Below, piece by piece: positions 1-64,000 of a stretch of DNA of 64,000 nucleotides (positions are counted from its first letter, which is position 1; every line of letters starts with the position of its first letter). The notes under the pieces were generated by a model that searched no databases, was not told where the DNA came from, and was given only the letters and a program-made list of their open reading frames with translations. Source of the stretch: Thermoanaerobaculia bacterium. Its GTDB lineage: Bacteria > Acidobacteriota > Thermoanaerobaculia > Gp7-AA8. The position numbers and the translations under genes were made by a program. Where the stretch lies: contig DASVQE010000052.1 of assembly GCA_036389275.1 (NCBI GenBank), positions 99,637 to 163,636 of the forward strand, given 5' to 3'.

Positions 1-240
1 CAACGCCAGGTTCGCGACGTCCTCCCAACGGAAGACAGTGATGCCGCAATCGTTCAGCTCAGGACCGAAGACTAGTCCTTCGATCTCGTGCTCGAACTCT
101 TCGTCGCTCATTCCGAGGAGCCGAACAACGTCTGTCCACGCGTACGCGGGCTGTCGTTTCGCGAAGAGTTCGATAATGTGCTCCCGATCAGAACCGGGAG
201 TCGGCGGCAGGAAGGCGGAGAGCGGCACGTCGCGATCCAA
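1..240 (-). CDS. Partial hypothetical protein, possibly HTH/AlpA-like. The N-terminus is in the window and the C-terminus is off the left edge.
   Basis: Minus-strand frame directly after the stop of the 244..717 gene translates cleanly (…EHIIELFAKRQPAYAWTDVVRLLGMSDEEFEHEIEGLVFGPELNDCGITVFRWEDVANLAL…). GGAG Shine-Dalgarno plus TTG/GTG start near 240/228. Confidence 0.35.
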   Translation of the reverse strand, partial: MDRDVPLSAFLPPTPGSDREHIIELFAKRQPAYAWTDVVRLLGMSDEEFEHEIEGLVFGPELNDCGITVFRWEDVANLAL

Positions 241-243
241 CGG

Positions 244-717
244 CTACTCCTGACCAGGGAAGAGGTACGCGCGACGAAAGCCAGGAACGACACGTTCCAT
301 GTTGCTTGCGACCGTTCCCGCGAAGTCGGTGAGTTCCTGATGCAACCAGTGGTCGAGCGTGCTCTGATTCTCAGCAACTGCACGCTCCATGGCGCGCACG
401 AGGTACTCCGGCAAGTGCACGGTGAGCGGCTGCAGCGCGAGCAGCGGCGGCAGCACGCTCGTGGCGTCGGGTCCGAGCGCCTCGTGAATCTCGGCGAGGG
501 TCCAGCGTCGCAGCGCGATGTACGCGACCTGTCGCCACGAGAAGCACCACGAGCCATTCGCTCGGTACGCCTCCCGATCATCGTGCTCTGCTTCGCGGCG
601 CAGCGTACCGTGTGAGAGGCCCAAGAGTCGCGCTGCCTTGGTCAAGCCGTACGACTCTTTGCGTTCGAGAAAAAGCGCCCGAATTCGCTCTCGCTGCGAG
701 TGATCAGCGCCTTGCAT
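244..717 (-). CDS. Helix-turn-helix DNA-binding protein (regulator/excisionase-like)
   Basis: 157-aa ORF with an HTH segment YGLTKAARLLGLSHGTLRR. Antisense + ORFs look low-complexity. Confidence 0.5.
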   Translation of the reverse strand: MQGADHSQRERIRALFLERKESYGLTKAARLLGLSHGTLRREAEHDDREAYRANGSWCFSWRQVAYIALRRWTLAEIHEALGPDATSVLPPLLALQPLTVHLPEYLVRAMERAVAENQSTLDHWLHQELTDFAGTVASNMERVVPGFRRAYLFPGQE

Positions 718-1826
718 AAGACGCTTGTTCGTACCTTAGGCTCGCCAGCTTCTCGTAATGGTTTTTTACGAGATTTGCTCGACCGTATCGCCTCTCCGAA
801 CTCGCGCACCTCGCGCGCGAGGCGCGCCGGAACGCTCACCTCACCAGGCCGCTCGCGCGGGAAGACGTTGTGTCCTTCATCGAAGACGAGGACGTGCTGG
901 AGTTGTTCGCGCGGCGCGCCGCTGCTCTTGCGCAAGAGGAGGACAACTTCGAGCCAGAAGAGGCAGAAGAAGCGCTTCTGGTCATCGCCGAATCCCTGCA
1001 GCTCGAAGACCACGGCACGCCCGAGCAAGTCGGCGACCGGTGTTGCAGTTGTTGCGTTTAATGCTCGGCCGAAGCTGCCCTTCGTCAGCTCCTCCAAGCT
1101 GCGCGTGCTGCTCTCCAGCCACCCGTAGCGTCGACTCCCGCTCTTCGTTGCGTCTAACTCGCGCGCCAGCAACTCGTGCGCGTGCGCGAGCGTTGCTGCG
1201 CTGCCGTGCGGCTCGTGCGCTTGGAGCAGCGCTTCCTTCATGACATTGCGCGCGCCCTGCAGGAGGAGGTAGCTCGTGCTAATGATGTCGCTGAGCGCCT
1301 CCGCCCATTCCTCGAACTCGACACCTGGTGGCGGGGTGAGGGCGTTGATCGAAAGTCGCGCGGTATTGCGTCCAACAGTGAAGACGATGACGTTCTCGCT
1401 GCCCTGGGCGCGGAGCAGGCAGCGGTAGTTGCGCTTGAAGTCGAAGGCCATGAAGGGAATGCCGGCCCCTTGGATTTGGACGAGGAGGTTGAGTAGGAGC
1501 GTGCTCTTGCCCGTGCCTGTTGGCCCGAGGATGAAGACGTGTCGCAGCAGCTCGTTACGCTTCACGCGGAACGGGTAGGGCGGGATGCTGGGGTAGCTGA
1601 CGTTGCCGATGATGAACTCGCCGTCACCAATGAGCGCCGGCGGTGGTGCATCAAGGACGAGTTTCTCATCGCCGACGGCGATGCCGAGGTGCTTGACCGC
1701 GAGGAGCATGAGGAGTTCATCGATCTCGCGTTTGCGCTCAACATCAGCGGTCTGGTACTCGATCCAGAGTAGATCGATCGCCTTCCCGTAGAGTGGCTTG
1801 AGTCGACGAAAGAGATCGGGGAGCAC
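642..1826 (-). CDS. FtsK/HerA/VirB4-superfamily P-loop ATPase (DUF87-like)
   Basis: Walker A GPTGTGKST and Walker B-like VLVFDEGHNVF. Operon-coupled to the upstream coiled-coil gene (stop at 1828 / start at 1826). Confidence 0.65.
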   Translation of the reverse strand: MLPDLFRRLKPLYGKAIDLLWIEYQTADVERKREIDELLMLLAVKHLGIAVGDEKLVLDAPPPALIGDGEFIIGNVSYPSIPPYPFRVKRNELLRHVFILGPTGTGKSTLLLNLLVQIQGAGIPFMAFDFKRNYRCLLRAQGSENVIVFTVGRNTARLSINALTPPPGVEFEEWAEALSDIISTSYLLLQGARNVMKEALLQAHEPHGSAATLAHAHELLARELDATKSGSRRYGWLESSTRSLEELTKGSFGRALNATTATPVADLLGRAVVFELQGFGDDQKRFFCLFWLEVVLLLRKSSGAPREQLQHVLVFDEGHNVFPRERPGEVSVPARLAREVREFGEAIRSSKSRKKPLREAGEPKVRTSVLCKALITRSESEFGRFFSNAKSRTA

Positions 1827-1827
1827 G

Positions 1828-2220
1828 TCATATCAACTCGTCGATGCGCTTGCGCCGCTGATCCTGCTGCACGAGTGCCTTCTCAACCTCACGATCCTCA
1901 CGCTTGAGGTTCTGCGTGTCGGTCCAGCACGCACGCTTCTCGTCGCGCTCCTCCTTGCTGAGCATGAGTTTGTCCCGCTCCAGCGTGATGCGATCCTTGC
2001 GTCTGTCGCCGCCATCCCCGGTCATTTCGTTCTCCGGGTCGAGCTTGAGCATCTCCTCGCGCACCTCTTTCTTCTCCTCCGCGATCTCCGCAAGATTCTG
2101 GCGATCGATCTCGCGTCGCTCCGCGATCTCCTCATCGATGCGACGATGCTGCAGCTTGAGCACGGTTTCTTTCTCGCCGCTCAGCGCCGCGATGAGTGCG
2201 GCCTCGCTCGGGTTTGTCAT
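1828..2220 (-). CDS. Small charged coiled-coil protein
   Basis: 130-aa E/K/R-rich ORF immediately upstream of the ATPase on the same strand. Confidence 0.45.
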   Translation of the reverse strand: MTNPSEAALIAALSGEKETVLKLQHRRIDEEIAERREIDRQNLAEIAEEKKEVREEMLKLDPENEMTGDGGDRRKDRITLERDKLMLSKEERDEKRACWTDTQNLKREDREVEKALVQQDQRRKRIDELI

Positions 2221-3303
2221 CCTGCACCTCGAAAGACGGTCAGTGCGTCACTCGGGAAGACCCATTCGGTCGTTGCTGGATCGAAGAGCAGTTCGTACGC
2301 GAAGCGTGGTCGCAGTGGTTCTCGTTGGTTGCGTACAACGTCGATAAAGTGCCAACTCGTCATGCGCGGGAGCGTGCCCATCGAGCTGAAGACTTGCTGT
2401 GTCAGCGCGTGCGTGCTCACGACGCGCAGGAGCGCTGCATCGTCGCGGATCGGGTAGATGTCGATGCTTGGCGCATGACTGCCGAAGGCGTTGATCATTG
2501 CGCTTAACGCGGTGCCTTCGATGTGCAGAAACATTGGTGTGCCGATCGCGTTGAGCGGTCGGTACCGGATGATGTTCTGTCGGAACAAGCCGGTGTGGTT
2601 GAGCAGCGCGAAGGCTTCCTTCACGTACGATTTCCCGTTCGTCGGGAGGCGTCGCGCGAAGCGCGGCAGATACTCCCATGTGCGCTTCCCCAATCGTGCG
2701 TACACTGCCTCCCAGATCGCAGGCAAGCTCTGTCGCTGCTCCACACTCTCGAAGATCACGGGGATGAGTAGCGGCAGCCGCTCGACAATGTCCCAAACAT
2801 TGCGCATCAGCGCCGAGAATCGTCGGTGGCGTAGGATCAGGATCATTGGTCGCGAGATCTCGGAGCACCTGCCACCCATCGCGCGTCATGATGCTCGTGA
2901 TTCGTGTCGCCGTCGTTCCCTCAGCCTCCGCAAGGAGCGCATCGATCGCTGCTCGCTGCGTTCGCGGGATGAGGCAGTGCAGGTAGAGCGACTTCTCGCT
3001 TGGGCGGCTGACCGTCCATTCGCCGGCTATCGCGTACGGAAAGGTGGTCCATGCCGGCGCCGGGTTCTCCAGGAACAAATGCAAGTGCTCTAGGCCGAGT
3101 GCGCAGAACGAGACATTCGGATAGTAGAGCAGGTCATCCGCGAGTTCGGCTTGCCAGCGGTAGAGCGTACGCGCATCAGGCAGTGATGCTTCGGTGCGCG
3201 CGAACTCCTCGATGCCCACCGCCCGCTGTGTTCGATGGAGCACGCCAAGAAAGTGCAGAACGTTCTTGTTCACTCCGGCCGCCATGATGGTGAGCAGGGA
3301 CAT
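2217..3303 (-). pseudogene. Hypothetical protein, apparently frameshifted near 2880
   Basis: N-terminal 141 aa in the frame of ORF 2248..3303, then convincing coding continues in the frame of ORF 2217..2879. The original frame degenerates into low-complexity sequence after about 2880. Confidence 0.45.
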
Positions 3304-3393
3304 TCCACGTTTTTATAAAGCACCCGACGAGAAACATAACCAGTATGTCAGGTGGTGGATATATACCCGTACTTTCCGGATAGTAGGGTCATG
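3304..3393. promoter_or_regulatory. AT-rich divergent intergenic promoter region
   Basis: Unusually AT-rich stretch (ttttataaag … ggatatatac) between divergently oriented genes in an otherwise GC-rich context. Confidence 0.3.
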
Positions 3394-3828
3394 TCATGGT
3401 TTCACTACACGAAACACGAACGCCTGCAGCGGCGACGGCAAGTCCGCTTGGAGACCGCGGAGCGAGCCATCAAGGAGGCAAGCTCAAACTGGTACATGGT
3501 GCCAGGCATCGTTGAGCCGTGCATCGGCGACGCGCTAGAGGAGGCATACCTCTTTGAGGAGTACTTCGGGGAGCCAATGCCCACGCACCTGCGCCACGCG
3601 CTGCAGGTCGAAGTCGAGCTGTGGCAGCGTTTGATCCTCGCGATCAAGAATGCGAAGAACATCACCGAAGAGGAATACGTGAAGTACCTCCCGCGGGTGC
3701 GCGCCTACCTCGTCGCCGTCATCGACCTGCTCCAGGCAGAGCAGGAGATGATCACGAGCTGCCTCGTGCGCTACTACGAGCACATCGTGGCGACATCACG
3801 CGACGCTGCCCTGCGGTCGGGACTATGA
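3352..3828 (+). CDS. Hypothetical protein
   Basis: 158-aa ORF with protein-like composition. The start may be the internal M at 3394. Confidence 0.5.
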   Translation: MVDIYPYFPDSRVMSWFHYTKHERLQRRRQVRLETAERAIKEASSNWYMVPGIVEPCIGDALEEAYLFEEYFGEPMPTHLRHALQVEVELWQRLILAIKNAKNITEEEYVKYLPRVRAYLVAVIDLLQAEQEMITSCLVRYYEHIVATSRDAALRSGL

Positions 3829-3982
3829 ATGACGATCACTGGATCCTGACGTTGTACGAGCGCTATCTCGCACTCTTCGGCGATCCCGCTCCTTCCGAGC
3901 ATCCATTGCCGCTCCACAAGGAAGGATGAACGAATGGGTGGGGGGCGCAGGACCCCTTGTTGCGCCCCGCCATTCCCTCACG

Positions 3983-4726
3983 ATGTTAGAACTCGACAAG
4001 ATACACAACATGGATTGTTTTAGCGCAACGACACAGATCCCCAACGAGGGCGTGGATGCGGTCATTACCGATCCACCGTACCCGAACCGGATGAATCTTT
4101 TCGACGGGTCACTCGTCGACGGCCTCGCGATGCTCTACCTCTCGTGCAAGAAGGCGAAGAAGTACGTCGTCTTCTTCTGGAACGCCTTCGATGTGCCACC
4201 GCCACCGGCAGGATGGCACGAGGTCGCACGCCACGTCTGGCACAAGCCGGATGCGAAAAGCATCACGCATTACGAAGTCATCGTGTGCTGGAGCAAAGAA
4301 AGCAGGCAGAAGGTGAGCAGAGTGTGGAGCATTCCCATCCTCGACTACCGCAGCCTGCACGACTGGAAACCACACCCCACGCAGAAGCCGGTGAAACTTC
4401 TGCGCTACCTCCTGGAGCAATACACCACCGAAGGTGAGACCGTCTTCGACCCGTTCGTCGGCAGCGGCACGACGGCCGTCGCCTGCCAGCAGATGAAACG
4501 GCACTTCATTGCCTGCGAGAGCAATCCCGAGTACGCCGCCATAGCAACGAGCCGCCTGAAAGAACCAGCTCCGGAAATCGCACCCGCAACACCGGTGCCT
4601 GACGAGCAGGAAGGACCTGATGAAATCACCCCGGAGACAGCCGACGATGCACCAGCACCACCCGCACGACCGAAACGCAAACGCGCCGTAAAAACACAGG
4701 CCGTCACGCCACAGGTGAAGGCATGA
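3983..4726 (+). CDS. Beta-class N6-adenine/N4-cytosine DNA methyltransferase (pfam N6_N4_Mtase-like), orphan
   Basis: MLELDKIHNMDCF…DAVITDPPYP (motif IV) precedes HPTQKPVKLL…FDPFVGSGTTAVAC (motif I). The ORF is open from 3926. No adjacent restriction endonuclease recognised. Confidence 0.85.
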   Translation: MLELDKIHNMDCFSATTQIPNEGVDAVITDPPYPNRMNLFDGSLVDGLAMLYLSCKKAKKYVVFFWNAFDVPPPPAGWHEVARHVWHKPDAKSITHYEVIVCWSKESRQKVSRVWSIPILDYRSLHDWKPHPTQKPVKLLRYLLEQYTTEGETVFDPFVGSGTTAVACQQMKRHFIACESNPEYAAIATSRLKEPAPEIAPATPVPDEQEGPDEITPETADDAPAPPARPKRKRAVKTQAVTPQVKA

Positions 4727-4974
4727 GCACAGTCGAAGAACTCACGAAGCGCGTGAGCATGCTCGAAGAAACCGTCAGCCACCTTACGACGCACCATGAT
4801 GAGGAATTCCTCATGGTCCACGACGACGTGACCGCGGACACGTGCGACCGACTCTTCAACGTAAACCTGCGCGAGGCACGTCAACGCGAACGCACGAGAA
4901 GCAACGACGATCGGCAGCACCGTGCAACACACCGCAAACGGCGAGTGGTCACGACGAAGCGCAAGGCCGGCTGA
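4723..4974 (+). CDS. Small hypothetical coiled-coil protein
   Basis: 83 aa. Start overlaps the MTase stop (ATGA). Confidence 0.3.
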   Translation: MSTVEELTKRVSMLEETVSHLTTHHDEEFLMVHDDVTADTCDRLFNVNLREARQRERTRSNDDRQHRATHRKRRVVTTKRKAG

Positions 4975-5366
4975 CATTTCGCTTAACGCCAATGTCAGGC
5001 GGATCAACGAAAGAACTAAATACTTCGCGCGCAACCGCTGCGGGTGAGAAGGTCGTGTGACCGCCACCCGCGGCAGTCGCATGCGCCGGCAGTGGTTGCA
5101 AAAAGCAACTCCTTCGGGCCTGGGCGTTGTCTCTTTCGTCGAACGCCGAGGGTATGTCGCGACGTCGACCGCCGATGGCTGCTGACGCATGAACGTCGGC
5201 ATGTCGTCTGCCGCCGCTTGGCAGCGGCGTGTCACGCGACCTTTATCAACTAGCAACGGTGATGCGAGATGGTGACGTTTGACATCCACAACTACGAGGA
5301 GAAGTTCCAGCAGGTAACACAGCAGGTGCTGCGCAGCGAGATCAGTCAGCGCAACAAGATCTCATC

Positions 5367-6575
5367 ATGGGCTACCGTGATGCATGCATCCTCCAGCAGA
5401 CCTGCGGGAAAGTACGCCTGATCCGCGCACTCGGCGTCCTGCTTCTCTGCGCGCGACGGCTCGTGAAGGATTTCGATCAGGCAACTCGTGATGACCTGCA
5501 GCGTCTCGTGAGCAACATGCTGACGAAGCAGCCGCCGTACAGCCCCGAGACGCTCGGCACCTACAAGGCAATCATCAAGCGCTTCTACACATGGCTCGCC
5601 GCGCCCACCGAATTCAATGCGCGAGCAGTCGCGCCGCCGATCGTGAACTGGATCACGACACACGTTCGCGCACGCGACAAGAAGAAGCTTCAGCGCAACC
5701 AACTCCTCTTTCCGTCCGACATCGAGCAAGTCATGAATGTCACGCAGAACGCACGCGACAAAGCGCTCCCCGCCGTCCTCTGGGAGACCGGCGGCAGAAT
5801 CGCGGAGATCGGTAACCTGCAACTCAAGCACCTCACGAAGACGGACGTCGGCTACACCCTGGAGGTTACCGGGAAGACCGGCACGCGGACCGTGCTCATC
5901 GTCAGCAGCGCACCCTTGCTCACGCTCTGGCTCAACGTGCATCCCTTCCGCGCCGATCCGGAAGCACCGCTGTGGGTGCACTACCAATTCAGCAAAGAGC
6001 CGCTGCAACTGAAGTACGACACGATCCGCAACATGCTCGTGAAGCAGTTCGCACGCGCAGGCATCCCGAAGCGGGTGTACCCACATCTCTTCCGCCACTC
6101 ACGCGCGACGTACGTCCTGGCCACCGGACTGATGACCGAAGCGTAAGCAAAGGCGTACTTCGGCTGGACACCGAACAGCGACCAACTCGCCACGTACGCA
6201 CACCTCCTCGCGAGCGACGCGAACGCGGCAATCCTGCGAGAAAACAAGCTTGTGCCAACGCGCGAAGTCCACGAGGAACTGCAGGCAAGGCAGTGCTACC
6301 GGTGCGCGGAACTCAACGCGAGCAATGCGGACTACTGCACGAAGTGCAACGCTGTGCTCAACCTGCAGAAGGCGTACGAGCACCAGCAGCTGCATGACGC
6401 GAAGGAGACGCTCCTCACCAGCATGTTCAGATTCTCGTGGAGCGAGGACTCGTGGATGACGCCGCGCGCGCCGTGCACGAAGCGGGTCTGGGGGAGACGC
6501 TCAAGCGTCTCGCCCTGCACCACTCAGGTGAGCAGAACATCGCCGCAAGCACGCCGACGCTTTCGCCGAACGTGA
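5367..6575 (+). pseudogene. Tyrosine recombinase (phage-integrase family) interrupted by an in-frame TAA at 6144..6146. C-terminal Zn-ribbon-like extension.
   Basis: N-terminal SAM-like domain. RHSRATY box II, then a TAA stop. The in-frame continuation reads KAYFGWTPNSDQLATYAHL (canonical catalytic-Tyr region), then CYRCAELNASNADYCTKCNAV (CxxC…CxxC). Downstream frames are scrambled. Confidence 0.75.
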
Positions 6576-6720
6576 ACAAGAACCACCTGCCGGTGAAACA
6601 AAAGCAGTGCTGTGAAACGAGAAGCGTGAAGAAAGACGAAGTCGTCCGGATTCAGGCAGTTACGTGCGCGTACACCCGCCGTGAACAGCGAGAGACTTCG
6701 CACAACGCGAAACCACGCGA

Positions 6721-6920
6721 GATTTCGTCTAACGCCCTCTCCGCATGTCACTTAGCGCCGCGCATGTTTCGTCTAACGTCGTTTCGCTTCACGCGTCGTT
6801 CCCCCCTTTTTCCCTTTTCATCCCGCCAGCAGGCGGGTTCCCACTTTCTCCCGGCCCGCAGGCCGGGCAATCCAATCGCCCCGCGATAGCGGGGACACTC
6901 ATCCAATCGTCCCTTGGGAC
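6721..6920. other. Intergenic cluster of direct repeats (TTTCGTCTAACG x2) and four consecutive GC-rich stem-loops
   Basis: Hairpins cccgcc-agca-ggcggg (6822..6837), cccggcc-cgca-ggccggg (6850..6867), ccccgc-gata-gcgggg (6879..6894) and gtccc-ttg-ggac (6909..6920). A recurring ATCCAATCG follows two of them. Confidence 0.4.
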
Positions 6921-6964
6921 AGCAAATCCCCATCACCCCGCAACGCCACCACGAGTAGAATTTC

Positions 6965-9900
6965 GTGTCACTCTACGGGAGGAGACAATTCGCAACGACG
7001 ACCACCAATAACCGCCACCACGATCCGCGCGGCAGCACCTGGCGCCGCTGGGACCTGCACGTCCACACGCCAAAATCGTTCGTCCAACACTACCCCGGCG
7101 GCGATACCCCCGCCGGATGGGAAGCCTTCCTCACGGACCTCGAACACCTCCCGCCAGACATCAAGGTGCTCGGCATCAACGATTACCTATTCATCGACGG
7201 ATACGAACGCGTCCTGAACGAAAAGCAGCAAGGGCGACTCGCGAACATCGACCTAATCCTGCCCGTCATCGAACTACGCCTCGACAAATTCGGCGGCACT
7301 GACTCGCACCTCAGCCGCATCAACTACCACATCATCTTCAGCAACGAACTCACGCCCACCGAGATCCGCGAGCAATTCCTCAACCTCCTCACCGCCGACT
7401 ACACGATCGGCGAACCATTCAACAACGTCATCAACACGACCACCCTCACGGAGCTAGGACAGCAACTCATCGACGCAACGCCACCAGCAAAACGCACGAG
7501 CGAACAGCCACTCACCGTCGGTTACAACAACCTCAACTTCCACCTCGCCAAGATCGAACAGCTCTTAGAGAACACGACGTTCACGAACAAGTTCCTCACG
7601 GCCGTAGGCAAAACCGAATGGGCAGACGTGAAGTGGCAACAAGGTGCCGCAGACAAACGCACGATCATCGACCGCGCTGACTTCGTCTTCGTCGCAGCGC
7701 AAACACCTGACCACTGCCGCAAGGCGCACGACGCACTGCGCGCCGAAGGAGTCAACCACCGACTACTCGACTGCAGCGACGCGCACTACCCCAGCAACAG
7801 CACACACAAAGACCGACTCGGCAACTGCTACACCTGGCTCAAAGCCGACACCACGTTCGACGGCCTCCGCCAAGTACGCCATGCCCCAGGAGAACGCATC
7901 TTTCTCGGGGACATGCCACCGAAGCTCCAACTCATCAAACAACAACCCACAAAATTCATTACCGACATCGAAATCCGCCGAAAGCCCTCCGCTCCGATAA
8001 CGGAGCAATGGTTCAACAACCAGCTGCCGCTCAACCCCGATCTCATCGCGATCATCGGCAACAAAGGAATGGGCAAGAGCGCACTCACCGACATCATCGC
8101 GCTGACGAGCAACGCCGAAGCAGACCCACAAACTTACGGCTTCCTGACCGAGCACAAGTTTCGCGACCGCAAAGACAACAAGGCACGACACTTCACCGCA
8201 ACCACCACATGGGCAAGCGGCGACGCCATCAACCGCGGGCTCGACGAGAACGTGCCGAGCGGCACCGTCCCCATGGTCAGGTACATCCCGCAAAACTATT
8301 TCGAAGCCCTGTGCAACGAAACCACGAACGCAGCACGCCTGCAGCATGAGCTCCGCAGCGTCATCTTCAGCAACCTCTCCGCAGCGCAACGAGGCAAGTT
8401 CGCCGACCTTGATTCACTCATCAAGGCGCACACGAACGAGGCGGCACGACACATTGACGAGCTACGGGCAGAACTACACACCGTCAACCGCCACATCGCG
8501 CAACTCGAACGCGATCTCTCAACGACAAAACGCAAAGAACTCGAAGACGCGCTCCAGCAAGCAGAGGCAGCGCTCGCAGCACACGACCAGAATCAGCCGA
8601 TGCCCGTTTCCGCACCTACGCAGCAGGCAAGCACGCCAGACCTCGACGCGACACGCAAGGAACGCGATGAACTCGATCAGCGCATCGCCGCGGAACGGCT
8701 CCACTTGCAGGATCTCACGAAACACGCACCCGCACCCGAAATCTTGTTGCGCGCTTTCGCACGCTGCAAGAGACGATTGCAAAACTCCGCACGAGCGTCA
8801 CGACCGACCTCCAGCAACTCGGCATGAGCTTCGAGCAACTGCTGCCCGCAAGCGTCAACCTGCAACCACTCGAAGAGCACACGGCGGCAACCGAAGAGCA
8901 AATTGCAACCACCGAAGCGCTCCTCGACGGCACCGACGGTCTCATCGCCACACATGCCGCGCTTCTCACGCGAATCGCCAAACTGCAGGACGCACTCGAT
9001 GCACCCGCCCGGGCATACCAGCAGTACCTCGATCACCAGAAGCAATGGGAGCAACAGCGCACCCGCATCATCGGCAGCACAGACACACCCGGATCAATCG
9101 AGTACCTCAAGGCACGACTCACCACAGTGCGCAACGCCCAAGTAGAACAGCTCGCGGCGCTCGATGCAGAACGCCTCGACCTCGCGCGCGCCATTCACGA
9201 GCAACTCCGCAGCATCACCACATTCCAAGCAACGCTCTACGCCCCCGCCGCAGAAAGGCTCGCAAATCATGCTGTCGTTCGAGCACAGCTGAACGTGAAC
9301 TTCACCAGCAAGCTTGTGGACACCGGACTCGCGCCACAGTTCATGAAGCGCATCAATCGAGCACGAATCGGCAAGTTTAGCGAGGAGCACGCGATGCGTG
9401 ACCACCTCACGCCCTTCGACCTTGACAACACCGACGACATCGAACAGCTCCTCCGTACCACTATCGAACTCCTTCACCAAAAACCGCATGGTGAACCGAG
9501 CGACATCGACGACGTGCAGCGACAGCTGCGCAAGGACGAGAAAGCAGAGGACCTGTACAACTTCCTCTTCGGGCTCGAGTACCTCGACCCACAATTCGCG
9601 CTTCGAATCAACGATCGCGAACTCGCACAACTCACCCCGGCGAGCGAGGCAGCCTTTTGCTCGTCTTCTACCTCGTCATCGACCAGGACGATCGGCCGCT
9701 CATCATCGACCAACCCGAGGAGAACCTGGACAACCAGAGCGTCTTCGAACTCCTCGCGCCCTGCATTACCGAAGCAAAGCGCCGGCGACAAATCATCATG
9801 GTCACGCACAACCCGAACCTTGCTGTCGTCTGCAATGCCGAGCAGGTCATCTGGTGCAGGATCGCGAAGGACACGGACCACGCCGTCACGTACGAGACCG

Positions 9901-10004
9901 GGAGCATCGAGAATCCCTCGATCAACAAGCACCTCGTCGACGTTCTCGAAGGGACGTGGCCCGCCTTCACGGACCGCGGACACAAGTACCATCAGTGGTC
10001 CTAG
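6965..10004 (+). pseudogene. PHP-domain phosphoesterase fused to an SMC/SbcC/RecF-like ABC ATPase with a long coiled-coil. The reading frame is broken twice (near 8740 and near 9650).
   Basis: N-terminal WRRWDLHVHTPKS (PHP). Walker A IIGNKGMGKSALTD. Coiled-coil middle. After the frame changes, Walker B/D-loop LIIDQPEENLD and H-loop IMVTHNPN. Three consecutive ORFs (6965..8827, 8824..10311, 9657..10004) join into one about 1010-aa protein. Confidence 0.75.
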
Positions 10005-10036
10005 GGCGCGCACTGGAGTGCTCGGTGCGGGCCGCG

Positions 10037-10153
10037 CTACCAGCGCGCACCCCAATCGCCGCACCCGCACGAGCAGACCCAGACGGGCCAGTCGATCCCG
10101 TCCTCACGGTCGGTCATCAGCCGAATCGGATGATCGTGGTGGTAGGCAGCCAT
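10037..10153 (-). CDS. Small Cys-rich peptide (38 aa) ending …VWVCSCGCGDWGARW
   Basis: ATG start right after the stop of the neighbouring small ORF. C-terminal CxCGCG-W motif paralogous to the neighbour. Confidence 0.3.
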   Translation of the reverse strand: MAAYHHDHPIRLMTDREDGIDWPVWVCSCGCGDWGARW

Positions 10154-10155
10154 GC

Positions 10156-10332
10156 TTACCACTCTCCGCCGCACACGGTGCAGTAGACGATCTCGTGGTC
10201 GTCAGCGGTGAGGTACGTGTCGAGCCGGTGCTTGTGGTCGAACGCCTCCGGGATGGGATCATACGGTGGGCGGTACCCATCAGGCGCGAGTTGGCGCGGT
10301 GGTGTGCGTAGGTAGGTGCTGTGCTGGTTCAT
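10156..10332 (-). CDS. Small Cys-rich peptide (58 aa from the internal ATG, 80 aa from the track start) ending …VYCTVCGGEW
   Basis: GGAGG Shine-Dalgarno 8 nt upstream of the ATG at 10332. C-terminal CxxCGG-W motif. Confidence 0.4.
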   Translation of the reverse strand: MNQHSTYLRTPPRQLAPDGYRPPYDPIPEAFDHKHRLDTYLTADDHEIVYCTVCGGEW

Positions 10333-10833
10333 GGGGTTGTCCTCCGAAAGAGCGATCGTTGCTCTTTCAGCGGGGCGACTCGTGCGCATCCCACACACGA
10401 AGCTATCTCGCCAGCGACCGAATTGGTCGCAGCGGGACCTCGCCAGGCATCACGTCGTCGCGGTGGCGAAAGATTCGCTGATCGTGCGGTGCGCACCACC
10501 GGTCCGAAGCGCAACCATCGCCAGGAGGACGAGCCAGAAGAACACCGCTGACGTGAAGGATCGCAAGAAACCCCGGCAACGCCTGAGCGCGTGAGACGCT
10601 TCCTCCGGGGCGATTTGCTCAACTTCTTAGCACACTCCCAACCCGGCTGCCTGGCGTCGATTCCGAAATTCAAAGGTAGGGAAATTCCTTTCGGCGTCAC
10701 TCCTCCTATTGAACGGCTGCTTTGGGTCCAAGCGTTCATCGCAACACTTCCCGGCTCGGAAAGGTATCGCGGGAGTTGGCTTCACGCGGTGATGCGTGTT
10801 TCCTCACCGGCCGGCGACTCGGGGAGGATCTTG

Positions 10834-12810
10834 ATGACCGCTGCTGCGTTGCCCATCGCGTATGATCCGGAGCCTGATTCTCTCAGTGGCAGGCCAACGC
10901 TTTTCCAACTGCACGAGCAAACGCTGCTCGACCTCGCCGCGATCTCTCAGCTTACGGAAGAAACACCCGCGTCGCGTGTCAGCGAGACGGTCGCAAACCT
11001 CGCAGCCCTGCACGACACCGAACTCGTCAAGAATTTAGAAACACGTGCGGCGCTACTCGACAGCGAAGCAACATTCGTGGAGGAAGACCTTCGCGAGCGG
11101 GCAGCGCTCGTCCCGGATCTCAAAGCCCGGTACACGCGCCGAGCGGAGTTGCGGGACACGCAGGTATCACTGAACGAACAGATCGTGCGCGCACAAGTGG
11201 AGCTCCTCGCGCGCCGGCAAAAAGCTGAAGAAGAGCGGCTCGAACTCGAGTTGGAGCGCGTGCGCTCTGAGGAAGCATCACTCCGCGCGCAGAACGATTC
11301 TGACACCGGCTTAGACGATCAACCGAATTCACGGCAGCAGCGTGTCGCACAACTCCAACAGCGCCGTGAGGAGATCCTCAAGACAGAAGCATCAGCATTC
11401 GAACGGGAAGAGTATCTACGGCAACGATGGATCACCCGCACAGTGGCAGGATTTCTCCTTTGGCTTGGCTACGCCAGCGTCGTTGCCACCGGGTCGGTAC
11501 TCGCATTGATCATGAGCGGACGAAGGGCATTTGATCTTCGTCCGCTCGTAGCAGGCACACGTGCCATCGTCGCCTCAATCTTTCCCACCTTCCCAGCATG
11601 GTTCCGACTCTCCGTAACGATCATCTACGTGGCGTTCCTGCTCGCCGCGATCATCGGGGTATTCATCGCGTGCGATGCAATCCTACGAAAGCGTTGGAAA
11701 TGGGACGCGGAGAAGAAGTCACGCCCAGATGCGAGCGCCCAGATGACGCCGCAGGCGCTCACACCCCGAACCTATGCGCGGTTCGTCGCGCTGCTACCTT
11801 TCACCTTTCTTGGAGCGATCCTGCTCGTTGTCCTCACCATCGCTCCGACCTTCGGACTCCGCTCAGGTGATGACGCCAGTGTCCTCATGTCGATCTTCCC
11901 GAGCGTCGGGTACTCATTCATCGGCATCACCATCGCGTTTCTCGCGACCGGCGTATTCATGATGTATTTCATCCGTGTCATCGAGCCGCGAAGTACCCAA
12001 GGAGCGGTCCTGCGCCACTCATGGGAGTTTGCGATACCACCGCTGCTGCTCGTCACCGCCTTAGCCGTCGCACCCTATCAACTTTCGATCAGCGCGGGTG
12101 CTTGGCTCCCTTGGGCGGCCTTCATGCTCATGAGTTCTCTTGCACTCGCCTCCGGGCTCGTCTTCTACGGCATCTTCAAGGATGCGCGACGAGCACGCGA
12201 GCGCGTCGTACGTATCGAGAAACGCCTCCAGCGCCTCACGGGCGTTCCGGCTGATGACGATGAGGACACCGAAGAGGAACGAACGCCACTCGCGAGTGAG
12301 CGAGACTGGCTCCAAAGGGTGCTGCGTCGGGTCCGCTTCGGCCGCGTACCACGTTCCGCACAGGAAGCCCATCAACCCCCCGACCCGAACGCGAGCCAGG
12401 ACCTTCTTGCGCCGCCGCCACCGATTCCCATAACGATCCTCGTGCCCGACTACCGCGCGATCGATATGGTCGTCGCGCCGGAACTCGTCATGGCGATCGA
12501 GCAACACCGCGGCGCGCTTCGCCGCATCGATGCCGACCTGCACGAAACGCAAGCGGCGATCGCACAACTAGAACCACTCGTCGCGCCGGAGACAATGAGC
12601 AAACTTCGCGAGCGACGTCTACTGCTTCAGGGTATGAAGCTCGCGCTTGCCACACATCAAGAAGAACGGCGACAACATGCACGTATCGACCAAGAGCTCC
12701 TGCTGCTGAAAATCGCCACAACACAAAGCGCGACGCAAGCCGTCGCACCACTCATCGCGGCCGTCAGGCATCCACTCGCGCCAGGGCCCGCTGAAGGAGC
12801 GACGCAATGA
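10834..12810 (+). CDS. Membrane protein with N- and C-terminal coiled-coils and about 6 TM helices
   Basis: GGAGG Shine-Dalgarno 7 nt before the ATG at 10834. The ORF is open from 10591. Hydrophobic segments flanked by charged coiled-coil regions. Confidence 0.6.
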   Translation: MTAAALPIAYDPEPDSLSGRPTLFQLHEQTLLDLAAISQLTEETPASRVSETVANLAALHDTELVKNLETRAALLDSEATFVEEDLRERAALVPDLKARYTRRAELRDTQVSLNEQIVRAQVELLARRQKAEEERLELELERVRSEEASLRAQNDSDTGLDDQPNSRQQRVAQLQQRREEILKTEASAFEREEYLRQRWITRTVAGFLLWLGYASVVATGSVLALIMSGRRAFDLRPLVAGTRAIVASIFPTFPAWFRLSVTIIYVAFLLAAIIGVFIACDAILRKRWKWDAEKKSRPDASAQMTPQALTPRTYARFVALLPFTFLGAILLVVLTIAPTFGLRSGDDASVLMSIFPSVGYSFIGITIAFLATGVFMMYFIRVIEPRSTQGAVLRHSWEFAIPPLLLVTALAVAPYQLSISAGAWLPWAAFMLMSSLALASGLVFYGIFKDARRARERVVRIEKRLQRLTGVPADDDEDTEEERTPLASERDWLQRVLRRVRFGRVPRSAQEAHQPPDPNASQDLLAPPPPIPITILVPDYRAIDMVVAPELVMAIEQHRGALRRIDADLHETQAAIAQLEPLVAPETMSKLRERRLLLQGMKLALATHQEERRQHARIDQELLLLKIATTQSATQAVAPLIAAVRHPLAPGPAEGATQ

Positions 12811-13988
12811 CCGAACAGCCCACAACGACACCGACGACGCATGACACGGATTGGCATGCCGGGTACGAGGACGGGATTATCGGCCAGACGTGGCTTGAGC
12901 ACCATCGCATGCTCGGATTCGAGGCTGAGCGTGAACACGCCGTGGAACGCGGCGAGATCGAAAAGCGCATCGCGCGGGCACGTGCCGATCTCGCTACCGC
13001 AACGGAGGCAGCCAAGCGCGACGACGAGACATTTCGGAAGATCGAGCAACGACTGGCCGATGCGAGCGAGGACCGGGACCGGTACCCAAACCAGTACTCA
13101 CCATGGATGGGTGCCGGCTTTGTGATCTGCGCGATCGCGATCATGGCGGCCGATTTCCCCTTATCCCGCGCGATAGCGGAACAGATTCTTCACCGCAAAG
13201 CAGCAGCCATCTTCTCGCATGCGAATCTCGTCGCATGGGGCATCGTCGCCATGGGACTGTTCTTCAAGCTCATGGCCGATCCATTCATGAGGCCACGCTA
13301 CCTGCTGCCCCCATACCTGCGCCGAATCTCCGTCGCCATGTCTGTGATCATCGCCATGATCATTGCACTCGGGCTTGCCTCGGTGCTCGGCATGCTAGGC
13401 CTCTTTCGAGGCGATACCATGACGCGCAGCACACCAGGAACCGCCACACGTTACGGCAGCACGACAACGACCGCTCCCGCGGCGCCGCCGCCACAGGCGA
13501 CAGGCCTTGCAAGTGTGTTCAGCCAGGACGCTGGCACGGTCGCAAAAGTCACGTTCCTCGCTCTCGCGCTCGTGCTGCCGATTATTGGCGGCATCTTTGC
13601 CGCCACCGGCACGGCACGCATCCACAACGCAAAACAGCTCAAGCGGTTCCACCGCACACACGACGCTCGCAAGGAGGCGCACGAGGCAATTGCACGCCAA
13701 GTGCAGGAACGAACCGCCGAAGTTGCGGTTCATGAGCGCGACTTGGCAACCGCGCAATCGCACGCGGTCCTCTCCGATAAGCGGTACCACACGTATCTGC
13801 ACGGGTACGAGCGCGGCCTGTGCGCTGCACAACCGAGCACGGGCATCGCCGAACAAATTCTCCAGTTTCTTCATCGGTGGGTGACGGCCGCGCACCAACG
13901 CGAGAACTTCATCAGAACCACCCTGGTCGCGAACCAGCAACGCGCCCGCACGGTGTGGGAGAACCAATGCGACGAGCAGGCATCTTAA
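12807..13988 (+). CDS. Membrane protein with coiled-coil segments
   Basis: ATGA overlap with the upstream gene. Several TM helices. Confidence 0.55.
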   Translation: MTEQPTTTPTTHDTDWHAGYEDGIIGQTWLEHHRMLGFEAEREHAVERGEIEKRIARARADLATATEAAKRDDETFRKIEQRLADASEDRDRYPNQYSPWMGAGFVICAIAIMAADFPLSRAIAEQILHRKAAAIFSHANLVAWGIVAMGLFFKLMADPFMRPRYLLPPYLRRISVAMSVIIAMIIALGLASVLGMLGLFRGDTMTRSTPGTATRYGSTTTTAPAAPPPQATGLASVFSQDAGTVAKVTFLALALVLPIIGGIFAATGTARIHNAKQLKRFHRTHDARKEAHEAIARQVQERTAEVAVHERDLATAQSHAVLSDKRYHTYLHGYERGLCAAQPSTGIAEQILQFLHRWVTAAHQRENFIRTTLVANQQRARTVWENQCDEQAS

Positions 13989-14743
13989 GCCTTCTGCTGC
14001 TCGCGTCCTGCACGATGTGCGAGGGACCGGAACCGCCGAAACCTCCGGCACGCACGTACTTCGTCTTCCTCGATCTCACGCGGAGCCTCAACGATGCACA
14101 GCAGCAATCGGTCAACGAGCGGATCAATGACCTCTGCCGTGGGATTCCTGGTCGCTCGCGGCTTACGGTGCTACCGCTTGGCGGTTACGTCGCGCGCGCG
14201 GGCGTGCTCCTCCATGAAGAACTACCAGACGATAGTTTCGTCGACGGCGAACGCGACCTTGCAGATCGCCGGGCCGCCTTGCCCGGTGAGATCGCGACGG
14301 CAGCGCAGAACTACAACGCGAGCATCACGGACAAGAACTTTCTCAAGAAGACCTGCATCTCGCATGCACTCCACGAGGCACAACAGCGCATCGCAACGAG
14401 TGGTAGCCAAGAACCTGCTGAGATCATCTTCATTAGCGACATGCTGGAAGACTGTCCAACATCAGTGCTCGGCGGATCGCTATCGCTGGAAAAGCCCGAC
14501 ATTCACGAAGAACTCAAAAGAGCACAAACACTCGATCGACCCCTTCCCGACCTGCGCGGAGCCAACATCACAGCGATCATTCCTGAAACCGGGCCAACGG
14601 CGACCAAGACCCCACAACCAAGCCTGCCAGAGCTGGAGTCGTTCTGGGGAACGATCTTCAAAGGCTGTCACACCGCGAGCTTCTCACTCGGAACCAGCAT
14701 TCCGAGGCGGCTACTTCCTTCGGAGCCGAAGGAAGATGAGTAG
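13967..14743 (+). CDS. Lipoprotein, possible degenerate vWA-like fold
   Basis: Signal peptide plus lipobox LLLLASC. YFVFLDLTRSL … EIIFISDMLED. Confidence 0.5.
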   Translation: MRRAGILSLLLLASCTMCEGPEPPKPPARTYFVFLDLTRSLNDAQQQSVNERINDLCRGIPGRSRLTVLPLGGYVARAGVLLHEELPDDSFVDGERDLADRRAALPGEIATAAQNYNASITDKNFLKKTCISHALHEAQQRIATSGSQEPAEIIFISDMLEDCPTSVLGGSLSLEKPDIHEELKRAQTLDRPLPDLRGANITAIIPETGPTATKTPQPSLPELESFWGTIFKGCHTASFSLGTSIPRRLLPSEPKEDE

Positions 14744-14871
14744 GACGGCGTTCGGCCGACTGCACTGGACAGAATGCGGCTCAGCGCTGATTTGCTAAAT
14801 AAGCAAACGGAGGAGTAATCCCACCGCAGGGACGATACTGTTCAGGGTGTTCGCGATGGCTTCCGGCCGGA

Positions 14872-15141
14872 GTGCCTTTGTGCGCGGTCTGCGACAGGGA
14901 ACCGACGCCGTATGTTCCGAAATGCGGCGGCTGCGGTAAACCGAATGAGGATCACGCGGTGGTGAAAGAGTGCTGGGCGACGTCCGAGGAGTCGCGCGTT
15001 CTTTCGAGACGGACACTGCGTCTTCACATGGCGGCTCGGCCATCGTTACGTACCTCGACGGTCGCGGTGAAGGCGGAATTCTATCGCAAACTCTCCATCT
15101 GCGGTCGGGCGGCTGAGGGGTGCCAGGTTACGGCAGGGTAG
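14872..15141 (+). CDS. Small zinc-ribbon-like protein (GTG start)
   Basis: CAVC…CGGC motifs. Weak start context. Confidence 0.2.
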   Translation: MPLCAVCDREPTPYVPKCGGCGKPNEDHAVVKECWATSEESRVLSRRTLRLHMAARPSLRTSTVAVKAEFYRKLSICGRAAEGCQVTAG

Positions 15142-15206
15142 GGAATGGCAGCGTTCACGACACTCCTCATGTGAGGTCCGAGTTATCCAGAAGAAGGAGT
15201 TTCGCG

Positions 15207-15833
15207 ATGCGTTACGTGCTCGCACTGCTGCTCTCACTGTTTCCGCTCTCGCTAGTTGCGCAGGCGAACGGCAAGCTACAGTTGCACTTCATCGACGTCG
15301 GCCAAGGAGAGGGTGCACTGCTCGTCAGCCCCAGCCGGCAGACGGTGCTCTTTGATAACGGCGACCTCAGCGGCGTGGAGACCGACGACTACCTGGACAT
15401 CGAGACCGGCCTCGAGCCCGACGTGGGTCAGGTCGAGGTGTACAAGGTGCACCACCACGGGAGCCGGTACAGCAGCAACGAGGACTGGCTCGCCACCATC
15501 CAGCCACGCATCGGCGTTATCAGCACGGGTACGAAGAACAAGTACGGTCACCCGACACAGGAATGCCTCGACCGCCTCCACGACGCCGGCATTACGACGT
15601 TCTGGACGAGCAGAGGCAAGGGTGCCACACCTGACCCGCAGCAAGACACGATCGCCGGCACGGTCATCGTCGAGTACACACCCGGCACCGGCAGCTTTAC
15701 CGTGACCGGGACCCGCGCGAACGTCCACCACCCCTCGTGCCTCTGGGCGGACGCGATCAGCCCAGCGAATCGCCGCACGGGCACACCACCGAATGGTTGG
15801 ACGCTCCACGCAGGGTGCCCCACTACTGAGTAA
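15207..15833 (+). CDS. Secreted MBL-fold metallo-hydrolase (ComEC/YqgX-like)
   Basis: Signal peptide. LQLHFIDVGQGEGALLVSP, HHHGS and GHP motifs. Confidence 0.65.
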   Translation: MRYVLALLLSLFPLSLVAQANGKLQLHFIDVGQGEGALLVSPSRQTVLFDNGDLSGVETDDYLDIETGLEPDVGQVEVYKVHHHGSRYSSNEDWLATIQPRIGVISTGTKNKYGHPTQECLDRLHDAGITTFWTSRGKGATPDPQQDTIAGTVIVEYTPGTGSFTVTGTRANVHHPSCLWADAISPANRRTGTPPNGWTLHAGCPTTE

Positions 15834-15838
15834 CCCAT

Positions 15839-16765
15839 ATGGACCGGGTGGCGAGACCAGAGCCGGAGGCACGCGGGCGCAAAGAGAAAACGAGCGCTGC
15901 GTCACTCCAATGGTCGAGGTGCGCTACGACACCCCCGCAATTCTTCGCACGTACGCTGCGTGCCGCCCTTGACGCCCTCGCCGGCACGCCAGGAGTGCAG
16001 CTGTCCTTCCTCGGCCACCGGCCGGGTTCGCAGGAACTCGCTTTCATCTGCTGCACCAGCGGTGGGTGCGTCCTGCCAAGGAGTCTCATGTGGACCGATA
16101 ACACCGGCGATCACGAAATCCCCGTACACCGCGAAGCTTATCTAGGGAGCGAGGCCGAAGCCGGCACGGTCGGCATCGGTGACCGGATTCGTCGCGCGAA
16201 CGGCGAAAGCGCCACTGTCGGGATCGTTATGGACCACCACCAGTTCGGACCGGTGCTCACGACAGCAGGACACCTGTTTCTCGACGGTTTTACGGATGGT
16301 GAACGCGTCTTCCTCACCACCGGCGGCGTGACCTACCCGGGCCGCGTCGTGAGCCGGCGGCTGGCAACCTCCCTCGACTACGCGCTCATCCAGCTCGACG
16401 AGCCGCTACAGCACCGCAACTGGTACTTACCACAGTACCGGCTGCGACAGCTCTTCGCGCCGAGTCAGGTCGACCGCGGTACTGCGCTCTTCATTCTCAC
16501 GGCGGATCGGCTGCCTCGTAACGTCACGTGTAAAGCCGTCGGCGCACGCGGGATGATCGACGGTCGGCCGATGGAAGACTTGATCCTCACCGAGTGGCGT
16601 ACGCGGCCAGGCGATTCCGGTGCATGCCTCGTCGACGCGCAGCAGCGCGCGTGGGGCTTACTCGTGGGCCGCATCGATACCGCGACATTCTCGCTTTCCG
16701 CCTTTGCGCCCGCACACCTCGCGGTCTTTGAAGAAACTAGTACGTTCATAACAAGAGAGGAGTAA
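15839..16765 (+). CDS. Trypsin-like (S1) serine protease
   Basis: TTAGHLF (His), GDSGACL (Ser). Confidence 0.65.
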   Translation: MDRVARPEPEARGRKEKTSAASLQWSRCATTPPQFFARTLRAALDALAGTPGVQLSFLGHRPGSQELAFICCTSGGCVLPRSLMWTDNTGDHEIPVHREAYLGSEAEAGTVGIGDRIRRANGESATVGIVMDHHQFGPVLTTAGHLFLDGFTDGERVFLTTGGVTYPGRVVSRRLATSLDYALIQLDEPLQHRNWYLPQYRLRQLFAPSQVDRGTALFILTADRLPRNVTCKAVGARGMIDGRPMEDLILTEWRTRPGDSGACLVDAQQRAWGLLVGRIDTATFSLSAFAPAHLAVFEETSTFITREE

Positions 16766-16769
16766 GTTC

Positions 16770-18158
16770 ATGTACCGCTTCCTAGCATTCGTCCCCATAG
16801 CACTTTTTACGCTAGCCATCAATGCACAAAACTGCGCGGACCTCATCACTATTCAGCAATCTCTTACGGTCCAAGGGCCGAATGACGCTACCCACGTCGC
16901 GGTCATGGACCAAGCTACCCCGCCAAACACCATCGCCGTGGCGGCGACACCGAACGGGACGTGGACGATCAGTGCAGCGGACGTAACCACCCTCGGCAAT
17001 GCTGCGTTGCTCGCAGACACCGCAACGCGTCGAAACTTCAACATCCAGTTCTTGCGCAACGGCACGCGCGTCGGTGGGCCTCGACCGTTCATTCGGACAG
17101 GGCAAGAGCGCAACATCGTCTGCCCGCCTGTGGCGAATCCGCCCGTCGTAAACCCGCCCGTGGTAAATCCGCCTGTCGCAAACCCGCCGGCCAATAACGC
17201 GCCTCCTCCCGAAGACGCGATCGCAGCATGCAACCGCATCGGTCCCGATCAGATCGCGCTGCTGGAGCAGGAGCGCAAGGTGCGGCGTGACCCAGGCTTC
17301 ACCGCACTCTTCTTCACCGCGGACGGTCAACTCTGCCACTGGAACCGACAGTTTGGCGTCGAAGGTGACCCGATTCACGTTATCCTGATCAACGACGGAT
17401 CGCTCGCCGGCACGCCGCAGGCGCAGTTCGCGCCGTGCGCACTGGAACCCGCCGGGATCTCGGCATACGTCCCCGGGACATTCCCAACACTGCCCCAATC
17501 GAACGCGGCAGGCCCTATTCTCTACACGCCACTTCGTCTCCTGCCACGACGCTGCTTCAACGCGAGCGTCGATATCACCGTCGACGGTCGCAAGCTTGAC
17601 GCGAACAACAACAGCGTGCCCTTCCAGGGACGCCATACACTCACGCAGTACACGCGCTACCGCACCACTCTCCAAGTCGGCACGGCCTTCACCGATCTGC
17701 ATGACAACACTTACGGCCTGCGCGCCGACGGGACCCAGATGCGCATCTTCAACAAAGGCCCGATTAATGAGGGACCAGAATACTTCGCCAGCGTCGTCAT
17801 TTACTCATTCCCCAGTTACCTGCGCGAATTAAGCAGCCGCGGACGCTACCACTATTTCGGTAGGGACATCGTCAACGACCAAGGATTTACTGATCGCATC
17901 GGTTTGGCACTCGGCGCCTCAGCGAGTAACCCCGGGCGTCGCTTTCTTACCGGGATCTCCTTTGAAATTGTTCGCGGCGTGAATCTCGTTGGGATGTACG
18001 AGTGGGCACGTGTCAAGCGCTTGGTCGGCGTCAAGGAAGATGACGTTTTCGCTGGGGCAGAGAACACGATTCCGGTGCGTGACACGTGGGAAAGCTCATT
18101 CGCCGGCGGTATCTCACTGGATTTCCGGTACGTAACGCTGCTCTTCTCACGACAATGA
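16770..18158 (+). CDS. Secreted protein with a Pro-rich tandem repeat (NPPVV x4)
   Basis: Signal peptide MYRFLAFVPIALFTLAINAQ. 15-bp coding tandem repeats at about 17131..17200. Confidence 0.6.
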   Translation: MYRFLAFVPIALFTLAINAQNCADLITIQQSLTVQGPNDATHVAVMDQATPPNTIAVAATPNGTWTISAADVTTLGNAALLADTATRRNFNIQFLRNGTRVGGPRPFIRTGQERNIVCPPVANPPVVNPPVVNPPVANPPANNAPPPEDAIAACNRIGPDQIALLEQERKVRRDPGFTALFFTADGQLCHWNRQFGVEGDPIHVILINDGSLAGTPQAQFAPCALEPAGISAYVPGTFPTLPQSNAAGPILYTPLRLLPRRCFNASVDITVDGRKLDANNNSVPFQGRHTLTQYTRYRTTLQVGTAFTDLHDNTYGLRADGTQMRIFNKGPINEGPEYFASVVIYSFPSYLRELSSRGRYHYFGRDIVNDQGFTDRIGLALGASASNPGRRFLTGISFEIVRGVNLVGMYEWARVKRLVGVKEDDVFAGAENTIPVRDTWESSFAGGISLDFRYVTLLFSRQ

Positions 18159-19333
18159 CCACTCCCAACTGGCCGCATCTCGTCCGATACGCACCGGTCT
18201 TCGGCGTGCTCACGCTCCTCGCGGTCTGGGGTGTGTGCGGGATGTTTGCTGGTTGGCGCGTACAACGGTGGTGGTGCGGTGCAGACAAGAAACCCAGCAC
18301 GTCGAAATTCCAACTCTTCTTGTGGACGACGGTCGTCCTATTTGCTTACAGCACGATCACGGCACGGTTCATCCTCAAAGGATTGGCCGTGGCGATCGAC
18401 CCCAAGTGTGGCACGCTACCGAGCAACATTCTCGTAGTCCTTGGGCTGAGCGGTGCTACCGCGGCCGTCGCGAAGGGCATCACCGTGGGATACATCAACT
18501 CTGGCCGTCTGGCCAAAAACAACGACGCCGCGCCGGGCGCGCCGACGGGCGGCGTGCTCACCTCTGATGAGGGTGAGCCAGATTTGAGCAAATTGCAGAT
18601 CACGGCATGGACGTTCGTCGCGATCGTGATTTACCTCATCCAGTTTTTTCGAGCCTTGCCCTCGATTCCAGGCGACGGGATTGACGCCCCGGGATGTGCG
18701 GTTCCAGACATCGATGCCACGCTCATGGTGCTCATGGGCCTCAGCCAAGGAGCCTACGTCGGTAAGAAACTCGTAACGATGGACACGCCGCGTATCGCGA
18801 GCATCACGCCGCAGCGCGGCCCCATCGGTACGGTCGTGACCGTCCACGGCGCATCCTTCGGCGCGGCACAGCAGGGCAGCACGATACTGATTGATGGACA
18901 GCCGGTGCCGCTCGTCGCGACGTCCTGGGCTGATACCCAAATCACCTTCAGCATGCCGCTAGCGCAGCCATCCGGCATCGCGTGGAGTCCTGGGCCGCAC
19001 ACGATCAGTTTGCTCGTCGGTGGGCGCGCCGCGGAGGGCGCGCTCGCCTTCACGCTTACCCCGCCCACCATCACCGCGATCGCGCCCGGCATCGCAAAAC
19101 CAGGCACTGCGGTCACACTCTATGGCTTCTTTGGCGCCCCAGATCCGACAAGTGTCGTGCTCATGGACGGGACCGTGCTGCCCGCTGGTGTCAGTTGGGC
19201 GCAAGACACGATCACGGTCTTGATTCCTAGTCAGTATGTAAGCGGTGCCGCGTGGCAGCCGAATCAGAACGTGCAGCTCAGCGTACGCGTCCAAGGCATC
19301 GTGAGCAATGCGATGCTCGTCACTATTACCTGA
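18155..19333 (+). CDS. Membrane protein (4 TM) with C-terminal IPT/TIG-like Ig-fold domains
   Basis: ATGA overlap with the upstream gene. TM segments, then repeated ITAIAPG…GTAVTLYG / ITPQRGPIGTVVTVHG motifs. Confidence 0.6.
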   Translation: MTTPNWPHLVRYAPVFGVLTLLAVWGVCGMFAGWRVQRWWCGADKKPSTSKFQLFLWTTVVLFAYSTITARFILKGLAVAIDPKCGTLPSNILVVLGLSGATAAVAKGITVGYINSGRLAKNNDAAPGAPTGGVLTSDEGEPDLSKLQITAWTFVAIVIYLIQFFRALPSIPGDGIDAPGCAVPDIDATLMVLMGLSQGAYVGKKLVTMDTPRIASITPQRGPIGTVVTVHGASFGAAQQGSTILIDGQPVPLVATSWADTQITFSMPLAQPSGIAWSPGPHTISLLVGGRAAEGALAFTLTPPTITAIAPGIAKPGTAVTLYGFFGAPDPTSVVLMDGTVLPAGVSWAQDTITVLIPSQYVSGAAWQPNQNVQLSVRVQGIVSNAMLVTIT

Positions 19334-19384
19334 CGGCGAGTCTCGCCAGGCTCGAAGGAGTCGCCGGTCGGGGCGACGTTCTAA

Positions 19385-19675
19385 CTATCGGAGCCGGAAA
19401 CGACGCAGTCTCGCGATCGTCAAGCGCGCGAGGAGGTCGCTGCGCGGCACGTTGAGCGCTCGGCACAAGCGCAGGACTACGACGACGCCTGCTTCTTTTG
19501 CGCCCGTCGCGATGCGACTTACGTGATGCTGGACGAGATCCGCACGCTCGGCGAGTTCTTCCTGCGAAAGGCCGCGTAACTTGCGGTACGCCGCACGTCC
19601 TGACCCAGGGTTCGTAGGCCGCCCGCTGCATTTCTGACTTGCGGCCCGCCGACTTCCGACTTGCGGACCGAACAC
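19385..19675 (-). CDS. XRE-family HTH regulator (GTG start, low-complexity N-terminus)
   Basis: LRGLSQEELAERADLVQHHVSRIATG. Three ACTTGCGG direct repeats overlap its 5' end. Confidence 0.4.
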   Translation of the reverse strand: MFGPQVGSRRAASQKCSGRPTNPGSGRAAYRKLRGLSQEELAERADLVQHHVSRIATGAKEAGVVVVLRLCRALNVPRSDLLARLTIARLRRFRLR

Positions 19676-19776
19676 TCACCCGTTCCGCGGCTAGGATTCG
19701 GTGGATACGTTCACACGTAGGTACGTCGACTCAGGTATCTTCGGTGAGAGCGCAGGGCGATGCGCGCGGATCATCT

Positions 19777-20565
19777 CTAGCGGAAACGCGATGCGCGTGC
19801 CAAGCAAGCAGTGCTCCTGCTTGCGGACCTCGATGGCGATACGACGAGCCGTTCCTCGTTCGTTCCGGCGATGATTTCGTCCCACGTACCAATGCGAAAC
19901 ACCGCGCCGCCACTCACACCATGCGGGTCGGGCGGTCGCTGCACACGCGCCGTGCGCGACACCATCTTCTTCGCATCGAAATCGATGCACACGTGCGTCT
20001 CCAACTGAAATCCACGTGGATACTTTTCCGGCGACAGCGCGTCGCTGGTGAGACGCAGCGGCTCGATCGTCAGAACACCACCGCGCGGGCCATCGTGCTG
20101 CGAGCTGGGATACGCGACGAACGTGTACCGCGTGCGTGGGCCCGGCGCATCACTCGGATCAATTTGCGTGACATCCAGGAACCGGAAGTGCGTCCCCACC
20201 TCATCGCGGAGCGCCGGGGATAACGGTACTGCGCCGATATCGATCCAGTCATCCTCCCGGCGACCTGAGGCCGGCAACGGTGATTTCAAGGCTTGTCCGC
20301 CGATCGGCACCAGCGCACCGCGACCGGGCACCTCGATATTCGTCATGGCCCGACGGTTCTCATCCAGGACATGCGCGGCCGTGACGAGAAATCCCTCGTC
20401 GTGCACCTGCACAAGCACGCCGGAGCCGATCACGTACCGCTGGCCGCGCTCGTCTGTCCCGTAGAGTGGAACGACGTACTTCGCGACACGATCTTCTACG
20501 AGCGCGAGGCGGCGATTGAATTCACGATGCGCGCGCGAAAGCGCCGGGAGTCTGAACTTCGCCAT
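19777..20565 (-). CDS. Trypsin-like serine peptidase
   Basis: GSGVLV…LVTAAHV and GVSGGAVF motifs. Confidence 0.55.
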   Translation of the reverse strand: MAKFRLPALSRAHREFNRRLALVEDRVAKYVVPLYGTDERGQRYVIGSGVLVQVHDEGFLVTAAHVLDENRRAMTNIEVPGRGALVPIGGQALKSPLPASGRREDDWIDIGAVPLSPALRDEVGTHFRFLDVTQIDPSDAPGPRTRYTFVAYPSSQHDGPRGGVLTIEPLRLTSDALSPEKYPRGFQLETHVCIDFDAKKMVSRTARVQRPPDPHGVSGGAVFRIGTWDEIIAGTNEERLVVSPSRSASRSTACLARASRFR

Positions 20566-20597
20566 TCCTCATGCCGAGAACACCAGCGGGCCCGTTG

Positions 20598-20864
20598 CTA
20601 CTCCTCGCGGCGCGATCGCCGCTTCTCGGGGAGATTGCTCACGTACGTCTTCGTGAACGCCGTGAAGAACTCGCTCGGTGCGACGCCGATCGCCTTCGCG
20701 AGGTAGACGATGTTCTCGAGTCCGAGATTGCGCTTGCCGCCTTCGACCTGCGAGAGGTACGTCCAGTGGATGTCCGCCCGGTCGGCGACCTCCTCCTGCG
20801 TGAGCCCTGCCTCCTCGCGCAGCTTGCGGAGCGTCTGACCGAAGAGCTCGCCGACCGAAGCCAC
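20598..20864 (-). CDS. XRE-family HTH transcriptional regulator
   Basis: LRKLREEAGLTQEEVADRADIHWTYLSQVEGGKRN. Confidence 0.65.
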   Translation of the reverse strand: MASVGELFGQTLRKLREEAGLTQEEVADRADIHWTYLSQVEGGKRNLGLENIVYLAKAIGVAPSEFFTAFTKTYVSNLPEKRRSRREE

Positions 20865-20960
20865 ACGGCCACTCTAGGAACGCCTCCGATTTGCGACCAT
20901 AGACTTTGAGCCAAGTATCTGCTTAGACTATCAGCCAAAAGCGACAAGGAGGTTAGCCGA

Positions 20961-21873
20961 ATGCGTCGAGTTCTCATCGCGCTCCTGCTGCTCGGCGTGC
21001 CAACGCTCCATGCGTCAGGCCCGAAGCCCTGCGCTGATACCGGCGAGTCATCATCGACACGAACGATCACGCCGAATTTCGGGACAGCGATGAAGGCTGA
21101 GGACGTACCAAAGAGCATGCGCCAGGCTGCAGTGAACGGCTGGAGCGTCTCCTACGTCCCACGGAACGAGCGTACTCCCGATGGTCTGGCGGTGATGGCT
21201 GCACGGCGGTTCACGTTCGGTAAGAAGACGTTCTACCTGCTCACGGTCCGCGGCGAGATGAGTATCTTCAGTACTGCATGCGAGCGTGACTGGTGTGCGG
21301 AGTTCACATGGTGGCCGGCAACGGCGACGTTCGTTGCTGACGCGGCGCGGCCGCGCCAGGTGGTGCCGGGGCGATGAGTGGTACTTGCTCACCGCCGATG
21401 GCCCGATTCTCGTTGCCACCGACGCGTTCAGCGAAGGCTACGTCTGGGAGGAGGATTGCTCATTGCGAGCGCTCACGGATGCCGCAACCGGCCAGGCGGT
21501 CCGACCACCGACAACGACTGCCGCGCCGAAGGCTCCTGCGCCATCACCCTTGCCTTCGCACATGGAGAGCGTGTGCGCACCGAGCGAGACCGTCGCGTGC
21601 TTCGAGGCGCGCAGCCTGCGCGTCACCGACACCGCGGGACGCCCGGTACCGGTCATCGCGCGCGATGGTCGGACGGCAAGCTTCTCACATGGACCGGTGA
21701 GCGCTGTCGTCGTCGCTGTAACTGCTACGTGCGCGACCGGGAATGTCTTACGTGCGCGCATCACGAGCACTAGCGAGTACCAGGTCACGTTCCGCAACAT
21801 TCACACGAACAAGACGCAGCAGGTTGCGGTCACGCCGAAGGGAGCCACCGGGGCGACACTCCCCTGCGACTAG
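20961..21873 (+). pseudogene. Secreted hypothetical protein with an apparent frameshift near 21350
   Basis: aaggagg Shine-Dalgarno plus ATG and a signal peptide. Coding continues convincingly in the frame of ORF 21286..21873 without an available start codon. Confidence 0.4.
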
Positions 21874-21943
21874 CCCAGTCCGGAGCTTTTTTCGCTTGAA
21901 CACGCCGCCGATACAAACTCCTGAAGCGGCAGCACAAGAATCC

Positions 21944-23597
21944 TCAGATCTCGTAAGTCCGTTGCCCAAGCCATCGATTCAATGTCTCGTTCACGCCTGA
22001 ATCGCTCGTCGGCAGTCGCTCGCGTACCGCCTCCTCAAACATGTTTAGCAATGTACCCTGCCGTCGACGAGCGAGGATCTTGAATACCTCGACAATCATC
22101 GCCGGCTCGTCGTGCACGAGGAGATCGATGGTTGATCCCGACCGACCCACTCTCCTCGATTGCGCGGACGAGAAGCCCACTCTCGCTGCCACGTGCGGCC
22201 TCGTACGCGATGCTGGCCCACGCGGCTGGTGATGTCGCATGTTCGCCGGCACGTTCTACGTAATCGATGACGCGCTGTAGGTCACCGCGCGCTGCGAGCG
22301 TAGCAACCACATACTCGAAGAGTGGCGAGGTGCGCAGCCGTGGCAAAATACCATCAGCGATCCGCCATAGAAGATTGTTATCCTCATATGTCAAACCGAG
22401 TGCGCTAACGAGTAGCGGCAAGTCCTCATCATCTATTGAGTCTATGTGCGCTAGAAGCCATTCAACAGTCTCGTCAAACAGCGACGCGATCGGAAACGCT
22501 TCGTCGAGCGTGTCAAATACCGCGTAGTGATGCGGACACGCGACGACGGCGTGAGCCGCTATACCGTCCCGACTCCAATAATCGCGCAGCCGATCTAGCG
22601 AATCCGAGTTGCGCGTGACCCATCGCGAACGAACCAGATGCAAAAGTGCTTCGCGAAATACCCGTCGATCAGGCGCAAAATCTTCAAAGATTCTGCGTAC
22701 CAGGATCTCGCGTGCTGGCCCCTTGCGGAGTCGTTGAAGAATCACGATGATTTGCAGGAGCAAGACCTCATTGGCGGATGACGGATCGTTGCGCAAGGCA
22801 TCGACGTCCTCGCGCGTCCGATAGTCAACGCTCGTTGCGGAGTGCGAGGGCAGAACACTAACGTTTGGGATCTCGGTTGTCTCGGAAATTTGCGGCGTTC
22901 GTTCGGAGAGAACGATTGAAGTACTTTCGGCGGCAACCACCTCACGAAGCGCGACTGCTGTTGCAGCACGATGGCGTTCCTCCTGAATCGCACGCACGAC
23001 CCCAAAACGTTTCTCTGGCGCCATGCCAATGAGCGCGCGATGCGCGTGGTCATCATCGGGCGAAACCACCCGGTCGGATTGCTTAGCAGTCAAGGCCTGC
23101 AGTAGTTCTGCAGGAGTAGCCGTGGTAATCACATGTCCCACGACGCCGTAGCCATTAACAACTATGGTGCTTGGACGCTGTGGTACGTCGAGGTTGACGC
23201 CGAAACTCTTTGCCGTTCGCTTGCCCAATGCGGTTGACGCGAACGGGTGAAGATCAAAAGTCGCGCCGCTCCAGCCCGTGATGCTGTCATAGATCGTACT
23301 GAGACGTCGGTAGAGTCCCCATCCGTCGTATAAGACACGCTCGATCTGCACAGCATCCAAGTCGCCTGCCGCGTGGCCTTGGACGAAGTCGATGAACGTC
23401 CTTCGCGTGAAGGTGAGTACGCCGTTACTCCACTCGGTGTCCTCGGGGATCGTGTCGCGGAGCCGATCGCAGAACGCGAAAACAACCCGCGTGCTGTTTT
23501 CAGCTGCACCCCACTCGCGTGTGGCGACACGGTGGGAGTTTTCTCGTGCGAGCCACGCCAGCCACAGCGTCCATGCGAGGTTGAACTGATCACTGGT
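21944..23597 (-). pseudogene. Large hypothetical protein, frameshift near 22170
   Basis: ORF 22035..23651 loses protein-like character at its C-terminus while ORF 21944..22252 carries a clean C-terminal continuation. The likely start is the internal M near 23597. Confidence 0.45.
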
Positions 23598-23621
23598 CAT
23601 GCGCGCAAAAGCTTTAAACCC

Positions 23622-24260
23622 ATGGACATCCTCCACGCCAACATGGGACATGAGTTAAAGACCAGGTATCTCCACGACCGCTCGAAAACCCTACGCGTGT
23701 CATGGGAGCCACGCGTGCGCTATCGCAGGATCGAGATACGAGATGAATCTCGGTGGAGCGACTACTACTGCAACCTCACCCTCACCGACGATGACACTTC
23801 GATTGCTCTCGTCGTGACGCTGCGCAACCGCGATCGGCTGCAACAGCGTGGAGCCGCGAACGCCATTCACTTCGATCACCCCAAGTTCCCTGAGTACGCG
23901 ATCCGATTCGGGGAACTCCACTGCCGAAGAATGCCTGAGATCGCCGCACAAATCGATACCACCCTAGCCAAACTTCTCGACCGTCCCCCGCCGTGCAGCA
24001 TCGGTGGTTTCGACTACGAACGCCACTGGCGACCAGCGGCGCGCACGATCCTGCCCACCGTCGTCCGTGCGCGGCAAACGATCGATCGTGCAACCTGTCC
24101 CAGCGTCGGCATCAACGATATCGTCGACGGCCTGCTCCAGAACCGCACGCCTTCTACGACAGCATTCGCGTGTCGGCCGACTACGAAAGTACCAAAAACC
24201 TCTTTGGCTGAACGCCGGCCCTGCCTGAGAGCTTTCTGGTGTGTACCCGCCACATCGTGA
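23622..24260 (+). CDS. Hypothetical protein
   Basis: Divergent from the upstream minus-strand gene across an AT-rich spacer. Protein-like for about 180 aa. Confidence 0.3.
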   Translation: MDILHANMGHELKTRYLHDRSKTLRVSWEPRVRYRRIEIRDESRWSDYYCNLTLTDDDTSIALVVTLRNRDRLQQRGAANAIHFDHPKFPEYAIRFGELHCRRMPEIAAQIDTTLAKLLDRPPPCSIGGFDYERHWRPAARTILPTVVRARQTIDRATCPSVGINDIVDGLLQNRTPSTTAFACRPTTKVPKTSLAERRPCLRAFWCVPATS

Positions 24261-24476
24261 GGCGTGGAGGTGCAGCGTGAGCGTTCGTGATGAGGTGCCG
24301 CGACTCTCGATCACGCGAGATCCCGATTCGATTCGAGACGACCGATGCCGCGTCGCTGATGGGTCTTCGTGGCCCGTTCGCCTCGTCATTCCGCTCTCGG
24401 TTGGCGAAGCTGTCGTGAGCTGGGTGGTTCCGACGCCCATCCGGTGCGAGTCGTGTGGCCAGACGCGGGAGAGACC

Positions 24477-25250
24477 ATGAGATTCCTGCTCGTCGTCCTC
24501 CTCTTCGCCACCGCGTGTGATGAGTCGTCCTTCTCTGCGTCGGCGTCCGTGCTTCATCGTGCCGCGGGCATCGAGGCGCGGGTGGTCGTTCCTGAGACGG
24601 TCGATCTCTTGCTGGATGCGACGGAGCACTCGCCGGGCAATCTTGACACGCTGGCGCTACAGCTCGACGCGATCCTTCCGGTTCTCGCTGATCGGTCGGG
24701 TGTGGTTCGTCTGTTCGTCGTGCGCGAGTCGGTCGACGCGACCGTCGTCGTCTCCTCATTCTCCTTCGCGGCTTCGCGGAGTTCGAATTTGCACGTGCAG
24801 GCGCGCGAGCGCGCCGCGATGATCGCCGCAGCGCGCGAGCAACTCCTGCGTGCCGCGCACGCGTCGAGTACGCCCATTCCGCGACGCAGTCCGTTGTTTG
24901 CTGCCCTCACGCGTATCGGCATGACGAGCACGCCGTACCCGACGCGCACGATCGTGTTGCTCTCTGATCTGCGCACCGAGGAGGCGAGCGGTGCTGCGCG
25001 GATCGCCTGGGAGTGTGGCCCGATCGACGTGGAGACGCTTGTGCCGGTGCTTGATCGCGAGCGGCTCCTCCTGCCGGACTCGCTGCGCGGCGTGAGGGTC
25101 GTTGCGGCGTTCTTCGACATCAGTCCTGCATCCAAGTGTCAGAACACGGTCGCGCGCCATCTTGCGTTGCGCGAGGCGTGGCAGCAGCTCATCGCGCGCG
25201 CAGGTGCGCGCATCACGTTTACGAGTGGACCGTATGGAGGCGAACGATGA
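24477..25250 (+). CDS. Lipoprotein
   Basis: MRFLLVVLLFATAC lipobox. First gene of a + strand block with overlapping stops and starts. Confidence 0.5.
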   Translation: MRFLLVVLLFATACDESSFSASASVLHRAAGIEARVVVPETVDLLLDATEHSPGNLDTLALQLDAILPVLADRSGVVRLFVVRESVDATVVVSSFSFAASRSSNLHVQARERAAMIAAAREQLLRAAHASSTPIPRRSPLFAALTRIGMTSTPYPTRTIVLLSDLRTEEASGAARIAWECGPIDVETLVPVLDRERLLLPDSLRGVRVVAAFFDISPASKCQNTVARHLALREAWQQLIARAGARITFTSGPYGGER

Positions 25251-26071
25251 AAGTGGTGGAGGGAGTTGTTCAGTACTTTCGATGGCAGATCGTGAGCTGG
25301 CGCGTCCGTCGTCATGCGGAAGCGAATGCGTACCACGGACTCGAAGGCAAGGCGGGACAGGTGCTCGCTGCCGAACACGGCACGCTAGCGGCCGGCCCGA
25401 CGGAGTTGTTTGCTGATGAGACGCCGCCGGACACGACGCGCGCGCAGGCCACGGTCAACGAGCTTGGCGAAGCGCTCGCGCCCTACGCGTGGTACCCGCT
25501 CATCCCGATCCTCCTCGTCTTCTTCGGCTTCATTGGTTGGCGCGGGAGCACGCGGCTCTTCCTCGCCAGCGGTTTTCCCGCGACGGACGCCATGCTCCTG
25601 GGCGTCATGCTCGAATCCTTCAACGTGTTTCTCGTCTGGCTGCTCCACCAGGCGTGGCTGCGCCCGTACGACGGGACGAGCCGTCGCACGGTGCACCTGA
25701 CGCTGCTCACGATCGTCTATCTGCTCCTCATCGGTTGCATGGTCGCGCTGCGCCTGGGCCAGGCAGACCCGAGCGAACCCGTATTTCTGCGGTTGGCCAA
25801 CGCTGGGTTGATCGTCGCCAGCGTCGTGGGCCCGGCCTTCGCGATCGAAATCCTCGCGCGCATCGGCTACCGCATCGCGCCGCTCTTGTATCGACGGAAT
25901 CGCGCGGCGCGCATCATCAGGGAGGCAGAGGGAGCACACCGTCGCAACCTTGCGCAGCGCGAGGACTTGGCGCGGCGCACCGCACTCTGGTCGGAGCAAG
26001 CGACGAAGCTGGAGAACCTCTATGAGATGGAGTACGCCAAAGCAGCCAAGCGCTTCTCAAGAGGTGAGTGA
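25247..26071 (+). CDS. Membrane protein with C-terminal coiled-coil
   Basis: ATGA coupling. 4-5 TM helices. Confidence 0.5.
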   Translation: MKVVEGVVQYFRWQIVSWRVRRHAEANAYHGLEGKAGQVLAAEHGTLAAGPTELFADETPPDTTRAQATVNELGEALAPYAWYPLIPILLVFFGFIGWRGSTRLFLASGFPATDAMLLGVMLESFNVFLVWLLHQAWLRPYDGTSRRTVHLTLLTIVYLLLIGCMVALRLGQADPSEPVFLRLANAGLIVASVVGPAFAIEILARIGYRIAPLLYRRNRAARIIREAEGAHRRNLAQREDLARRTALWSEQATKLENLYEMEYAKAAKRFSRGE

Positions 26072-26433
26072 TGCCGCTCCTTCGCGTCCTCACGCACGCC
26101 GTGATCATCATCGCGTGCGCGTACCTCTTGCGGTTCTTCGCGCAAGCCGCACGCGCAAGCGCGCTCGTCTCCGTCCTGAATTTCTTGAGCGCGGGGTGGT
26201 ACATAATCCTCGCGCTCGTCACGAGCGCCGCGATGCACAACCAGAAATCCGTCGTCATCGCCATCTGCACCCTCGTTTCCCTGGGCTCAGCGCCGTTTGC
26301 CTCGATGGACGACTTCGCGCACACGATCGTTCCGATCGGCGTTGGCATCCTGTTGGGGACAGCACTGCGACCGGCGATTCGGGAGTGGAGTCATGACCGC
26401 GCTGCCACCCAACCCGTACCTCCCGACGAATGA
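26068..26433 (+). CDS. Small membrane protein (3 TM)
   Basis: ATGA coupling. Confidence 0.45.
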   Translation: MMPLLRVLTHAVIIIACAYLLRFFAQAARASALVSVLNFLSAGWYIILALVTSAAMHNQKSVVIAICTLVSLGSAPFASMDDFAHTIVPIGVGILLGTALRPAIREWSHDRAATQPVPPDE

Positions 26434-26776
26434 GTCGGTCGAGACGACGAGTGTCGAGCGCACGAGCGTGGACGGCACTCTCATCCTCGCCCTGACGGAA
26501 ACGATCAAGATCAACGCTCTCACTGGCGCGCGCGAACTGACGAAAGACGAGGCGCGCGGGACGACGAGCGATGGTCGCGTCATCGACGACAAGTCCCGCC
26601 TTCGCGTCTGCGAGACGTGTCGCAGCTTGCTTTCGGCGGCGCGGGAGTGCGCAGTCTGTTTGCGTTCCGTCTGCGGACGGTGCGTCCGCCGCGTCCAGCG
26701 CAACGGTCAAGGATTGGAGGTGTGCACGTCATGTCGGTGGCGCACGTTGCCGAGCGAACTCCTGCGACTCTCGTAA
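26393..26776 (+). CDS. Cys-rich zinc-finger protein (4x CxxC)
   Basis: CETC…CAVC…CGRC…CTSC. Confidence 0.45.
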   Translation: MTALPPNPYLPTNESVETTSVERTSVDGTLILALTETIKINALTGARELTKDEARGTTSDGRVIDDKSRLRVCETCRSLLSAARECAVCLRSVCGRCVRRVQRNGQGLEVCTSCRWRTLPSELLRLS

Positions 26777-28130
26777 CGGACGAGCAACTTCGCCGCGAGC
26801 TCTCCTTCGCCGAGGAGTACGACCTCTCGCGCTACGACCGGTGGGTCGCAAGCCTCGTGCAGACCATCGGCAGCGCACCAGGGGCGGTCGCGCACCAGCG
26901 ACTGCGCGCTGCACTCGTGGCGCGAATACAGCCCTACCACGCATGTCATGAGGCGGTTCCGTTCGCAACACTCGACGGGCTCGATCGCGGCGGCCTCCGC
27001 CTCGGCGCGCAGCTCGCCGATCAGTCGCCCGTGACGCTCGGCCGCGAACTTGAGCATGTCCTCGTCTACGGTCCGACCGGCAGCGGGAAGTCGCACCTCC
27101 TGGCGCATCTCCTTCGCTCCGTGCTCGAACACCAGGAGAGGGCAATCGTGCTAGACGCCAAAGGCGATACGCCATGGATGCTGCAGCACGACGCGCTCTC
27201 CCTCAATGATCTCGAATTTTCCCTCGTCGCGAGCCCACCGTACGCATCACCGACAGAGTTCATCAATCGCTGGCTGATGCACTTTCGCGAATCCTTCTGG
27301 ACCGCCGAACTCCAGAGCGCGGTGCTCCTCCCGATCCTGCGCGAGATGATCCACCCCGGCCGCGCTGCGTCACTTGCCGAGATCGTCGACCGCATTCGGC
27401 TGCGCGACAAATCGCCAGCAGGCAAAGCCGCTGCTGATCGTTTGGAAAGTATCAGCCTCTCGTACCCGAAACTCTACGAGAGCACGGCGGACCGCTGGAG
27501 CGAACTGCATGAGCAGTCGCTCTACTGCCCGACCATCGGCACGCTGACGCCGGCAACGCGATTCGTCACGTGGCTGCTCATCATCGAGCGCTTCGCGTAC
27601 CTCCAGCACCGAGCGCACCGTGATCGCGTGCACACCGTCGTCTTCCTCGACGAAGCGCAGACGAGTTTGAGCAAGCGCACGCAAACGATCTCTGGCCTGC
27701 CGAGCACGCCCGTGCAACTCCTTCCTACGACGCGCGAGCATGGCCTGCAGTTCGTCGTTGCAACGCCATCATGGACGGAACTCGACCCGCTCGTCCTCTC
27801 CCAATTCCAGGTCCAGATCGCCCTGCAGCCAAGTGATGGGCGCGAACTTGATTCCATCACGAAAAGCTTTCGCCTAACACCAGCGCAGGCGCGGCTCACC
27901 AGCAGCATGCAGCGCGGCACCGCGCTCGGGAAGATTCGCGGTATCGGTCAGCCCTTCCTCTTCACGTACGAACCATTTCGCGAGCAGAAGGATATCGATC
28001 CCGCAACCGTTAGTGCAGCACGCGCGCGAGCTGAACGATTTTGCGATGCGTCCAACAGCGCAGCGAAGGAAGGGATCGCGAGCAACGGGCAGCCGACGCC
28101 GGCGGAGAGTCCGCGCCGTCATCCTCACCA
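26731..28130 (+). CDS. FtsK/HerA-type P-loop ATPase (putative DNA-transfer ATPase). The 3' end is uncertain.
   Basis: GGAGG Shine-Dalgarno plus ATG at 26731. Walker A VYGPTGSGKSHLL, Walker B VVFLDEAQ. The frame becomes low-complexity after about 28120, so there may be a frameshift fusion with the downstream wHTH gene. Confidence 0.65.
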
Positions 28131-28778
28131 CCGTCACGCGTTGCGCCGGTGGTGGAACAAACCAATCCGCCTAACACTGCAAAAACGCTTTCGCTCAACG
28201 AGCGCGAGCGCAAGATCCTCACGTACATCGCACAACGTGGCGTCCTCCTCGTCACCGAACTCCACGCAGAGCTGCACCTGCACGCGATGCAAGAAAGCAG
28301 AACGAGAAAAAACCTGCGCGCCCTCGGCCTCATCGAAGAGCATCGCATCACGACACGATCCGGCCGCGGCGGCACAAGCGTCGCCCTCACACTCACGCAA
28401 AAAGCACACGAGGAACTCCACCTACCAAAAGCGCATCTCGGCAAAGGCGGACCAGCGCACCGATACTACCTCCGATGCTTGCGCGATCATCTCGGCGCCA
28501 CACTCGAAGTGCATGAGACAGACGCGGTCGTTGCGTACAACAGCAAATGCCACGAACGACTTCAGAAGGCACTCGGGATCGCGGTCAACGACGGCGACAC
28601 AATCGGGATCGAAGTCGAAGTGAGCAACCCGCGGATCACCGCAACGCGTATCGCCGAACGTAACAAGCATTTCGCCCACATCATCGTTGCGACCTTGCCG
28701 CAGCACCTCGCGGCATTGCGCTCAACACACCCGCACGTCGTCAGCATCCTCGATCTCCTTGACGAGGTGCGCGCATGA
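28041..28778 (+). CDS. Winged-helix DNA-binding protein, replication-relaxation-like
   Basis: LSLNERERKILTYIAQRGVLLVTELHAELH…LGLIEEHRITT. The N-terminal 40 aa overlap the ATPase frame. Confidence 0.45.
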   Translation: MRCVQQRSEGRDREQRAADAGGESAPSSSPPSRVAPVVEQTNPPNTAKTLSLNERERKILTYIAQRGVLLVTELHAELHLHAMQESRTRKNLRALGLIEEHRITTRSGRGGTSVALTLTQKAHEELHLPKAHLGKGGPAHRYYLRCLRDHLGATLEVHETDAVVAYNSKCHERLQKALGIAVNDGDTIGIEVEVSNPRITATRIAERNKHFAHIIVATLPQHLAALRSTHPHVVSILDLLDEVRA

Positions 28779-29044
28779 ATCGTGAGGAAGCACTCGCTGT
28801 GCTCGCGCAACTTGAAGTGCAGCGACTCGACACACTGGCTCGACTTATCGCTATTGAAGTCGGCAACGTCGAACGTGAGGATCGCCTGCTCAGCGTGCAG
28901 GAAGCGGCGCCGATTTTGGGCGTCACGATCGACTGGCTGTACCGCCACGCTGACGACTTCACCTTTACCATCCGCCCAGGACCAGGACAGGTCCGCTTCA
29001 GCAATGTCGGCATCCAGGAGTATCTCCGCCAGAAGCGACGGTAG
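28775..29044 (+). CDS. Excisionase/AlpA-like HTH protein (Xis)
   Basis: LSVQEAAPILGVTIDWLYRHA. ATGA coupling. Immediately upstream of the integrase. Confidence 0.6.
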   Translation: MNREEALAVLAQLEVQRLDTLARLIAIEVGNVEREDRLLSVQEAAPILGVTIDWLYRHADDFTFTIRPGPGQVRFSNVGIQEYLRQKRR

Positions 29045-29100
29045 CTACGGTTTCGCTACTGGACCTTCGTACAACGCAGACGGTTGTTTGTTCCTGAACT

Positions 29101-30161
29101 ATGCGTGGTGATGGGCGCCTCTTCCGACGAGCACGTTCACCGTTCTGGTGGATGAGCTACTACCTCGACGGTCGCGAGTATCGAGAAAGCACCGGCACGA
29201 CGGAAGAGAAACAAGCGCGCAAGGCGCTGCGCCTGCGCCTGCAGGAAGTCGCCAACGACAAGAGCGGCATCCAACCGTTCCTCGGTCCCGGCGCGAGCGC
29301 ATCAACGACCTGCTCGATGAGTTGGCCCAGGACTACCGCGTCCGCGCGAAGCTCTCAGCGACCGTCGTCTCGCACCTCAAACGTATCCGCGCACGCTTCG
29401 GTACTGAACGCGCAGCGCAACTCGACGCCAAACAGATCGACTCCTACATCGCTGAGCAACTCGAAGCCGGTGTCGCTCCAGCAACGATCAACCGTGGCAC
29501 CCAACTCCTTAGCCAGGCGTATAACCTCGCGCTCCTGCGCGGCAGGCTCACGAAGAAGCCGCACATCAGAAAGCTCCCGGAGAAAAACATCCGGCAGGGA
29601 TTCTTCGAACACGATCAGTTCCTCGCAATCATCGAGCACCTCCCCGAGCACCTGCGCGACTACTGCCGTTTTGCGTACCTTACCGGCTGGCGACGGGGGG
29701 AATGCTCCAGCCTCACGTGGGAAGACGTTGACCAACGCTCGCGACTCATCCACCTGCGACCGGAGCGCAGCAAGAACGGCCACGCGCGCAAAGTCGCACT
29801 CGAAGGAGAACTGTGGGAGATCATCCAGCGCCGCTTGAGCGAGCGCGTAGTGACGCGCAAGAGCGGCGCGACGACGATGCTGCGCTATGTCTTCCACCGC
29901 GACGGACACCCTATTGGCGAGTTCAAGAAGTCCTGGGCGACCGCGTGCAACGCAGCAGGGCTCGGGCACAAGCTCTTCCACGACCTCCGCCGCACCGCCG
30001 TCCGTAACATGGTCCGCGCGGGCGTTCCTGAGAGCGTCGCGATGAAGATCAGCGGACACCGCACCCGCGCCGTCTTCGACCGGTACAACATCACCGACGA
30101 ACGAGACCTTCGCGACGCGATGCTCAAGACACAGATATATCTGCAGGAATCGGCGCGATGA
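29101..30161 (+). pseudogene. Tyrosine recombinase/integrase with a frameshift near 29285
   Basis: Arm-binding-like N-terminus (GDGRLFRRARSPFWWMSYYLDGREYRESTGT) in one frame, then the core (LTGWRRGE…HDLRRT…GHRTRAVFDRYN catalytic Tyr) in another. Confidence 0.8.
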
Positions 30162-30427
30162 GAGTCCCAATCCTCAACCACGTTATGCTGATCGGCCGCC
30201 TCGCAATTCTCCCGCGAGCCGGTGAGAGCGGGACAGCCGTCGAACTTGAACTACCGCACCGCGATGCTCGCGAGCTGCTCCGCGTTACCTGTGTCGCGGG
30301 CGGTGCAATCGCCGAAACACTGCGCGCGAAAGGACATGTCGGTACTCCCGTCCTGATCTCCGGCGCGCTGAGCGTCGACCGCGAAGGACGCCTCCACGTG
30401 CGCATCAGCGCATTCCAATTCCTGTAG
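30158..30427 (+). CDS. Short OB-fold SSB-like protein
   Basis: NHVMLIGRLAILPRAG…GTAVELEL…VLISGALSVDREGRLHVRISAFQF pattern resembling SSB. ATGA coupling to int. Confidence 0.45.
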   Translation: MRVPILNHVMLIGRLAILPRAGESGTAVELELPHRDARELLRVTCVAGGAIAETLRAKGHVGTPVLISGALSVDREGRLHVRISAFQFL

Positions 30428-30561
30428 AGTCCAGGGCAGCTGCCTTGCGCTCTTTCTCTCTTGAGTCCAGCATGTGGGCAAAATCCAGCATCGTGCTTTT
30501 TGGTTTCTGCTACGCTCCCAGCCGAGGTCCGGTAGGTAAGACTTTCACGGGGGGTGCCGCC

Positions 30562-31569
30562 ATGGTTGGACCAGGCGAGCTGCAGAAGCTCGAGGTTGAC
30601 GAGATTGAGCTGGATCGTTCGAATCCGCGCATCCGGAAGTTTCTTGAGATGTATCCGGATCCCACGCCGGAGCAATTCTTTCAAGCACTTGGTTCGCCCA
30701 GCGATGACGAGGGTGACGGCAGCGCGAAGTTCGAGCAGCTGAAGAACTCCATCCTGACGAACCGCGGAATTATCCAGCCGATCCTCGTGAACCGCACCTC
30801 CGATGGAAGACTCGTGTGCGTTGAGGGGAACACGCGCGTCGCACTCTACAAGCACTTCATCGAGGAGAAAGCGAAGGGGAACTGGACGGAGATCCCAGCG
30901 CTCGTCTGGGACAACATGGACGCGAAGCAGGTCGACGCGATCCGCCTGCAGGTGCACCTCGTGGGTACGCGCGCGTGGGACCCCTACTCGAAGGCGAAGT
31001 ACCTGCACCACCTTCGGACGCAGGAACTCCTGCCGTTCTCCGAGATCGTGGATTTCTGCGGCGGTAGGAAGAAGGAGGTCGTGGAGCTCATCGAAGCCTA
31101 CGACGACATGGAGAAGTACTACCGGCCGGTAGCCACGGACCAGAATTTCGACATTCGCCGGTTCAGCGGTTTCGTCGAGCTCCAACGGCAAGATACGAAA
31201 GAGGCAATCCTTGAAGCCGGCTTCTCGCTCACGGATTTTGCCGAGTGGATTCACACCGGCAAGCTCTATCCTCTCTACACGGTTCGGTCGCTCCGTCGCA
31301 TCCTTCGGAACGACAAGGCGCGCGACGTGTTCTTGAAGCACGGCGCGAAGAAGGCGATGGAGATTGTCGACAAGCCAGACATCAGCGATGCGCTCGGGAA
31401 CGCGAACATGACGCACCTCGCGAAGGCCCTCTCGCATCGTGTCTACAACCTGCCATGGCCGGAGGCACAGCTCGTTCGTGAGGACCCGTCCTCGGAGAGC
31501 GCGCAGGCGCTCCACGACCTCGTGTCGCTGCTCCATCAGCTTCTAGGAGTCACCGCGAGCGAGGAGTGA
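30562..31569 (+). CDS. ParB/Srx-like nuclease-domain protein (paralog 1)
   Basis: IELDRSNPRIRKF … IIQPILVNRTSDGRLVCVEGNTRVALYKHF. The ORF is open from 30445. First gene of the operon. Confidence 0.7.
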   Translation: MVGPGELQKLEVDEIELDRSNPRIRKFLEMYPDPTPEQFFQALGSPSDDEGDGSAKFEQLKNSILTNRGIIQPILVNRTSDGRLVCVEGNTRVALYKHFIEEKAKGNWTEIPALVWDNMDAKQVDAIRLQVHLVGTRAWDPYSKAKYLHHLRTQELLPFSEIVDFCGGRKKEVVELIEAYDDMEKYYRPVATDQNFDIRRFSGFVELQRQDTKEAILEAGFSLTDFAEWIHTGKLYPLYTVRSLRRILRNDKARDVFLKHGAKKAMEIVDKPDISDALGNANMTHLAKALSHRVYNLPWPEAQLVREDPSSESAQALHDLVSLLHQLLGVTASEE

Positions 31570-31572
31570 CGC

Positions 31573-31986
31573 TTGGGTGAGACACAAGGTCACCATGCGC
31601 TCGTCGAACGCACGTACCGCTACTTCCTCGCGCGCTTCCCGCCGGCGTTTGGGCACGCAATCTTCGTGGATCTTCCATCGACACCGCGCGGCGAGAAGCC
31701 GCGCGGCATCTTCGGCTTCGTGCCCGACGTGTTGGCGATGGACGTCCCCGCGACCTTCCACGCCATCGGCGAGGCGAAGACGGCGGGCGATCTCGAGAAC
31801 GATCACACTCGTGCGCAGTTTCGCGCGTACCTGCGCCACCTCCGGCTGCGAGGAGGCGTGCTCGTGGTGACGGTTCCGTGGACGGTGGCAGCGACGGCGC
31901 GCGGCATGGTCGCCGTCGCCGCGATGGAAACCGGGGCCACCATGATCGAAGTCGTTGTGCTGGACGATGGTGTCCCATGCCTCTGA
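31573..31986 (+). CDS. Small protein with a PD-(D/E)xK-like signature
   Basis: GFVPDVLAMD … AIGEAKT. Its stop overlaps the helicase start. Confidence 0.4.
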   Translation: MGETQGHHALVERTYRYFLARFPPAFGHAIFVDLPSTPRGEKPRGIFGFVPDVLAMDVPATFHAIGEAKTAGDLENDHTRAQFRAYLRHLRLRGGVLVVTVPWTVAATARGMVAVAAMETGATMIEVVVLDDGVPCL

Positions 31987-33482
31987 TCGTCCGGTACGAG
32001 CGCCCGCTGCTCGCGAAACATCAGGGCTTTGCGTACCAAGTCGCGGCCGTCGACGCGCTCAAAGACCTGCCGTACGGCGCGGTCTTCCATGAGCAGGGGC
32101 TTGGGAAGACGAAGATCGCCATCGACCTCGCGCTGTACTGGCTCACGCACGATGTCGTCGACTCGGTGCTCATCGTCACGAAAAAGGGCCTCGTCAAAAA
32201 CTGGACGGACGAGCTGGCGATGCACACGCACCTGCAGCCGCGCATCCTCACGCAGGACCGGAAGGCGAACTTCTACGCCTTCAACAGCCCCGCGCGCGTG
32301 TACCTCGCGCACTACGAAGTGATGCGCAGCTCGCAGAAGAAGCTCGCGCTGTTTCTGAAAACCCGGCGCGTCGGTGCGATCCTCGACGAAGCGCACCGGA
32401 TCAAGAACCCGACCGCGGATCTCACCGAGAGCGTGCTGACCCTTGCGCCGAAGTTCACGCGGCGCGTCATCCTGACCGGGACCCCCGTCGCAAATCGCCC
32501 CTTCGATCTCTGGGCGCCCATCTCGTTCCTCGACGGCGGGCAAGCGCTCGGCCACGACTACAAGACCTTCCGTTCGTCACTCGACCTCCGCAACGACTTC
32601 CATCGCCGGCCGGATCTGGCGCTGAACTTCGAGCGCACGCTCGCGCAGGTGTACGACCGCATCCGCCCGTTCGCGGTGCGCGAGACGAAGAACTCCGCCG
32701 GCATCGAGCTCCCGACGAAGGATGTGCGCAACGTGCTCGTCGAGCTCGATGGCCGACAGGCGGATCTCTACCGCGAGTTTCGCGATGAGCTGAGCGCCGT
32801 CGTCGTGAAGGCGGGACGCGTGCTGCGCGACGACGCTGATGAGATGCTCAAGCGGCTCCTGCGGCTCGTGCAGGTTGCGTCGTACCCGCGCCTCGTCGAC
32901 CAGGGCTACAGCGGCACGCCGAGCAAGTTTCCCGTGCTGCGCAGCCTCGTGGAAGATGCCGTCGACCGTGAGGAGAAGACGATCGTCTGGACGGCGTTCA
33001 CCGAGAACGTGGACTGGCTCGCGCGGGAACTCGACAACTTCAACCCGGCACGGGTCCACGGGAAGATGGCCATCACGGCGCGCGAGGCGTCGGTGGCGCG
33101 CTTCAAGACCGAGCCAGACTGCAAGCTCCTCATCGCGACGCCGGCGTCCGCGAAGGAGGGCCTCACTCTCACGGTGGCGAACAACGCCATCTTCTACGAC
33201 CGTTCCTTCAGTCTCGACGACTACCTCCAGGCGCAAGACCGCATCCACCGTATCTCCCAGACGAGGGCGTGCACCGTCACGAACCTGATCGCTGCGGGAA
33301 CCGTGGATGCGTGGGTGGATGTGCTGCTCGCGGCCAAACAGCTCGCGGCGCAACTCGGGCAGGGCGACATTACGGCGGAGGCGTATGCCGCGAACGCCAA
33401 TTACGCATACGGCGCGATGCTCCGGGACGTTCTCGGCATCGGCGACGGAGACGACCATGACCACGAAGACCACGCAGGCTGA
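31977..33482 (+). CDS. SNF2-family (SF2) helicase/ATPase
   Basis: HEQGLGKTKIAI (I), ILDEAHRIKN (II), LTGTPVANRPFDLW (III), QAQDRIHRISQTR (VI). Confidence 0.85.
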   Translation: MPLIVRYERPLLAKHQGFAYQVAAVDALKDLPYGAVFHEQGLGKTKIAIDLALYWLTHDVVDSVLIVTKKGLVKNWTDELAMHTHLQPRILTQDRKANFYAFNSPARVYLAHYEVMRSSQKKLALFLKTRRVGAILDEAHRIKNPTADLTESVLTLAPKFTRRVILTGTPVANRPFDLWAPISFLDGGQALGHDYKTFRSSLDLRNDFHRRPDLALNFERTLAQVYDRIRPFAVRETKNSAGIELPTKDVRNVLVELDGRQADLYREFRDELSAVVVKAGRVLRDDADEMLKRLLRLVQVASYPRLVDQGYSGTPSKFPVLRSLVEDAVDREEKTIVWTAFTENVDWLARELDNFNPARVHGKMAITAREASVARFKTEPDCKLLIATPASAKEGLTLTVANNAIFYDRSFSLDDYLQAQDRIHRISQTRACTVTNLIAAGTVDAWVDVLLAAKQLAAQLGQGDITAEAYAANANYAYGAMLRDVLGIGDGDDHDHEDHAG

Positions 33483-34455
33483 CGACTCCATCACCATCCG
33501 CGGCCAGCAGGTGCCGACGCGAAACGCGGAACTCGACCAGGCGAAGCTCAAGTTCTTCGCGGACAACCCACGCATCTACGCGATCGTGCATCAGAACGGA
33601 CACCAGCCGACGCAGGATGAGATCGAGGACATCCTGCTCAAGACGGAGTACGTCCGCGAGCTGATGGTCGACATCAAGAGCAACGGCGGGCTGATGGAGC
33701 CGCTCATCGTCCGCGACGGGACGTTCGAGGTGCTGGAGGGCAACAGCCGCCTCGCGGCGTACCGGGGCCTGGCCAAGCAAGATGCCATCACGTGGGCAAA
33801 GGTGAAGTGCCGGCTGCTGCCGAAGGACATCGATGAAGCACTCGTCTTCGCGCTCCTCGGTCAGCTCCACGTGAAGGGGAAGAAGGCGTGGCAGCCGTTC
33901 GAGCAGGCTGGGTTCCTCTACCGCCGCTGCAAGGGCCAGAAGATGGACTACGAGAAGCTCGGCGCGGAGATTGGGCTCAAGTGGAAGACGGTGAAACACC
34001 TCGTGGAGACGTACCAGTTCATGCTCGACCGCAAGGAGCCGCCGGAACGGTGGAGCTACTGGGACGAGTATCTGAAGTCGTACAAGATCGCGCGGGCGCG
34101 GGAAAAGCAGCCGAACCTCGATGATGTCATCGTCGCGAAGGTGAAGTCCGACGAGATTCCGAAGGCCGTGCTCATTCGCGAGGAGCTGCCGCACATCTGC
34201 GAGGCGCCGAAGGTCCTGCAGAAGTTCGTCGACGGAAAGGTGAAGTTCGAAGCGGCGGCCGAGCAGGCTCGCAACAGCGGCACGGATAACGTGCCGTACC
34301 GGCGCATTCTGAAGTTCCGCGAGTTCCTCACCGATCCATCCTGCGAGGATTCGATCCTCGCCTCCGAGCCCGGCGTGCGGGCGAAGTGCGCGTACGAGCT
34401 GGAGAAGATCGAGGCGCGCGCGAAGGCGCTGAAGGGCAAGCTGAAGGCGAAATGA
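33457..34455 (+). CDS. ParB/Srx-like nuclease-domain protein (paralog 2)
   Basis: FFADNPRIYA … LMEPLIVRDGTFEVLEGNSRLAAYRGL. Overlaps the helicase 3' end by 26 nt. Confidence 0.75.
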   Translation: MTTKTTQADDSITIRGQQVPTRNAELDQAKLKFFADNPRIYAIVHQNGHQPTQDEIEDILLKTEYVRELMVDIKSNGGLMEPLIVRDGTFEVLEGNSRLAAYRGLAKQDAITWAKVKCRLLPKDIDEALVFALLGQLHVKGKKAWQPFEQAGFLYRRCKGQKMDYEKLGAEIGLKWKTVKHLVETYQFMLDRKEPPERWSYWDEYLKSYKIARAREKQPNLDDVIVAKVKSDEIPKAVLIREELPHICEAPKVLQKFVDGKVKFEAAAEQARNSGTDNVPYRRILKFREFLTDPSCEDSILASEPGVRAKCAYELEKIEARAKALKGKLKAK

Positions 34456-34479
34456 GTCGTTGAATCGTGCAGCGCAGCT

Positions 34480-35556
34480 GTGCGAAAATTGCACCGAACG
34501 GCTGCAATTTGTGCAGCCTACGACTGCATGTGCGAGAAGCCCATCACATTCACCGGCGTCGTCGGCAAATCGGCCGGACGGCGCGTCTTCCTCGGCTTCG
34601 CGCCGGCGAAGGTGCTGCACGCCATCAGCTTCGCGGATGTGCTGAACGAGGATACCGGGAAGGGCTACCAGCGCCGCCTGAACCAGCAGCACAGCCTCGA
34701 CTTCCGAAAATACATCCAGAAGCCCGGGGCCGCGACCATCCCGCTCACGCTCAACGCCCGGCCCTGCGCGGACGATACGTGGAAGGTCACGACTAGCGGC
34801 GCCGTGGCGAAGCTCACGATCTGCGCGGGCGCGGGGCGCGTGCTCACGCAGATCGATTGCCAGCACCGGCTGGGGAGTCTCCACGACGTGGAGACGGAGC
34901 TGCCGTTCATGTGTTTCCTCGGCCTCGACGAGCGCGAGGAAATGGAGATTTTTAGCGTCATCAACAGCAAGGCGAAGGGCCTGAGCCGCAGCCTGCTTGA
35001 CTTCCACGCCGCGACGCTGGCCGAGAACCTCGCGACCGAGCGCCCCGAGCTCCTGATCGCACTGCACCTCAACGCCGATGCGTCGTCTCCGTGGCACCAG
35101 CAACTCGACCTCGGCGGCACGACCACGTCGGGCCTGAAGCGGCGCGCCTCACTGCGGACGATGCAGAAGGCGGTGAAGCACTTCCTCGCGCAGGCGAAGC
35201 TCGGGAAGACCACGGACATCGAAGTGCTCGCGGGCGCTGTCCTGGCGTTCTGGTCGGCGGTCGCGCAGGTACTGGAAGACGCATGGCGCGAGCCGCGGCA
35301 CTACCTCGTGAACAAGGGCGTCGGCGTGTACGCCCTCATGGCGATTGCAGGTGATCTCGTGCAGGAAGCGCCGAGCGTGGCCTCCTGCGATAAGCGCTAC
35401 TTCGTCGCCAAGCTCTCGGAGTTCCTCGCGAACGTCGACTGGTCGACGGATGGGACCTTCAAGGGGCTCGGCGGTGAGGCGGGCGTCAAATACGCGGTGG
35501 CGCAGGTCCGCTCGGTGCGCAAGAAGAGCCGCATGAAGGTGGTACGTCGTGGCTAA
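34480..35556 (+). CDS. DGQHR-domain (DndB-like) protein
   Basis: GKGYQRRLN…, TQIDCQHRLGSL (a DCQHR variant of DGQHR). N-terminal ITFTGVVGKSAGRRVFLGF. Confidence 0.6.
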   Translation: MRKLHRTAAICAAYDCMCEKPITFTGVVGKSAGRRVFLGFAPAKVLHAISFADVLNEDTGKGYQRRLNQQHSLDFRKYIQKPGAATIPLTLNARPCADDTWKVTTSGAVAKLTICAGAGRVLTQIDCQHRLGSLHDVETELPFMCFLGLDEREEMEIFSVINSKAKGLSRSLLDFHAATLAENLATERPELLIALHLNADASSPWHQQLDLGGTTTSGLKRRASLRTMQKAVKHFLAQAKLGKTTDIEVLAGAVLAFWSAVAQVLEDAWREPRHYLVNKGVGVYALMAIAGDLVQEAPSVASCDKRYFVAKLSEFLANVDWSTDGTFKGLGGEAGVKYAVAQVRSVRKKSRMKVVRRG

Positions 35557-37138
35557 CAAGAACATCCTGCTGATCGAGCCGGGGTACAAGAACAAGTACC
35601 CGCCGCTGGGCCTGATGAAGATTGCCCAGTACCACGGGCCACGAGGAAAGCGCGACAACGTGCGCTTCATCAAGGGTGAAGACCGCTCCGTGCTCACCAC
35701 GGCGTGGGATCGGATCTACGTCACCACGCTCTTCTCTTTCGAGTTCGATCGGATCGAGCGCAGCATCGACTTCGCGATATACGTGGCGAACGGCCATCGC
35801 GACCGCGTGTTCGTCGGCGGTATCGCGGCGTCCCTGATGCACGAGCGCTTCCTCTCCGTCGCGAAGTGGCGTGGCGTGCGATTTATCAAGGGCCTGCTCG
35901 GTGAAGCGCCAGCGAAGTCCCTGCAGCTCGACTCCTTCTCCGAAGAGCTGTACTCCGACGATTTCACCGGCTCGGCGATCGAGGACTTGGTGCCGGACTA
36001 CAGCATCCTCGATCAGATCGACTACAAGTACCCGGTGAGTGATGCCTACTTCGCGTACGCTTCACGCGGATGCATCCGCAAGTGCACGTTCTGCGGCGTC
36101 CCGAAACTCGAAGGGGATCAGCGCGACACCGAATCGCTGACGGCGCTCGTGAAGAGCATCGATCAGCTCTACGGCGAGAAGAAAGACCTGACGCTCATGG
36201 ACAACAACGTCGTGGCGTCACCGACCTTCCGTGAGCTCATTGCAGAGATCCGAGACTTGGGGTTCGTACCGGGCGCGAAGTTGAAGCGTGGACGCGTGCC
36301 GGTGCAGCGCCGCGTGGACTTCAACCAGGGCGTGGACGCTCGCATCCTCTGCAAGTCGCCGATGTACCTCCGGGAACTGTCGACCATCTCTATCAAGCCG
36401 CTCCGGATCGCGTTCGATCACCTCGGACTGAAAGGCCCATACGAGCAGGCGATACGCTACGCGCGCGAGTTCGGGCTGACGGAGCTCTCGAACTACATGC
36501 TCTACAACTTCCATGACACGCCGACCGATCTCTACGAGCGCATGGTCCTCAACGTGAAGCTCAACGAGGAACTCGGGATGCGCATCTGGTCGTTCCCCAT
36601 GCGCTACCAGCCCACGGACCTTCCGAACCGGTCGCACATCGGCAAGAACTGGTCGCGCTACCAGCTGCGATCGATGCAGCTCATCCTGCAGGCTACGCAC
36701 GGCATCGTGAGCGGCGAGCCTGACTTCTTCTATCGCGCGTTCGGCGCGAACGCCGATGAGTTCCGCGACATGCTGCTGCGGCCTCATCACCAAATCTTCA
36801 ACCGTGAGTGGTACGAATTTGGGGATGGCCGAGCCGACTACCGTGAGTTTCGTCGCGCGTTCGCGAAGCTCACCGAGAGTGATCGTGCCGAGCTGGTAAC
36901 ACTGCTGTCGTCGTGCGATCCGAAAGACTTCAAGTCGCTGCCGAAGCAAGCGACATCAAGCGCCGTGAAGAAGGTGTTGCCGTTGTACATCCCGATCTCG
37001 AAGGAAGAGGAGGCGTCGATTTGGGCGAAGCGGCGCGCGGAGGTGGCGGCGGTGTCCGACGAAGAGCGCGTCGAAGATGCTGGTCTCGAAGATGACGATC
37101 AGATGGCGTTCCCGTTGGCGGCAGGTGCACGCGCATGA
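35549..37138 (+). CDS. B12-binding-domain radical SAM enzyme (class-B-like)
   Basis: N-terminal NILLIEPGYKNKYPPLGLMKIAQY. CxxxCxxC cluster YASRGCIRKCTFCGVP. GTG start overlapping the upstream stop. Confidence 0.8.
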   Translation: MANKNILLIEPGYKNKYPPLGLMKIAQYHGPRGKRDNVRFIKGEDRSVLTTAWDRIYVTTLFSFEFDRIERSIDFAIYVANGHRDRVFVGGIAASLMHERFLSVAKWRGVRFIKGLLGEAPAKSLQLDSFSEELYSDDFTGSAIEDLVPDYSILDQIDYKYPVSDAYFAYASRGCIRKCTFCGVPKLEGDQRDTESLTALVKSIDQLYGEKKDLTLMDNNVVASPTFRELIAEIRDLGFVPGAKLKRGRVPVQRRVDFNQGVDARILCKSPMYLRELSTISIKPLRIAFDHLGLKGPYEQAIRYAREFGLTELSNYMLYNFHDTPTDLYERMVLNVKLNEELGMRIWSFPMRYQPTDLPNRSHIGKNWSRYQLRSMQLILQATHGIVSGEPDFFYRAFGANADEFRDMLLRPHHQIFNREWYEFGDGRADYREFRRAFAKLTESDRAELVTLLSSCDPKDFKSLPKQATSSAVKKVLPLYIPISKEEEASIWAKRRAEVAAVSDEERVEDAGLEDDDQMAFPLAAGARA

Positions 37139-38661
37139 TGCGACTGGCCGCCGTCGAACCGGTATGGGAATCGGGACCCGAGGAAATACTCCTCGGCGTC
37201 GACGTGATCGAACTCGTGAGCTCGTCCATGTACGTCGATGCCTTGAGTGCGTACCGCGAGTACGTACAGAACGCAGCCGACGCGGTCGACGACGCCCGCG
37301 ATCAGGGCCTCGACGCAGGCAGGATCGACATCACCATCGATCCCGCGACGCGTACCGTACGCGTACGCGACAACGGGACCGGGCTCGCGCAACGAGCGTT
37401 CGTCCGCCGAATGACCGCCTTCGGTGCGAGCGACAAACGGCACCGGGAACGGCGCGGCTTTCGAGGCGTTGGCCGGCTTGCGGCCCTGGGGCACTGCCAG
37501 GAGTTGATCTTTCGCTCACAGGCGGAGGGCGAGCGCGTCATCTCGGAACTCCGGTGGGACGGGCGCCTCCTCCGCTCGTTGCTGCGAGCATCCGACTTCG
37601 ATGGTTCGCTCTCGGACGCGGTACGAAACATTACTGCCCATCGAACGCTTCCGACGAAGACTGCGGATCGGTACTTCGAAGTTGAAATCCGGGGTGTCGC
37701 ACGCCACGGGAAAGACGATCTCCTCAACGATGCCGTGGTGCGGCAGTACCTCGCCGAGGTGGCTCCGGTGCCGTTCTCTCCGGAGTTCGTCCACGGTCCT
37801 GCCATCAACGCGTTTCTGCGCGAGCGCGGCGTGCGCGCCGATGTCGACATCTACATCAACGGTGACGGGCCGATTTACCGGTCGCACCGCGACAGGGTCC
37901 AGCTCAAGCCTGGCGTGGAGTGCGCGCTGGACGCGCCCGAATTCTTCGACCTCCCCGGCCTGGACGGTGAGCGTGCAGCGTGCGGATGGGTGATGCACCA
38001 CGACTACCTCGGCGCCATCCCTCGCGATGAGGGTATCCGCGGCGTACGGTTGCGCAGCAGCAACATCCAGGTCGGCAGCGACGACATCCTCGTGGAACTC
38101 TTTCCCGAGCCGCGGTTCAACTCGTGGGCCGTCGCCGAGGTCTACGTTCTCGACCGCCGAATCCTGCCCAACGGCCGCAGAGACAACTTTGAACAGTCCG
38201 CGCACTTCGCGAATGTCGTGAATCAGCTGACGCCGCTCGCCCGCACCGTCGCGGGCCATTGCCGTTCGGCGTCAATGTCGCGACAGCGGATGCGTAACGC
38301 CACGCTCTTCGAGGAGCGCGTTCAGCGCGACATGGCGATCGTGAAACAGGGCGCGATCACGAAGGCAGCGCGAGAACAGCGGCTCACCGACGCATACGCG
38401 ACACTGGAGAAGCTCGCCAAGCTCGCGCTGTCTAACATTCTCTCGGAGGAGCAGCGCCGCATGATCGACGCACGCGTCCGGAAGCTCGAGTCACAGCTCG
38501 CGAAGCTCGATGGCAACGAGCGGCGCGCCAAGCCATTAGAGCGGCTCACGCCACAGAAGCGCCGAGCGTACGAAGAGGTGTTCTCGCTGATTTACGCCTG
38601 TGCGCCAGACGTTCGCACTGCGAGAGACCTCGTAGATCGCGTGTTGTCGCGCATCACTTAG
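37135..38661 (+). CDS. GHKL-superfamily (MORC/MutL-like) ATPase with C-terminal coiled-coil
   Basis: Bergerat motifs EYVQNAADA (N box), VRDNGTGL (G1), RGFRGVGRLAALG (G2). ATGATG coupling. Confidence 0.75.
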   Translation: MMRLAAVEPVWESGPEEILLGVDVIELVSSSMYVDALSAYREYVQNAADAVDDARDQGLDAGRIDITIDPATRTVRVRDNGTGLAQRAFVRRMTAFGASDKRHRERRGFRGVGRLAALGHCQELIFRSQAEGERVISELRWDGRLLRSLLRASDFDGSLSDAVRNITAHRTLPTKTADRYFEVEIRGVARHGKDDLLNDAVVRQYLAEVAPVPFSPEFVHGPAINAFLRERGVRADVDIYINGDGPIYRSHRDRVQLKPGVECALDAPEFFDLPGLDGERAACGWVMHHDYLGAIPRDEGIRGVRLRSSNIQVGSDDILVELFPEPRFNSWAVAEVYVLDRRILPNGRRDNFEQSAHFANVVNQLTPLARTVAGHCRSASMSRQRMRNATLFEERVQRDMAIVKQGAITKAAREQRLTDAYATLEKLAKLALSNILSEEQRRMIDARVRKLESQLAKLDGNERRAKPLERLTPQKRRAYEEVFSLIYACAPDVRTARDLVDRVLSRIT

Positions 38662-38945
38662 GGCTGCCTCTCTCGATCGATATCCCAACCATGGCGAGAT
38701 GCAAGCGAATGGCTTGCCGGGTCTCGATGCCGTCGGGCGGCAATTCGACGCCTGCGGCGGGCGTGAGGTGCGGGGATTCCGTCGCCCACGATCCACGACG
38801 ACGAAGCGCGGATCATCGGTGCCGATGACGGCGAGCTGGGATAGGGATCTTAAGCCGCAATGCTCGAAAACACGGACACTTCACGGACACTCGCGCTGTT
38901 GCCCAACGACTTCGCGCAACGCGCAAGCAAGCCCTAAAAACACTA

Positions 38946-38968
38946 AAGCCGCTGTTTCCAGCGGCTTA
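38946..38968 (-). terminator. Hairpin + T-tract downstream of the tRNA
   Basis: Minus-strand agccgctg-gaaa-cagcggct followed by TTAGTGTTTTTAGGG. Confidence 0.5.
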
Positions 38969-38980
38969 GATCAATCGAAG

Positions 38981-39058
<78 letters not shown>

Positions 39059-39149
39059 ATAGGTGGTGTTGCTGCGAAGCGGCGGGATTATGGCGGGCGG
39101 GCCGGGTCGCGTCAAGGTCTCGTAGAACTTTCTCTCGCGAACGCTTATT

Positions 39150-39776
39150 TCAGCGGCGGATGGGGAGGCGGGCGCCGGTGATGGCGGCGGCGGCGTCGGA
39201 GAGGAGGAAGGCGATGGCGTCGACGACGTTTGCCAGCGGGACGAGCTCCGATTCGGGCATCGACTCGAGCATCGCGGGCGTAGCCATGGCGGCGGGTAGG
39301 ACGGCGTTGGCGGTGATGCCGGTGCCGCGGTGCTCGGCGGCGAGGATTTCGACGAGCGCGTCGAGCGCGCTCTTCGAGACGGTGTAGGCGGCGGTGCCGG
39401 GGGTGCGGGCGAGCGTGGCTTCGGAGGACACGAAGAGGAGGCGTCCGGGGCGGGTGAGGTGCGCGAGCGCTTCGCGCGCGGCGAGGAACGCGGCGGTGGT
39501 GTTGAGGGCGAGCATCTTCGACCAGGTCGCGAGTGACGTTTCCGCAACGTTGCCGGGCGCGAATCCGCCGGCCAGATGGACGAGTCCATAGATTTCGCCG
39601 ATGCGTCCGAAGGCTTCCCGCACGCTCGACTCGTCGCCGAGGTCGGCGCGGATTCCCTCGTGATTTTCGGGCGGTGTGGAGTGATAGAGAAGGATGCAGC
39701 GGTAGTCGCGGGAGAGACGCTCGGTGACGGCGGTGCCGAGGCCGCCGGTGCCGCCGGTGAGGACAAGAGTGCGCAT
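39150..39776 (-). CDS. SDR-family oxidoreductase
   Basis: LVLTGGTGGLG Rossmann motif. 208 aa. Confidence 0.8.
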   Translation of the reverse strand: MRTLVLTGGTGGLGTAVTERLSRDYRCILLYHSTPPENHEGIRADLGDESSVREAFGRIGEIYGLVHLAGGFAPGNVAETSLATWSKMLALNTTAAFLAAREALAHLTRPGRLLFVSSEATLARTPGTAAYTVSKSALDALVEILAAEHRGTGITANAVLPAAMATPAMLESMPESELVPLANVVDAIAFLLSDAAAAITGARLPIRR

Positions 39777-39822
39777 CGCGTGAGTGTAAGCTGGCCCGGA
39801 TCTTTCTTGAGGTCGCCGCGGA

Positions 39823-41057
39823 TGATCCGCTTCGTCCTGGTCCTGCTGTTCGCATTGCGTGCGAGCGCGGCGATGCTTCCCGGATTTCGCGTCGAGCCGA
39901 TCGCGCGGGTGCCGGGCTTCGTCAGCTCGCTCGCCGCAGACTCGCGCGGCGTCATCTACGCCTCCACCACCAGCGGCTGGATCTACCGCATCGACGGCGC
40001 GCAGGCGACGCCGGTGGCCTCGCTGCCGACGCACGAAGGCGGCAACGGCGGCCTGCTCGGCCTCGCGCTCATCGACGACCGCACCGCCGCGGTGCACTAC
40101 ACCACCTGGGCGGGCGCGGAGACGGACTCGCGCGTCCTCGACGACGTCATCTCGACCGTCGACCTGCAGAGCGGCGCCGAAACGGTCCTGCACACGTTCG
40201 TGTGCGACGTCGACTTTCGTCCGAACGGCGCCTCCTCCGAACATCACGGCGGCAACCCCACCGTCGCTCCCGACGGCGCGATCTTCGTCGGCATCGGCGA
40301 GTACAACGGCCGCGTCATCGCGCAACTCCCGGGCTGGAACGGCGGCCGGATCTTCCGCATCGCGCGCGACGGCACGGCCACCCAGTGGGCTCTCGGCCTG
40401 CGCAACCCGTACGATCTCGCGTGGGATCCGCAGCTCGCGCGCATCGTCGTCACCGACAACGGCCCGAACGCCGGCGACGAGATCGACATCGTCCCCGAGC
40501 ATGCGAACCTCGGCTGGCCGCACACCTACGGGCACGAGGCGCCGATGGACGGCGCGGTCGCGCCGTCGTACGTCTTCCCGAGCACCGTCGCGCCGACCGG
40601 CATCCAGCGGCTCGCCGGCGCGAATGCGCTGCTGCGCCGCGGCTATCTCCTGGGCGCGTTCGTGACCGACGCGCTCTACTACTTCGAGGACGTCGAGCAT
40701 CCCGAGCCGGTGGCGATCTTCGACAAGCTCGACGAAGCGGTGATCGACGTGACCGAAATGGCGGGCGGCGAGATCGTCTTGGCCACGGCCTCGTTCTTCG
40801 GGACGTCCTCGATTCAGCGGCTGCACGTGCCGCCGCGCGGTGACTGCAACGGCGACGGCCTGGTCAACAGCAGCGACCTGAGCGCGCTCTACCTCGAGTT
40901 GCGCGACGGCGATCCGCAGCCGATGACGCAGGCGCAGGGCGGCACGTACGTCGGGAGTTGGGGCTGCGACGCGAACGGCGACGGAGCGATCAGTTCCGCC
41001 GACGTGCTCGTCCTGGCGCGCTCGACCGGCAAGCGGCGCGCGGTCCGGGTGCGGTAG
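39823..41057 (+). CDS. PQQ-dependent sugar (glucose/sorbosone) dehydrogenase-like beta-propeller with C-terminal dockerin-like repeats
   Basis: Signal peptide. TDNGPNAGDEIDIV…NLGWPH. DCNGDGLVNSSD / CDANGDGAISSAD. Confidence 0.65.
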
Positions 41058-41179
41058 CGGGACAGGCTGTCCCATTTCGAGCCCAATTCGCCGGGCTCAG
41101 CAGGACGTTCCACCCGGACGAACACGGCACCTCCGATGCATTGTGACCCGTAGAAGTTATTTGAATGGAGGCAGAACAA

Positions 41180-42676
41180 ATGAACCGATCAGGACACCTC
41201 GTGTCGCGCCCGGCGATCGCGCTCCTCGTGGCCATCACGCTGATGGGCGGCGTGGCCCAGGCGCAGACGCAGATCAAGTCGGGCTGGAATCTCTTCAGCG
41301 CGCAACAGGACGTCGAGATCGGCGCGCAGTCAGCCGTCGAAGCGGAGCGCCAGCTCCCGATTCTGCGCGACTCGAACGTCGACGACTATGTGAATCGCAT
41401 CGGGCAGCGGCTGGCGGCGAACGCCGGCGGCCCGCAGTTTCAGTACCGCTTCCGCGTTGTGAACGCCTCGGACATCAACGCGTTCGCGCTGCCGGGCGGC
41501 TACATCTACGTCAACCGTGGCATCATCGAGAACGCCAGCAATGAAGGCGAAGTGGCCGGCGTGATCGCGCACGAGATCGCGCACGTGGCGCTGCGCCACG
41601 GCACGCATCAGGCCTCGAAGGCGTATGCGGCGCAGGCCGGCCTGCAGATCCTCGGCGGACTGCTCGGCGGCAAGGTCGGGCAGAACACCGCCCAGATCCT
41701 CAACACCGTCGGCGGCGTCGGCCTCAACGCGCTCTTCCTGAAGTTCGGACGCGACCTCGAGTCGCAGGCCGACATCCGCGGCGCGCAGATCCTCGCGGCC
41801 AGCGGCTACACGCCGGCCGACATGGTGAGCTTCTTCCACAAGCTCGAGAGCGTCGACAAGGCGCGCAAGACTTCGTGGATGTCGGATCACCCGGCGCCGC
41901 CGGACCGCATCGCGCGCATCGAGAAAGAGCGGCAGCTCCTGCGCGAGCCGGCCACGCCGACGCAGAACGTGCAGCAGCTCGCCAGCGTGAAGCAGAGCCT
42001 CAACCGCTACGGCCGCGCGCAGACGCTCGGCCAGATCGCGCAGAACGGCACGCGCCGGACCGGCGGCGACACGACCAACGGCGACTATCCGCCGATGACC
42101 AGCAGCAGCGGCGCGGGCCGCGTCGAAGCGCCGTCGCGCCAGTTCCGCACCTACACGAACGCCTCGCGCACGTTCCAGATCGGCTATCCGTCGAACTGGC
42201 GCGTCTACCAGAGCAACGGCTTCGGCGTGACCATCGCCCCGGAAGGCGGCCTGGCCAACGTAGGCGGCCGCACCGAAGTGCTGTACGGGATGATCATCAA
42301 TCACTACGACCCGTTCGGAAACACGCCCGGCTCGTCGCTGCGCGGCAGCGCCGGCTCGCGCACGTCGACCACGCTGCAGGATGCGACGCAGGACCTCATC
42401 GCGCAGATTCAGCAGAGCAGCCCGCATCTGCGCGTGATCCGCAATTCCGGCCAGCAGATCGCGGTCGACGGACGCACCGCGCTCGCGGCCAGCCTGCGCG
42501 GACGCAACCCGAACACGAACATCGACGAGCGCCTCACCATCGTGACGCGCGCGCTGCCCGACGGACATCTGATCTACGCGCTGTTCGTCACGCCGGAGCA
42601 GGATGCGAAGGCGTACGGGAGCGTGCTGCAGTCGATGGTGAGCTCGCTGAATGTCGACGACAGCCACCAGCATTGA
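41180..42676 (+). CDS. M48-family Zn metalloprotease (BepA/LoiP-like)
   Basis: Signal peptide. HEIAHVALRH. GGAGG Shine-Dalgarno 8 nt upstream. Confidence 0.8.
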   Translation: MNRSGHLVSRPAIALLVAITLMGGVAQAQTQIKSGWNLFSAQQDVEIGAQSAVEAERQLPILRDSNVDDYVNRIGQRLAANAGGPQFQYRFRVVNASDINAFALPGGYIYVNRGIIENASNEGEVAGVIAHEIAHVALRHGTHQASKAYAAQAGLQILGGLLGGKVGQNTAQILNTVGGVGLNALFLKFGRDLESQADIRGAQILAASGYTPADMVSFFHKLESVDKARKTSWMSDHPAPPDRIARIEKERQLLREPATPTQNVQQLASVKQSLNRYGRAQTLGQIAQNGTRRTGGDTTNGDYPPMTSSSGAGRVEAPSRQFRTYTNASRTFQIGYPSNWRVYQSNGFGVTIAPEGGLANVGGRTEVLYGMIINHYDPFGNTPGSSLRGSAGSRTSTTLQDATQDLIAQIQQSSPHLRVIRNSGQQIAVDGRTALAASLRGRNPNTNIDERLTIVTRALPDGHLIYALFVTPEQDAKAYGSVLQSMVSSLNVDDSHQH

Positions 42677-42708
42677 CGCCGCGGGTATCATCCGCGACTG
42701 GAGGAACT

Positions 42709-43140
42709 ATGTACGATGAAATGATCGTCGCGCCGATGCGCCAGGAGCTCACGCGGCTCGGGATCGAGGAGACGCGGACGGCTGCCGAAGTCGACGCGGT
42801 CCTCGGCCAGAAGAAAGGCACCGTGCTGGTCGTGGTCAACTCGGTCTGCGGCTGCGCGGCCGGCATGGCCCGTCCGGCCGTGGCCATGGCTCTCGAGCAC
42901 GACGTGAAACCCGATCGCATGATCACCGTCTTCGCCGGCAACGACCGCGAGGCGACGCAGCGGGCCCGCGAGTACTTTGTCGGCTTCCGCCCGTCGTCGC
43001 CGTCGATCGCGCTGTTCAAGGACGGCCAGGTGGTGAAGATGCTCGAGCGCTGGCAGATCGAAGGACGCCACGCGCACGACCTCGCCGCCGAGCTGACCGC
43101 CGCCTTCGACCAGCATTGCCGGACCGCCGTCACCGCGTAG
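42709..43140 (+). CDS. Bacilliredoxin-family (DUF1094, YphP/YqiW-like) thiol oxidoreductase
   Basis: VVNSVCGCAAG motif. Confidence 0.7.
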   Translation: MYDEMIVAPMRQELTRLGIEETRTAAEVDAVLGQKKGTVLVVVNSVCGCAAGMARPAVAMALEHDVKPDRMITVFAGNDREATQRAREYFVGFRPSSPSIALFKDGQVVKMLERWQIEGRHAHDLAAELTAAFDQHCRTAVTA

Positions 43141-43146
43141 CAAACC

Positions 43147-43186
43147 GAATGGGCAGGAGAACTGCTCTCCTGCCCATTCTTTCTTC
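43147..43186 (+). terminator. Rho-independent terminator
   Basis: Perfect 14-bp stem gaatgggcaggaga/tctcctgcccattc with a 5-nt loop and TTTCTTC. Confidence 0.6.
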
Positions 43187-43420
43187 ATGACCGACTTCGA
43201 AGACCGTATCCGCCGCATGGCCCGCGAGGCGATGGGAGAGCTCGGACGCGATGGCAGCGAGATCGCCGACGTGATCGAGCCGCCGGGCGCCGACTACTGT
43301 GTGATCTCGTTCAGCGACCCGTCGCACAAGCCGATCGAGATCTCCAAACCGCTCGGCGCCGGCGAGTCGCAGGAGCTCGACGAGATCCGCAGAGCGCTGC
43401 AGTACCGGTTCGGAACGTAG
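43187..43420 (+). CDS. Small hypothetical protein
   Basis: 77 aa, protein-like composition. Confidence 0.35.
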   Translation: MTDFEDRIRRMAREAMGELGRDGSEIADVIEPPGADYCVISFSDPSHKPIEISKPLGAGESQELDEIRRALQYRFGT

Positions 43421-43428
43421 AACGCGAG

Positions 43429-44931
43429 TCAGCGCGCTTTGCGCTTCGGCTTCGCCGCCGTCGTCGCCTCGACGGCCGCCGCGGCAGGCGCGTAGAACGA
43501 ACGCCCGCGCACGTTCTCATCCACCTTCACTCCATGCTGGAGCGGCGGGAACGCGCGCTGCTCGCAGTCGATGCGCTCGCAGAGGCGGCAGGTCGTGCCG
43601 ATCGGCACGGCCGCCTCGAGATGATCGAGCTCGTAGCCGTCGGCGTAGACGAGCTTGCGCGCGTCCTTCACCGGACAGCCGATGCCGACGGCCATGAGCG
43701 CGTCGCCGGACGCGTAGCCGTAGCTCTTGCGGATCGTGCGCGCGATGCAGAAGTACGCAGTTCCGTCAGGCATTTTGGATAGCTGGGTGCGGATCCGTCC
43801 GGGCGTCAAAAAAGCAGCATGCACGTCCCACCGCGGACAGGAGCCGGAGAAGCGGGCGAAGCGGATGCCGGTGCCGGAGAAGCGCTTGGAGATGTTGCCG
43901 GCGATGTCGACGCGCACGAAGTGGAACGGCACGCCGGCCATGCCCGGCTTGCGCAGCGAGGTGAGGCGATGGCAGACCTGCTCCCAACTCGCCGTGTAGT
44001 GATGCTGCAGCAGCTCGATGTCGTAGCGCACTTCCTCGGCCAGGCGATGGAAGTCGTCGTACGGCATCAGCAGCGCGCCGGCGAAGTAGTTCGCCAGCGC
44101 CACGCGGCAGAGCTTCACCGACTCGGGCGTAGTGAGGTTCTTCTGCGAGCGCTCGATGATCGCGTCGATCACCGGCGCGGCATCGATCAGCCCCAACTGA
44201 TGCGCGAGCTGGAACTGGCGGCTCCACGGCGGCAGCACCTCGGAGAGCGAGATCACGCGCGCGGCCGGATCGTAGCGGCGGATGAAGCCGCGGTCGCGCA
44301 CGATCGGCATGAGCGCTACCTCGATGCCGTGCCGCGTGCGGAGATACGCGACCAGCGAGCGGTACATGTCGCCGCGGTCGAGCTTCGCCCGTTCGGCGAG
44401 CTGCACCGCCGCGGTCTCGAGCTCGGGAAAGAAGTTGACGTTCTCCTGGATCACGTCGGACGCTTCCTCGCTCGGCAGGTGGGCGGGATCGACGCCGTGG
44501 AACGCGCGACCCGTCGCGCCGGCCTCGCCGGCGTCGAGGCGGTCGTAGAGCTGCGAGGCGAGATCGCGCATCGACGAGACGGAGCTCTTGTACGCGTGGA
44601 AGAGCGAGAGGATCGCGCGCGCGGCGGCGGGACTCTCGGCCAGCTCGCGCACGTCGCCCGTGGTGACGGCGTGCTCCTCGAGCAGCGGATCGGCGAAGAC
44701 TTCCTGCAGATCGTCGGCGAGCCGCGCCTGGCTGTCGTCCGCGAAGGCCTGCAACTCGACGTGGAAGATCTGGGCGAGCTTCACCAGCAGATGCGACGGC
44801 AGCGGCCGGGCGTTGCTTTCAATCAGATTGAGATAGCTCGGCGAGATGCCGAGTTGCTGCGCGAGCTGCGTCTGCGTGAGCTGCTCCCGCCGCCGCATCG
44901 CCCGCACTTTTCCGCCGAGCCGGTTCGCCAT
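43429..44931 (-). CDS. ramB: XRE-HTH / DUF2083 regulator of the RamB/ScfR family (glyoxylate-shunt regulator)
   Basis: N-terminal [25 protein letters not shown]. Long C-terminal domain. Divergent from aceB-aceA. Confidence 0.75.
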
Positions 44932-45122
44932 CCGCTGCTCCTTCAGATTCGAGCTGGCACGTTTCTGGACATGAGCTCCTGTGGGGATTCTCCGTCCTCG
45001 CGCCTTTCTTTACAAGCGTTGACTGCTTTACAAGTCATTCTTTACTGCTTGTGACTGCGCAACATACGCTTGAGTCTGGATTTATTGACTCTGGCGCGCC
45101 GCGTGCTCAGCATTGTGACAGC

Positions 45123-46709
45123 ATGACGTACGCAATCGATACCGACATCGACGTGCGCGGACTGGTGCGTCCGGAGTGGGAGGAGATCCTCTCCGACGAC
45201 GCCCTCGCGTTCGTGGCGCTGCTGCAGAAGGAGTTCAACCCGCGGCGCGAGGAACTGCTCGCGAAACGGGAAGAGCGGAAGCAGCGGCTCGATGCCGGCG
45301 AGCTGCCCGATTTCCTGCCGGAGACGCGCGAGATCCGCGAGAGCGACTGGACGGTCGCGCCGATCCCGGACGACCTGCAGGACCGCCGCGTGGAGATCAC
45401 CGGTCCGGTCGACCGGAAGATGATCATCAACGCCCTCAACTCCGGCGCGAACGTCTTCATGGCCGACTTCGAAGACGCGAACGCGCCGACGTGGGCGAAC
45501 TGCATCGAAGGGCAGCTCAACCTGCGCGACGCGGTGCGGCGCACGATCTCGTTTGCGTCCGGCGCAAAACAGTACCGCCTCAATGACCGCATCGCCACGC
45601 TGCTGGTGCGGCCGCGCGGCTGGCACCTGGTCGAAGAGCACGTCTACGTCGACGGCAAGCCGGTCAGCGCGAGCCTCTTCGATTTCGCGCTCTATTTTTT
45701 TCATAACGCGAAGGAGCTGGTGTCGCGCGGCAGCGGTCCGTATTTCTATCTGCCGAAGATGGAGTCGCACCTGGAGGCGCGGCTCTGGAACGACGTCTTC
45801 GTGCGCGCGCAGCAGGAGCTCGGGCTGCCGAACGGCACCATCCGGGCCACGGTGCTGATCGAGACGATCCTCGCCTCGTTCGAGATGCACGAGATCCTCT
45901 ACGAGCTGCGCGACCACTCGGCCGGCCTCAATTGCGGGCGGTGGGATTACATCTTCTCGTTCATCAAGAAATTCAGGGCGCGCCACGACTTTCTCACGCC
46001 CGACCGCGCCTCGATCACGATGGACAAGGCCTTCCTCGCCGCGTACGTCGACCTGCTGATCCAGACCTGTCACCGCCGCGGCATTCACGCCATGGGCGGC
46101 ATGGCCGCGCAGATCCCGATCAAGAACGACGAGGCGGCGAACGCCGCGGCCTTTGCGAAGGTCGAAGCCGACAAGCTGCGCGAGGTGCGCGCCGGCCACG
46201 ATGGCACCTGGGTCGCGCATCCGGGACTGGTGCCGGTGGCGAAACGCGTGTTCGACGAGCACATGCCGTCGCCGAATCAGATCGGCAAGACGCGCGACGA
46301 CGTGCGCGTCACGGCCGAGGCGCTGCTGCGGTTGCCGGAAGGCGAGATCACGGAGAAAGGGCTGCGCCACAACTACAACGTCGGCGTGCTCTATCTGGAG
46401 GCGTGGCTCGGCGGCTCGGGCGCGGTGCCGCTCTACAACCTGATGGAAGACGCGGCCACGGCCGAGATCTCGCGCACGCAGCTCTGGCAGTGGATCCATC
46501 ACGGCGCGAAGCTCGGCGACGGCCGCACGGTCGACGCGGAGCTCTACGCGCGCATCCGCGACGAGGAGCTCTCCACGATCCGCGCGAATGGCGAGCATCC
46601 GCATCTCGACGTCGCCGCGCGCATCTTCGACGAACTGATCCTGGCCGATGAGCTGGCTGATTTTCTGACGCTGCCCGCGTATCGCGAGCTGCTGCAACTG
46701 GAACGCTGA
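45123..46709 (+). CDS. aceB: Malate synthase A
   Basis: Full-length match to MSA-family sequence (…[13 protein letters not shown]…[12 protein letters not shown]…). Confidence 0.9.
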
Positions 46710-46727
46710 AGAACGGAGTTGAACTGC

Positions 46728-48011
46728 ATGCCGAAGTTGAAAGAAGCACGGACCCCGAAACTGATCGAGCGCGACTGGGAGAGCAATCCGCGGTGGGACG
46801 GCGTCACGCGCGACTACACGGCGGAAGACGTGCTGCGGCTGCGCGGCTCGGTCGACATCGAGTACACGCTGGCGAAGATGGGCGCCGATCGTCTGTGGCA
46901 GCTCCTCAAGACCGAGCCGTACGTGAACGCCCTCGGCGCGCTGACCGGCAACCAGGCCATCCAGCAGGTGCGTGCCGGACTGAAGGCAATCTATCTTTCC
47001 GGATGGCAGGTGGCGGCCGACGCGAATCTGGCCGGCCACATGTACCCCGACCAGAGTCTCTATCCCTCGAACTCGGTGCCGCAGGTGGTCAAGCGGATCA
47101 ATCAGGCGCTGCAGCGCGCCGATCAGATCGATCACTGCGAAGGGCGCAGCGGCACGCATTGGTTCGCGCCGATCATCGCCGATGCCGAGGCGGGTTTCGG
47201 CGGCGCGCTGAACGCCTTCGAGCTGATGAAGATGATGATCGAGGCAGGCGCCGCGGCGGTGCATTTCGAGGATCAGCTTGCGTCCGAGAAAAAGTGCGGT
47301 CACCTCGGCGGCAAAGTCCTCGTGCCGGTCTCGCAGTTCATCCGCACGCTCGTCTCCGCGCGCCTCGCCGCCGACGTGATGGGTGTGCCGACGCTGGTCG
47401 TCGCGCGCACCGACGCGCACAGCGCCACGCTGCTCACCAGCGACGTCGACGAGCGCGATCATCCGTTCATCACCGGCGAGCGGACGCCGGAAGGTTTCTT
47501 CCGCATCAAGAACGGTCTGGAGATGGCCATCGCCCGCGCCGTCGCCTACGCGCCGCATGCGGACGTGCTCTGGTGCGAGACCTCGACGCCCGACATCGAA
47601 GAGGCGCGGCAGTTCGCCGAAGGCGTGCACGCGCAGTATCCCGGCAAGCTGCTGGCGTACAACTGCTCGCCGTCGTTCAACTGGGCGAAGAAGCTGTCGG
47701 CCGAGGAGATCGCGAGCTTCCAGCGCGAGCTCGGAGCGATGGGCTACAAATTCCAGTTCGTCACGCTGGCGGGTTTCCACGCGCTGAACTTCTCGATGTT
47801 CGAGCTCGCGCGCGAGTACGCCGCCGAAGGGATGACCGCCTACTCGCGCCTGCAGCAGTCGGAGTTCGCCGCCGAAGCGCACGGCTACACCGCCACGCGC
47901 CACCAGCGCGAAGTGGGCACCGGCTATTTCGACGAGGTAGCCAAAGTCGTGAGCGCCGGCGAGTCGTCGACGACGGCACTCGAAGGGTCTACGGAAGCGG
48001 CGCAGTTCTGA
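46728..48011 (+). CDS. aceA: Isocitrate lyase
   Basis: KKCGHLGGK active-site motif. GGAG Shine-Dalgarno 9 nt upstream. Confidence 0.9.
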
Positions 48012-48038
48012 GAAACGAGCTCGTAACGAGGAGACATC

Positions 48039-48155
48039 ATGGAAGACATCCGCACCTATCGCATCGAAGACGAGAACGTTTCTGACGAAGAGCGCGAGTA
48101 CAGCGCGGCGGCGGTAGACGACGAAGTGCCGTTTCACGTGCCGCGCGATTAGCGC
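48039..48155 (+). CDS. Small acidic ORF (38 aa)
   Basis: GAGGAGA Shine-Dalgarno plus ATG directly downstream of aceA. Confidence 0.25.
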
Positions 48156-48214
48156 GCGGCCGTGACATGGATGCGACAGCGCCGCGCCGCGGCGGCCCGT
48201 ACAATGCTGCGGCC

Positions 48215-49000
48215 ATGAAACGGGTCCGCCTCTTCGTCCTTGCGTTCGCCGCCGTCTCACTCGTTGCCGCCGAAAAGCCGCAGCCGCCGGCCGATCTCAC
48301 CGCGCCGCCGGCCGATGCCGTGCGCGGCGACGACGGGCTGCTGACGAAGACGCTCGTCGCCGGCACGGGGACGGAGAAGGTGGCGGCGGACGATCTGGTG
48401 CGGCTGCGCTACACGGTCTGGAAGTCCGACGGCACGCTGGTGCAGGACGTGGCCGCGCCGCAGTCGCTGGTGATCGCGGTGACGAAGATGATCCCCGGCT
48501 GGGGCGCCTCAGTCGTCGGGATGACCGCGGGCGAGCGGCGCCGCGCCTGGGTTCCAGCAGCGCTGACGGCCGGCAAGATGGACACGGGCGGGATGGTGAT
48601 CGACTCGGAAGTGGTCGAGATCATCCATCGCCCGAAGGTTCCGGCCGACGTCGCCGCGCCGCCCGCCGACGCCACGACCACTGCCTCCGGTCTCGCGTAC
48701 AAGGTGCTGCGCCCCGGCACCGGCAGCGTGCATCCGACGCGCCGCGATACGGTGACGGTGCATTACACCGGCTGGACGACGGACGGCCGGATGTTCGACA
48801 GCTCGGTCCTCCGCGGCCAGCCGGCGGAGTTCCCGCTCGACGCAGTGATTAAAGGCTGGACGGAAGGGCTGCAGCTCATGACCACGGGCGAGCAGGTGCG
48901 CTTCTGGATCCCATCAAAGCTCGCCTACGCGAACGACAAAACAAAGCCCCAAGGGATGCTGGTCTTCGACGTCGAGCTGCTCGCGATCAAGAATCGCTGA
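48215..49000 (+). CDS. FKBP-type peptidyl-prolyl isomerase (two FKBP domains), secreted
   Basis: Signal peptide. Repeated V…HYTGW…G..FDSS motifs. Confidence 0.8.
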   Translation: MKRVRLFVLAFAAVSLVAAEKPQPPADLTAPPADAVRGDDGLLTKTLVAGTGTEKVAADDLVRLRYTVWKSDGTLVQDVAAPQSLVIAVTKMIPGWGASVVGMTAGERRRAWVPAALTAGKMDTGGMVIDSEVVEIIHRPKVPADVAAPPADATTTASGLAYKVLRPGTGSVHPTRRDTVTVHYTGWTTDGRMFDSSVLRGQPAEFPLDAVIKGWTEGLQLMTTGEQVRFWIPSKLAYANDKTKPQGMLVFDVELLAIKNR

Positions 49001-49016
49001 ACGTTGCGTGGCGGAT

Positions 49017-49192
49017 CGGGGGACGACGGGAGGCCTCCGGCGGCTGGGGCCGAGGGCCCCAGACCCCATTGGTTGGCCTAGCCTCCGCGACACCGTGTCG
49101 TGAGCTTGGACGGCAGTGTCGCGGAGGCTAGGCCAACAGACGGGGTCTGGGGCCCGTGGCCCCAGCCGCCGGAGGCCCCTCGTCGTCCCCCG
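49017..49192. repeat. About 175-bp palindromic REP/MITE-like element, copy 1
   Basis: Near-perfect inverted arms of about 80 bp around a cgtgagcttgga loop. A second copy is at 60519..60699. Confidence 0.8.
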
Positions 49193-49208
49193 ATTCCGTC
49201 ACGCAACA

Positions 49209-50996
49209 TCAGCGCATCGTGCGCGCGGTCTCGAGCAGCGTGAGGAACTCGGTGCGCGTGCCGTCGGCGTCGACGCCGCGCGCGGTGCGTGCGAGTTGCA
49301 GCGCGTCGTCCCAGGTGACGTGGCCGTCGTGGCGTGTGTGGCGGAGGAGCATGCCGAACTCCGCGACGGCGGCCGCGAACTGCAGGTCGGGTGAGGCCTC
49401 GTACATGCTCTTGCCATCGTCGCTCGCGACCGCTTCGAGCAGGCGGCTGGTGTCGCCGTCGGGCTGCTTGTAGCGCAGCTTGATCGTGGCGATTGCGCCG
49501 CCGCGTGCGCCGCGCGCGGGCACCAACTCGTAGAGCGCCGTCACCGAGTGGCCGGCGCCGAGCTCGCCCGCATCCTTTGCGTCGTCGTCGAAGTCTTCGT
49601 TTTTCAGCGCGCGATTCTCGTAGCCGATCTGGCGATACGACGCGACCTGCGCCGGATCGAACTCGAGCTGCACCTTCACGTCCTTCGCGATCGTCACCAG
49701 CGTGCCGGTGAGCTCGCGGCGGAAGACCTTCTCTCCTTCGTCATCCGAGTCGAGATAGTTGTAGTTCCCGTTCCCTTTGTCGGCGAGCAGTTCCATGCGC
49801 GCGTCCTGGAAGTTGTCATCGCCGACGCCGACGGTCGAGAGGAAGATGCCGCCGGCGCGTTTCTGCTCGATCAGTTTCTCGAGCGCGTCGGGATCGCTGA
49901 TGCCGACGTTGAAGTCGCCGTCGGTGGCGAGGATGACGCGGTTGTTCGCGCGCGGATCGAACTGCTGCTCCGCGATCGCGTACGCCAGCTCGATGCCCGC
50001 GGCACCGGCCGTCGCGCCTCCGGCGGAGAGTGCGTTGATGGCGGAGAGAATCGTGGATTTGTCGGCGCCCGACGTCGCCGGCAGCACCAGCCCGGCCGCG
50101 CCGGCGTAGACCACGATGGCCACGCGGTCTTCGGCGCGCAACTGCTCGACCAGCGTGCGCAGCGAGCGCTGGATCAGCGGCAGCCGGTTCGGCACGCCCA
50201 TCGAGCCGGAGACGTCGATGAGGAACACGAGGTGGTTCGGCGCCATCTTCCACTCGTCGAGATTGCGGCCCTGGATGCCGATGCGCAGCAGTCGGTGCTC
50301 GGGATTCCAGGGGCAGCCCGCCACCTCGGTGGTCACGGAGAACGGCGCATCAGCGGACGGCTGCGGATAGTCATAAGTAAAGTAGTTGACCATCTCCTCG
50401 ATACGCACCGCGTCGCGCGGCGGCAGCGCGCCGCCGCGGAGGAAGCGGCGGACGTTCGCGTACGAGGCGCGGTCGACGTCGATGGCGAAGGTGGTCACGC
50501 GCTCCTTCGCCGCCGTCTTCCAGTCGTGATCCTCGAAGGCGGCGTACTGCGCGACCTCGTCCGGCTCCGGCTCCGGCACGGACGCCGCGCTGGTCTTCCA
50601 CCAGGCCAGCGGCGCCTCCGCCGTCACGGTGATCGTTTGCGAGACCGCCGCCCGGATGGCCACTTCCATCCGCGCGCCGCTGGCGGTGGGCAGGACGGCC
50701 TCGCGTTTCGCCGTGCCGAAGCCGGCCAGCGCCGCCTCGACGTGGTACGTCGCGCCCGGCGCCAGCCGCTCGAAGAGGAACTTGCCGTCGCCGTCGGTGA
50801 CTACCGTCCGCGGCGGCGCACCGTCGATCGTCACCATCACGCCGGGAAGCGGCGAGCCTTCGTCCGAGACGACGACTCCGGCCAGCGTTCCCGGCGCGAG
50901 CTCCGGCGCGACCGCGAGCGCGGCCCGCGGCGCGAAAGGATGCGAGTGTTGACAGGCGGCGAGGAGCAGAGCGGCGGCGACGAGCAGGCGTTTCAT
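49209..50996 (-). CDS. vWA-domain lipoprotein (YfbK/DUF3520-like) with an N-terminal CarboxypepD_reg-like domain
   Basis: LLAAC lipobox. MIDAS DVSGSM. Confidence 0.8.
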   Translation of the reverse strand: MKRLLVAAALLLAACQHSHPFAPRAALAVAPELAPGTLAGVVVSDEGSPLPGVMVTIDGAPPRTVVTDGDGKFLFERLAPGATYHVEAALAGFGTAKREAVLPTASGARMEVAIRAAVSQTITVTAEAPLAWWKTSAASVPEPEPDEVAQYAAFEDHDWKTAAKERVTTFAIDVDRASYANVRRFLRGGALPPRDAVRIEEMVNYFTYDYPQPSADAPFSVTTEVAGCPWNPEHRLLRIGIQGRNLDEWKMAPNHLVFLIDVSGSMGVPNRLPLIQRSLRTLVEQLRAEDRVAIVVYAGAAGLVLPATSGADKSTILSAINALSAGGATAGAAGIELAYAIAEQQFDPRANNRVILATDGDFNVGISDPDALEKLIEQKRAGGIFLSTVGVGDDNFQDARMELLADKGNGNYNYLDSDDEGEKVFRRELTGTLVTIAKDVKVQLEFDPAQVASYRQIGYENRALKNEDFDDDAKDAGELGAGHSVTALYELVPARGARGGAIATIKLRYKQPDGDTSRLLEAVASDDGKSMYEASPDLQFAAAVAEFGMLLRHTRHDGHVTWDDALQLARTARGVDADGTRTEFLTLLETARTMR

Positions 50997-51153
50997 CGGG
51001 AACCTCCTTGCCGCCGCTCACCCTGCAGCGCCGCTGCCGCGCATGCCGCGCGCGTAACTCACGCGCGCAGAATCAACTAAGGAAGTTCACGCGAACGCGA
51101 CATCGACAAATGTGGAGGAAACGCTCCACGAGAATGGACGCCGCGCCGGAGAA

Positions 51154-51702
51154 TCAGACCGTCTGCGCGACTCCGGCGACGGCGGCCGGGTTCCGCTTGC
51201 GCAGCACCGCGGCCGACACGAGCGTCACCACCAGCCCCACCGGGAACGGCTCGATGAAGGTCATGGCCACGTTCAGCACCGGGTTCTCGAGGATGTCCTT
51301 CATCTGCTGCATGTCCTTCGCCTTCGCCGCCATCTGCTCGGCGGAGGCGCCTTCTTTGCGCAGCTTGTTCATCTCCGCCGCGCTGTAACGGTCGGCGAAG
51401 TCCGGCATCATCTTGTAGTAAATCACCTGCCACGACGCCACGTAGAAGACGCAGGAGATCAGCGTGATCAGCAGGCCGACCGCCACGCCGCGTCCGAACG
51501 AGATCGTGCCGCCCGAGTTCTCGCGATACGAGCGGATGCCGAAGAAAACGAGGAGGAAGGAGAGGAAGATCGAGGTGTAGCCGACGATGTAGCCGGTGCC
51601 GTTCTCGACCATCTGGTCGTGCATGAACGGCAGGGTGAGGAACATCAGGGCCGAGGAGATGAGGCCGGAGATCACGCCGAAAATCAGGACGATTCGTTTC
51701 AT
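51154..51702 (-). CDS. DUF4199-like membrane protein
   Basis: 4 TM helices. Start at the internal M. Confidence 0.55.
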   Translation of the reverse strand: MKRIVLIFGVISGLISSALMFLTLPFMHDQMVENGTGYIVGYTSIFLSFLLVFFGIRSYRENSGGTISFGRGVAVGLLITLISCVFYVASWQVIYYKMMPDFADRYSAAEMNKLRKEGASAEQMAAKAKDMQQMKDILENPVLNVAMTFIEPFPVGLVVTLVSAAVLRKRNPAAVAGVAQTV

Positions 51703-51795
51703 GGTTTTACTTTCCCTTTCGCCGCGCAAGGTAGCGGCGGAGCGCCGACGGAGTCGCCTTACTTTCGGGTGATTTCGGGTCAACGAAAGTATGAA

Positions 51796-52239
51796 TCAGG
51801 GGATGAGGCCCAGCTCTTTTCCCTTCTGCACCGCCTGCACGCGGCGGTTGACCTGCATTTTTCCGAACAGTCGCGACGAGTGGGTCTTGACCGTGTTCTC
51901 CGACACGAACAGCCGCTCGCCGATCTCGCGGTTGCTGAGCCCTTCGGCCATCAGCGCCAGGATCTCGTGCTCGCGTGCGGTCAGGCCGACCTCCTCCAGC
52001 CGTGCGCGATCGAGCACGAACGGACCGTCGATGCGGACCGGCACCTCGCGCACCACCACCAGCTCCTTCGGGCGCGTCCACTTGAGGCCGAGGTAGATGC
52101 CGATCGCGGTGAAGATCACGGCCAGCAGGCCGCCGTAGATCTCGGACGGGTACTCGCGGATGAAGTGCTTGTACTCGATCACTTTCAGGAGCGCGATCAG
52201 CACGCCGCCGACCGCGGCGTAGAGGACGACCACTTTCAT
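51796..52239 (-). CDS. Membrane-anchored LuxR/GerE-type HTH regulator
   Basis: LTAREHEILALMAEGLSNREIGERLFVSENTVKTH. Confidence 0.75.
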   Translation of the reverse strand: MKVVVLYAAVGGVLIALLKVIEYKHFIREYPSEIYGGLLAVIFTAIGIYLGLKWTRPKELVVVREVPVRIDGPFVLDRARLEEVGLTAREHEILALMAEGLSNREIGERLFVSENTVKTHSSRLFGKMQVNRRVQAVQKGKELGLIP

Positions 52240-52270
52240 GGAGAGCGAAGTGTAGCAACCGCCGCGGCGG

Positions 52271-52633
52271 TCAGTACTCCATGTCGTGATCGTGCAGGCC
52301 GAAGTAGTGGCCGAGCTCGTGGATCACCGTCTCGCGGATCTCGTGCAGGGCATCGCCGCGCGTGCGCGCCACGCGGTTGATCGGGCCGCGGAAGATGGCG
52401 ATCTGGTCGGGCAGCATCGGGAGCATGTCGTGCGTGCGCTGGGTGAGCGCGACGCCGCGGTAGATGCCGAGCAGCTCGCCGTGCTCGTCGTCGAGCAGCT
52501 CGAGATCTTCGTCGCTCGGCTCCTCCTCGACCACGATGGCGACGTTGCGCACGAGCTGCGCGAATTCCGGCGGAAGCGTGGCGAGCGCCTCGGTCACGAG
52601 GCGCTCGAACTCACGCGGTGGGATGAAGGACAA
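52271..52633 (-). CDS. Zn metallopeptidase-like protein (DUF1025/zincin-like)
   Basis: HELGHYFG. Confidence 0.65.
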   Translation of the reverse strand: MSFIPPREFERLVTEALATLPPEFAQLVRNVAIVVEEEPSDEDLELLDDEHGELLGIYRGVALTQRTHDMLPMLPDQIAIFRGPINRVARTRGDALHEIRETVIHELGHYFGLHDHDMEY

Positions 52634-52636
52634 GCA

Positions 52637-55600
52637 CTACCAGCCGGGGATGATGTTGAAGCCGTAGACGATGTCTTCGTTCGGGCGCTGGAACGGCTTG
52701 GCGGCGTAGAACTCGAGCGGGATGTAGCTGAGCAGGATGCGCAGTCCCGCGCCGACGCTGAAGACCGGCACGCGCGCGTCGCTGGTGGTGGTGTAACGCC
52801 AGTCGACCTTGTCGTTGCGCGTCCAGGCGGCGCCGGCATCGGCGAAGGCGAAGATCTCGGTCGGGAGGAACGAGGCGTTGATCAGGCCGAACTCGCGCGT
52901 GCCGAGGAGCGGCGCGCGGAGCTCGACGCTGCCGACCGCGATCTTCGAGCCGACCAGGCGGTCGAACACGGGACAGGCGGTCGTTCCCGGCGCGGCCACG
53001 CACTCGGAGGCGTTGATCGAGTAGGGATCGTAGCCGCGCACGAGCGAGCCCTGGCCGAGGTAGAGCGGCGTGAGGCGCTCATCCTCGGCGCCGCCGCCGT
53101 AGCGGCCGTAGTGCAGGCCGCGCACCGCGAGCGTCAGCGGGCGCATGAAGAAGTAGCGGCGCCAGTCGGCGAGCGCGGTCTGGAACGAGAAGTCGCCGCG
53201 CAGCGCCTCGACTTCGTAGCGGTAGCGCGTGCCGTTGATCGGCGAGATGAAGCCGTAGATCGAGCTGTCGCCGACGAACGCGCTCGACGCTTTGCTCAGG
53301 TTGATCGTGAACGAGCCGGGCAGCCGCTCGTTGGTGCGGTCGACGATGTCATTCCCGACCACGATCACCGTCTCGAGCTCGCGGCGGAACGCGTAGCGCT
53401 GCACGCCGACCGCGCCTTCGAGGCGGCGCGTCGTGCTGAACGGATACTGCGCGAGGCCGCTCACGTCGGTGATCATCTGCACTTCGCGGTACTGCTGATA
53501 GATGTCGGCGAGGACGTTTTGCCCGTCGACGTTGACCACGTCGCGGAAGGCCGCGGCCTCGCCGTAGACGTAGGGGATGTGGGTGAGGTCGGCGCCCCAG
53601 TTCAGGCGCGATTTCTGGTTGAGGTAGAACAGCTCGCCGCCGAGCTGCTCGGCGAGATTCGACGAGCCGCCGCCGCTGGTGCCGCCGCCCTGGAAGGTGA
53701 AGCCGACGTTGTGCTGTCCGAGGATGTCGCTGAAGAAGGCGCTGACGCTGCCGCCCGCGCCGACGCCGAAGTTGCCGACGCCGACGCCGAGGCTGGGCGG
53801 GCCGAGGTAGGCGAGATGGAGGTCAGGGCTGTAGTTGCGCTCGCGGAACTCCGCGGTCGACGGCGGCAGACCTTCCTCCGGCCGCATCAGGTAGTTGGTG
53901 ATCTCCGAGCCGCCGCCGCGCAACGGCGGCAGGAGCGCGCCGCGCGGAGCGGCACCCTCGGACGGCGCCGGCGTCGCGGCGATCTCGGTGCCGGCCGTCT
54001 GCGGCGGCAGCGTGTAGAGGTTGTAGTTGTCGTCCTCGAACACCGAGAAGGCGATGTCGCCGCTGCGCGACGCCACCGTCAGCGCCGGCGACATCTCGGT
54101 GATGCCGGCCACGCCGCTCTGCACGGACGTCAGTTTGGAAAGACGTCCATCCGTAAGTCCGATTCGATAGACATCCGGAATGCCTTCCGGATTGCTGATG
54201 AAGTAGAGCGCGGTGCCGTCGGGCGACCACTGCGGATTGATGTGCTTCGCCGCCGGGAACGCGTCGATGAGCCGCACCGCGCCGCTGGCGACGTCGATGG
54301 TGGCCAGGCGCATCTCGGTGAAGCGCAACTGCTCGAGCACCGTGTTCGTGCCGCGGTCGGTGACGAAGGCGATGGTGCGGCCGTCGGGCGAGAAGACCGG
54401 CTGCATGTCGGCGAACTTGTCGGCGGTGAGGCGCCGCACCTGCTTCGAGTCGAGGTCGTAGAGGAACAGATCGCTCACGCCGGTGGTCTGGCCGGCGATG
54501 GCGACGGTGTGGCCGTCCGGCGCCCAGGCTACGTTGGTGATCGCCTCGAGCCCCGGCACCTTGATGTGATCGATGTGGCGCGACTCGACGTCGACGATGG
54601 AGAGCAGGTTGTCGCCTTTGGCGAAAGTGATGAAGGCGAGGCGGCGGCTGTCGGGCGACCAGGCGCCGGCCGACTCGATGAAGCGCAGCGACTCGAAGTG
54701 CGGATCGCGATCGGACGACACCAGCTTGCGGATCACCTTGCCGGTGTGCGCGTCGGCGAGAAAGAGATCGATGGAGAAGAGCTCGCGCGCCGAGAGGAAC
54801 GCGAGATAGCGGCCGTCGGGACTGAGCGCCGGGCCGACGTTCAGCTCACTCGAGCCGCGGCCGCGCTTCTTGCCCATCACCGGCTTGCGGCCGACGATCG
54901 GGTTGCCGGTGCTGTTCGCACGCGCCTGGATGATCGGGTTGTAGAGCTCGCGCGCCGACTCGGCCCAGTCGGCGAAGAGCTGTTTGTCGGACATCGACAG
55001 CGCGCGCTGGAAGGCTTCTTCGACGCCGACCGCGCCGGCCGCGAGGAAGTAGCGCACCACCGACTCGTCGCCGAAGCGCGCGCCGATGTAGGCCATCAGC
55101 GCTTCGCCGTAGCGGTACGGGAAGTAGCGCGGATCGCGGGTGAGCGTGCGGAGATTCGGCAGGCGGTCGTAGACGGTGGCGTCGCGGATCCACATCGAGG
55201 TGAGCGGATCGACGCGGCCTTTCGAAAAGTACTCGGCCATGCCTTCGACGAGCCACAGCGGCATCGCCTCGAGGGCGAAGCGGCGGCGGTTCTGATTCGC
55301 GGTGGCGGCGATGTCGTACTGGAAGACGTGCACGATCTCGTGGCCGAGGACGTGGTCGTTCTCCGCGTAGTCGCCGGTGAGCGGCAGCACGACGCGGTTC
55401 ATGAAGGCGTCGGTGAAACCGCCGGTGCCTTCGCCGATGATCCCGCCGGTGGTGGTGGTCTGATGGAAGTCGGCGGAGTTGGCGTAGAGCACGATCGGCT
55501 TGCGGCGGAAGGAGTGGTTGAACACGCGCGAGAGCCGCGCGTACCACCGCTCCGCCTGGCGGCCGACGTCGCGCACGACGTCCGCTTCCTGGTCGTAGTA

Positions 55601-55747
55601 GTAGATGTCGAAGTGCTCGGTCTGGAGCACCTTGAAATCGAAGTTCTCCCACTGGACCTTGTTGCGCCCGAAGTACTGCGCCTGGGCGGCAGGAGTGAGG
55701 ATGGCGACGACCAGCGCAACGAGAAGAACTCGAACAGCGATACGCAT
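52637..55747 (-). CDS. Large secreted multidomain protein: HExxH region, TolB-like PD40 beta-propeller repeats, C-terminal Omp85/surface-antigen-like beta-barrel
   Basis: Signal peptide. HEIVHVFQYD. Repeated PD40-like motifs. C-terminal beta-barrel-like end. Confidence 0.7.
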   Translation of the reverse strand: MRIAVRVLLVALVVAILTPAAQAQYFGRNKVQWENFDFKVLQTEHFDIYYYDQEADVVRDVGRQAERWYARLSRVFNHSFRRKPIVLYANSADFHQTTTTGGIIGEGTGGFTDAFMNRVVLPLTGDYAENDHVLGHEIVHVFQYDIAATANQNRRRFALEAMPLWLVEGMAEYFSKGRVDPLTSMWIRDATVYDRLPNLRTLTRDPRYFPYRYGEALMAYIGARFGDESVVRYFLAAGAVGVEEAFQRALSMSDKQLFADWAESARELYNPIIQARANSTGNPIVGRKPVMGKKRGRGSSELNVGPALSPDGRYLAFLSARELFSIDLFLADAHTGKVIRKLVSSDRDPHFESLRFIESAGAWSPDSRRLAFITFAKGDNLLSIVDVESRHIDHIKVPGLEAITNVAWAPDGHTVAIAGQTTGVSDLFLYDLDSKQVRRLTADKFADMQPVFSPDGRTIAFVTDRGTNTVLEQLRFTEMRLATIDVASGAVRLIDAFPAAKHINPQWSPDGTALYFISNPEGIPDVYRIGLTDGRLSKLTSVQSGVAGITEMSPALTVASRSGDIAFSVFEDDNYNLYTLPPQTAGTEIAATPAPSEGAAPRGALLPPLRGGGSEITNYLMRPEEGLPPSTAEFRERNYSPDLHLAYLGPPSLGVGVGNFGVGAGGSVSAFFSDILGQHNVGFTFQGGGTSGGGSSNLAEQLGGELFYLNQKSRLNWGADLTHIPYVYGEAAAFRDVVNVDGQNVLADIYQQYREVQMITDVSGLAQYPFSTTRRLEGAVGVQRYAFRRELETVIVVGNDIVDRTNERLPGSFTINLSKASSAFVGDSSIYGFISPINGTRYRYEVEALRGDFSFQTALADWRRYFFMRPLTLAVRGLHYGRYGGGAEDERLTPLYLGQGSLVRGYDPYSINASECVAAPGTTACPVFDRLVGSKIAVGSVELRAPLLGTREFGLINASFLPTEIFAFADAGAAWTRNDKVDWRYTTTSDARVPVFSVGAGLRILLSYIPLEFYAAKPFQRPNEDIVYGFNIIPGW

Positions 55748-55905
55748 CAAGACACCTCGGTTGTAGTTGAACAGCACCGAAAGCGGTCGCGGGTGCAAGT
55801 TTGTTGCCCCGGAAATTCCGCGGGCGCAAAACCTTCGATGACGAACGGGCGCGCGCGCGCCGCGGCGCAGTCCGCTCCGGCGCAGGCGTTGCTACACCGC
55901 TGCTC

Positions 55906-56718
55906 ATGCGCATCCCAGCTCTCTTTCTCGCCGTTCTCCTCACGGTCCCGGCCGTTTTCGCGCAGCTCAAGCCGCAGCCGAACGATCTCTTCGTCCCCGA
56001 GACCTCGGCCAACCGCATGGTCATCCCCATCGCCGGCGAAGTGCAGGGCAACAACAACACGCACTTCCGCAGCGACATCAGCATCATCAACTTCCGCGAC
56101 GTCACCCAGAACATCGAGCTGCGCTGGCTGCCGGAAGGCGAGAGCGGCGAAGACCTCGAGCCGTTCCGCATCGAGCTGCCCGCGCGCAGCGGTTTCTTCT
56201 CGGAAAACTTCGTGGCCACGGTGATGAAGCGCAGCGGCCTCGGCGGGATCGAGATCGTCGGCGTCAATGCCGACGGCTCGATCGACGAGAACGCGCGCAT
56301 CCACGTGACCTCGCGCATCTGGACGCCCGAGCCGAACGTCCCGAACGGGACGATGTCGCAGACGTTTCCGGCGGTGATTCACACGAGCGCGGCCGGCCCG
56401 CTGCGCTGGATCTTCGGCGTGCGTCGCAGCGATCAGTACCGCCTCAACGCCGGCATCACCAACCTGTCGAGCTCCGCGCAGCGCTTTCGCGTGACGGCGG
56501 TCGGCAGCACGGGCGGCGCGGAGACGCCGGTCGAGTTCGAGATGCCGTCGCGCTCGATCCGGCAGATCACGCTGGCCGGTGCGGGAACGGGTTCGTTCCA
56601 GGTGGTGGTGCAGAACATCAGCCCGACGCCGTCGTCGTCGTTCGAAGCGTGGGCGTCGTCGATCGACAACGTGACGGGCGACGCCTGGTCGCAGATCGCC
56701 TTCCCGGCGCCGCAATAG
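55906..56718 (+). CDS. Secreted hypothetical protein
   Basis: Signal peptide MRIPALFLAVLLTVPAVFAQ. Confidence 0.5.
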   Translation: MRIPALFLAVLLTVPAVFAQLKPQPNDLFVPETSANRMVIPIAGEVQGNNNTHFRSDISIINFRDVTQNIELRWLPEGESGEDLEPFRIELPARSGFFSENFVATVMKRSGLGGIEIVGVNADGSIDENARIHVTSRIWTPEPNVPNGTMSQTFPAVIHTSAAGPLRWIFGVRRSDQYRLNAGITNLSSSAQRFRVTAVGSTGGAETPVEFEMPSRSIRQITLAGAGTGSFQVVVQNISPTPSSSFEAWASSIDNVTGDAWSQIAFPAPQ

Positions 56719-56723
56719 CTGAC

Positions 56724-57707
56724 GTGCGAGCGGTCGTCATTCTCGCGATCGTGCTGGTGCTCGTCATCGGCGCGGTCGTCTTCGCGCGCGGCCGCAACGC
56801 ACGTCCGCTGCCGCTCGCACCTGCCGGCGAGCGGCAGCGCGCGCTGGCCGCGGAGCTGCGGCGCGACGTGGAGCGGCTCTGCGCGCGCGCGCCGCGCAAC
56901 ACGTTCGTGCCTGCGAATCTGCACGCGGCCGCGGACGACATCGTGCGCGAGCTGGAGGCGGCCGGCTATCGCGTGACGCGGCAGACATTCGCGATGAGCG
57001 ATGGCGCGACGCGCGTCGACAACATCGAGGCGGAGCTGCGCGGCGCGACGCGTCCGGAGGAGATCGTGGTGATCGGCGCGCACTACGACGCCGTCGATGA
57101 CGCGCCGGGCGCCGACGACAACGCCAGCGGCACCGCGGCGATGCTGGCGCTGGCGCGCCGCTTCGCGCAGGCGAGGCCGGCGCGCACGCTGCGCTTCGTC
57201 GCCTTCGCGAACGAAGAGCCGCCGCACTTTCAGACGCGCGACATGGGGAGCTGGCAGTACGCGAGGCGCTGCAGCGAGCGGAAAGAGAAGATCGTGGCGA
57301 TGGTGAGCCTCGAGTCCGTCGGCTACTACGACACGCGCAAGGGCTCGCAGCAGTACCCGCAGCCGCTGGCGGCGCTCTATCCCGACACGGGCGATTTCAT
57401 CGGGCTCGTGGGCAACGTGAAGTCGGCGGCGCTGGTGAACCGCTGCAAGCGCGCCTATCGCAAACAGGCCGCGGTGCCGCTGCAGACGGCGGTGCTGCCG
57501 GAGGCGGTGCCGGGCGCGGGCTGGTCGGATCAGTGGGCGTTCTGGCAGTTCGGCTATCCGGCGGTGATGGTCACCGACACGGCGCTCTTCCGCAATCCGC
57601 ACTATCACACACGCAGTGATACGCCTGACACACTCGACTATGACAGGATGTCACGCGTGGTGGAAGCGCTGGAGGACGTGGTGCGCGAGCTGGGCGGCGT
57701 TTCATAA
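56724..57707 (+). CDS. M28-family Zn aminopeptidase, membrane anchored (GTG start)
   Basis: HYDAVDDAPGADDNASG. Confidence 0.75.
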   Translation: MRAVVILAIVLVLVIGAVVFARGRNARPLPLAPAGERQRALAAELRRDVERLCARAPRNTFVPANLHAAADDIVRELEAAGYRVTRQTFAMSDGATRVDNIEAELRGATRPEEIVVIGAHYDAVDDAPGADDNASGTAAMLALARRFAQARPARTLRFVAFANEEPPHFQTRDMGSWQYARRCSERKEKIVAMVSLESVGYYDTRKGSQQYPQPLAALYPDTGDFIGLVGNVKSAALVNRCKRAYRKQAAVPLQTAVLPEAVPGAGWSDQWAFWQFGYPAVMVTDTALFRNPHYHTRSDTPDTLDYDRMSRVVEALEDVVRELGGVS

Positions 57708-57714
57708 TCGCGGC

Positions 57715-58782
57715 GTGCCGTCGCTTTTCTTCACCGGCTTTCCCGGCTTCCTCGGATCGGAGTTGCTGCCGCGCGTGCTCTTCCGCTCCGAAGACGTGGC
57801 GCTCTGCCTGGTGCAGCCGAAGTTCCGCGCGGCGGCGGAGGCCCGCATGCGCGCGCTCGAGGCCGCGCAGCCGGCGCTGGCCGGACGCATCCGGCTGGTG
57901 GACGGCGACCTCACCGCGTCGCTCGACGCCATCGATGTGCGCGACGTACGCGAGGTCTATCACCTCGCCGCGATCTACGACCTCACCGTGCCGCGCGAGC
58001 TCGGGATGCGCGTGAACGTCACCGGCACGGCGCGCGTGCTCGACCTGGCCGAGCGCGCGCCGCGGCTCGAGCGGCTGCACTACGTCAGCACCTGCTACGT
58101 CAGCGGCCGCTACGCCGGCGTTTTTCGCGAGGACGATCTCGAGAAAGGGCAGCGCTTCAACAATTACTACGAGGAGACTAAGTACCTCGCCGAAGTGGAA
58201 GTGCGGCGGCGGATGTCGCGCATCCCGACCACGATCTACCGTCCGTCGGTGGTGGTGGGCGACAGCGCCACCGGCGCCACGCAGAAGTTCGACGGTCCGT
58301 ACTTTGTGATGCAGTGGCTGATGCGGCAGCCGCAGGTGGCGATGCTGCCGGTGGCCGGCCGCCCGTCGCGCTACACGTTCAACGTCGTGCCGCGCGACTT
58401 CGTGGTGAACGCGCTCGACTTTCTGAGCGCGCAGCACGGCAACGCCGGCCGCACCTACGCGCTGGCCGACCCGAATCCGCTCACCGTCGACGAAACCATC
58501 TCCGTCCTCGCCGCCGCCACCGGCCGCACCGTGGTGCGCATCCCGCTGCCGAAAGCGCTCGCCAAGTTCGCGCTCCGCTCGGTCCCCGGCGTCTATCGCC
58601 TGATGCGCATTCCCGCCGACGCCGTCGACTACTTCGTCCATCCGACGACGTACGACACCACGCACGCCACCACCGACCTGGCCGGCTCCGGCATCGCTGT
58701 CCCGCCGCTGCGCACGTACGCGGCGCGGCTGGTGGAGTTTGCGAAAGCGCATCCGGAGATCGGGGCGGCGGCGATGGCGTGA
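57715..58782 (+). CDS. NAD-dependent epimerase/dehydratase (NAD_binding_4-like, GTG start)
   Basis: FFTGFPGFLGSELL. YxxxK present. Confidence 0.7.
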   Translation: MPSLFFTGFPGFLGSELLPRVLFRSEDVALCLVQPKFRAAAEARMRALEAAQPALAGRIRLVDGDLTASLDAIDVRDVREVYHLAAIYDLTVPRELGMRVNVTGTARVLDLAERAPRLERLHYVSTCYVSGRYAGVFREDDLEKGQRFNNYYEETKYLAEVEVRRRMSRIPTTIYRPSVVVGDSATGATQKFDGPYFVMQWLMRQPQVAMLPVAGRPSRYTFNVVPRDFVVNALDFLSAQHGNAGRTYALADPNPLTVDETISVLAAATGRTVVRIPLPKALAKFALRSVPGVYRLMRIPADAVDYFVHPTTYDTTHATTDLAGSGIAVPPLRTYAARLVEFAKAHPEIGAAAMA

Positions 58783-58787
58783 AGGAT

Positions 58788-58876
58788 GGGTCCTCGGCTC
58801 CTCGGCTCCTCGGGTCCTCGGGTTTACTCGGGTGGTGGTCTCCCGAGGAGCCGAGGAGCCGAGGACCCGAGGAGCC
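58788..58876. terminator. Bidirectional hairpin built from four tandem 8-mers (GGnTCCTC) and their inverted copies
   Basis: gggtcctcggctcctcggctcctcgggtcctcggg … tcccgaggagccgaggagccgaggacccgaggagcc, between convergent genes. Confidence 0.5.
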
Positions 58877-58884
58877 TCGTCCCG

Positions 58885-60444
58885 CTACCTCTCCGCCACC
58901 AACCCCACCGCCCGGACCCGCTCCGATGCGCGTGCGAGGGCGTTGTCGTGTCCGTAGATGTCCTCGTAGAAATGCACGCTCCCGTCTTTCTCGGCGACGG
59001 CGGTGGCGTAGAGGAGCAGCACCGGGATGGCTTGCGGCAGGCGGACGTAGAGGTCGTCGCGCTGGCCGGCGATGGCGGCGCGGATTTTCTCCGGGGTCCA
59101 CTGCGGCTGTTCGCGCAGCGACCAGGCGGCGAGGGCGACCGGGTCTTCGACGCGGATGCAGCCGTGGCTGAAGTCGCGGCGGGTGCGGGCGAAGAGCGAC
59201 GGCGACGGGGTCGAGTGCAGATAGACGTCGTGCTCGTTGGGGAAGACGAACTTCACCAGGCCGAGGGCGTTCGAGGCGCCGGGACGCTGTCGGACGCGCA
59301 GCGTGCGCGCGCGGAGCTGCTCGATGGTGGCGTCGTCGATCGCCGCCGCGCGCGCGCTCCCGGAGTCGCTCACCAGCTCGAAGCCGTTGCGCGAGAGCCA
59401 CTCGCGGTCGCGCGTCACCTTCGGCACGATCTCGTTGCGCTGGATGTTGGCCGGCACCGACCACGTCGGGCGGAAGACGACGTGCTCGATCGCGCCGCCG
59501 AGGAGCGGCGTGCGGTGGCCGGCGGCCTTGCCGACGATCACGCGCATCGTCAGCGCATCGTCCGAAGTGCGCAGGCCGAACTCGGGGATGTTCACGATCA
59601 CGGCCGGCGCATCGCTGGCGTCCGGCATCCAGCGCCAGCGCTCGAGCGACGCTTCGATCTGCGCCACGCGCGCCGACGGCGGCACGTTCAGCGCGGCGAA
59701 GGTGCGCGCGCTGATGATGCCGTCGGCGTCGAGACCGTGGCGCGACTGGAAGTGCTTCACCGCGTCGACCAGCGCACCTTCGTAGCGCGCGCCGACCGGC
59801 GCGTCGCCGGCGAGATCGCCGTAGCGGCGCAGCGTCTCCGCGAGCTGCGGCAGCGCGTCGTACGCATCGCCCGGCTGCAGCTTCGCCACGACCGGCAGCG
59901 GCGCGCCGTCGCTCATGCGGCGGTACTGCGCCAGCGCGACGAGCAGGCGGCGATAGTCGTCGTGCTGCGGCTCGACGGAGCTCGCGATCGGGACGGGGTC
60001 GTTCGCGCTCGCCATGCGCTGCACGAGCGGCGGCAGGTAGAGGCGCTTGGCGTCGACGTCGAGGTCGACGCCGGTGCGGCGCGGATCGATGCGACCAACA
60101 TGAACGTCGGAGAGATAGCGGAGCAGGCCGGTCGTGATGGCGACGTCGAAGCGCGCCAGGTCGGCGTCGCTGCCGAGCGCGATCGGGCGCGGCTGCCAGT
60201 AGTCGGCCGGCGCGAGGCCTTTCTCGTCCGCGTGCTGCAGCAGCGCGATCACGGCGAGCGCCTGCGGCGTCGGGCGCGCGTCGCGCGTCCAGAGGAGCGC
60301 AAAGCCGTTCGGCGCGTAGGTGTTGTAGATCTCGCCGCTCGCCAGCGAGCGCACCAGCCGCGCCGAAGGCGTGACCGGCATCACTTCAACGGTCTGTGCG
60401 GAAACAGTGGAAGCCAGGAAAAGGACGAGAGCCGCGTTGCGCAT
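58885..60444 (-). CDS. L,D-transpeptidase (YcbB/YkuD family) with a PG-binding domain
   Basis: Signal peptide. HGCIRV catalytic motif. Confidence 0.8.
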   Translation of the reverse strand: MRNAALVLFLASTVSAQTVEVMPVTPSARLVRSLASGEIYNTYAPNGFALLWTRDARPTPQALAVIALLQHADEKGLAPADYWQPRPIALGSDADLARFDVAITTGLLRYLSDVHVGRIDPRRTGVDLDVDAKRLYLPPLVQRMASANDPVPIASSVEPQHDDYRRLLVALAQYRRMSDGAPLPVVAKLQPGDAYDALPQLAETLRRYGDLAGDAPVGARYEGALVDAVKHFQSRHGLDADGIISARTFAALNVPPSARVAQIEASLERWRWMPDASDAPAVIVNIPEFGLRTSDDALTMRVIVGKAAGHRTPLLGGAIEHVVFRPTWSVPANIQRNEIVPKVTRDREWLSRNGFELVSDSGSARAAAIDDATIEQLRARTLRVRQRPGASNALGLVKFVFPNEHDVYLHSTPSPSLFARTRRDFSHGCIRVEDPVALAAWSLREQPQWTPEKIRAAIAGQRDDLYVRLPQAIPVLLLYATAVAEKDGSVHFYEDIYGHDNALARASERVRAVGLVAER

Positions 60445-60518
60445 GCCCCCAATCTGAAGACCGACTGCGGCGCAAATGTGGCGGAGAGTGGGAAGTGTGG
60501 TCTGACTTTGGTGTCGGG

Positions 60519-60699
60519 TCGGGGGACGGCCGGGGGCCTCCGGCGGCTGGGGCCGAGGGCCCCAGCCCGACCCCATTGGTTGGCCTAGCCTCCGCGACAC
60601 TGTGTCGTGAGCTTGGAAGGCCGTGTCGCGGAGGCTAGGCCAACAAGCGGGGTCTGGGGCCCGTGGCCCCAGCCGCCGGAGGCCCCTCGTCGTCCCCCG
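60519..60699. repeat. About 175-bp palindromic REP/MITE-like element, copy 2
   Basis: Same element as 49017..49192 with a few substitutions in the left arm. Confidence 0.8.
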
Positions 60700-60714
60700 A
60701 ATCCCACACCAAAC

Positions 60715-61884
60715 TCAAAGCACTCCCAGCTCTACGACCGTGATCTCGCCGCCGACGGCGAGGCGCGACGGCGGGCCCCAGTAGCCGGTGCCGCGGTTCA
60801 CGTAGAGCCAGGTGCGGCCGACGCGGTGCAGGCCGGCCACGATCGGCTGGAACTTATGGATGATCAGGTTGAACGGGAAAAACTGACCGCCATGCGTATG
60901 TCCGGAAAGCTGCAGATCCACACCGAGGCGGTCGGCGGCTTTGGCGGTCTGCGGACGATGGGAGAGCAGGACCTTTACTGCCGTCTCCGGCGCGCCGGCG
61001 AGCGCGCGATCGGGATCCTGCTTGTGCGTGTAGCGCCCCATCGGATCGGTCACGCCGGCGATGACTAGGCGCGCGGTGCCGCGGGCGATCACGCGATGCT
61101 CGTTCTTCAGGAAATCGAACCCGGCATCCTGCAGCGCCGGGATCCATTCGGATGCGCGCCCGTAGTACTCGTGATTGCCGGTCACGTAGAAGACCCCGTC
61201 GCGGGCGCGCAGGTCGCGCACCGGCTCGATGTGCTCGCCCAGCGCCTCGAGCGGACCGTCGACGAAGTCTCCGGTGATGGCCACCGCGTCGGGCTGCAGC
61301 GCGTTCGTGCGCGCGACCAGCGACTCGAGGAAGCGGCGCTGGATCGTCGGTCCGACGTGCACGTCGCTCCACTGCACGATGCGGTAGCCGTCGAGCTCCG
61401 GCGGCAGATTCTCGATGGGGATGCGCACGCGGCGCACGCGCGGACAGCGCGCCTGCACCAGGCCGACCAGCGAGAGCGCGCCGGCGGTGCCGAGGATGGT
61501 CAGGCTCATCGCGCGCGCATTCAGCAGCGGCCAGCCGGGCGCGGAAGCGAGCACGCGCACCGCGGCGTAGACGGCGCGCACCACGTCGCCGAGGAGGACG
61601 AGGAAGAGGAGCGTGGAAAAGATGGCCAGCGTCGCGTAGCCGGTCCAGTGGGCGAGGCTCGACTGCAGCAGATTGTCGCGGCGGCGGAAGACGAGCGGCA
61701 GGATCGGCAGGAGCGAGAGCGCGACCAGCGCGCTCCAGGCGACGGCGGGCGCGATCCCGGCCACGGCCGCGCCGACCAGCAGCGGACGTCCGGCGTAAAC
61801 GAACAGCGACAACCAGAGCGCGGCGCTGACGACGATGCGCGTTTGCGAGGCGAGCGCGAGCTCCCGGAGCCGCTTCTTCTTCAT
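60715..61884 (-). CDS. Membrane-anchored calcineurin-like metallophosphoesterase
   Basis: GDFVD, GNHEY and GHTHGGQ motifs. Confidence 0.8.
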   Translation of the reverse strand: MKKKRLRELALASQTRIVVSAALWLSLFVYAGRPLLVGAAVAGIAPAVAWSALVALSLLPILPLVFRRRDNLLQSSLAHWTGYATLAIFSTLLFLVLLGDVVRAVYAAVRVLASAPGWPLLNARAMSLTILGTAGALSLVGLVQARCPRVRRVRIPIENLPPELDGYRIVQWSDVHVGPTIQRRFLESLVARTNALQPDAVAITGDFVDGPLEALGEHIEPVRDLRARDGVFYVTGNHEYYGRASEWIPALQDAGFDFLKNEHRVIARGTARLVIAGVTDPMGRYTHKQDPDRALAGAPETAVKVLLSHRPQTAKAADRLGVDLQLSGHTHGGQFFPFNLIIHKFQPIVAGLHRVGRTWLYVNRGTGYWGPPSRLAVGGEITVVELGVL

Positions 61885-61924
61885 GACCGATTGAAAACAG
61901 CGGCGAAACCACGCATATTCGTCG

Positions 61925-64000
61925 CATGGTTCGTTCCCTTGCCCTTTCCCTGCTCGTCCTTTGTCTGTTCGCGCCGGCGCTGCACGCCGCCTCGTACGTC
62001 GTCCCCGACGACCGCGAGCTGATTCGCGCGGCCGGCCCGATCGTCACCGGCGTCGTCACCGCCAAGCACGTGCGGCTCGCCGCGAACGGCCTGCCGGAGA
62101 CGGTGCTGGAGGTGCGCGTCGACGAGTCGATCCGCGGCAATCTCTCCGGCACGATCCGCGTCGTGCAGTGGGGCGGCTCGGTGAACGGGCGGAGCATGGT
62201 GCAGTCGGGCGCGCCGGTGTACGCAGCGGGCGAGCGCGTGCTGCTGTTCCTCACGCCGCGCGGCCGCGGTGAGTGGACGACCTACGCCCTGGCCCTCGGC
62301 GCGTTCCGCTACACGCGCGACGCCGCCGGCGCCGCGCTGGTCGAGCGCGCCGGCGAAGTGACCGGCTGGAAGAGCGACGGCACTCCGTACGTCGACCGCG
62401 CCCGCGCCGCCGGACCGTTCCTCGACTACGTGCGCGCCGTGGCCCGCGGCGAGAACGCTGCGCCGCTCTACGCGATGCCGCCGCGCGCGAATGTCGCGCC
62501 GCCGGTGCAGTCGCAGGCGACCTTCACCGCGAACAGCTACGTCTTTCCGCTCGGCCCGTCCGGCGCGCGCCGCCGCGACAGCGCGCTCGACGTCGGCTGG
62601 CAGCTCTACGGGACGCAGTCGAATCTCGACATGGCCGGCGCCACCGACTTCGGCACCGCCGAGTGGCGCTCGCTGAGCCCGAACATCGGCTACTTCCGCA
62701 GCGCTACGCCGGCGAGCGGCGACACGGTCGATCCCGACGCGGAGTCGCGCATCATCGCCAACGATCCGCACGGCGAAGTCACCGGCAGTTGCTGCCCCGG
62801 CGTCGTGGCCACGGCCTTCGAGTTCTGCGACGGCCCGACCTGCGACGAGTTCACCTTCAACGGCGAGACCTTCGTCGCCATCACGCACTCCGACGTCGTG
62901 GTGAACGACGGCGCGACCAGCGGCAATCTGCCGCCGCACGTGTTCGACCTGGCGATGACCCACGAGCTCGGCCACACCCTCGGCCTGCGTCACTCGAATC
63001 AGAACGGCACCGGCGGCCCATGCGCGCCGCCGCTCGAATGCTGCGAGGCGCCCGGCTGTCTCGCGGTGATGAACTCGCAGATCCAGGGCGCACTGGGCGG
63101 CGTCGGCGACTGGGACGCGCATGCGATTGACTGCGTGTACGACGGCGTCTGCTCGACCGACAGCAGTTGCACGCCTCCGTCGATCACCGGGCAGCCGCAG
63201 AACCGCACCGTCGCCGCCGGCGGCTCGACCACGATCAGCGTCACCGCCACCGGCACCGGGCCGCTGACGTACGAGTGGTTCATCGGCACGCCGGGTGACA
63301 CCTCGCAGCCGGCCGGCACCGGCTCGAGCATCAACGTGACGCCGGCGCAGACGACCAGCTACTGGGCGCGCGTGACCGGTCAGTGCGGCTCGCCGGCGAA
63401 CAGCAACGCCGCCACGGTGACGGTGCAGGGTTGCATCCCGGCGTCGATCACCAACATGCCGACCACGCAGGTCATTTACCAGGGGCAGACCGCGCAGCTC
63501 GGCGTCAACGCCACCGGCACCGCGCTCACGTACCAGTGGTACGTCGGCACGAGCGGCGACACCTCGCAGCCGATCTCCGCGAGCAACAGCAGCGTGCTAC
63601 TCGTGACGCCGCAGCAGACCACGAGCTACTGGGTCCGCGTGACCGCGCAGTGCGGTCCGCCGGCCGACAGCACCTCGGTCACCGTCGTCGTCGAGATCTG
63701 CCCCGAGGTCGAGATCGCCGCGCCGACGTACGTGCAGAACTCGAATGGCACGTACACGCTCACCGCCAACGCCACGAGCAGTGGCCAGTCGCTGTCGTAC
63801 GCCTGGTTCCGCGGCACGACGCCCGGCAGCGGCACGCCGGTCGGCAACTCGCGCAACATCACCGTCAGCGTCAGCACCGCCACGAGCTACTCGGTGCGGG
63901 TGACGAACGGCTGCGGCAATGTCGCGGTCAGTCCGCTGGTGACGATCACGCCCGGCTGCACGCTGCCGTCGATCACGACGCAGCCGCAGGACCAGACCGT
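61925..64000 (+). CDS. Secreted metzincin-like Zn metalloprotease with C-terminal Ig-like repeat domains. Partial, runs off the window end.
   Basis: Signal peptide. MTHELGHTLGLRHS (HExxHxxGxxH). Four or more repeats of about 85 aa ending …TTSYWARVTGQCG. Open frame from 61925 to 64000, absent from the supplied ORF track. Confidence 0.7.

Follow-up and report, generated by a model that had tools for sequence, protein, structure and literature searches.

Probable in-place decay of the core of a tRNA-Met-associated genomic island in an uncultured Thermoanaerobaculia bacterium

The core of a putative integrative element inserted in the 3′ end of a tRNA-Met gene has probably been decaying in place by genuine mutations (a probability of about 0.8 by our estimate), and the host backbone beside it is intact. 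The host is an uncultured soil bacterium represented by a Thermoanaerobaculia (Acidobacteriota) MAG, and the window referred to below is the whole stretch of 64,000 nucleotides that was analyzed. At least 12 lesions were found in the window, 11 of which remove nucleotides or create a stop codon. The broken genes encode two tyrosine recombinases, TrwB-like and HerA-like ATPases, a TrlF-family ATPase, a 362-aa protein with an HTH-like N-terminus, and a secreted protein. Because both recombinases and both translocase-type ATPases are broken, we infer that the element can neither excise nor transfer.

Boundaries and Gene Content of the Island

The island spans from about −1.7 to 38.9 kb in window coordinates, which corresponds to an element of ~40.7 kb with ~39 kb inside the window. 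Direct repeats flank it, one extending into the 3′ end of the tRNA-Met gene that ARAGORN located at 38982–39058 on the minus strand. This 89-bp copy, attR (38938–39026), holds the 3′ 45 nt of tRNA-Met and a downstream hairpin; together, attR and the tRNA gene occupy 38938..39058 (minus strand). The partner repeat, attL, lies at window −1726..−1639, i.e., 1.64–1.73 kb upstream of position 1, and the two copies are 95.5% identical (L005 4349–4436 vs. window 38938–39026). Both ends of a Logan contig of 40,673 bp fall inside these two repeats. The stretch named in the original prediction ended at 30.2 kb; the island continues to 38.9 kb. In addition, GC content is 0.60–0.63 in the island vs. 0.68 in the backbone, the element contains two tyrosine recombinase genes (Pfam PF00589), both disrupted, and the content varies among relatives, as a relative in SRR30105155 lacks the 10.5–19.4 kb module and has a different integrase. 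Judged from these sequence features, the element is a putative tRNA-integrated genomic island, or integrative element.

Of genes that might point to an ICE, the island ORFs scanned gave only a HerA/DUF87 ATPase and a weak TrwB_AAD_bind/TraD-like P-loop region (E 3e-8 to 4e-6); neither VirB4 nor a relaxase was seen among them. When ten proteins of the island were compared with PHROGs, a single match was obtained, to the tail-protein-like domain of a 208-aa protein; with no recognizable capsid, portal, or terminase gene among these ten, a prophage identity was rejected. A search of viral contigs with the TrwB-like gene also returned no relative. Most genes of the element are ORFans, and it fits no characterized family.

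Integrity of the Host Backbone

The host backbone at 39150..64000 was used as the control region and contained no disruptions. With a periodic-Markov HMM, long exits from frame that lacked a stop codon numbered five in the island and none in 39–64 kb, and the backbone ORFs carry full-length Pfam domains matched from end to end. The backbone includes aceB (45123–46709), aceA (46728–48011), the gene of a vWA protein (49209–50996, minus strand), and that of a PD40/Omp85 protein (52637–55798, minus strand). An ORF of 6725 aa located just upstream of the island is also unbroken. At the other side, an ORF for a secreted protein of at least 704 aa runs past the window end.

Disrupted Genes of the Element Core

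The gene of the HerA/DUF87-like ATPase (642..1826, minus strand), which was aligned to the intact 643-aa form in L010, has been shortened from 643 to 394 aa by a 964-bp deletion at 787/788 that removed residues ~348 to 643. The L010 protein matches window 1826..786 over residues 1–347 only, and L010 2794–3757 is missing from the window; the deletion junction shows a 2-nt microhomology. The second translocase-type gene encodes a TrwB/VirD4-like ATPase of the FtsK-HerA superfamily with a C-terminal winged-helix region (26731..28778, plus strand) and has lost 1 nt after 28104. In the intact 687-aa allele of L015, residues 1–459 correspond to 26731..28107 (frame 1) and residues 470–686 to 28137..28772 (frame 3). 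The same junction is bridged by a 408-aa ORF of L011, and the HMM left the frame at 28107, 516 nt ahead of the stop.

Integrase 1, a tyrosine recombinase of the XerA-like type that ends in a zinc ribbon (5272..6612, plus strand), is a pseudogene with five lesions: a 9-nt deletion after 5273 that eliminated the start codon, single-nucleotide deletions after 5357, 6429, and 6576, and a stop codon, TAA, at 6144–6146 in place of CAA in L010, a 95%-identical relative. The intact 450-aa allele (P0024, L010 8297–9649) aligns in four pieces distributed over three window frames. The stop at 6144 precedes the codon of the catalytic Tyr (..TYAHL), and the Pfam Phage_integrase match ends at profile position 144 of 172, short of this residue. 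In integrase 2, the tRNA-proximal tyrosine recombinase (29101..30161, plus strand), a net deletion of 7 nt at ~29296 cuts the 62-aa arm-type N-terminus off from the core. Residues 1–66 of the intact 355-aa allele (P0022/L011) align with 29101..29298 in frame 1 (89%) and residues 63–353 with 29280..30152 in frame 3 (90%); the frame exit was found by the HMM at 29293. Integrase 2 resembles the P4/lambda-type integrases that use tRNA 3′ ends in its arm-type N-terminal, Int_N/SAM-like, and Phage_integrase catalytic domains, and here too the flanking 89-bp repeat rebuilds the 3′ end of tRNA-Met. However, it is frameshifted between arm and core, and a cargo cassette separates it from the tRNA, which is 8.8 kb away.

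The gene of a TrlF-family PHP-domain/ABC-type ATPase (6965..10004, plus strand) adjoins integrase 1 and is also a pseudogene, in which two 1-nt deletions, after 8716 and after 9635, spread the coding sequence over three frames. The frame-repaired product of 1013 aa matched NCBIfam NF045780 with 628 bits (E 4.4e-188) in a single stretch (22–1010 to 1–944 of 944), and the curated cut-off of 350 bits is passed only with both frameshifts repaired. Intact alleles, each in one frame, were present in L010 (1015 aa), L012 (1071 aa), and the Rhodothermales MAG L016. This family of AAA-like ATPases takes its name from trlF in trlGFR, a temperature-restricted locus of Photorhabdus (PMC7554251), and is related to the anti-phage protein Ppl. 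Its traits are recognizable in the repaired product: an N-terminal PHP-type HxH motif, a Walker A site, a long coiled coil, and an SPGERG signature followed by Walker B and an H-loop. Unlike the gene of the Photorhabdus trlG-trlF-trlR operon, the trlF-type gene of the window is a pseudogene that lies beside an integrase gene within a mobile element; Pfam and NCBIfam scans covering some of its neighbors gave no match to TrlG or TrlR. Lineage-specific substitutions in this gene amounted to 44 synonymous and 12 nonsynonymous in the window lineage vs. 41 and 15 in the intact lineage. Since the window-lineage substitutions are still mostly synonymous, the decay is considered recent.

Two other genes were broken. 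A 362-aa gene of unassigned function with an HTH-like N-terminus (2217..3303, minus strand) carries a 2-nt deletion after 2805 (GCGC[GC]). Residues 1–168 of its intact allele (P0009/L010) correspond to 3303..2800 in frame −2 and residues 163–361 to 2819..2223 in frame −3, and the HMM exited the frame 547 nt ahead of the stop. The gene of a secreted 303-aa protein (20961..21873, plus strand) is divided into ORFs of 138 and 162 aa by one additional nucleotide at 21368–21371, where GGG became GGGG with the extra G at 21371; the indel was seen at the DNA level against both L014 and L015. The rejoined sequence is 76% identical to P0027 (296 aa; 1–303 to 1–296) and also matches P0028. The insertion disrupts the PGDE(W/F)Y motif, invariant in the 296–303-aa homologs, the invariant residues at the junction being P136, G137, D138, E139, and Y141.

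In the 538-aa ORFan at 21944..23651 (minus strand), codon statistics favor a candidate frame switch at 22130–22170. Over the last ~96 nt, the coding score and the GC content of codon positions 1/2/3 move from frame −2 to frame −1: the tail shows 0.71/0.65/0.26 in the old frame and 0.64/0.36/0.67 in the shifted one, vs. 0.66/0.46/0.60 in the body. A small overlapping gene would explain this signal equally well, and the homolog search returned only the gene itself. One further lesion, a 2-nt deletion, lies outside the window ~137 nt upstream of position 1.

Intact orthologs read through all 12 sites listed for the seven broken genes, namely 2805, 5273, 5357, 6144, 6429, 6576, 8716, 9635, 21371, 28104, 29296, and the 787/788 deletion. 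The original prediction had counted at least seven disruptions between 2.2 and 29.3 kb and listed eight, seven of which were verified against intact relatives at 77–95% DNA identity; the eighth, at about 22170, has codon statistics only. The disruptions expected at about 2880, about 8740, about 9650, about 21350, and about 29285, and the possible one at 28130, were thus positioned at 2805, 8716, 9635, 21371, 29296, and 28104, respectively, and the stop at 6144 proved to be the CAA to TAA change. Five lesions in the window had been overlooked, i.e., the 964-bp deletion and those of integrase 1 at 5273, 5357, 6429, and 6576. The statement that long backbone genes read cleanly agrees with the HMM and Pfam results for the control region.

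Apparently Intact Accessory Modules

Two accessory modules (10.8–19.3 and 30.2–38.7 kb) appear intact from their ORF structure, which was read without an intact reference; as roughly half of the confirmed lesions escaped the HMM, these modules may contain hidden lesions. In the middle module (10834..19333, plus strand), the HMM segments finish at their stops, and reading by eye found complete genes at 13.9–15.3 kb. Its proteins comprise 658, 393, 258 (lipoprotein), 208 (tail-protein-like domain), 308 (Trypsin_2), 462, and 392 (TIG) aa. The module is absent from a 93–95% identical relative: the alignment with L015 stops at ~10.3–10.5 kb and resumes from 19.4 kb onward, with nothing between. In the tRNA-proximal cargo cassette (30250..38661, plus strand), all ORFs seem intact and no premature frame exit was given by the HMM. 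The cassette encodes two ParB_N-like proteins, an SNF2 helicase (ZorD/DpdE-like), a DndB/DpdB-like protein, a 529-aa protein, and a HATPase_c_3 protein. Pfam coverage was 21–288 of 290 for SNF2-rel_dom, 2–109 of 110 for Helicase_C, and 1–301 of 338 for DndB, and PADLOC matches were obtained as well.

Origin of the Disruptions

Judged from assemblies and relatives rather than at the level of reads, the disruptions appear to be genuine mutations. Intact alleles of eight island genes are present in other samples, with longer alleles in the same 90% clusters. The original prediction had left a choice between decay and a composition-specific error mode, and the results speak for the former. Sequencing or assembly artefacts in the lower-GC island are very improbable, even though all records may derive from few Illumina runs of one project and island GC is unlike that of the backbone. 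At least four assemblies made with different assemblers (JGI, ENA, NCBI-TPA, and Logan), several of which probably share read sets, agree at 100% identity and without gaps over 1–48661; contigs from a second run, SRR10948745, span 21371, 28104, and 29296, again at 100% identity; and a further 10–20-kb contig carries the exact 620-aa shortened TrlF product. The lesions are of mixed type (1-, 2-, 7-, 9-, and 964-nt deletions, one insertion, and one C>T nonsense change), the two 8.5-kb modules of equal GC are clean, and a homopolymer origin of the indels was contradicted: the island has 33 homopolymers of at least 5 nt, and 0 of 9 small indels lie within 8 nt of one. Functional breaks, whether by programmed ribosomal frameshifting, stop-codon readthrough, or viable split genes, are scarcely credible. 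It has been reported that bacteria widely carry in-frame stops under purifying selection (PMC7918605), and the broken TrlF gene still shows an apparently constrained pattern of substitutions; however, homologs at 95, 93, 83, 80, 77, and 65% identity are all single-frame at these positions, and integrase 1 has no start codon in addition to three frameshifts. Recoding was rejected because, besides these in-frame homologs, the shifts go in both directions with sizes of −1, −2, −7, and +1 and the sites have no common slippery motif.

A quite unlikely reading of the mutations as genuine is that inactivation was selected, the host having favored the knocking out of costly or toxic functions (excision, transfer, the TrlF ATPase) with the cargo kept, which would be domestication and not drift. 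Of the genes with references, every core gene of at least 248 aa is broken and the small ones, such as that of the N6/N4 methyltransferase, are intact; the substitutions show no neutral phase. No lesion was seen in the two modules, of which the tRNA-proximal one is a defence-like cassette. However, neutral decay predicts that a gene once hit will collect further lesions, as in integrase 1 with five and TrlF with two, whereas selection needs only one; the number of lesions roughly scales with gene length; and the integrity of the modules was read from ORF structure. Against neutral decay, 12 small core genes with references (34–274 aa) are lesion-free, where ~4 lesions would be expected at ~0.7 per kb. 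In another reading, which we consider rather unlikely, the element was grounded when indels, mostly deletions, arose in a short burst with no detectable rise in nonsynonymous change, while the middle module of secreted proteins and the uncharacterized tRNA-proximal cassette stayed intact. If this contrast is real, it would reflect either host-level selection that has captured a possibly new defence system or an indel-prone process specific to the core.

In the preferred reading, decay of the core in place, selection on the core would act via the element's own transmission. Once the element was grounded, the whole core would be free to decay at once with the usual bacterial deletion bias, so that larger genes may be struck first, some of them repeatedly; the host backbone, and apparently the two accessory modules, would stay under purifying selection. 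A point against this reading is that at least two lesions per gene without a nonsynonymous excess imply a fairly high indel-to-substitution ratio, which would fit ~0.3% neutral divergence. The data support a recent decay confined to the element core and not island-wide. Accordingly for the original prediction, the concentration of disruptions in island genes held for the core but not for the two apparently clean modules, and decay was supported but relaxed selection is not yet visible in the substitutions. The analysis shows the lesions, that relatives lack them, the limits of the island, and the intact backbone; that the element is no longer mobile, that the lesions are neutral, and that selection has retained the cargo is inferred.

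Implications for Mobile-Element Decay

DNA acquired by horizontal transfer is known to be rich in pseudogenes (PMC522871), pseudogenized mobility genes mark the loss of mobility in plasmids (PMC11229322), and grounded prophages and recruited mobile elements have been described (PMC6379469, PMC8987985). Like such grounded or cryptic integrative elements and prophages (PMC522871, PMC6379469, PMC8987985, PMC11229322), the island is tRNA-linked, with direct repeats and atypical GC; its integrase and transfer genes are pseudogenized by frameshifts, a nonsense codon, and deletions; and it is deletion-biased, with the cargo apparently retained and the host backbone intact. It differs in belonging to no characterized family, in its uncultured Thermoanaerobaculia (Acidobacteriota) host, and in the very early stage of decay, with substitutions still mostly synonymous. 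This is ordinary extinction of a mobile element in place, a known phenomenon, and the general picture is unchanged because it has long been established that acquired DNA is enriched in pseudogenes.

For annotation, eight island genes in the MAG should be marked as pseudogenes. The NCBI and JGI entries list separate hypothetical proteins, e.g., pieces of 620 and 115 aa of one TrlF gene. A cheap check for split ORFs in metagenome islands is to look for longer alleles in the 90%-identity cluster. The island provides a clean, very early case of mobile-element decay in an uncultured member of Acidobacteriota, with intact sister copies for comparison. The tRNA-proximal cargo cassette is the part most likely retained for host benefit, and, in the rather unlikely reading of capture by host selection and if the contrast between broken core and intact modules is real, the island would be a snapshot of a possibly new defence system on a freshly killed vehicle.

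Boundaries of the Island

The proteins of the window were exact matches to the NCBI entries HEX81709xx (“MAG TPA: Thermoanaerobaculia bacterium,” locus tags VF824_106xx, a 166,201-bp contig), and the sequence originates from a metagenome-assembled genome. GC content was 0.60–0.63 up to ~39 kb vs. 0.68 past it, and a tRNA-Met gene is located at 38982–39058 on the minus strand. An 89-bp repeat at 38938–39026, containing the tRNA's 3′ 45 nt together with a hairpin downstream, had a partner with 95.5% identity 1.64–1.73 kb upstream of window position 1. The repeat pair thus places the ends of the island at −1.7 and 38.9 kb (~40.7 kb in total; negative positions lie upstream of the window), and the interval of 2.2–30.2 kb named in the original prediction is a part of the island and not its true extent. 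A 40,673-bp Logan contig with both ends inside the two repeats was considered as an excised circle; this was rejected, since a k=31 assembly graph would be expected to break at exactly these ends on account of an exact repeat of 52 bp, and the contig is therefore no evidence of excision. Between attL and approximately −707, where homology to the element of a relative starts, an alpha/beta-hydrolase gene is located at −1466 to −729 (4609–5346 of L005, a contig reaching upstream of the window); therefore, the left end of the island has lineage-specific cargo too.

Gene Disruptions Relative to Intact Alleles

Longer alleles in other samples were found through the 90%-identity clusters of the gene fragments, and their contigs were then compared with the window. 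The alleles had 1015 and 1071 aa vs. 620 and 115 aa in the window fragments, 362 vs. 196 aa, and, for the two integrases, 450 vs. 259 aa and 355 vs. 279 aa. The related-genome comparison proposed in the original prediction thus located the lesions against intact alleles on three contigs, L010, L015, and L011.

L010 (Logan SRR30105155) had 95% identity to 1–9991. Relative to it, a 964-bp deletion at 787/788 shortened a 643-aa HerA/DUF87 ATPase to 394 aa, 2 nt were lost after 2805, and a 248-aa gene lacked 2 nt at a point ~137 nt before the window begins. Integrase 1 (5272–6612, plus strand) had lost its start codon with 9 nt after 5273, as well as 1 nt each after 5357, 6429, and 6576, and carried TAA instead of CAA at 6144. 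This stop lies upstream of the catalytic tyrosine (..LATYAHL); Pfam coverage of the protein ended at profile position 144/172. In the TrlF ATPase gene (6965–10004, plus strand), single nucleotides were missing after 8716 and 9635. When its pieces 6965–8716, 8717–9635, and 9636–10004 were joined, the resulting 1013-aa protein matched the whole NCBIfam TrlF profile (NF045780) in one stretch (E 4.4e-188, 628 bits, cut-off 350 bits), and a Rhodothermales MAG contained an in-frame TrlF with 65% identity. The plus strand at 7001–10000, which coincides with this gene and a long coiled-coil region, was markedly A+C-rich (GC skew −0.18 to −0.29, AT skew +0.27 to +0.38). The fused 303-aa secreted protein aligned over its full length with representatives of 296 and 297 aa, with the repaired junction inside an invariant PGDE(W/F)Y motif.

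L015, also from SRR30105155, had 93% identity to 24266–28778 and 82% to 20973–21875, and revealed the loss of 1 nt after 28104, in the TrwB-like gene (26731–28778, plus strand), and an additional G at 21371. Against L011 (83% identity to 28922–30142), a net loss of 7 nt was detected at 29296 in integrase 2 (29101–30161, plus strand); residues 1–66 of the 355-aa integrase of L011 matched one window frame and residues 63–353 another. A 408-aa ORF of L011 bridged the 28104 break. The TrwB-like gene of this 83% relative (L011 1–1911) likewise changes frame: residues 61–193 of the repaired window protein corresponded to L011 5–427 (frame 2) and residues 258–676 to 649–1890 (frame 1), which may reflect either an arrangement as two genes or a separate decay of the gene in that lineage.

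The N6/N4 DNA methyltransferase gene had 5-nt and 2-nt indels near its start relative to the relative (3926–3980; after 3931 and 3976); start codon and first ~15 residues thus differ between the copies, and the ORF is open in both. A second HTH_3-type ORF (19385–19675, minus strand), called by no gene caller, had 81% protein identity to an 82-aa regulator of L015 and three 1-nt gaps in its first ~17 codons (after 19588, 19615, and 19638; net −3); damage to a regulator or noise in the alignment may account for these gaps.

The original prediction had also listed a site near 22170, in a 538-aa gene (22035–23651). No homolog was found among 5.8 billion proteins, and a repaired 568-aa query matched only itself. 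The last 31 codons had GC1/2/3 values of 0.71/0.65/0.26; those of the overlapping frame ending at 21944 (0.64/0.36/0.67) were near the values of the gene body (0.66/0.46/0.60), and coding scores agreed with a frame switch at the gene's end. A 1-nt insertion near 22140 is a plausible candidate; a small separate gene would explain the tail equally well.

Frame Analysis and the Backbone Control

Reading frames were also decoded (Viterbi) with a three-periodic second-order Markov model trained on island ORFs, which caught about half of the confirmed lesions. Five exits far from the stop of the old frame were found in the island: at ~2795 on the minus strand (547 nt to that stop), and at 8745 (82 nt), 9657 (654 nt), 28107 (516 nt), and 29293 (545 nt) on the plus strand. 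A model trained likewise on 39–64 kb detected no such exit there. Pfam searches of ORF fragments were informative only for the integrases and the TrwB-like P-loop; most fragments had no match.

The ORFs at 39–64 kb had complete domains, including malate synthase (aceB, 45123–46709, plus strand), isocitrate lyase (aceA, 46728–48011, plus strand), a vWA/YfbK-like protein, a 1053-aa PD40/Omp85 protein, an M28 peptidase, and a YkuD transpeptidase. A 1072-aa ORF antisense to aceB–aceA (45042–48260, minus strand) was discarded as a spurious open frame in high-GC sequence; the true genes are those of the plus strand, whose malate synthase and isocitrate lyase domains are full length. A suspected backbone disruption at 61.9–64 kb was rejected as well: one uninterrupted ORF (at least 704 aa) occupies the region and continues past the window end. 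Just outside attL, a 6725-aa ORF with Big/RHS/YD-shell domains (L005 1–3308) was followed by a pentapeptide-repeat protein. This ORF is unbroken across ~20 kb and can therefore serve as an internal check on random indels from assembly. The original prediction that the backbone genes are intact was borne out for 39–64 kb.

Origin of the Disruptions

Judged from the assembled sequence, the lesions do not appear to be artefacts. They are of many kinds, and the nine small indels are all more than 8 nt away from the 33 homopolymers (at least 5 nt) in the island; the bases at 8716, 9635, and 28104 are single and non-repeated. Island segments of the same GC content appear to be free of lesions. Contigs from a second run (SRR10948745) cover positions 21371, 28104, and 29296, and positions 1–48661 were identical (100%, gapless) in these contigs, JGI 3300034173 Ga0334925_000017, ENA ERZ27253125 k141_577635, and Logan SRR10953297_1006. 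The exact 620-aa truncated TrlF product was also present on another 10–20-kb contig. The protein P0002, considered as a variant strain sharing the frameshift, proved to derive from this very JGI contig, differing in the first residue. The original prediction had left a choice between decay of the integrated element and a composition-specific error mode; the varied lesions, the homopolymer comparison, and the clean same-GC segments speak for the former.

The breaks are not programmed recoding sites: the homologs at 65–95% identity are all in frame, and the shifts vary in size and direction without a common motif. PHROGs searches of ten island proteins and a viral contig scan with the TrwB-like protein gave no support for a viral nature; genes for capsid, terminase, or portal were not among their matches. 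The island ORFs that were scanned likewise included neither a relaxase nor VirB4.

Core, Cargo, and Timing of the Inactivations

An intact reference was available for ~16.6 kb of the window (1–9991, 20973–21875, 24266–28778, and 28922–30142), which contained 12 lesions (~0.7 per kb). All referenced genes of at least 248 aa were broken; twelve small ones (34–274 aa), the N6/N4 methyltransferase among them, were unbroken. No frame exit was detected in the middle module (10.8–19.3 kb) and the tRNA-proximal cassette (30.2–38.7 kb) by the HMM, at its detection of about half of the confirmed lesions, and domains were full length wherever Pfam matches occurred. A further frameshift at 13.9–15.3 kb, where gene callers disagree, was rejected on frame reading: the lipoprotein gene is complete, and 460 bp of spacer separate it from another gene, whose product has a signal peptide. 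Since approximately six detectable lesions would be expected at core density in these 17 kb, the core–cargo contrast is probably real, as judged from ORF structure alone.

A relative in SRR30105155 (93–95% identity; L015 1–2900) lacks the whole 9-kb module (10500–19400), which encodes proteins of 658, 393, 258, 208, 308, 462, and 392 aa with TIG, Trypsin_2, and tail-protein-like domains. It carries another integrase (390 aa, Phage_int_SAM_5) in place of integrase 2, and the element family is mosaic. Of the whole island, the cassette at 30250–38661, flanked by integrase 2 and the tRNA, is preserved best. It encodes two ParB_N-like proteins with weak PDC-M38A matches, a 501-aa SNF2 helicase resembling the helicase half of ZorD/DpdE, a DndB/DpdB-like protein, a 529-aa protein with a weak radical-SAM match, and a 508-aa HATPase_c_3 (MORC-like) protein; PADLOC matched no complete known defence system in it.

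With L012 (80% identity) as an outgroup, the lineage-specific TrlF substitutions were 44 synonymous and 12 nonsynonymous in the window vs. 41 and 15 in the intact L010 lineage, and differences in all the broken genes were concentrated at third codon positions, as in intact ones. The inactivations are therefore recent. A neutral divergence of ~0.3% would be enough for the observed indels to arise without a visible nonsynonymous excess.

The concentration of disruptions in the island, as originally predicted, is correct but ordinary, with lesions located against intact relatives and none in the backbone. Such clustering is a known phenomenon, and the literature documents well both that acquired DNA is rich in pseudogenes and that mobility genes turn into them (PMC522871, PMC11229322, PMC6379469, PMC8987985). 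The island is most probably a grounded integrative element of an uncharacterised family in early decay.

What the first reader, a model, noticed from the sequence alone, without database searches (positions are those of the whole stretch)
6965..10004. PHP phosphoesterase fused to an SMC/OLD-like ABC ATPase, split by two frameshifts
A single roughly 1010-aa product can be reassembled from three consecutive ORFs. It has a PHP N-terminus, Walker A, a long coiled-coil, then Walker B and the H-loop after the frame changes near 8740 and 9650 (the latter at a TTTT run). ATPase-plus-nuclease fusions of this logic (OLD, Lamassu, Gabija) are anti-phage effectors. PHP as the effector domain is uncommon. 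The two indels make it either a decaying defense gene or an assembly-error hotspot.
Basis: seen in the sequence. Interest (0 to 1): 0.6.

Follow-up and report, generated by a model that had tools for sequence, protein, structure and literature searches.

The report
Broken TrlF nuclease-ATPase gene
This is a recently inactivated copy of a known, widespread bacterial gene (TrlF family: a PHP-fold domain of the kind that acts as a nuclease in related proteins, fused to an SMC-like ATPase, related to the anti-phage protein Ppl), sitting in a decaying mobile element; it is a real pseudogene rather than an assembly error, and otherwise ordinary.

Summary
Three collinear ORFs (6965-8716, 8719-9638, 9639-10004) rebuild one 1013-aa protein. 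It matches NCBIfam NF045780 (TrlF family AAA-like ATPase) end to end: 628 bits against a cut-off of 350.

The N-terminus has a PHP fold by AlphaFold2 and Foldseek, hitting RNase AM and Pol III alpha PHP domains. The rest is an SMC/Rad50-type ABC head split by about 290 residues of long helices.

Both frameshifts are 1-nt deletions. They lie after 8716 (not in a homopolymer) and in the C-run 9635-9638, not at 8740 or at the TTTT run.

They are real. The sequence is 100% identical in contigs from JGI, ENA and two Logan per-run assemblies (two SRA runs).

A 95%-identical element from another sample carries an intact 1015-aa allele that is 97% identical in protein. dN/dS is 0.086 and all 126 invariant residues are kept, so inactivation is recent.

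The same element also has a thrice-frameshifted integrase, a truncated DUF87 ATPase and another split gene. The whole element is decaying, inside a ~40.7-kb tRNA-Met island of a Thermoanaerobaculia MAG.

Anti-phage function is inferred only, from distant Ppl homology and from R-M and integrase neighbours. Novelty is low.

The parts
6965..8716 (+). trlF pseudogene, piece 1 (aa 1-584). It holds the PHP domain, the N-lobe of the ABC ATPase and the start of the helical insert.
   Evidence: NF045780 positions 1-541, E 1.6e-97. tblastn of the intact L004 TrlF aa 1-584 gives 98.8% identity in one frame.
7028..7960 (+). PHP-fold phosphoesterase domain (aa ~22-332). The candidate metal-ligand motifs are HxH at 7058-7066 (H32, H34), E103, H122 and DAH at 7778-7786 (D272, H274).
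   Evidence: AF2 model pLDDT 86.3, pTM 0.84. Foldseek PDB top hits are 9etk and 7ug9 (RNase AM) and 4jom, 3e0d and 2hpi (Pol III alpha PHP), probability 1.0, E 2e-5 to 1e-3. These residues are invariant in 35 homologues, except H32, which is nearly invariant (at least 90%).
8057..8080 (+). Walker A / P-loop, GNKGMGKS (aa 365-372).
   Evidence: G365, N366, G368, G370, K371 and S372 are invariant in the alignment. Read directly from the sequence.
8716..8717 (+). Frameshift 1: a 1-nt deletion between these two bases (GATCTC|ACGAAAC). It is not in a homopolymer or repeat.
   Evidence: The alignment with L004 shows a T here. L002 and L003 also carry one more base. The frame changes between aa 584 and 585 of the intact orthologue.
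8717..8827 (+). Out-of-frame tail of ORF1: 36 nonsense codons and a stop.
   Evidence: The translation of ORF 6965-8827 departs from all orthologues after ...LHLQDL.
8719..9638 (+). trlF pseudogene, piece 2 (aa ~586-892). It holds the long-helix (coiled-coil-like) insert and the first part of the ABC C-lobe. It has no start codon of its own at the junction; the first ATG is at 8824.
   Evidence: NF045780 positions 569-826, E 7e-18. tblastn of L004 TrlF aa 585-898 gives 92.7% identity in the second frame. In the AF2 full-length model of the 86%-identical P0001, helices span 482-768.
9631..9650 (+). ABC signature motif L-T-P-G-E-R-G, cut by frameshift 2.
   Evidence: Read directly from the sequence. 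P893, G894, E895 and G897 are invariant in 34 homologues, and R896 is nearly invariant (at least 90%).
9635..9638 (+). Frameshift 2: a 1-nt deletion at a C4 run (ACCCCGG). L002 has C5 and L004 has ACGCCCGG.
9639..10004 (+). trlF pseudogene, piece 3 (aa 893-1013 plus stop). It holds the rest of the signature motif, Walker B/D-loop PLIIDQPEENLD (9696-9731), H-loop His (9807-9809) and the C-terminal domain.
   Evidence: NF045780 positions 835-944, E 3e-56. PADLOC Ppl positions 786-888, E 4.3e-12. Pfam AAA_21, E 3.4e-5.
5272..6612 (+). Context: the tyrosine integrase of the same element. It is also a pseudogene, lying in four frame pieces after three 1-nt deletions.
   Evidence: tblastn of the intact 450-aa L004 integrase. 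Indel list. Pfam Phage_integrase on the 259-aa remnant.
642..1826 (-). Context: the DUF87/HerA-like ATPase of the element, truncated to aa 1-347 of 643 by a ~960-bp deletion at 786/787.
3926..4726 (+). Context: an intact N6/N4 DNA methyltransferase of the element. It is conserved next to the integrase and trlF in L002 and L004.
   Evidence: Pfam N6_N4_Mtase. PADLOC MTase_II, E 5.5e-35.

Best explanation
The region is a recently inactivated copy (pseudogene) of a TrlF-family gene. The intact gene is a single ~1015-aa ORF. It encodes an N-terminal PHP metal-dependent phosphoesterase/nuclease domain fused to an SMC/Rad50-type ABC ATPase. The ATPase head is split by ~290 residues of long helices.

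Two independent 1-nt deletions break the frame, one after 8716 and one in the C-run 9635-9638. The second separates the signature motif and Walker A from Walker B and the H-loop, so no functional ATPase can be made.

The gene is the cargo at the integrase-proximal end of a ~10-kb integrative element carrying a DUF87 ATPase, a DNA methyltransferase, a tyrosine integrase and trlF. That element is itself decaying. It lies inside a ~40.7-kb composite island at a tRNA-Met gene of a Thermoanaerobaculia (Acidobacteriota) MAG.

Inferred, not shown (about 0.5-0.6): when intact, it works as a stand-alone, Ppl-like immune nuclease. The ABC head would bind nucleotide and dimerise through the helical arms to sense or clamp DNA ends. 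The PHP domain would degrade nucleic acid exonucleolytically when licensed.
For: Family and collinearity:
- The three pieces hit NF045780 in order, and the provisionally repaired protein scores 628 bits against a cut-off of 350 over the whole profile.

Folds:
- The N-terminal model has a PHP fold.
- The full-length model of the 86%-identical P0001 has an SMC/Rad50/JetC/LmuB-like head with long helices.

The deletions are real:
- The window is 100% identical over 12.6-18.8 kb to contigs from JGI 3300034173, ENA ERZ27253125, Logan SRR10953297 and Logan SRR10948745.
- The pieces are also deposited in an NCBI MAG as HEX8170985.1 and HEX8170987.1.

The intact state is the norm:
- L004 (95.4% DNA identity, same element) has an uninterrupted 1015-aa gene, 97% identical to the repaired protein with no gaps.
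- L002 and L003 are also intact.
- 76 of 80 species-representative loci show a single-frame match, 75 of them full-length and one cut by a contig end.

Inactivation is recent:
- dN/dS for window versus L004 is 0.086. Intact-to-intact pairs give 0.083-0.097.
- All 126 invariant columns are retained.

The element is decaying:
- The integrase lies in 4 frame pieces, the DUF87 ATPase has lost 296 aa, and another gene is split.
- Every small indel in 4900-10100 except one 40-nt block at the start of the aligned stretch (probably an end effect), and all nine 1-nt indels, are deletions in the window.

Defence inference:
- There is homology to Ppl, with the same domain order (NF042955 94.7 bits, E 3.7e-27; PADLOC Ppl E 8e-9 and 4e-12).
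- Ppl is an experimentally supported single-gene anti-phage ssDNA 3'-5' exonuclease that is inhibited by NTPs (PMC12904381; PMC11482910).
- TrlF genes have no conserved partner. The commonest neighbours in 33 loci are integrases, ResIII/SWI2_SNF2 and DNA methylases.
- Single examples sit beside a type IIG methylase with HsdR nearby (L009), at a prophage end (L011) and on plasmids.
Against: - No read-level data could be inspected, so minority intact alleles in the same population cannot be excluded.
- The samples that share the broken allele may come from one site or study. They show reproducibility of sequencing and assembly, not several independent populations.
- The defence role is untested for any TrlF member that I could find.
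- The only paper found that uses the name (Photorhabdus temperature-restricting locus, bioRxiv 10.1101/2020.06.02.129163) assigns no phenotype to trlF, and there trlF is linked to trlG, which is absent here.
- The Ppl match is far below the Ppl family cut-off (94.7 vs 1000 bits).
- The neighbourhood survey has no statistical control.
- The window's own island carries no recognised defence system apart from a methyltransferase.
Confidence: 0.88

Rival explanations
1. Sequencing or assembly artefact. The gene is intact in the organism and the two missing bases are errors.
For: Site 2 lies in a short homopolymer (C4), a context where some platforms drop bases. No reads could be inspected.
Against: - The sequence is identical in contigs from JGI, ENA (MEGAHIT-style names) and two Logan per-run assemblies from different SRA runs.
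- Site 1 is not in a homopolymer.
- Four genes of the same element carry lesions, including a ~960-bp deletion, while the small neighbouring genes are intact.
Confidence: 0.03
2. Programmed recoding (two -1 ribosomal frameshifts or transcriptional slippage), or three genuinely separate functional genes.
For: Both shifts are in the -1 direction. At site 2, a P-site slip of tRNA-Pro on C-CCC-G would restore the conserved LTPGERG (my reading).
Against: - The closest relatives (L004, L002, L003) and 76 of 80 family members are read in one frame (75 full-length, one cut by a contig end), so no conserved recoding site exists.
- Site 1 has no slippery heptamer or homopolymer.
- Piece 2 has no start codon until 8824, and piece 3 would start with TTG inside the signature-Walker B segment.
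- Splitting there leaves no complete nucleotide-binding site.
Confidence: 0.03
3. Reversible phase variation. The gene is switched off by slippage and can switch on again.
For: Costly defence genes are sometimes phase-variable. Site 2 is a short C tract.
Against: - C4 is far below the tract lengths that slip at useful rates.
- Site 1 is not repetitive, and two hits would both have to revert.
- The same state is seen in every assembly of this strain.
- The integrase and other genes are broken in the same way.
Confidence: 0.02
4. The identity is right (a TrlF pseudogene), but the family is not an immune nuclease. It would serve DNA repair or stress physiology, as the Photorhabdus temperature-restricting locus or Rad50/SbcCD-like end processing might suggest.
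For: - The name appears to come from the TRL operon, which limits growth above ~34 C and carries no phage phenotype.
- The fold resembles Rad50, RecN and SMC repair ATPases.
- L010 lies among housekeeping genes.
Against: - The distribution is patchy and the genes are carried by mobile elements, plasmids and prophage ends.
- There is no conserved partner or conserved locus.
- The family is homologous to Ppl, and the domain logic matches known defence ATPase-nucleases.
- Disruption is frequent: 3-4 of 80 representatives.
Confidence: 0.3

Closest known systems
TrlF family AAA-like ATPase (NCBIfam NF045780). By its name, apparently taken from trlF of the Photorhabdus laumondii temperature-restricting locus trlR-trlF-trlG.
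   Same: The repaired protein matches the family profile over its full length, above the curated cut-off (628 vs 350 bits). It has the same ~1015-aa PHP plus split ABC ATPase architecture. RefSeq annotates the plasmid homologues with this name.
   Different: - The window copy is broken by two frameshifts.
- No trlG-like (AlbA_2 + HATPase_c_4) or trlR neighbour is present here, and none ranks among the common neighbours of 33 other loci.
- I could not compare it directly with the Photorhabdus protein. The link between the NCBIfam name and that paper is inferred from the name.
Ppl (PplA), the single-gene anti-phage system of E. coli (NCBIfam NF042955; PADLOC PDLC02208).
   Same: The domain order is the same: PHP phosphoesterase, then an ABC-type NTPase. 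There is detectable homology in the segment running from the end of the PHP domain into the Walker A region and in the ABC C-lobe (E 3.7e-27). Both are stand-alone genes on variable or mobile contexts.
   Different: The score is far below the Ppl cut-off (94.7 vs 1000 bits), so this is a sister family, not Ppl. The Ppl profile is shorter (882 positions vs 944). Ppl's biochemistry (ssDNA 3'-5' exonuclease, NTP inhibition, 3'-OH end sensing; PMC12904381) is untested for TrlF.
Spaf_1101 family AAA-like ATPase (NCBIfam NF045781).
   Same: It is a third curated family with similarity in the Walker A region and in the ABC C-lobe (110 bits).
   Different: The score is below that family's cut-off (475), and the profile is shorter (836).
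Rad50-Mre11 / SbcCD, and SMC-type defence ATPases (JetC of Wadjet, LmuB of Lamassu, AriA of PARIS).
   Same: An ABC head with Walker A and Walker B/signature on either side of a long helical insert, paired with a metal-dependent nuclease. These are the top structural matches.
   Different: - Here the nuclease is fused in cis and has a PHP fold, not a calcineurin-like (Mre11/SbcD), Toprim (JetD, OLD, GajA) or Cap4/other LmuA effector.
- The helical insert is short (~290 aa).
- No partner genes are present.
- PADLOC LmuB, GajA and AriA hits are weak and partial.
PHP exonucleases: RNase AM (YciV) and the Pol III alpha / PolX PHP domains.
   Same: These are the best structural matches of the N-terminal domain. 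The His/Asp/Glu motifs are conserved at the positions that typically bind metal.
   Different: Sequence identity is only 10-15% and TM-scores are modest (0.36-0.60). Those proteins are not fused to an ABC ATPase.

Membership tests
TrlF family AAA-like ATPase (NF045780) | Whole-protein HMM score above the curated cut-off (350 bits), with end-to-end coverage. | tested here: met
   The provisionally repaired protein scores 628.1 bits, with residues 22-1010 on profile positions 1-944 of 944. The separate pieces score 328, 65 and 192 bits in collinear order.
TrlF family AAA-like ATPase (NF045780) | N-terminal PHP-fold domain with conserved metal-ligand motifs. | tested here: met
   AF2 pLDDT is 86. 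Foldseek hits RNase AM and Pol III alpha PHP domains at probability 1.0. H34, E103, H122, D272 and H274 are invariant and H32 is nearly invariant. The Pfam PHP HMM itself gave no hit.
TrlF family AAA-like ATPase (NF045780) | ABC/SMC-type ATPase with Walker A, signature, Walker B and H-loop, split by a helical insert. | tested here: met
   The motifs are read in the sequence and are invariant in 34 homologues. The full-length model hits MukB, Smc, JetC, Rad50 and LmuB.
TrlF family AAA-like ATPase (NF045780) | One uninterrupted ORF (a functional gene). | tested here: not met
   Two 1-nt deletions are present. The window copy is therefore a pseudogene of the family, not a functional member.
Photorhabdus TRL operon (trlR-trlF-trlG) | Linkage of trlF to trlG (AlbA_2 + HATPase_c_4) and to a small regulator, trlR. 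| tested here: not met
   No such neighbour appears in the window, L002 or L004. Neither family is among the 25 commonest Pfam families in the neighbours of 33 loci.
Ppl anti-phage protein (NF042955 / PADLOC PDLC02208) | HMM score above the curated cut-off (1000 bits). | tested here: not met
   The score is 94.7 bits, E 3.7e-27, in two partial stretches. PADLOC Ppl gives E 8e-9 and 4.3e-12 on the pieces. The protein is homologous to Ppl but is not a member.
Ppl anti-phage protein (NF042955 / PADLOC PDLC02208) | Protection against phage; NTP-inhibited ssDNA 3'-5' exonuclease activity. | not testable with these tools
   These properties are known for E. coli Ppl from the literature only (PMC12904381, PMC11482910).
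OLD / Gabija GajA (ABC ATPase + Toprim nuclease) | C-terminal Toprim nuclease domain. | tested here: not met
   No Toprim hit appears in Pfam or PADLOC. The GajA and ATPase-Toprim hits (E 1e-4 to 1e-2) cover only the Walker B/H-loop segment.
Lamassu (LmuB SMC-like ATPase with LmuA effector and LmuC) | Separate LmuA effector and LmuB/LmuC genes, with an LmuB HMM match. | tested here: not met
   Only weak LmuB hits were found (E 3.7e-4 and 1.3e-4). No LmuA or LmuC neighbour is present. The structural resemblance is limited to the SMC-like head.

The most novel reading that the evidence does not exclude
TrlF would be a distinct, very widespread single-gene immune nuclease: more than 2,400 homologues, found in Acidobacteriota, Proteobacteria, Bacteroidota, Firmicutes, plasmids and prophage ends. 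It has never been tested. It would be related to Ppl, but with its own trigger.

This locus would then capture its natural loss together with the loss of its carrier element's integrase, that is, fixation and decay of a defence-carrying element.

The extreme and conserved C3>>G3, A3>>T3 synonymous bias of this TrlF clade could reflect selection on the gene's own nucleic acid, for example avoidance of self-targeting or of structured mRNA.
Probability: 0.3. Interest if true: 0.4.

Novelty: new member of a known kind. Interest (0 to 1): 0.15.

Why it matters
It matters little for discovery. The gene belongs to a curated family, and this copy is dead.

It is useful in three smaller ways:
- **A worked example.** Several independent public assemblies plus a 95%-identical intact allele can separate a real pseudogene from an assembly error without any reads.
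- **A gap in knowledge.** The TrlF family (PHP nuclease plus SMC-like ATPase) is abundant, mobile and still without experimental function, although its relative Ppl is a proven anti-phage nuclease.
- **Material for a test.** There is a natural pair of alleles, intact P0122 and the broken window copy.

Tried and rejected
- **Pfam on the three ORFs.** There was no PHP hit and only sub-threshold AAA_21/SMC_N hits. The PHP claim had to be tested by structure.
- **PDB sequence-profile search.** It returned only ABC ATPase C-lobe/P-loop hits (AriA, Rad50, LolD). No PHP hit and no close solved relative appeared, and the fold search of the full-length model returned no PHP-plus-ABC fusion.
- **First repair of junction 1 at 8740.** It was rejected after DNA alignment to the orthologues placed the deletion at 8716/8717.
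- **Two DNA-pattern scans of metagenome contigs across each frameshift site, allowing 0 or 1 extra base.** Neither found a match, so allele frequencies could not be measured that way.
- **Literature.** 'TrlF' mostly returns TRLFS spectroscopy. 'TrlF family' returns nothing. Only the Photorhabdus TRL preprint uses the gene name.
- **Promoter/terminator scan of 6500-10700.** There was no promoter-like site, and terminator-like sites were at the chance level.
- **Search for a conserved partner gene in 33 loci.** None was found.
- **PADLOC on ten other island proteins.** Only the methyltransferase and a weak protease-domain hit appeared, so the window is not a classical defence island.
- **Phage collection.** Only one partial full-architecture hit was found (Microcystis phage Mwe-JY31, 42% coverage).
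- **Considered and rejected.** Programmed -1 frameshifting, phase variation and OLD/Gabija membership (see the rival explanations and membership tests).
Full report
**1. What is in the sequence**

The + strand of 6965-10004 carries three ORFs in three frames: 6965-8827, 8824-10311 and 9657-10004. Scanned separately against NCBIfam, they hit one model, NF045780 'TrlF family AAA-like ATPase', in collinear order:
- Profile positions 1-541, E 1.6e-97.
- Profile positions 569-826, E 7e-18.
- Profile positions 835-944, E 3e-56.

A first repair of the two frame changes gave a 1013-aa protein that matches the profile from position 1 to 944 with 628 bits, against a curated cut-off of 350.

**2. Where the frameshifts are**

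DNA alignment with three relatives that read through in one frame places both lesions precisely. The relatives are L004 at 95.4% identity, L002 at 84% and L003 at 83%.
- Lesion 1 is a 1-nt deletion between 8716 and 8717 (GATCTC|ACG; L004 has a T there). It is not in a repeat or homopolymer.
- Lesion 2 is a 1-nt deletion at the C-run 9635-9638. L002 has C5 and L004 has ACGCCCGG.

The conserved signature G-E-R-G-S-L-L-L is already in the third frame from 9639. With one base restored at each site, the protein aligns to the intact L004 product (P0122, 1015 aa) at 97% identity without a single gap over 1011 residues.

**3. Real mutation or artefact**

The window is 100% identical over 12.6-18.8 kb, both deletions included, to four contigs:
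- JGI metagenome 3300034173 (151,613 bp).
- ENA assembly ERZ27253125 (151,616 bp).
- Logan per-run assembly of SRR10953297.
- Logan per-run assembly of SRR10948745.

The pieces are also deposited in an NCBI MAG as HEX8170985.1 and HEX8170987.1, 'Thermoanaerobaculia bacterium', in the phylum Acidobacteriota. Different pipelines and at least two runs give the same sequence, and site 1 is not error-prone. I therefore reject the assembly-error reading, with the caveat that I could not see reads.

**4. Recent inactivation inside a decaying element**

Nei-Gojobori dN/dS between the repaired window gene and L004 is 0.086. This cannot be told apart from pairs of intact genes, which give 0.083-0.097. 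All 126 columns that are invariant in 34 intact homologues are kept. Almost all divergence therefore accumulated under purifying selection, and the frameshifts are young.

The lesions are not confined to this gene. Measured against the proteins of the L004 element:
- The tyrosine integrase (450 aa) lies in four frame pieces (5272-6612), after three 1-nt deletions.
- The DUF87/HerA-like ATPase keeps only residues 1-347 of 643, after a ~960-bp deletion at 786/787.
- A 362-aa protein is split into two frames.
- The methyltransferase and several small genes are intact.
- Every small indel in 4900-10100 except one 40-nt block at the very start of the aligned stretch (probably an end effect), and all nine 1-nt indels, are deletions in the window.

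This is the pattern of an immobilised mobile element that is eroding.

The element lies within a larger island. An 89-bp direct repeat comprises the 3' half of tRNA-Met plus its downstream hairpin. One copy sits just upstream of the window (L001 1310-1397) and the other at window 38938-39026. They delimit about 40.7 kb of lower G+C: 0.58-0.65 inside against 0.65-0.71 beyond. The island holds a second, intact integrase and a second DUF87/TrwB-like ATPase.

**5. What the protein is**

Pfam's PHP model did not hit, so I tested the fold. An AlphaFold2 model of residues 1-350, built with 35 sequences, has pLDDT 86 and pTM 0.84. Foldseek against the PDB returns only PHP proteins at significant E-values: RNase AM (9etk, 7ug9) and the PHP domain of Pol III alpha (4jom, 3e0d, 2hpi, 4iqj). 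H34, E103, H122, D272 and H274 are invariant in the family and H32 is nearly so.

A full-length model of the 86%-identical intact homologue P0001 has pLDDT 85. It shows, in order:
- The PHP domain (25-330).
- An ABC N-lobe with the P-loop.
- Four long helices (482-768).
- The ABC C-lobe.

Its best structural matches are MukB, Smc, JetC, Rad50, LmuB, RecN and AriA. 'OLD-like' is not, because there is no Toprim domain.

**6. The family and its context**

The protein search returned 2,400 homologues with E below 1e-3, mostly ~1015 aa. A scan of species-representative genomes gave more than 454 relatives across many phyla. Of the 80 loci fetched, 76 show a single-frame match, 75 of them full-length and one (L087) cut by the end of its contig; 3-4 are disrupted. 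Nineteen plasmids carry full-length copies, most of which RefSeq annotates as 'TrlF family AAA-like ATPase'.

There is no conserved partner. Among 132 ORFs flanking 33 loci, the commonest Pfam families are Phage_integrase (4), ResIII (4), N6_Mtase (3), N6_N4_Mtase (3) and SWI2_SNF2 (3), followed by resolvases, type I specificity and HsdR domains, XhoI, AbiEii and TrwC. Single cases lie beside a type IIG methylase with HsdR nearby (L009), at the end of a lambda-like prophage (L011), or among housekeeping genes (L010).

In the window's own clade (window, L002, L004) the gene always follows the methyltransferase and the integrase of the same kind of element. This is the distribution of a mobile accessory gene, compatible with defence. 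I ran no statistical control.

**7. Comparison with what is known**

The name appears to come from the Photorhabdus laumondii 'temperature restricting locus' trlR-trlF-trlG. There, mutations in trlG (AlbA_2 + HATPase_c_4) lift a growth ceiling near 34-36 C, and no phenotype was assigned to trlF (bioRxiv 10.1101/2020.06.02.129163). That this is the source of the NCBIfam name is my inference. No trlG-like gene is near the window copy or common near other members.

The nearest characterised relative is Ppl, a single-gene anti-phage system with a PHP domain and an ATPase domain (PMC11482910). A 2026 review describes it as an ssDNA 3'-5' exonuclease. NTPs bound to both domains keep it inhibited, and it responds to nucleotide depletion and to 3'-OH ends (PMC12904381).

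The window protein is homologous to Ppl (94.7 bits, E 3.7e-27) but far below the Ppl cut-off of 1000 bits. It is a sister family, not Ppl. I therefore propose, at about 0.5-0.6, that intact TrlF works in a Ppl-like manner. The steps from nucleotide sensing to nuclease licensing are inferred, not shown.

**8. Rivals**

- Programmed -1 frameshifting is unlikely. The relatives lack any shift, site 1 has no slippery sequence, and the split falls between the signature motif and Walker B.
- Phase variation is unlikely. C4 is short, site 1 is non-repetitive, and the neighbouring genes are broken in the same way.
- A non-defence role for the family (repair or stress) remains a live alternative for function, at about 0.3. 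It does not affect the identification.

**9. Verdict**

This is a real, recently formed pseudogene of a known and curated but experimentally uncharacterised family, in a decaying integrative element of an Acidobacteriota MAG. Novelty is low and interest is 0.15.

One oddity is unexplained. This TrlF clade has an extreme synonymous-site strand bias (GC3 skew about -0.4, AT3 skew +0.25 to +0.65). It is conserved across dS of about 0.8-0.9 and absent from 76 other family members.

Noticed in passing
window 5272-6612 (+): The tyrosine integrase of the same element is also a pseudogene. Three 1-nt deletions (~5356, ~6429, ~6575) split the 450-aa orthologue into four frame pieces.
   Followed up: yes
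window 642-1826 (-), deletion point 786/787: The DUF87/HerA-like ATPase keeps only aa 1-347 of the 643-aa orthologue. About 960 bp present in L004 (2794-3757) are missing.
   Followed up: yes
window 2223-3303 (-): The homologue of a 362-aa L004 protein of unknown function is split into two frames. This is another frameshift in the element.
   Followed up: partly
L001 1310-1397 and window 38938-39026; tRNA-Met at window 38982-39058 (-): An 89-bp direct repeat (95.5% identity) covers the 3' half of tRNA-Met plus its downstream hairpin. It looks like attL/attR of a ~40.7-kb composite island. G+C rises from about 0.60 to 0.65-0.71 beyond 40 kb.
   Followed up: partly
window 26617-28623 (+) and 29148-30161 (+): A second DUF87/TrwB/FtsK-like ATPase and a second, intact tyrosine integrase (337 aa) lie in the same island. 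This suggests tandem integrative elements at one tRNA site.
   Followed up: partly
window 35549-37138 (+) and 37135-38661 (+): Two overlapping genes sit next to the tRNA-Met. One is a weak radical-SAM-like protein (529 aa) and the other a GHKL ATPase (HATPase_c_3, 508 aa). Neither has a PADLOC match, so this could be an uncharacterised two-gene cargo module. A radical SAM/SPASM gene also follows trlF in L002.
   Followed up: partly
window 6965-10004; also L002, L003, L004, L008 trlF genes: There is an extreme coding-strand bias at third codon positions (C>>G, with GC3 skew -0.38 to -0.46; A>>T, with AT3 skew +0.25 to +0.65). It is conserved across dS of about 0.8-0.9 and absent from 76 other TrlF genes. 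It is unexplained.
   Followed up: partly
window 9214-9613 versus 7015-8614: Divergence from L004 is mosaic: about 15% in the distal helical insert and start of the C-lobe, against 1-1.5% in the PHP and N-lobe region. This suggests recombination between alleles within the gene.
   Followed up: partly
window 6725-6734 and 6769-6778 (+): The decamer TCGTCTAACG occurs twice, 44 nt apart, upstream of trlF (0.29 expected by chance). Similar GCGTCTAACG copies lie just inside attL (L001 ~1404) and in a 41-nt L004-only insert. It may be a binding motif of the element.
   Followed up: partly
L012, L036, L043, L053: Other species-representative genomes also carry disrupted TrlF genes. Three show two-frame matches, and one has a ~1.7-kb insertion. 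That is about 5% of the 80 loci examined.
   Followed up: partly
window 9094-9630 (-): Public gene calls (JGI, ENA, Logan) place a 178-aa antisense 'gene' where the middle piece of trlF lies. This is an annotation artefact caused by the frameshifts.
   Followed up: yes
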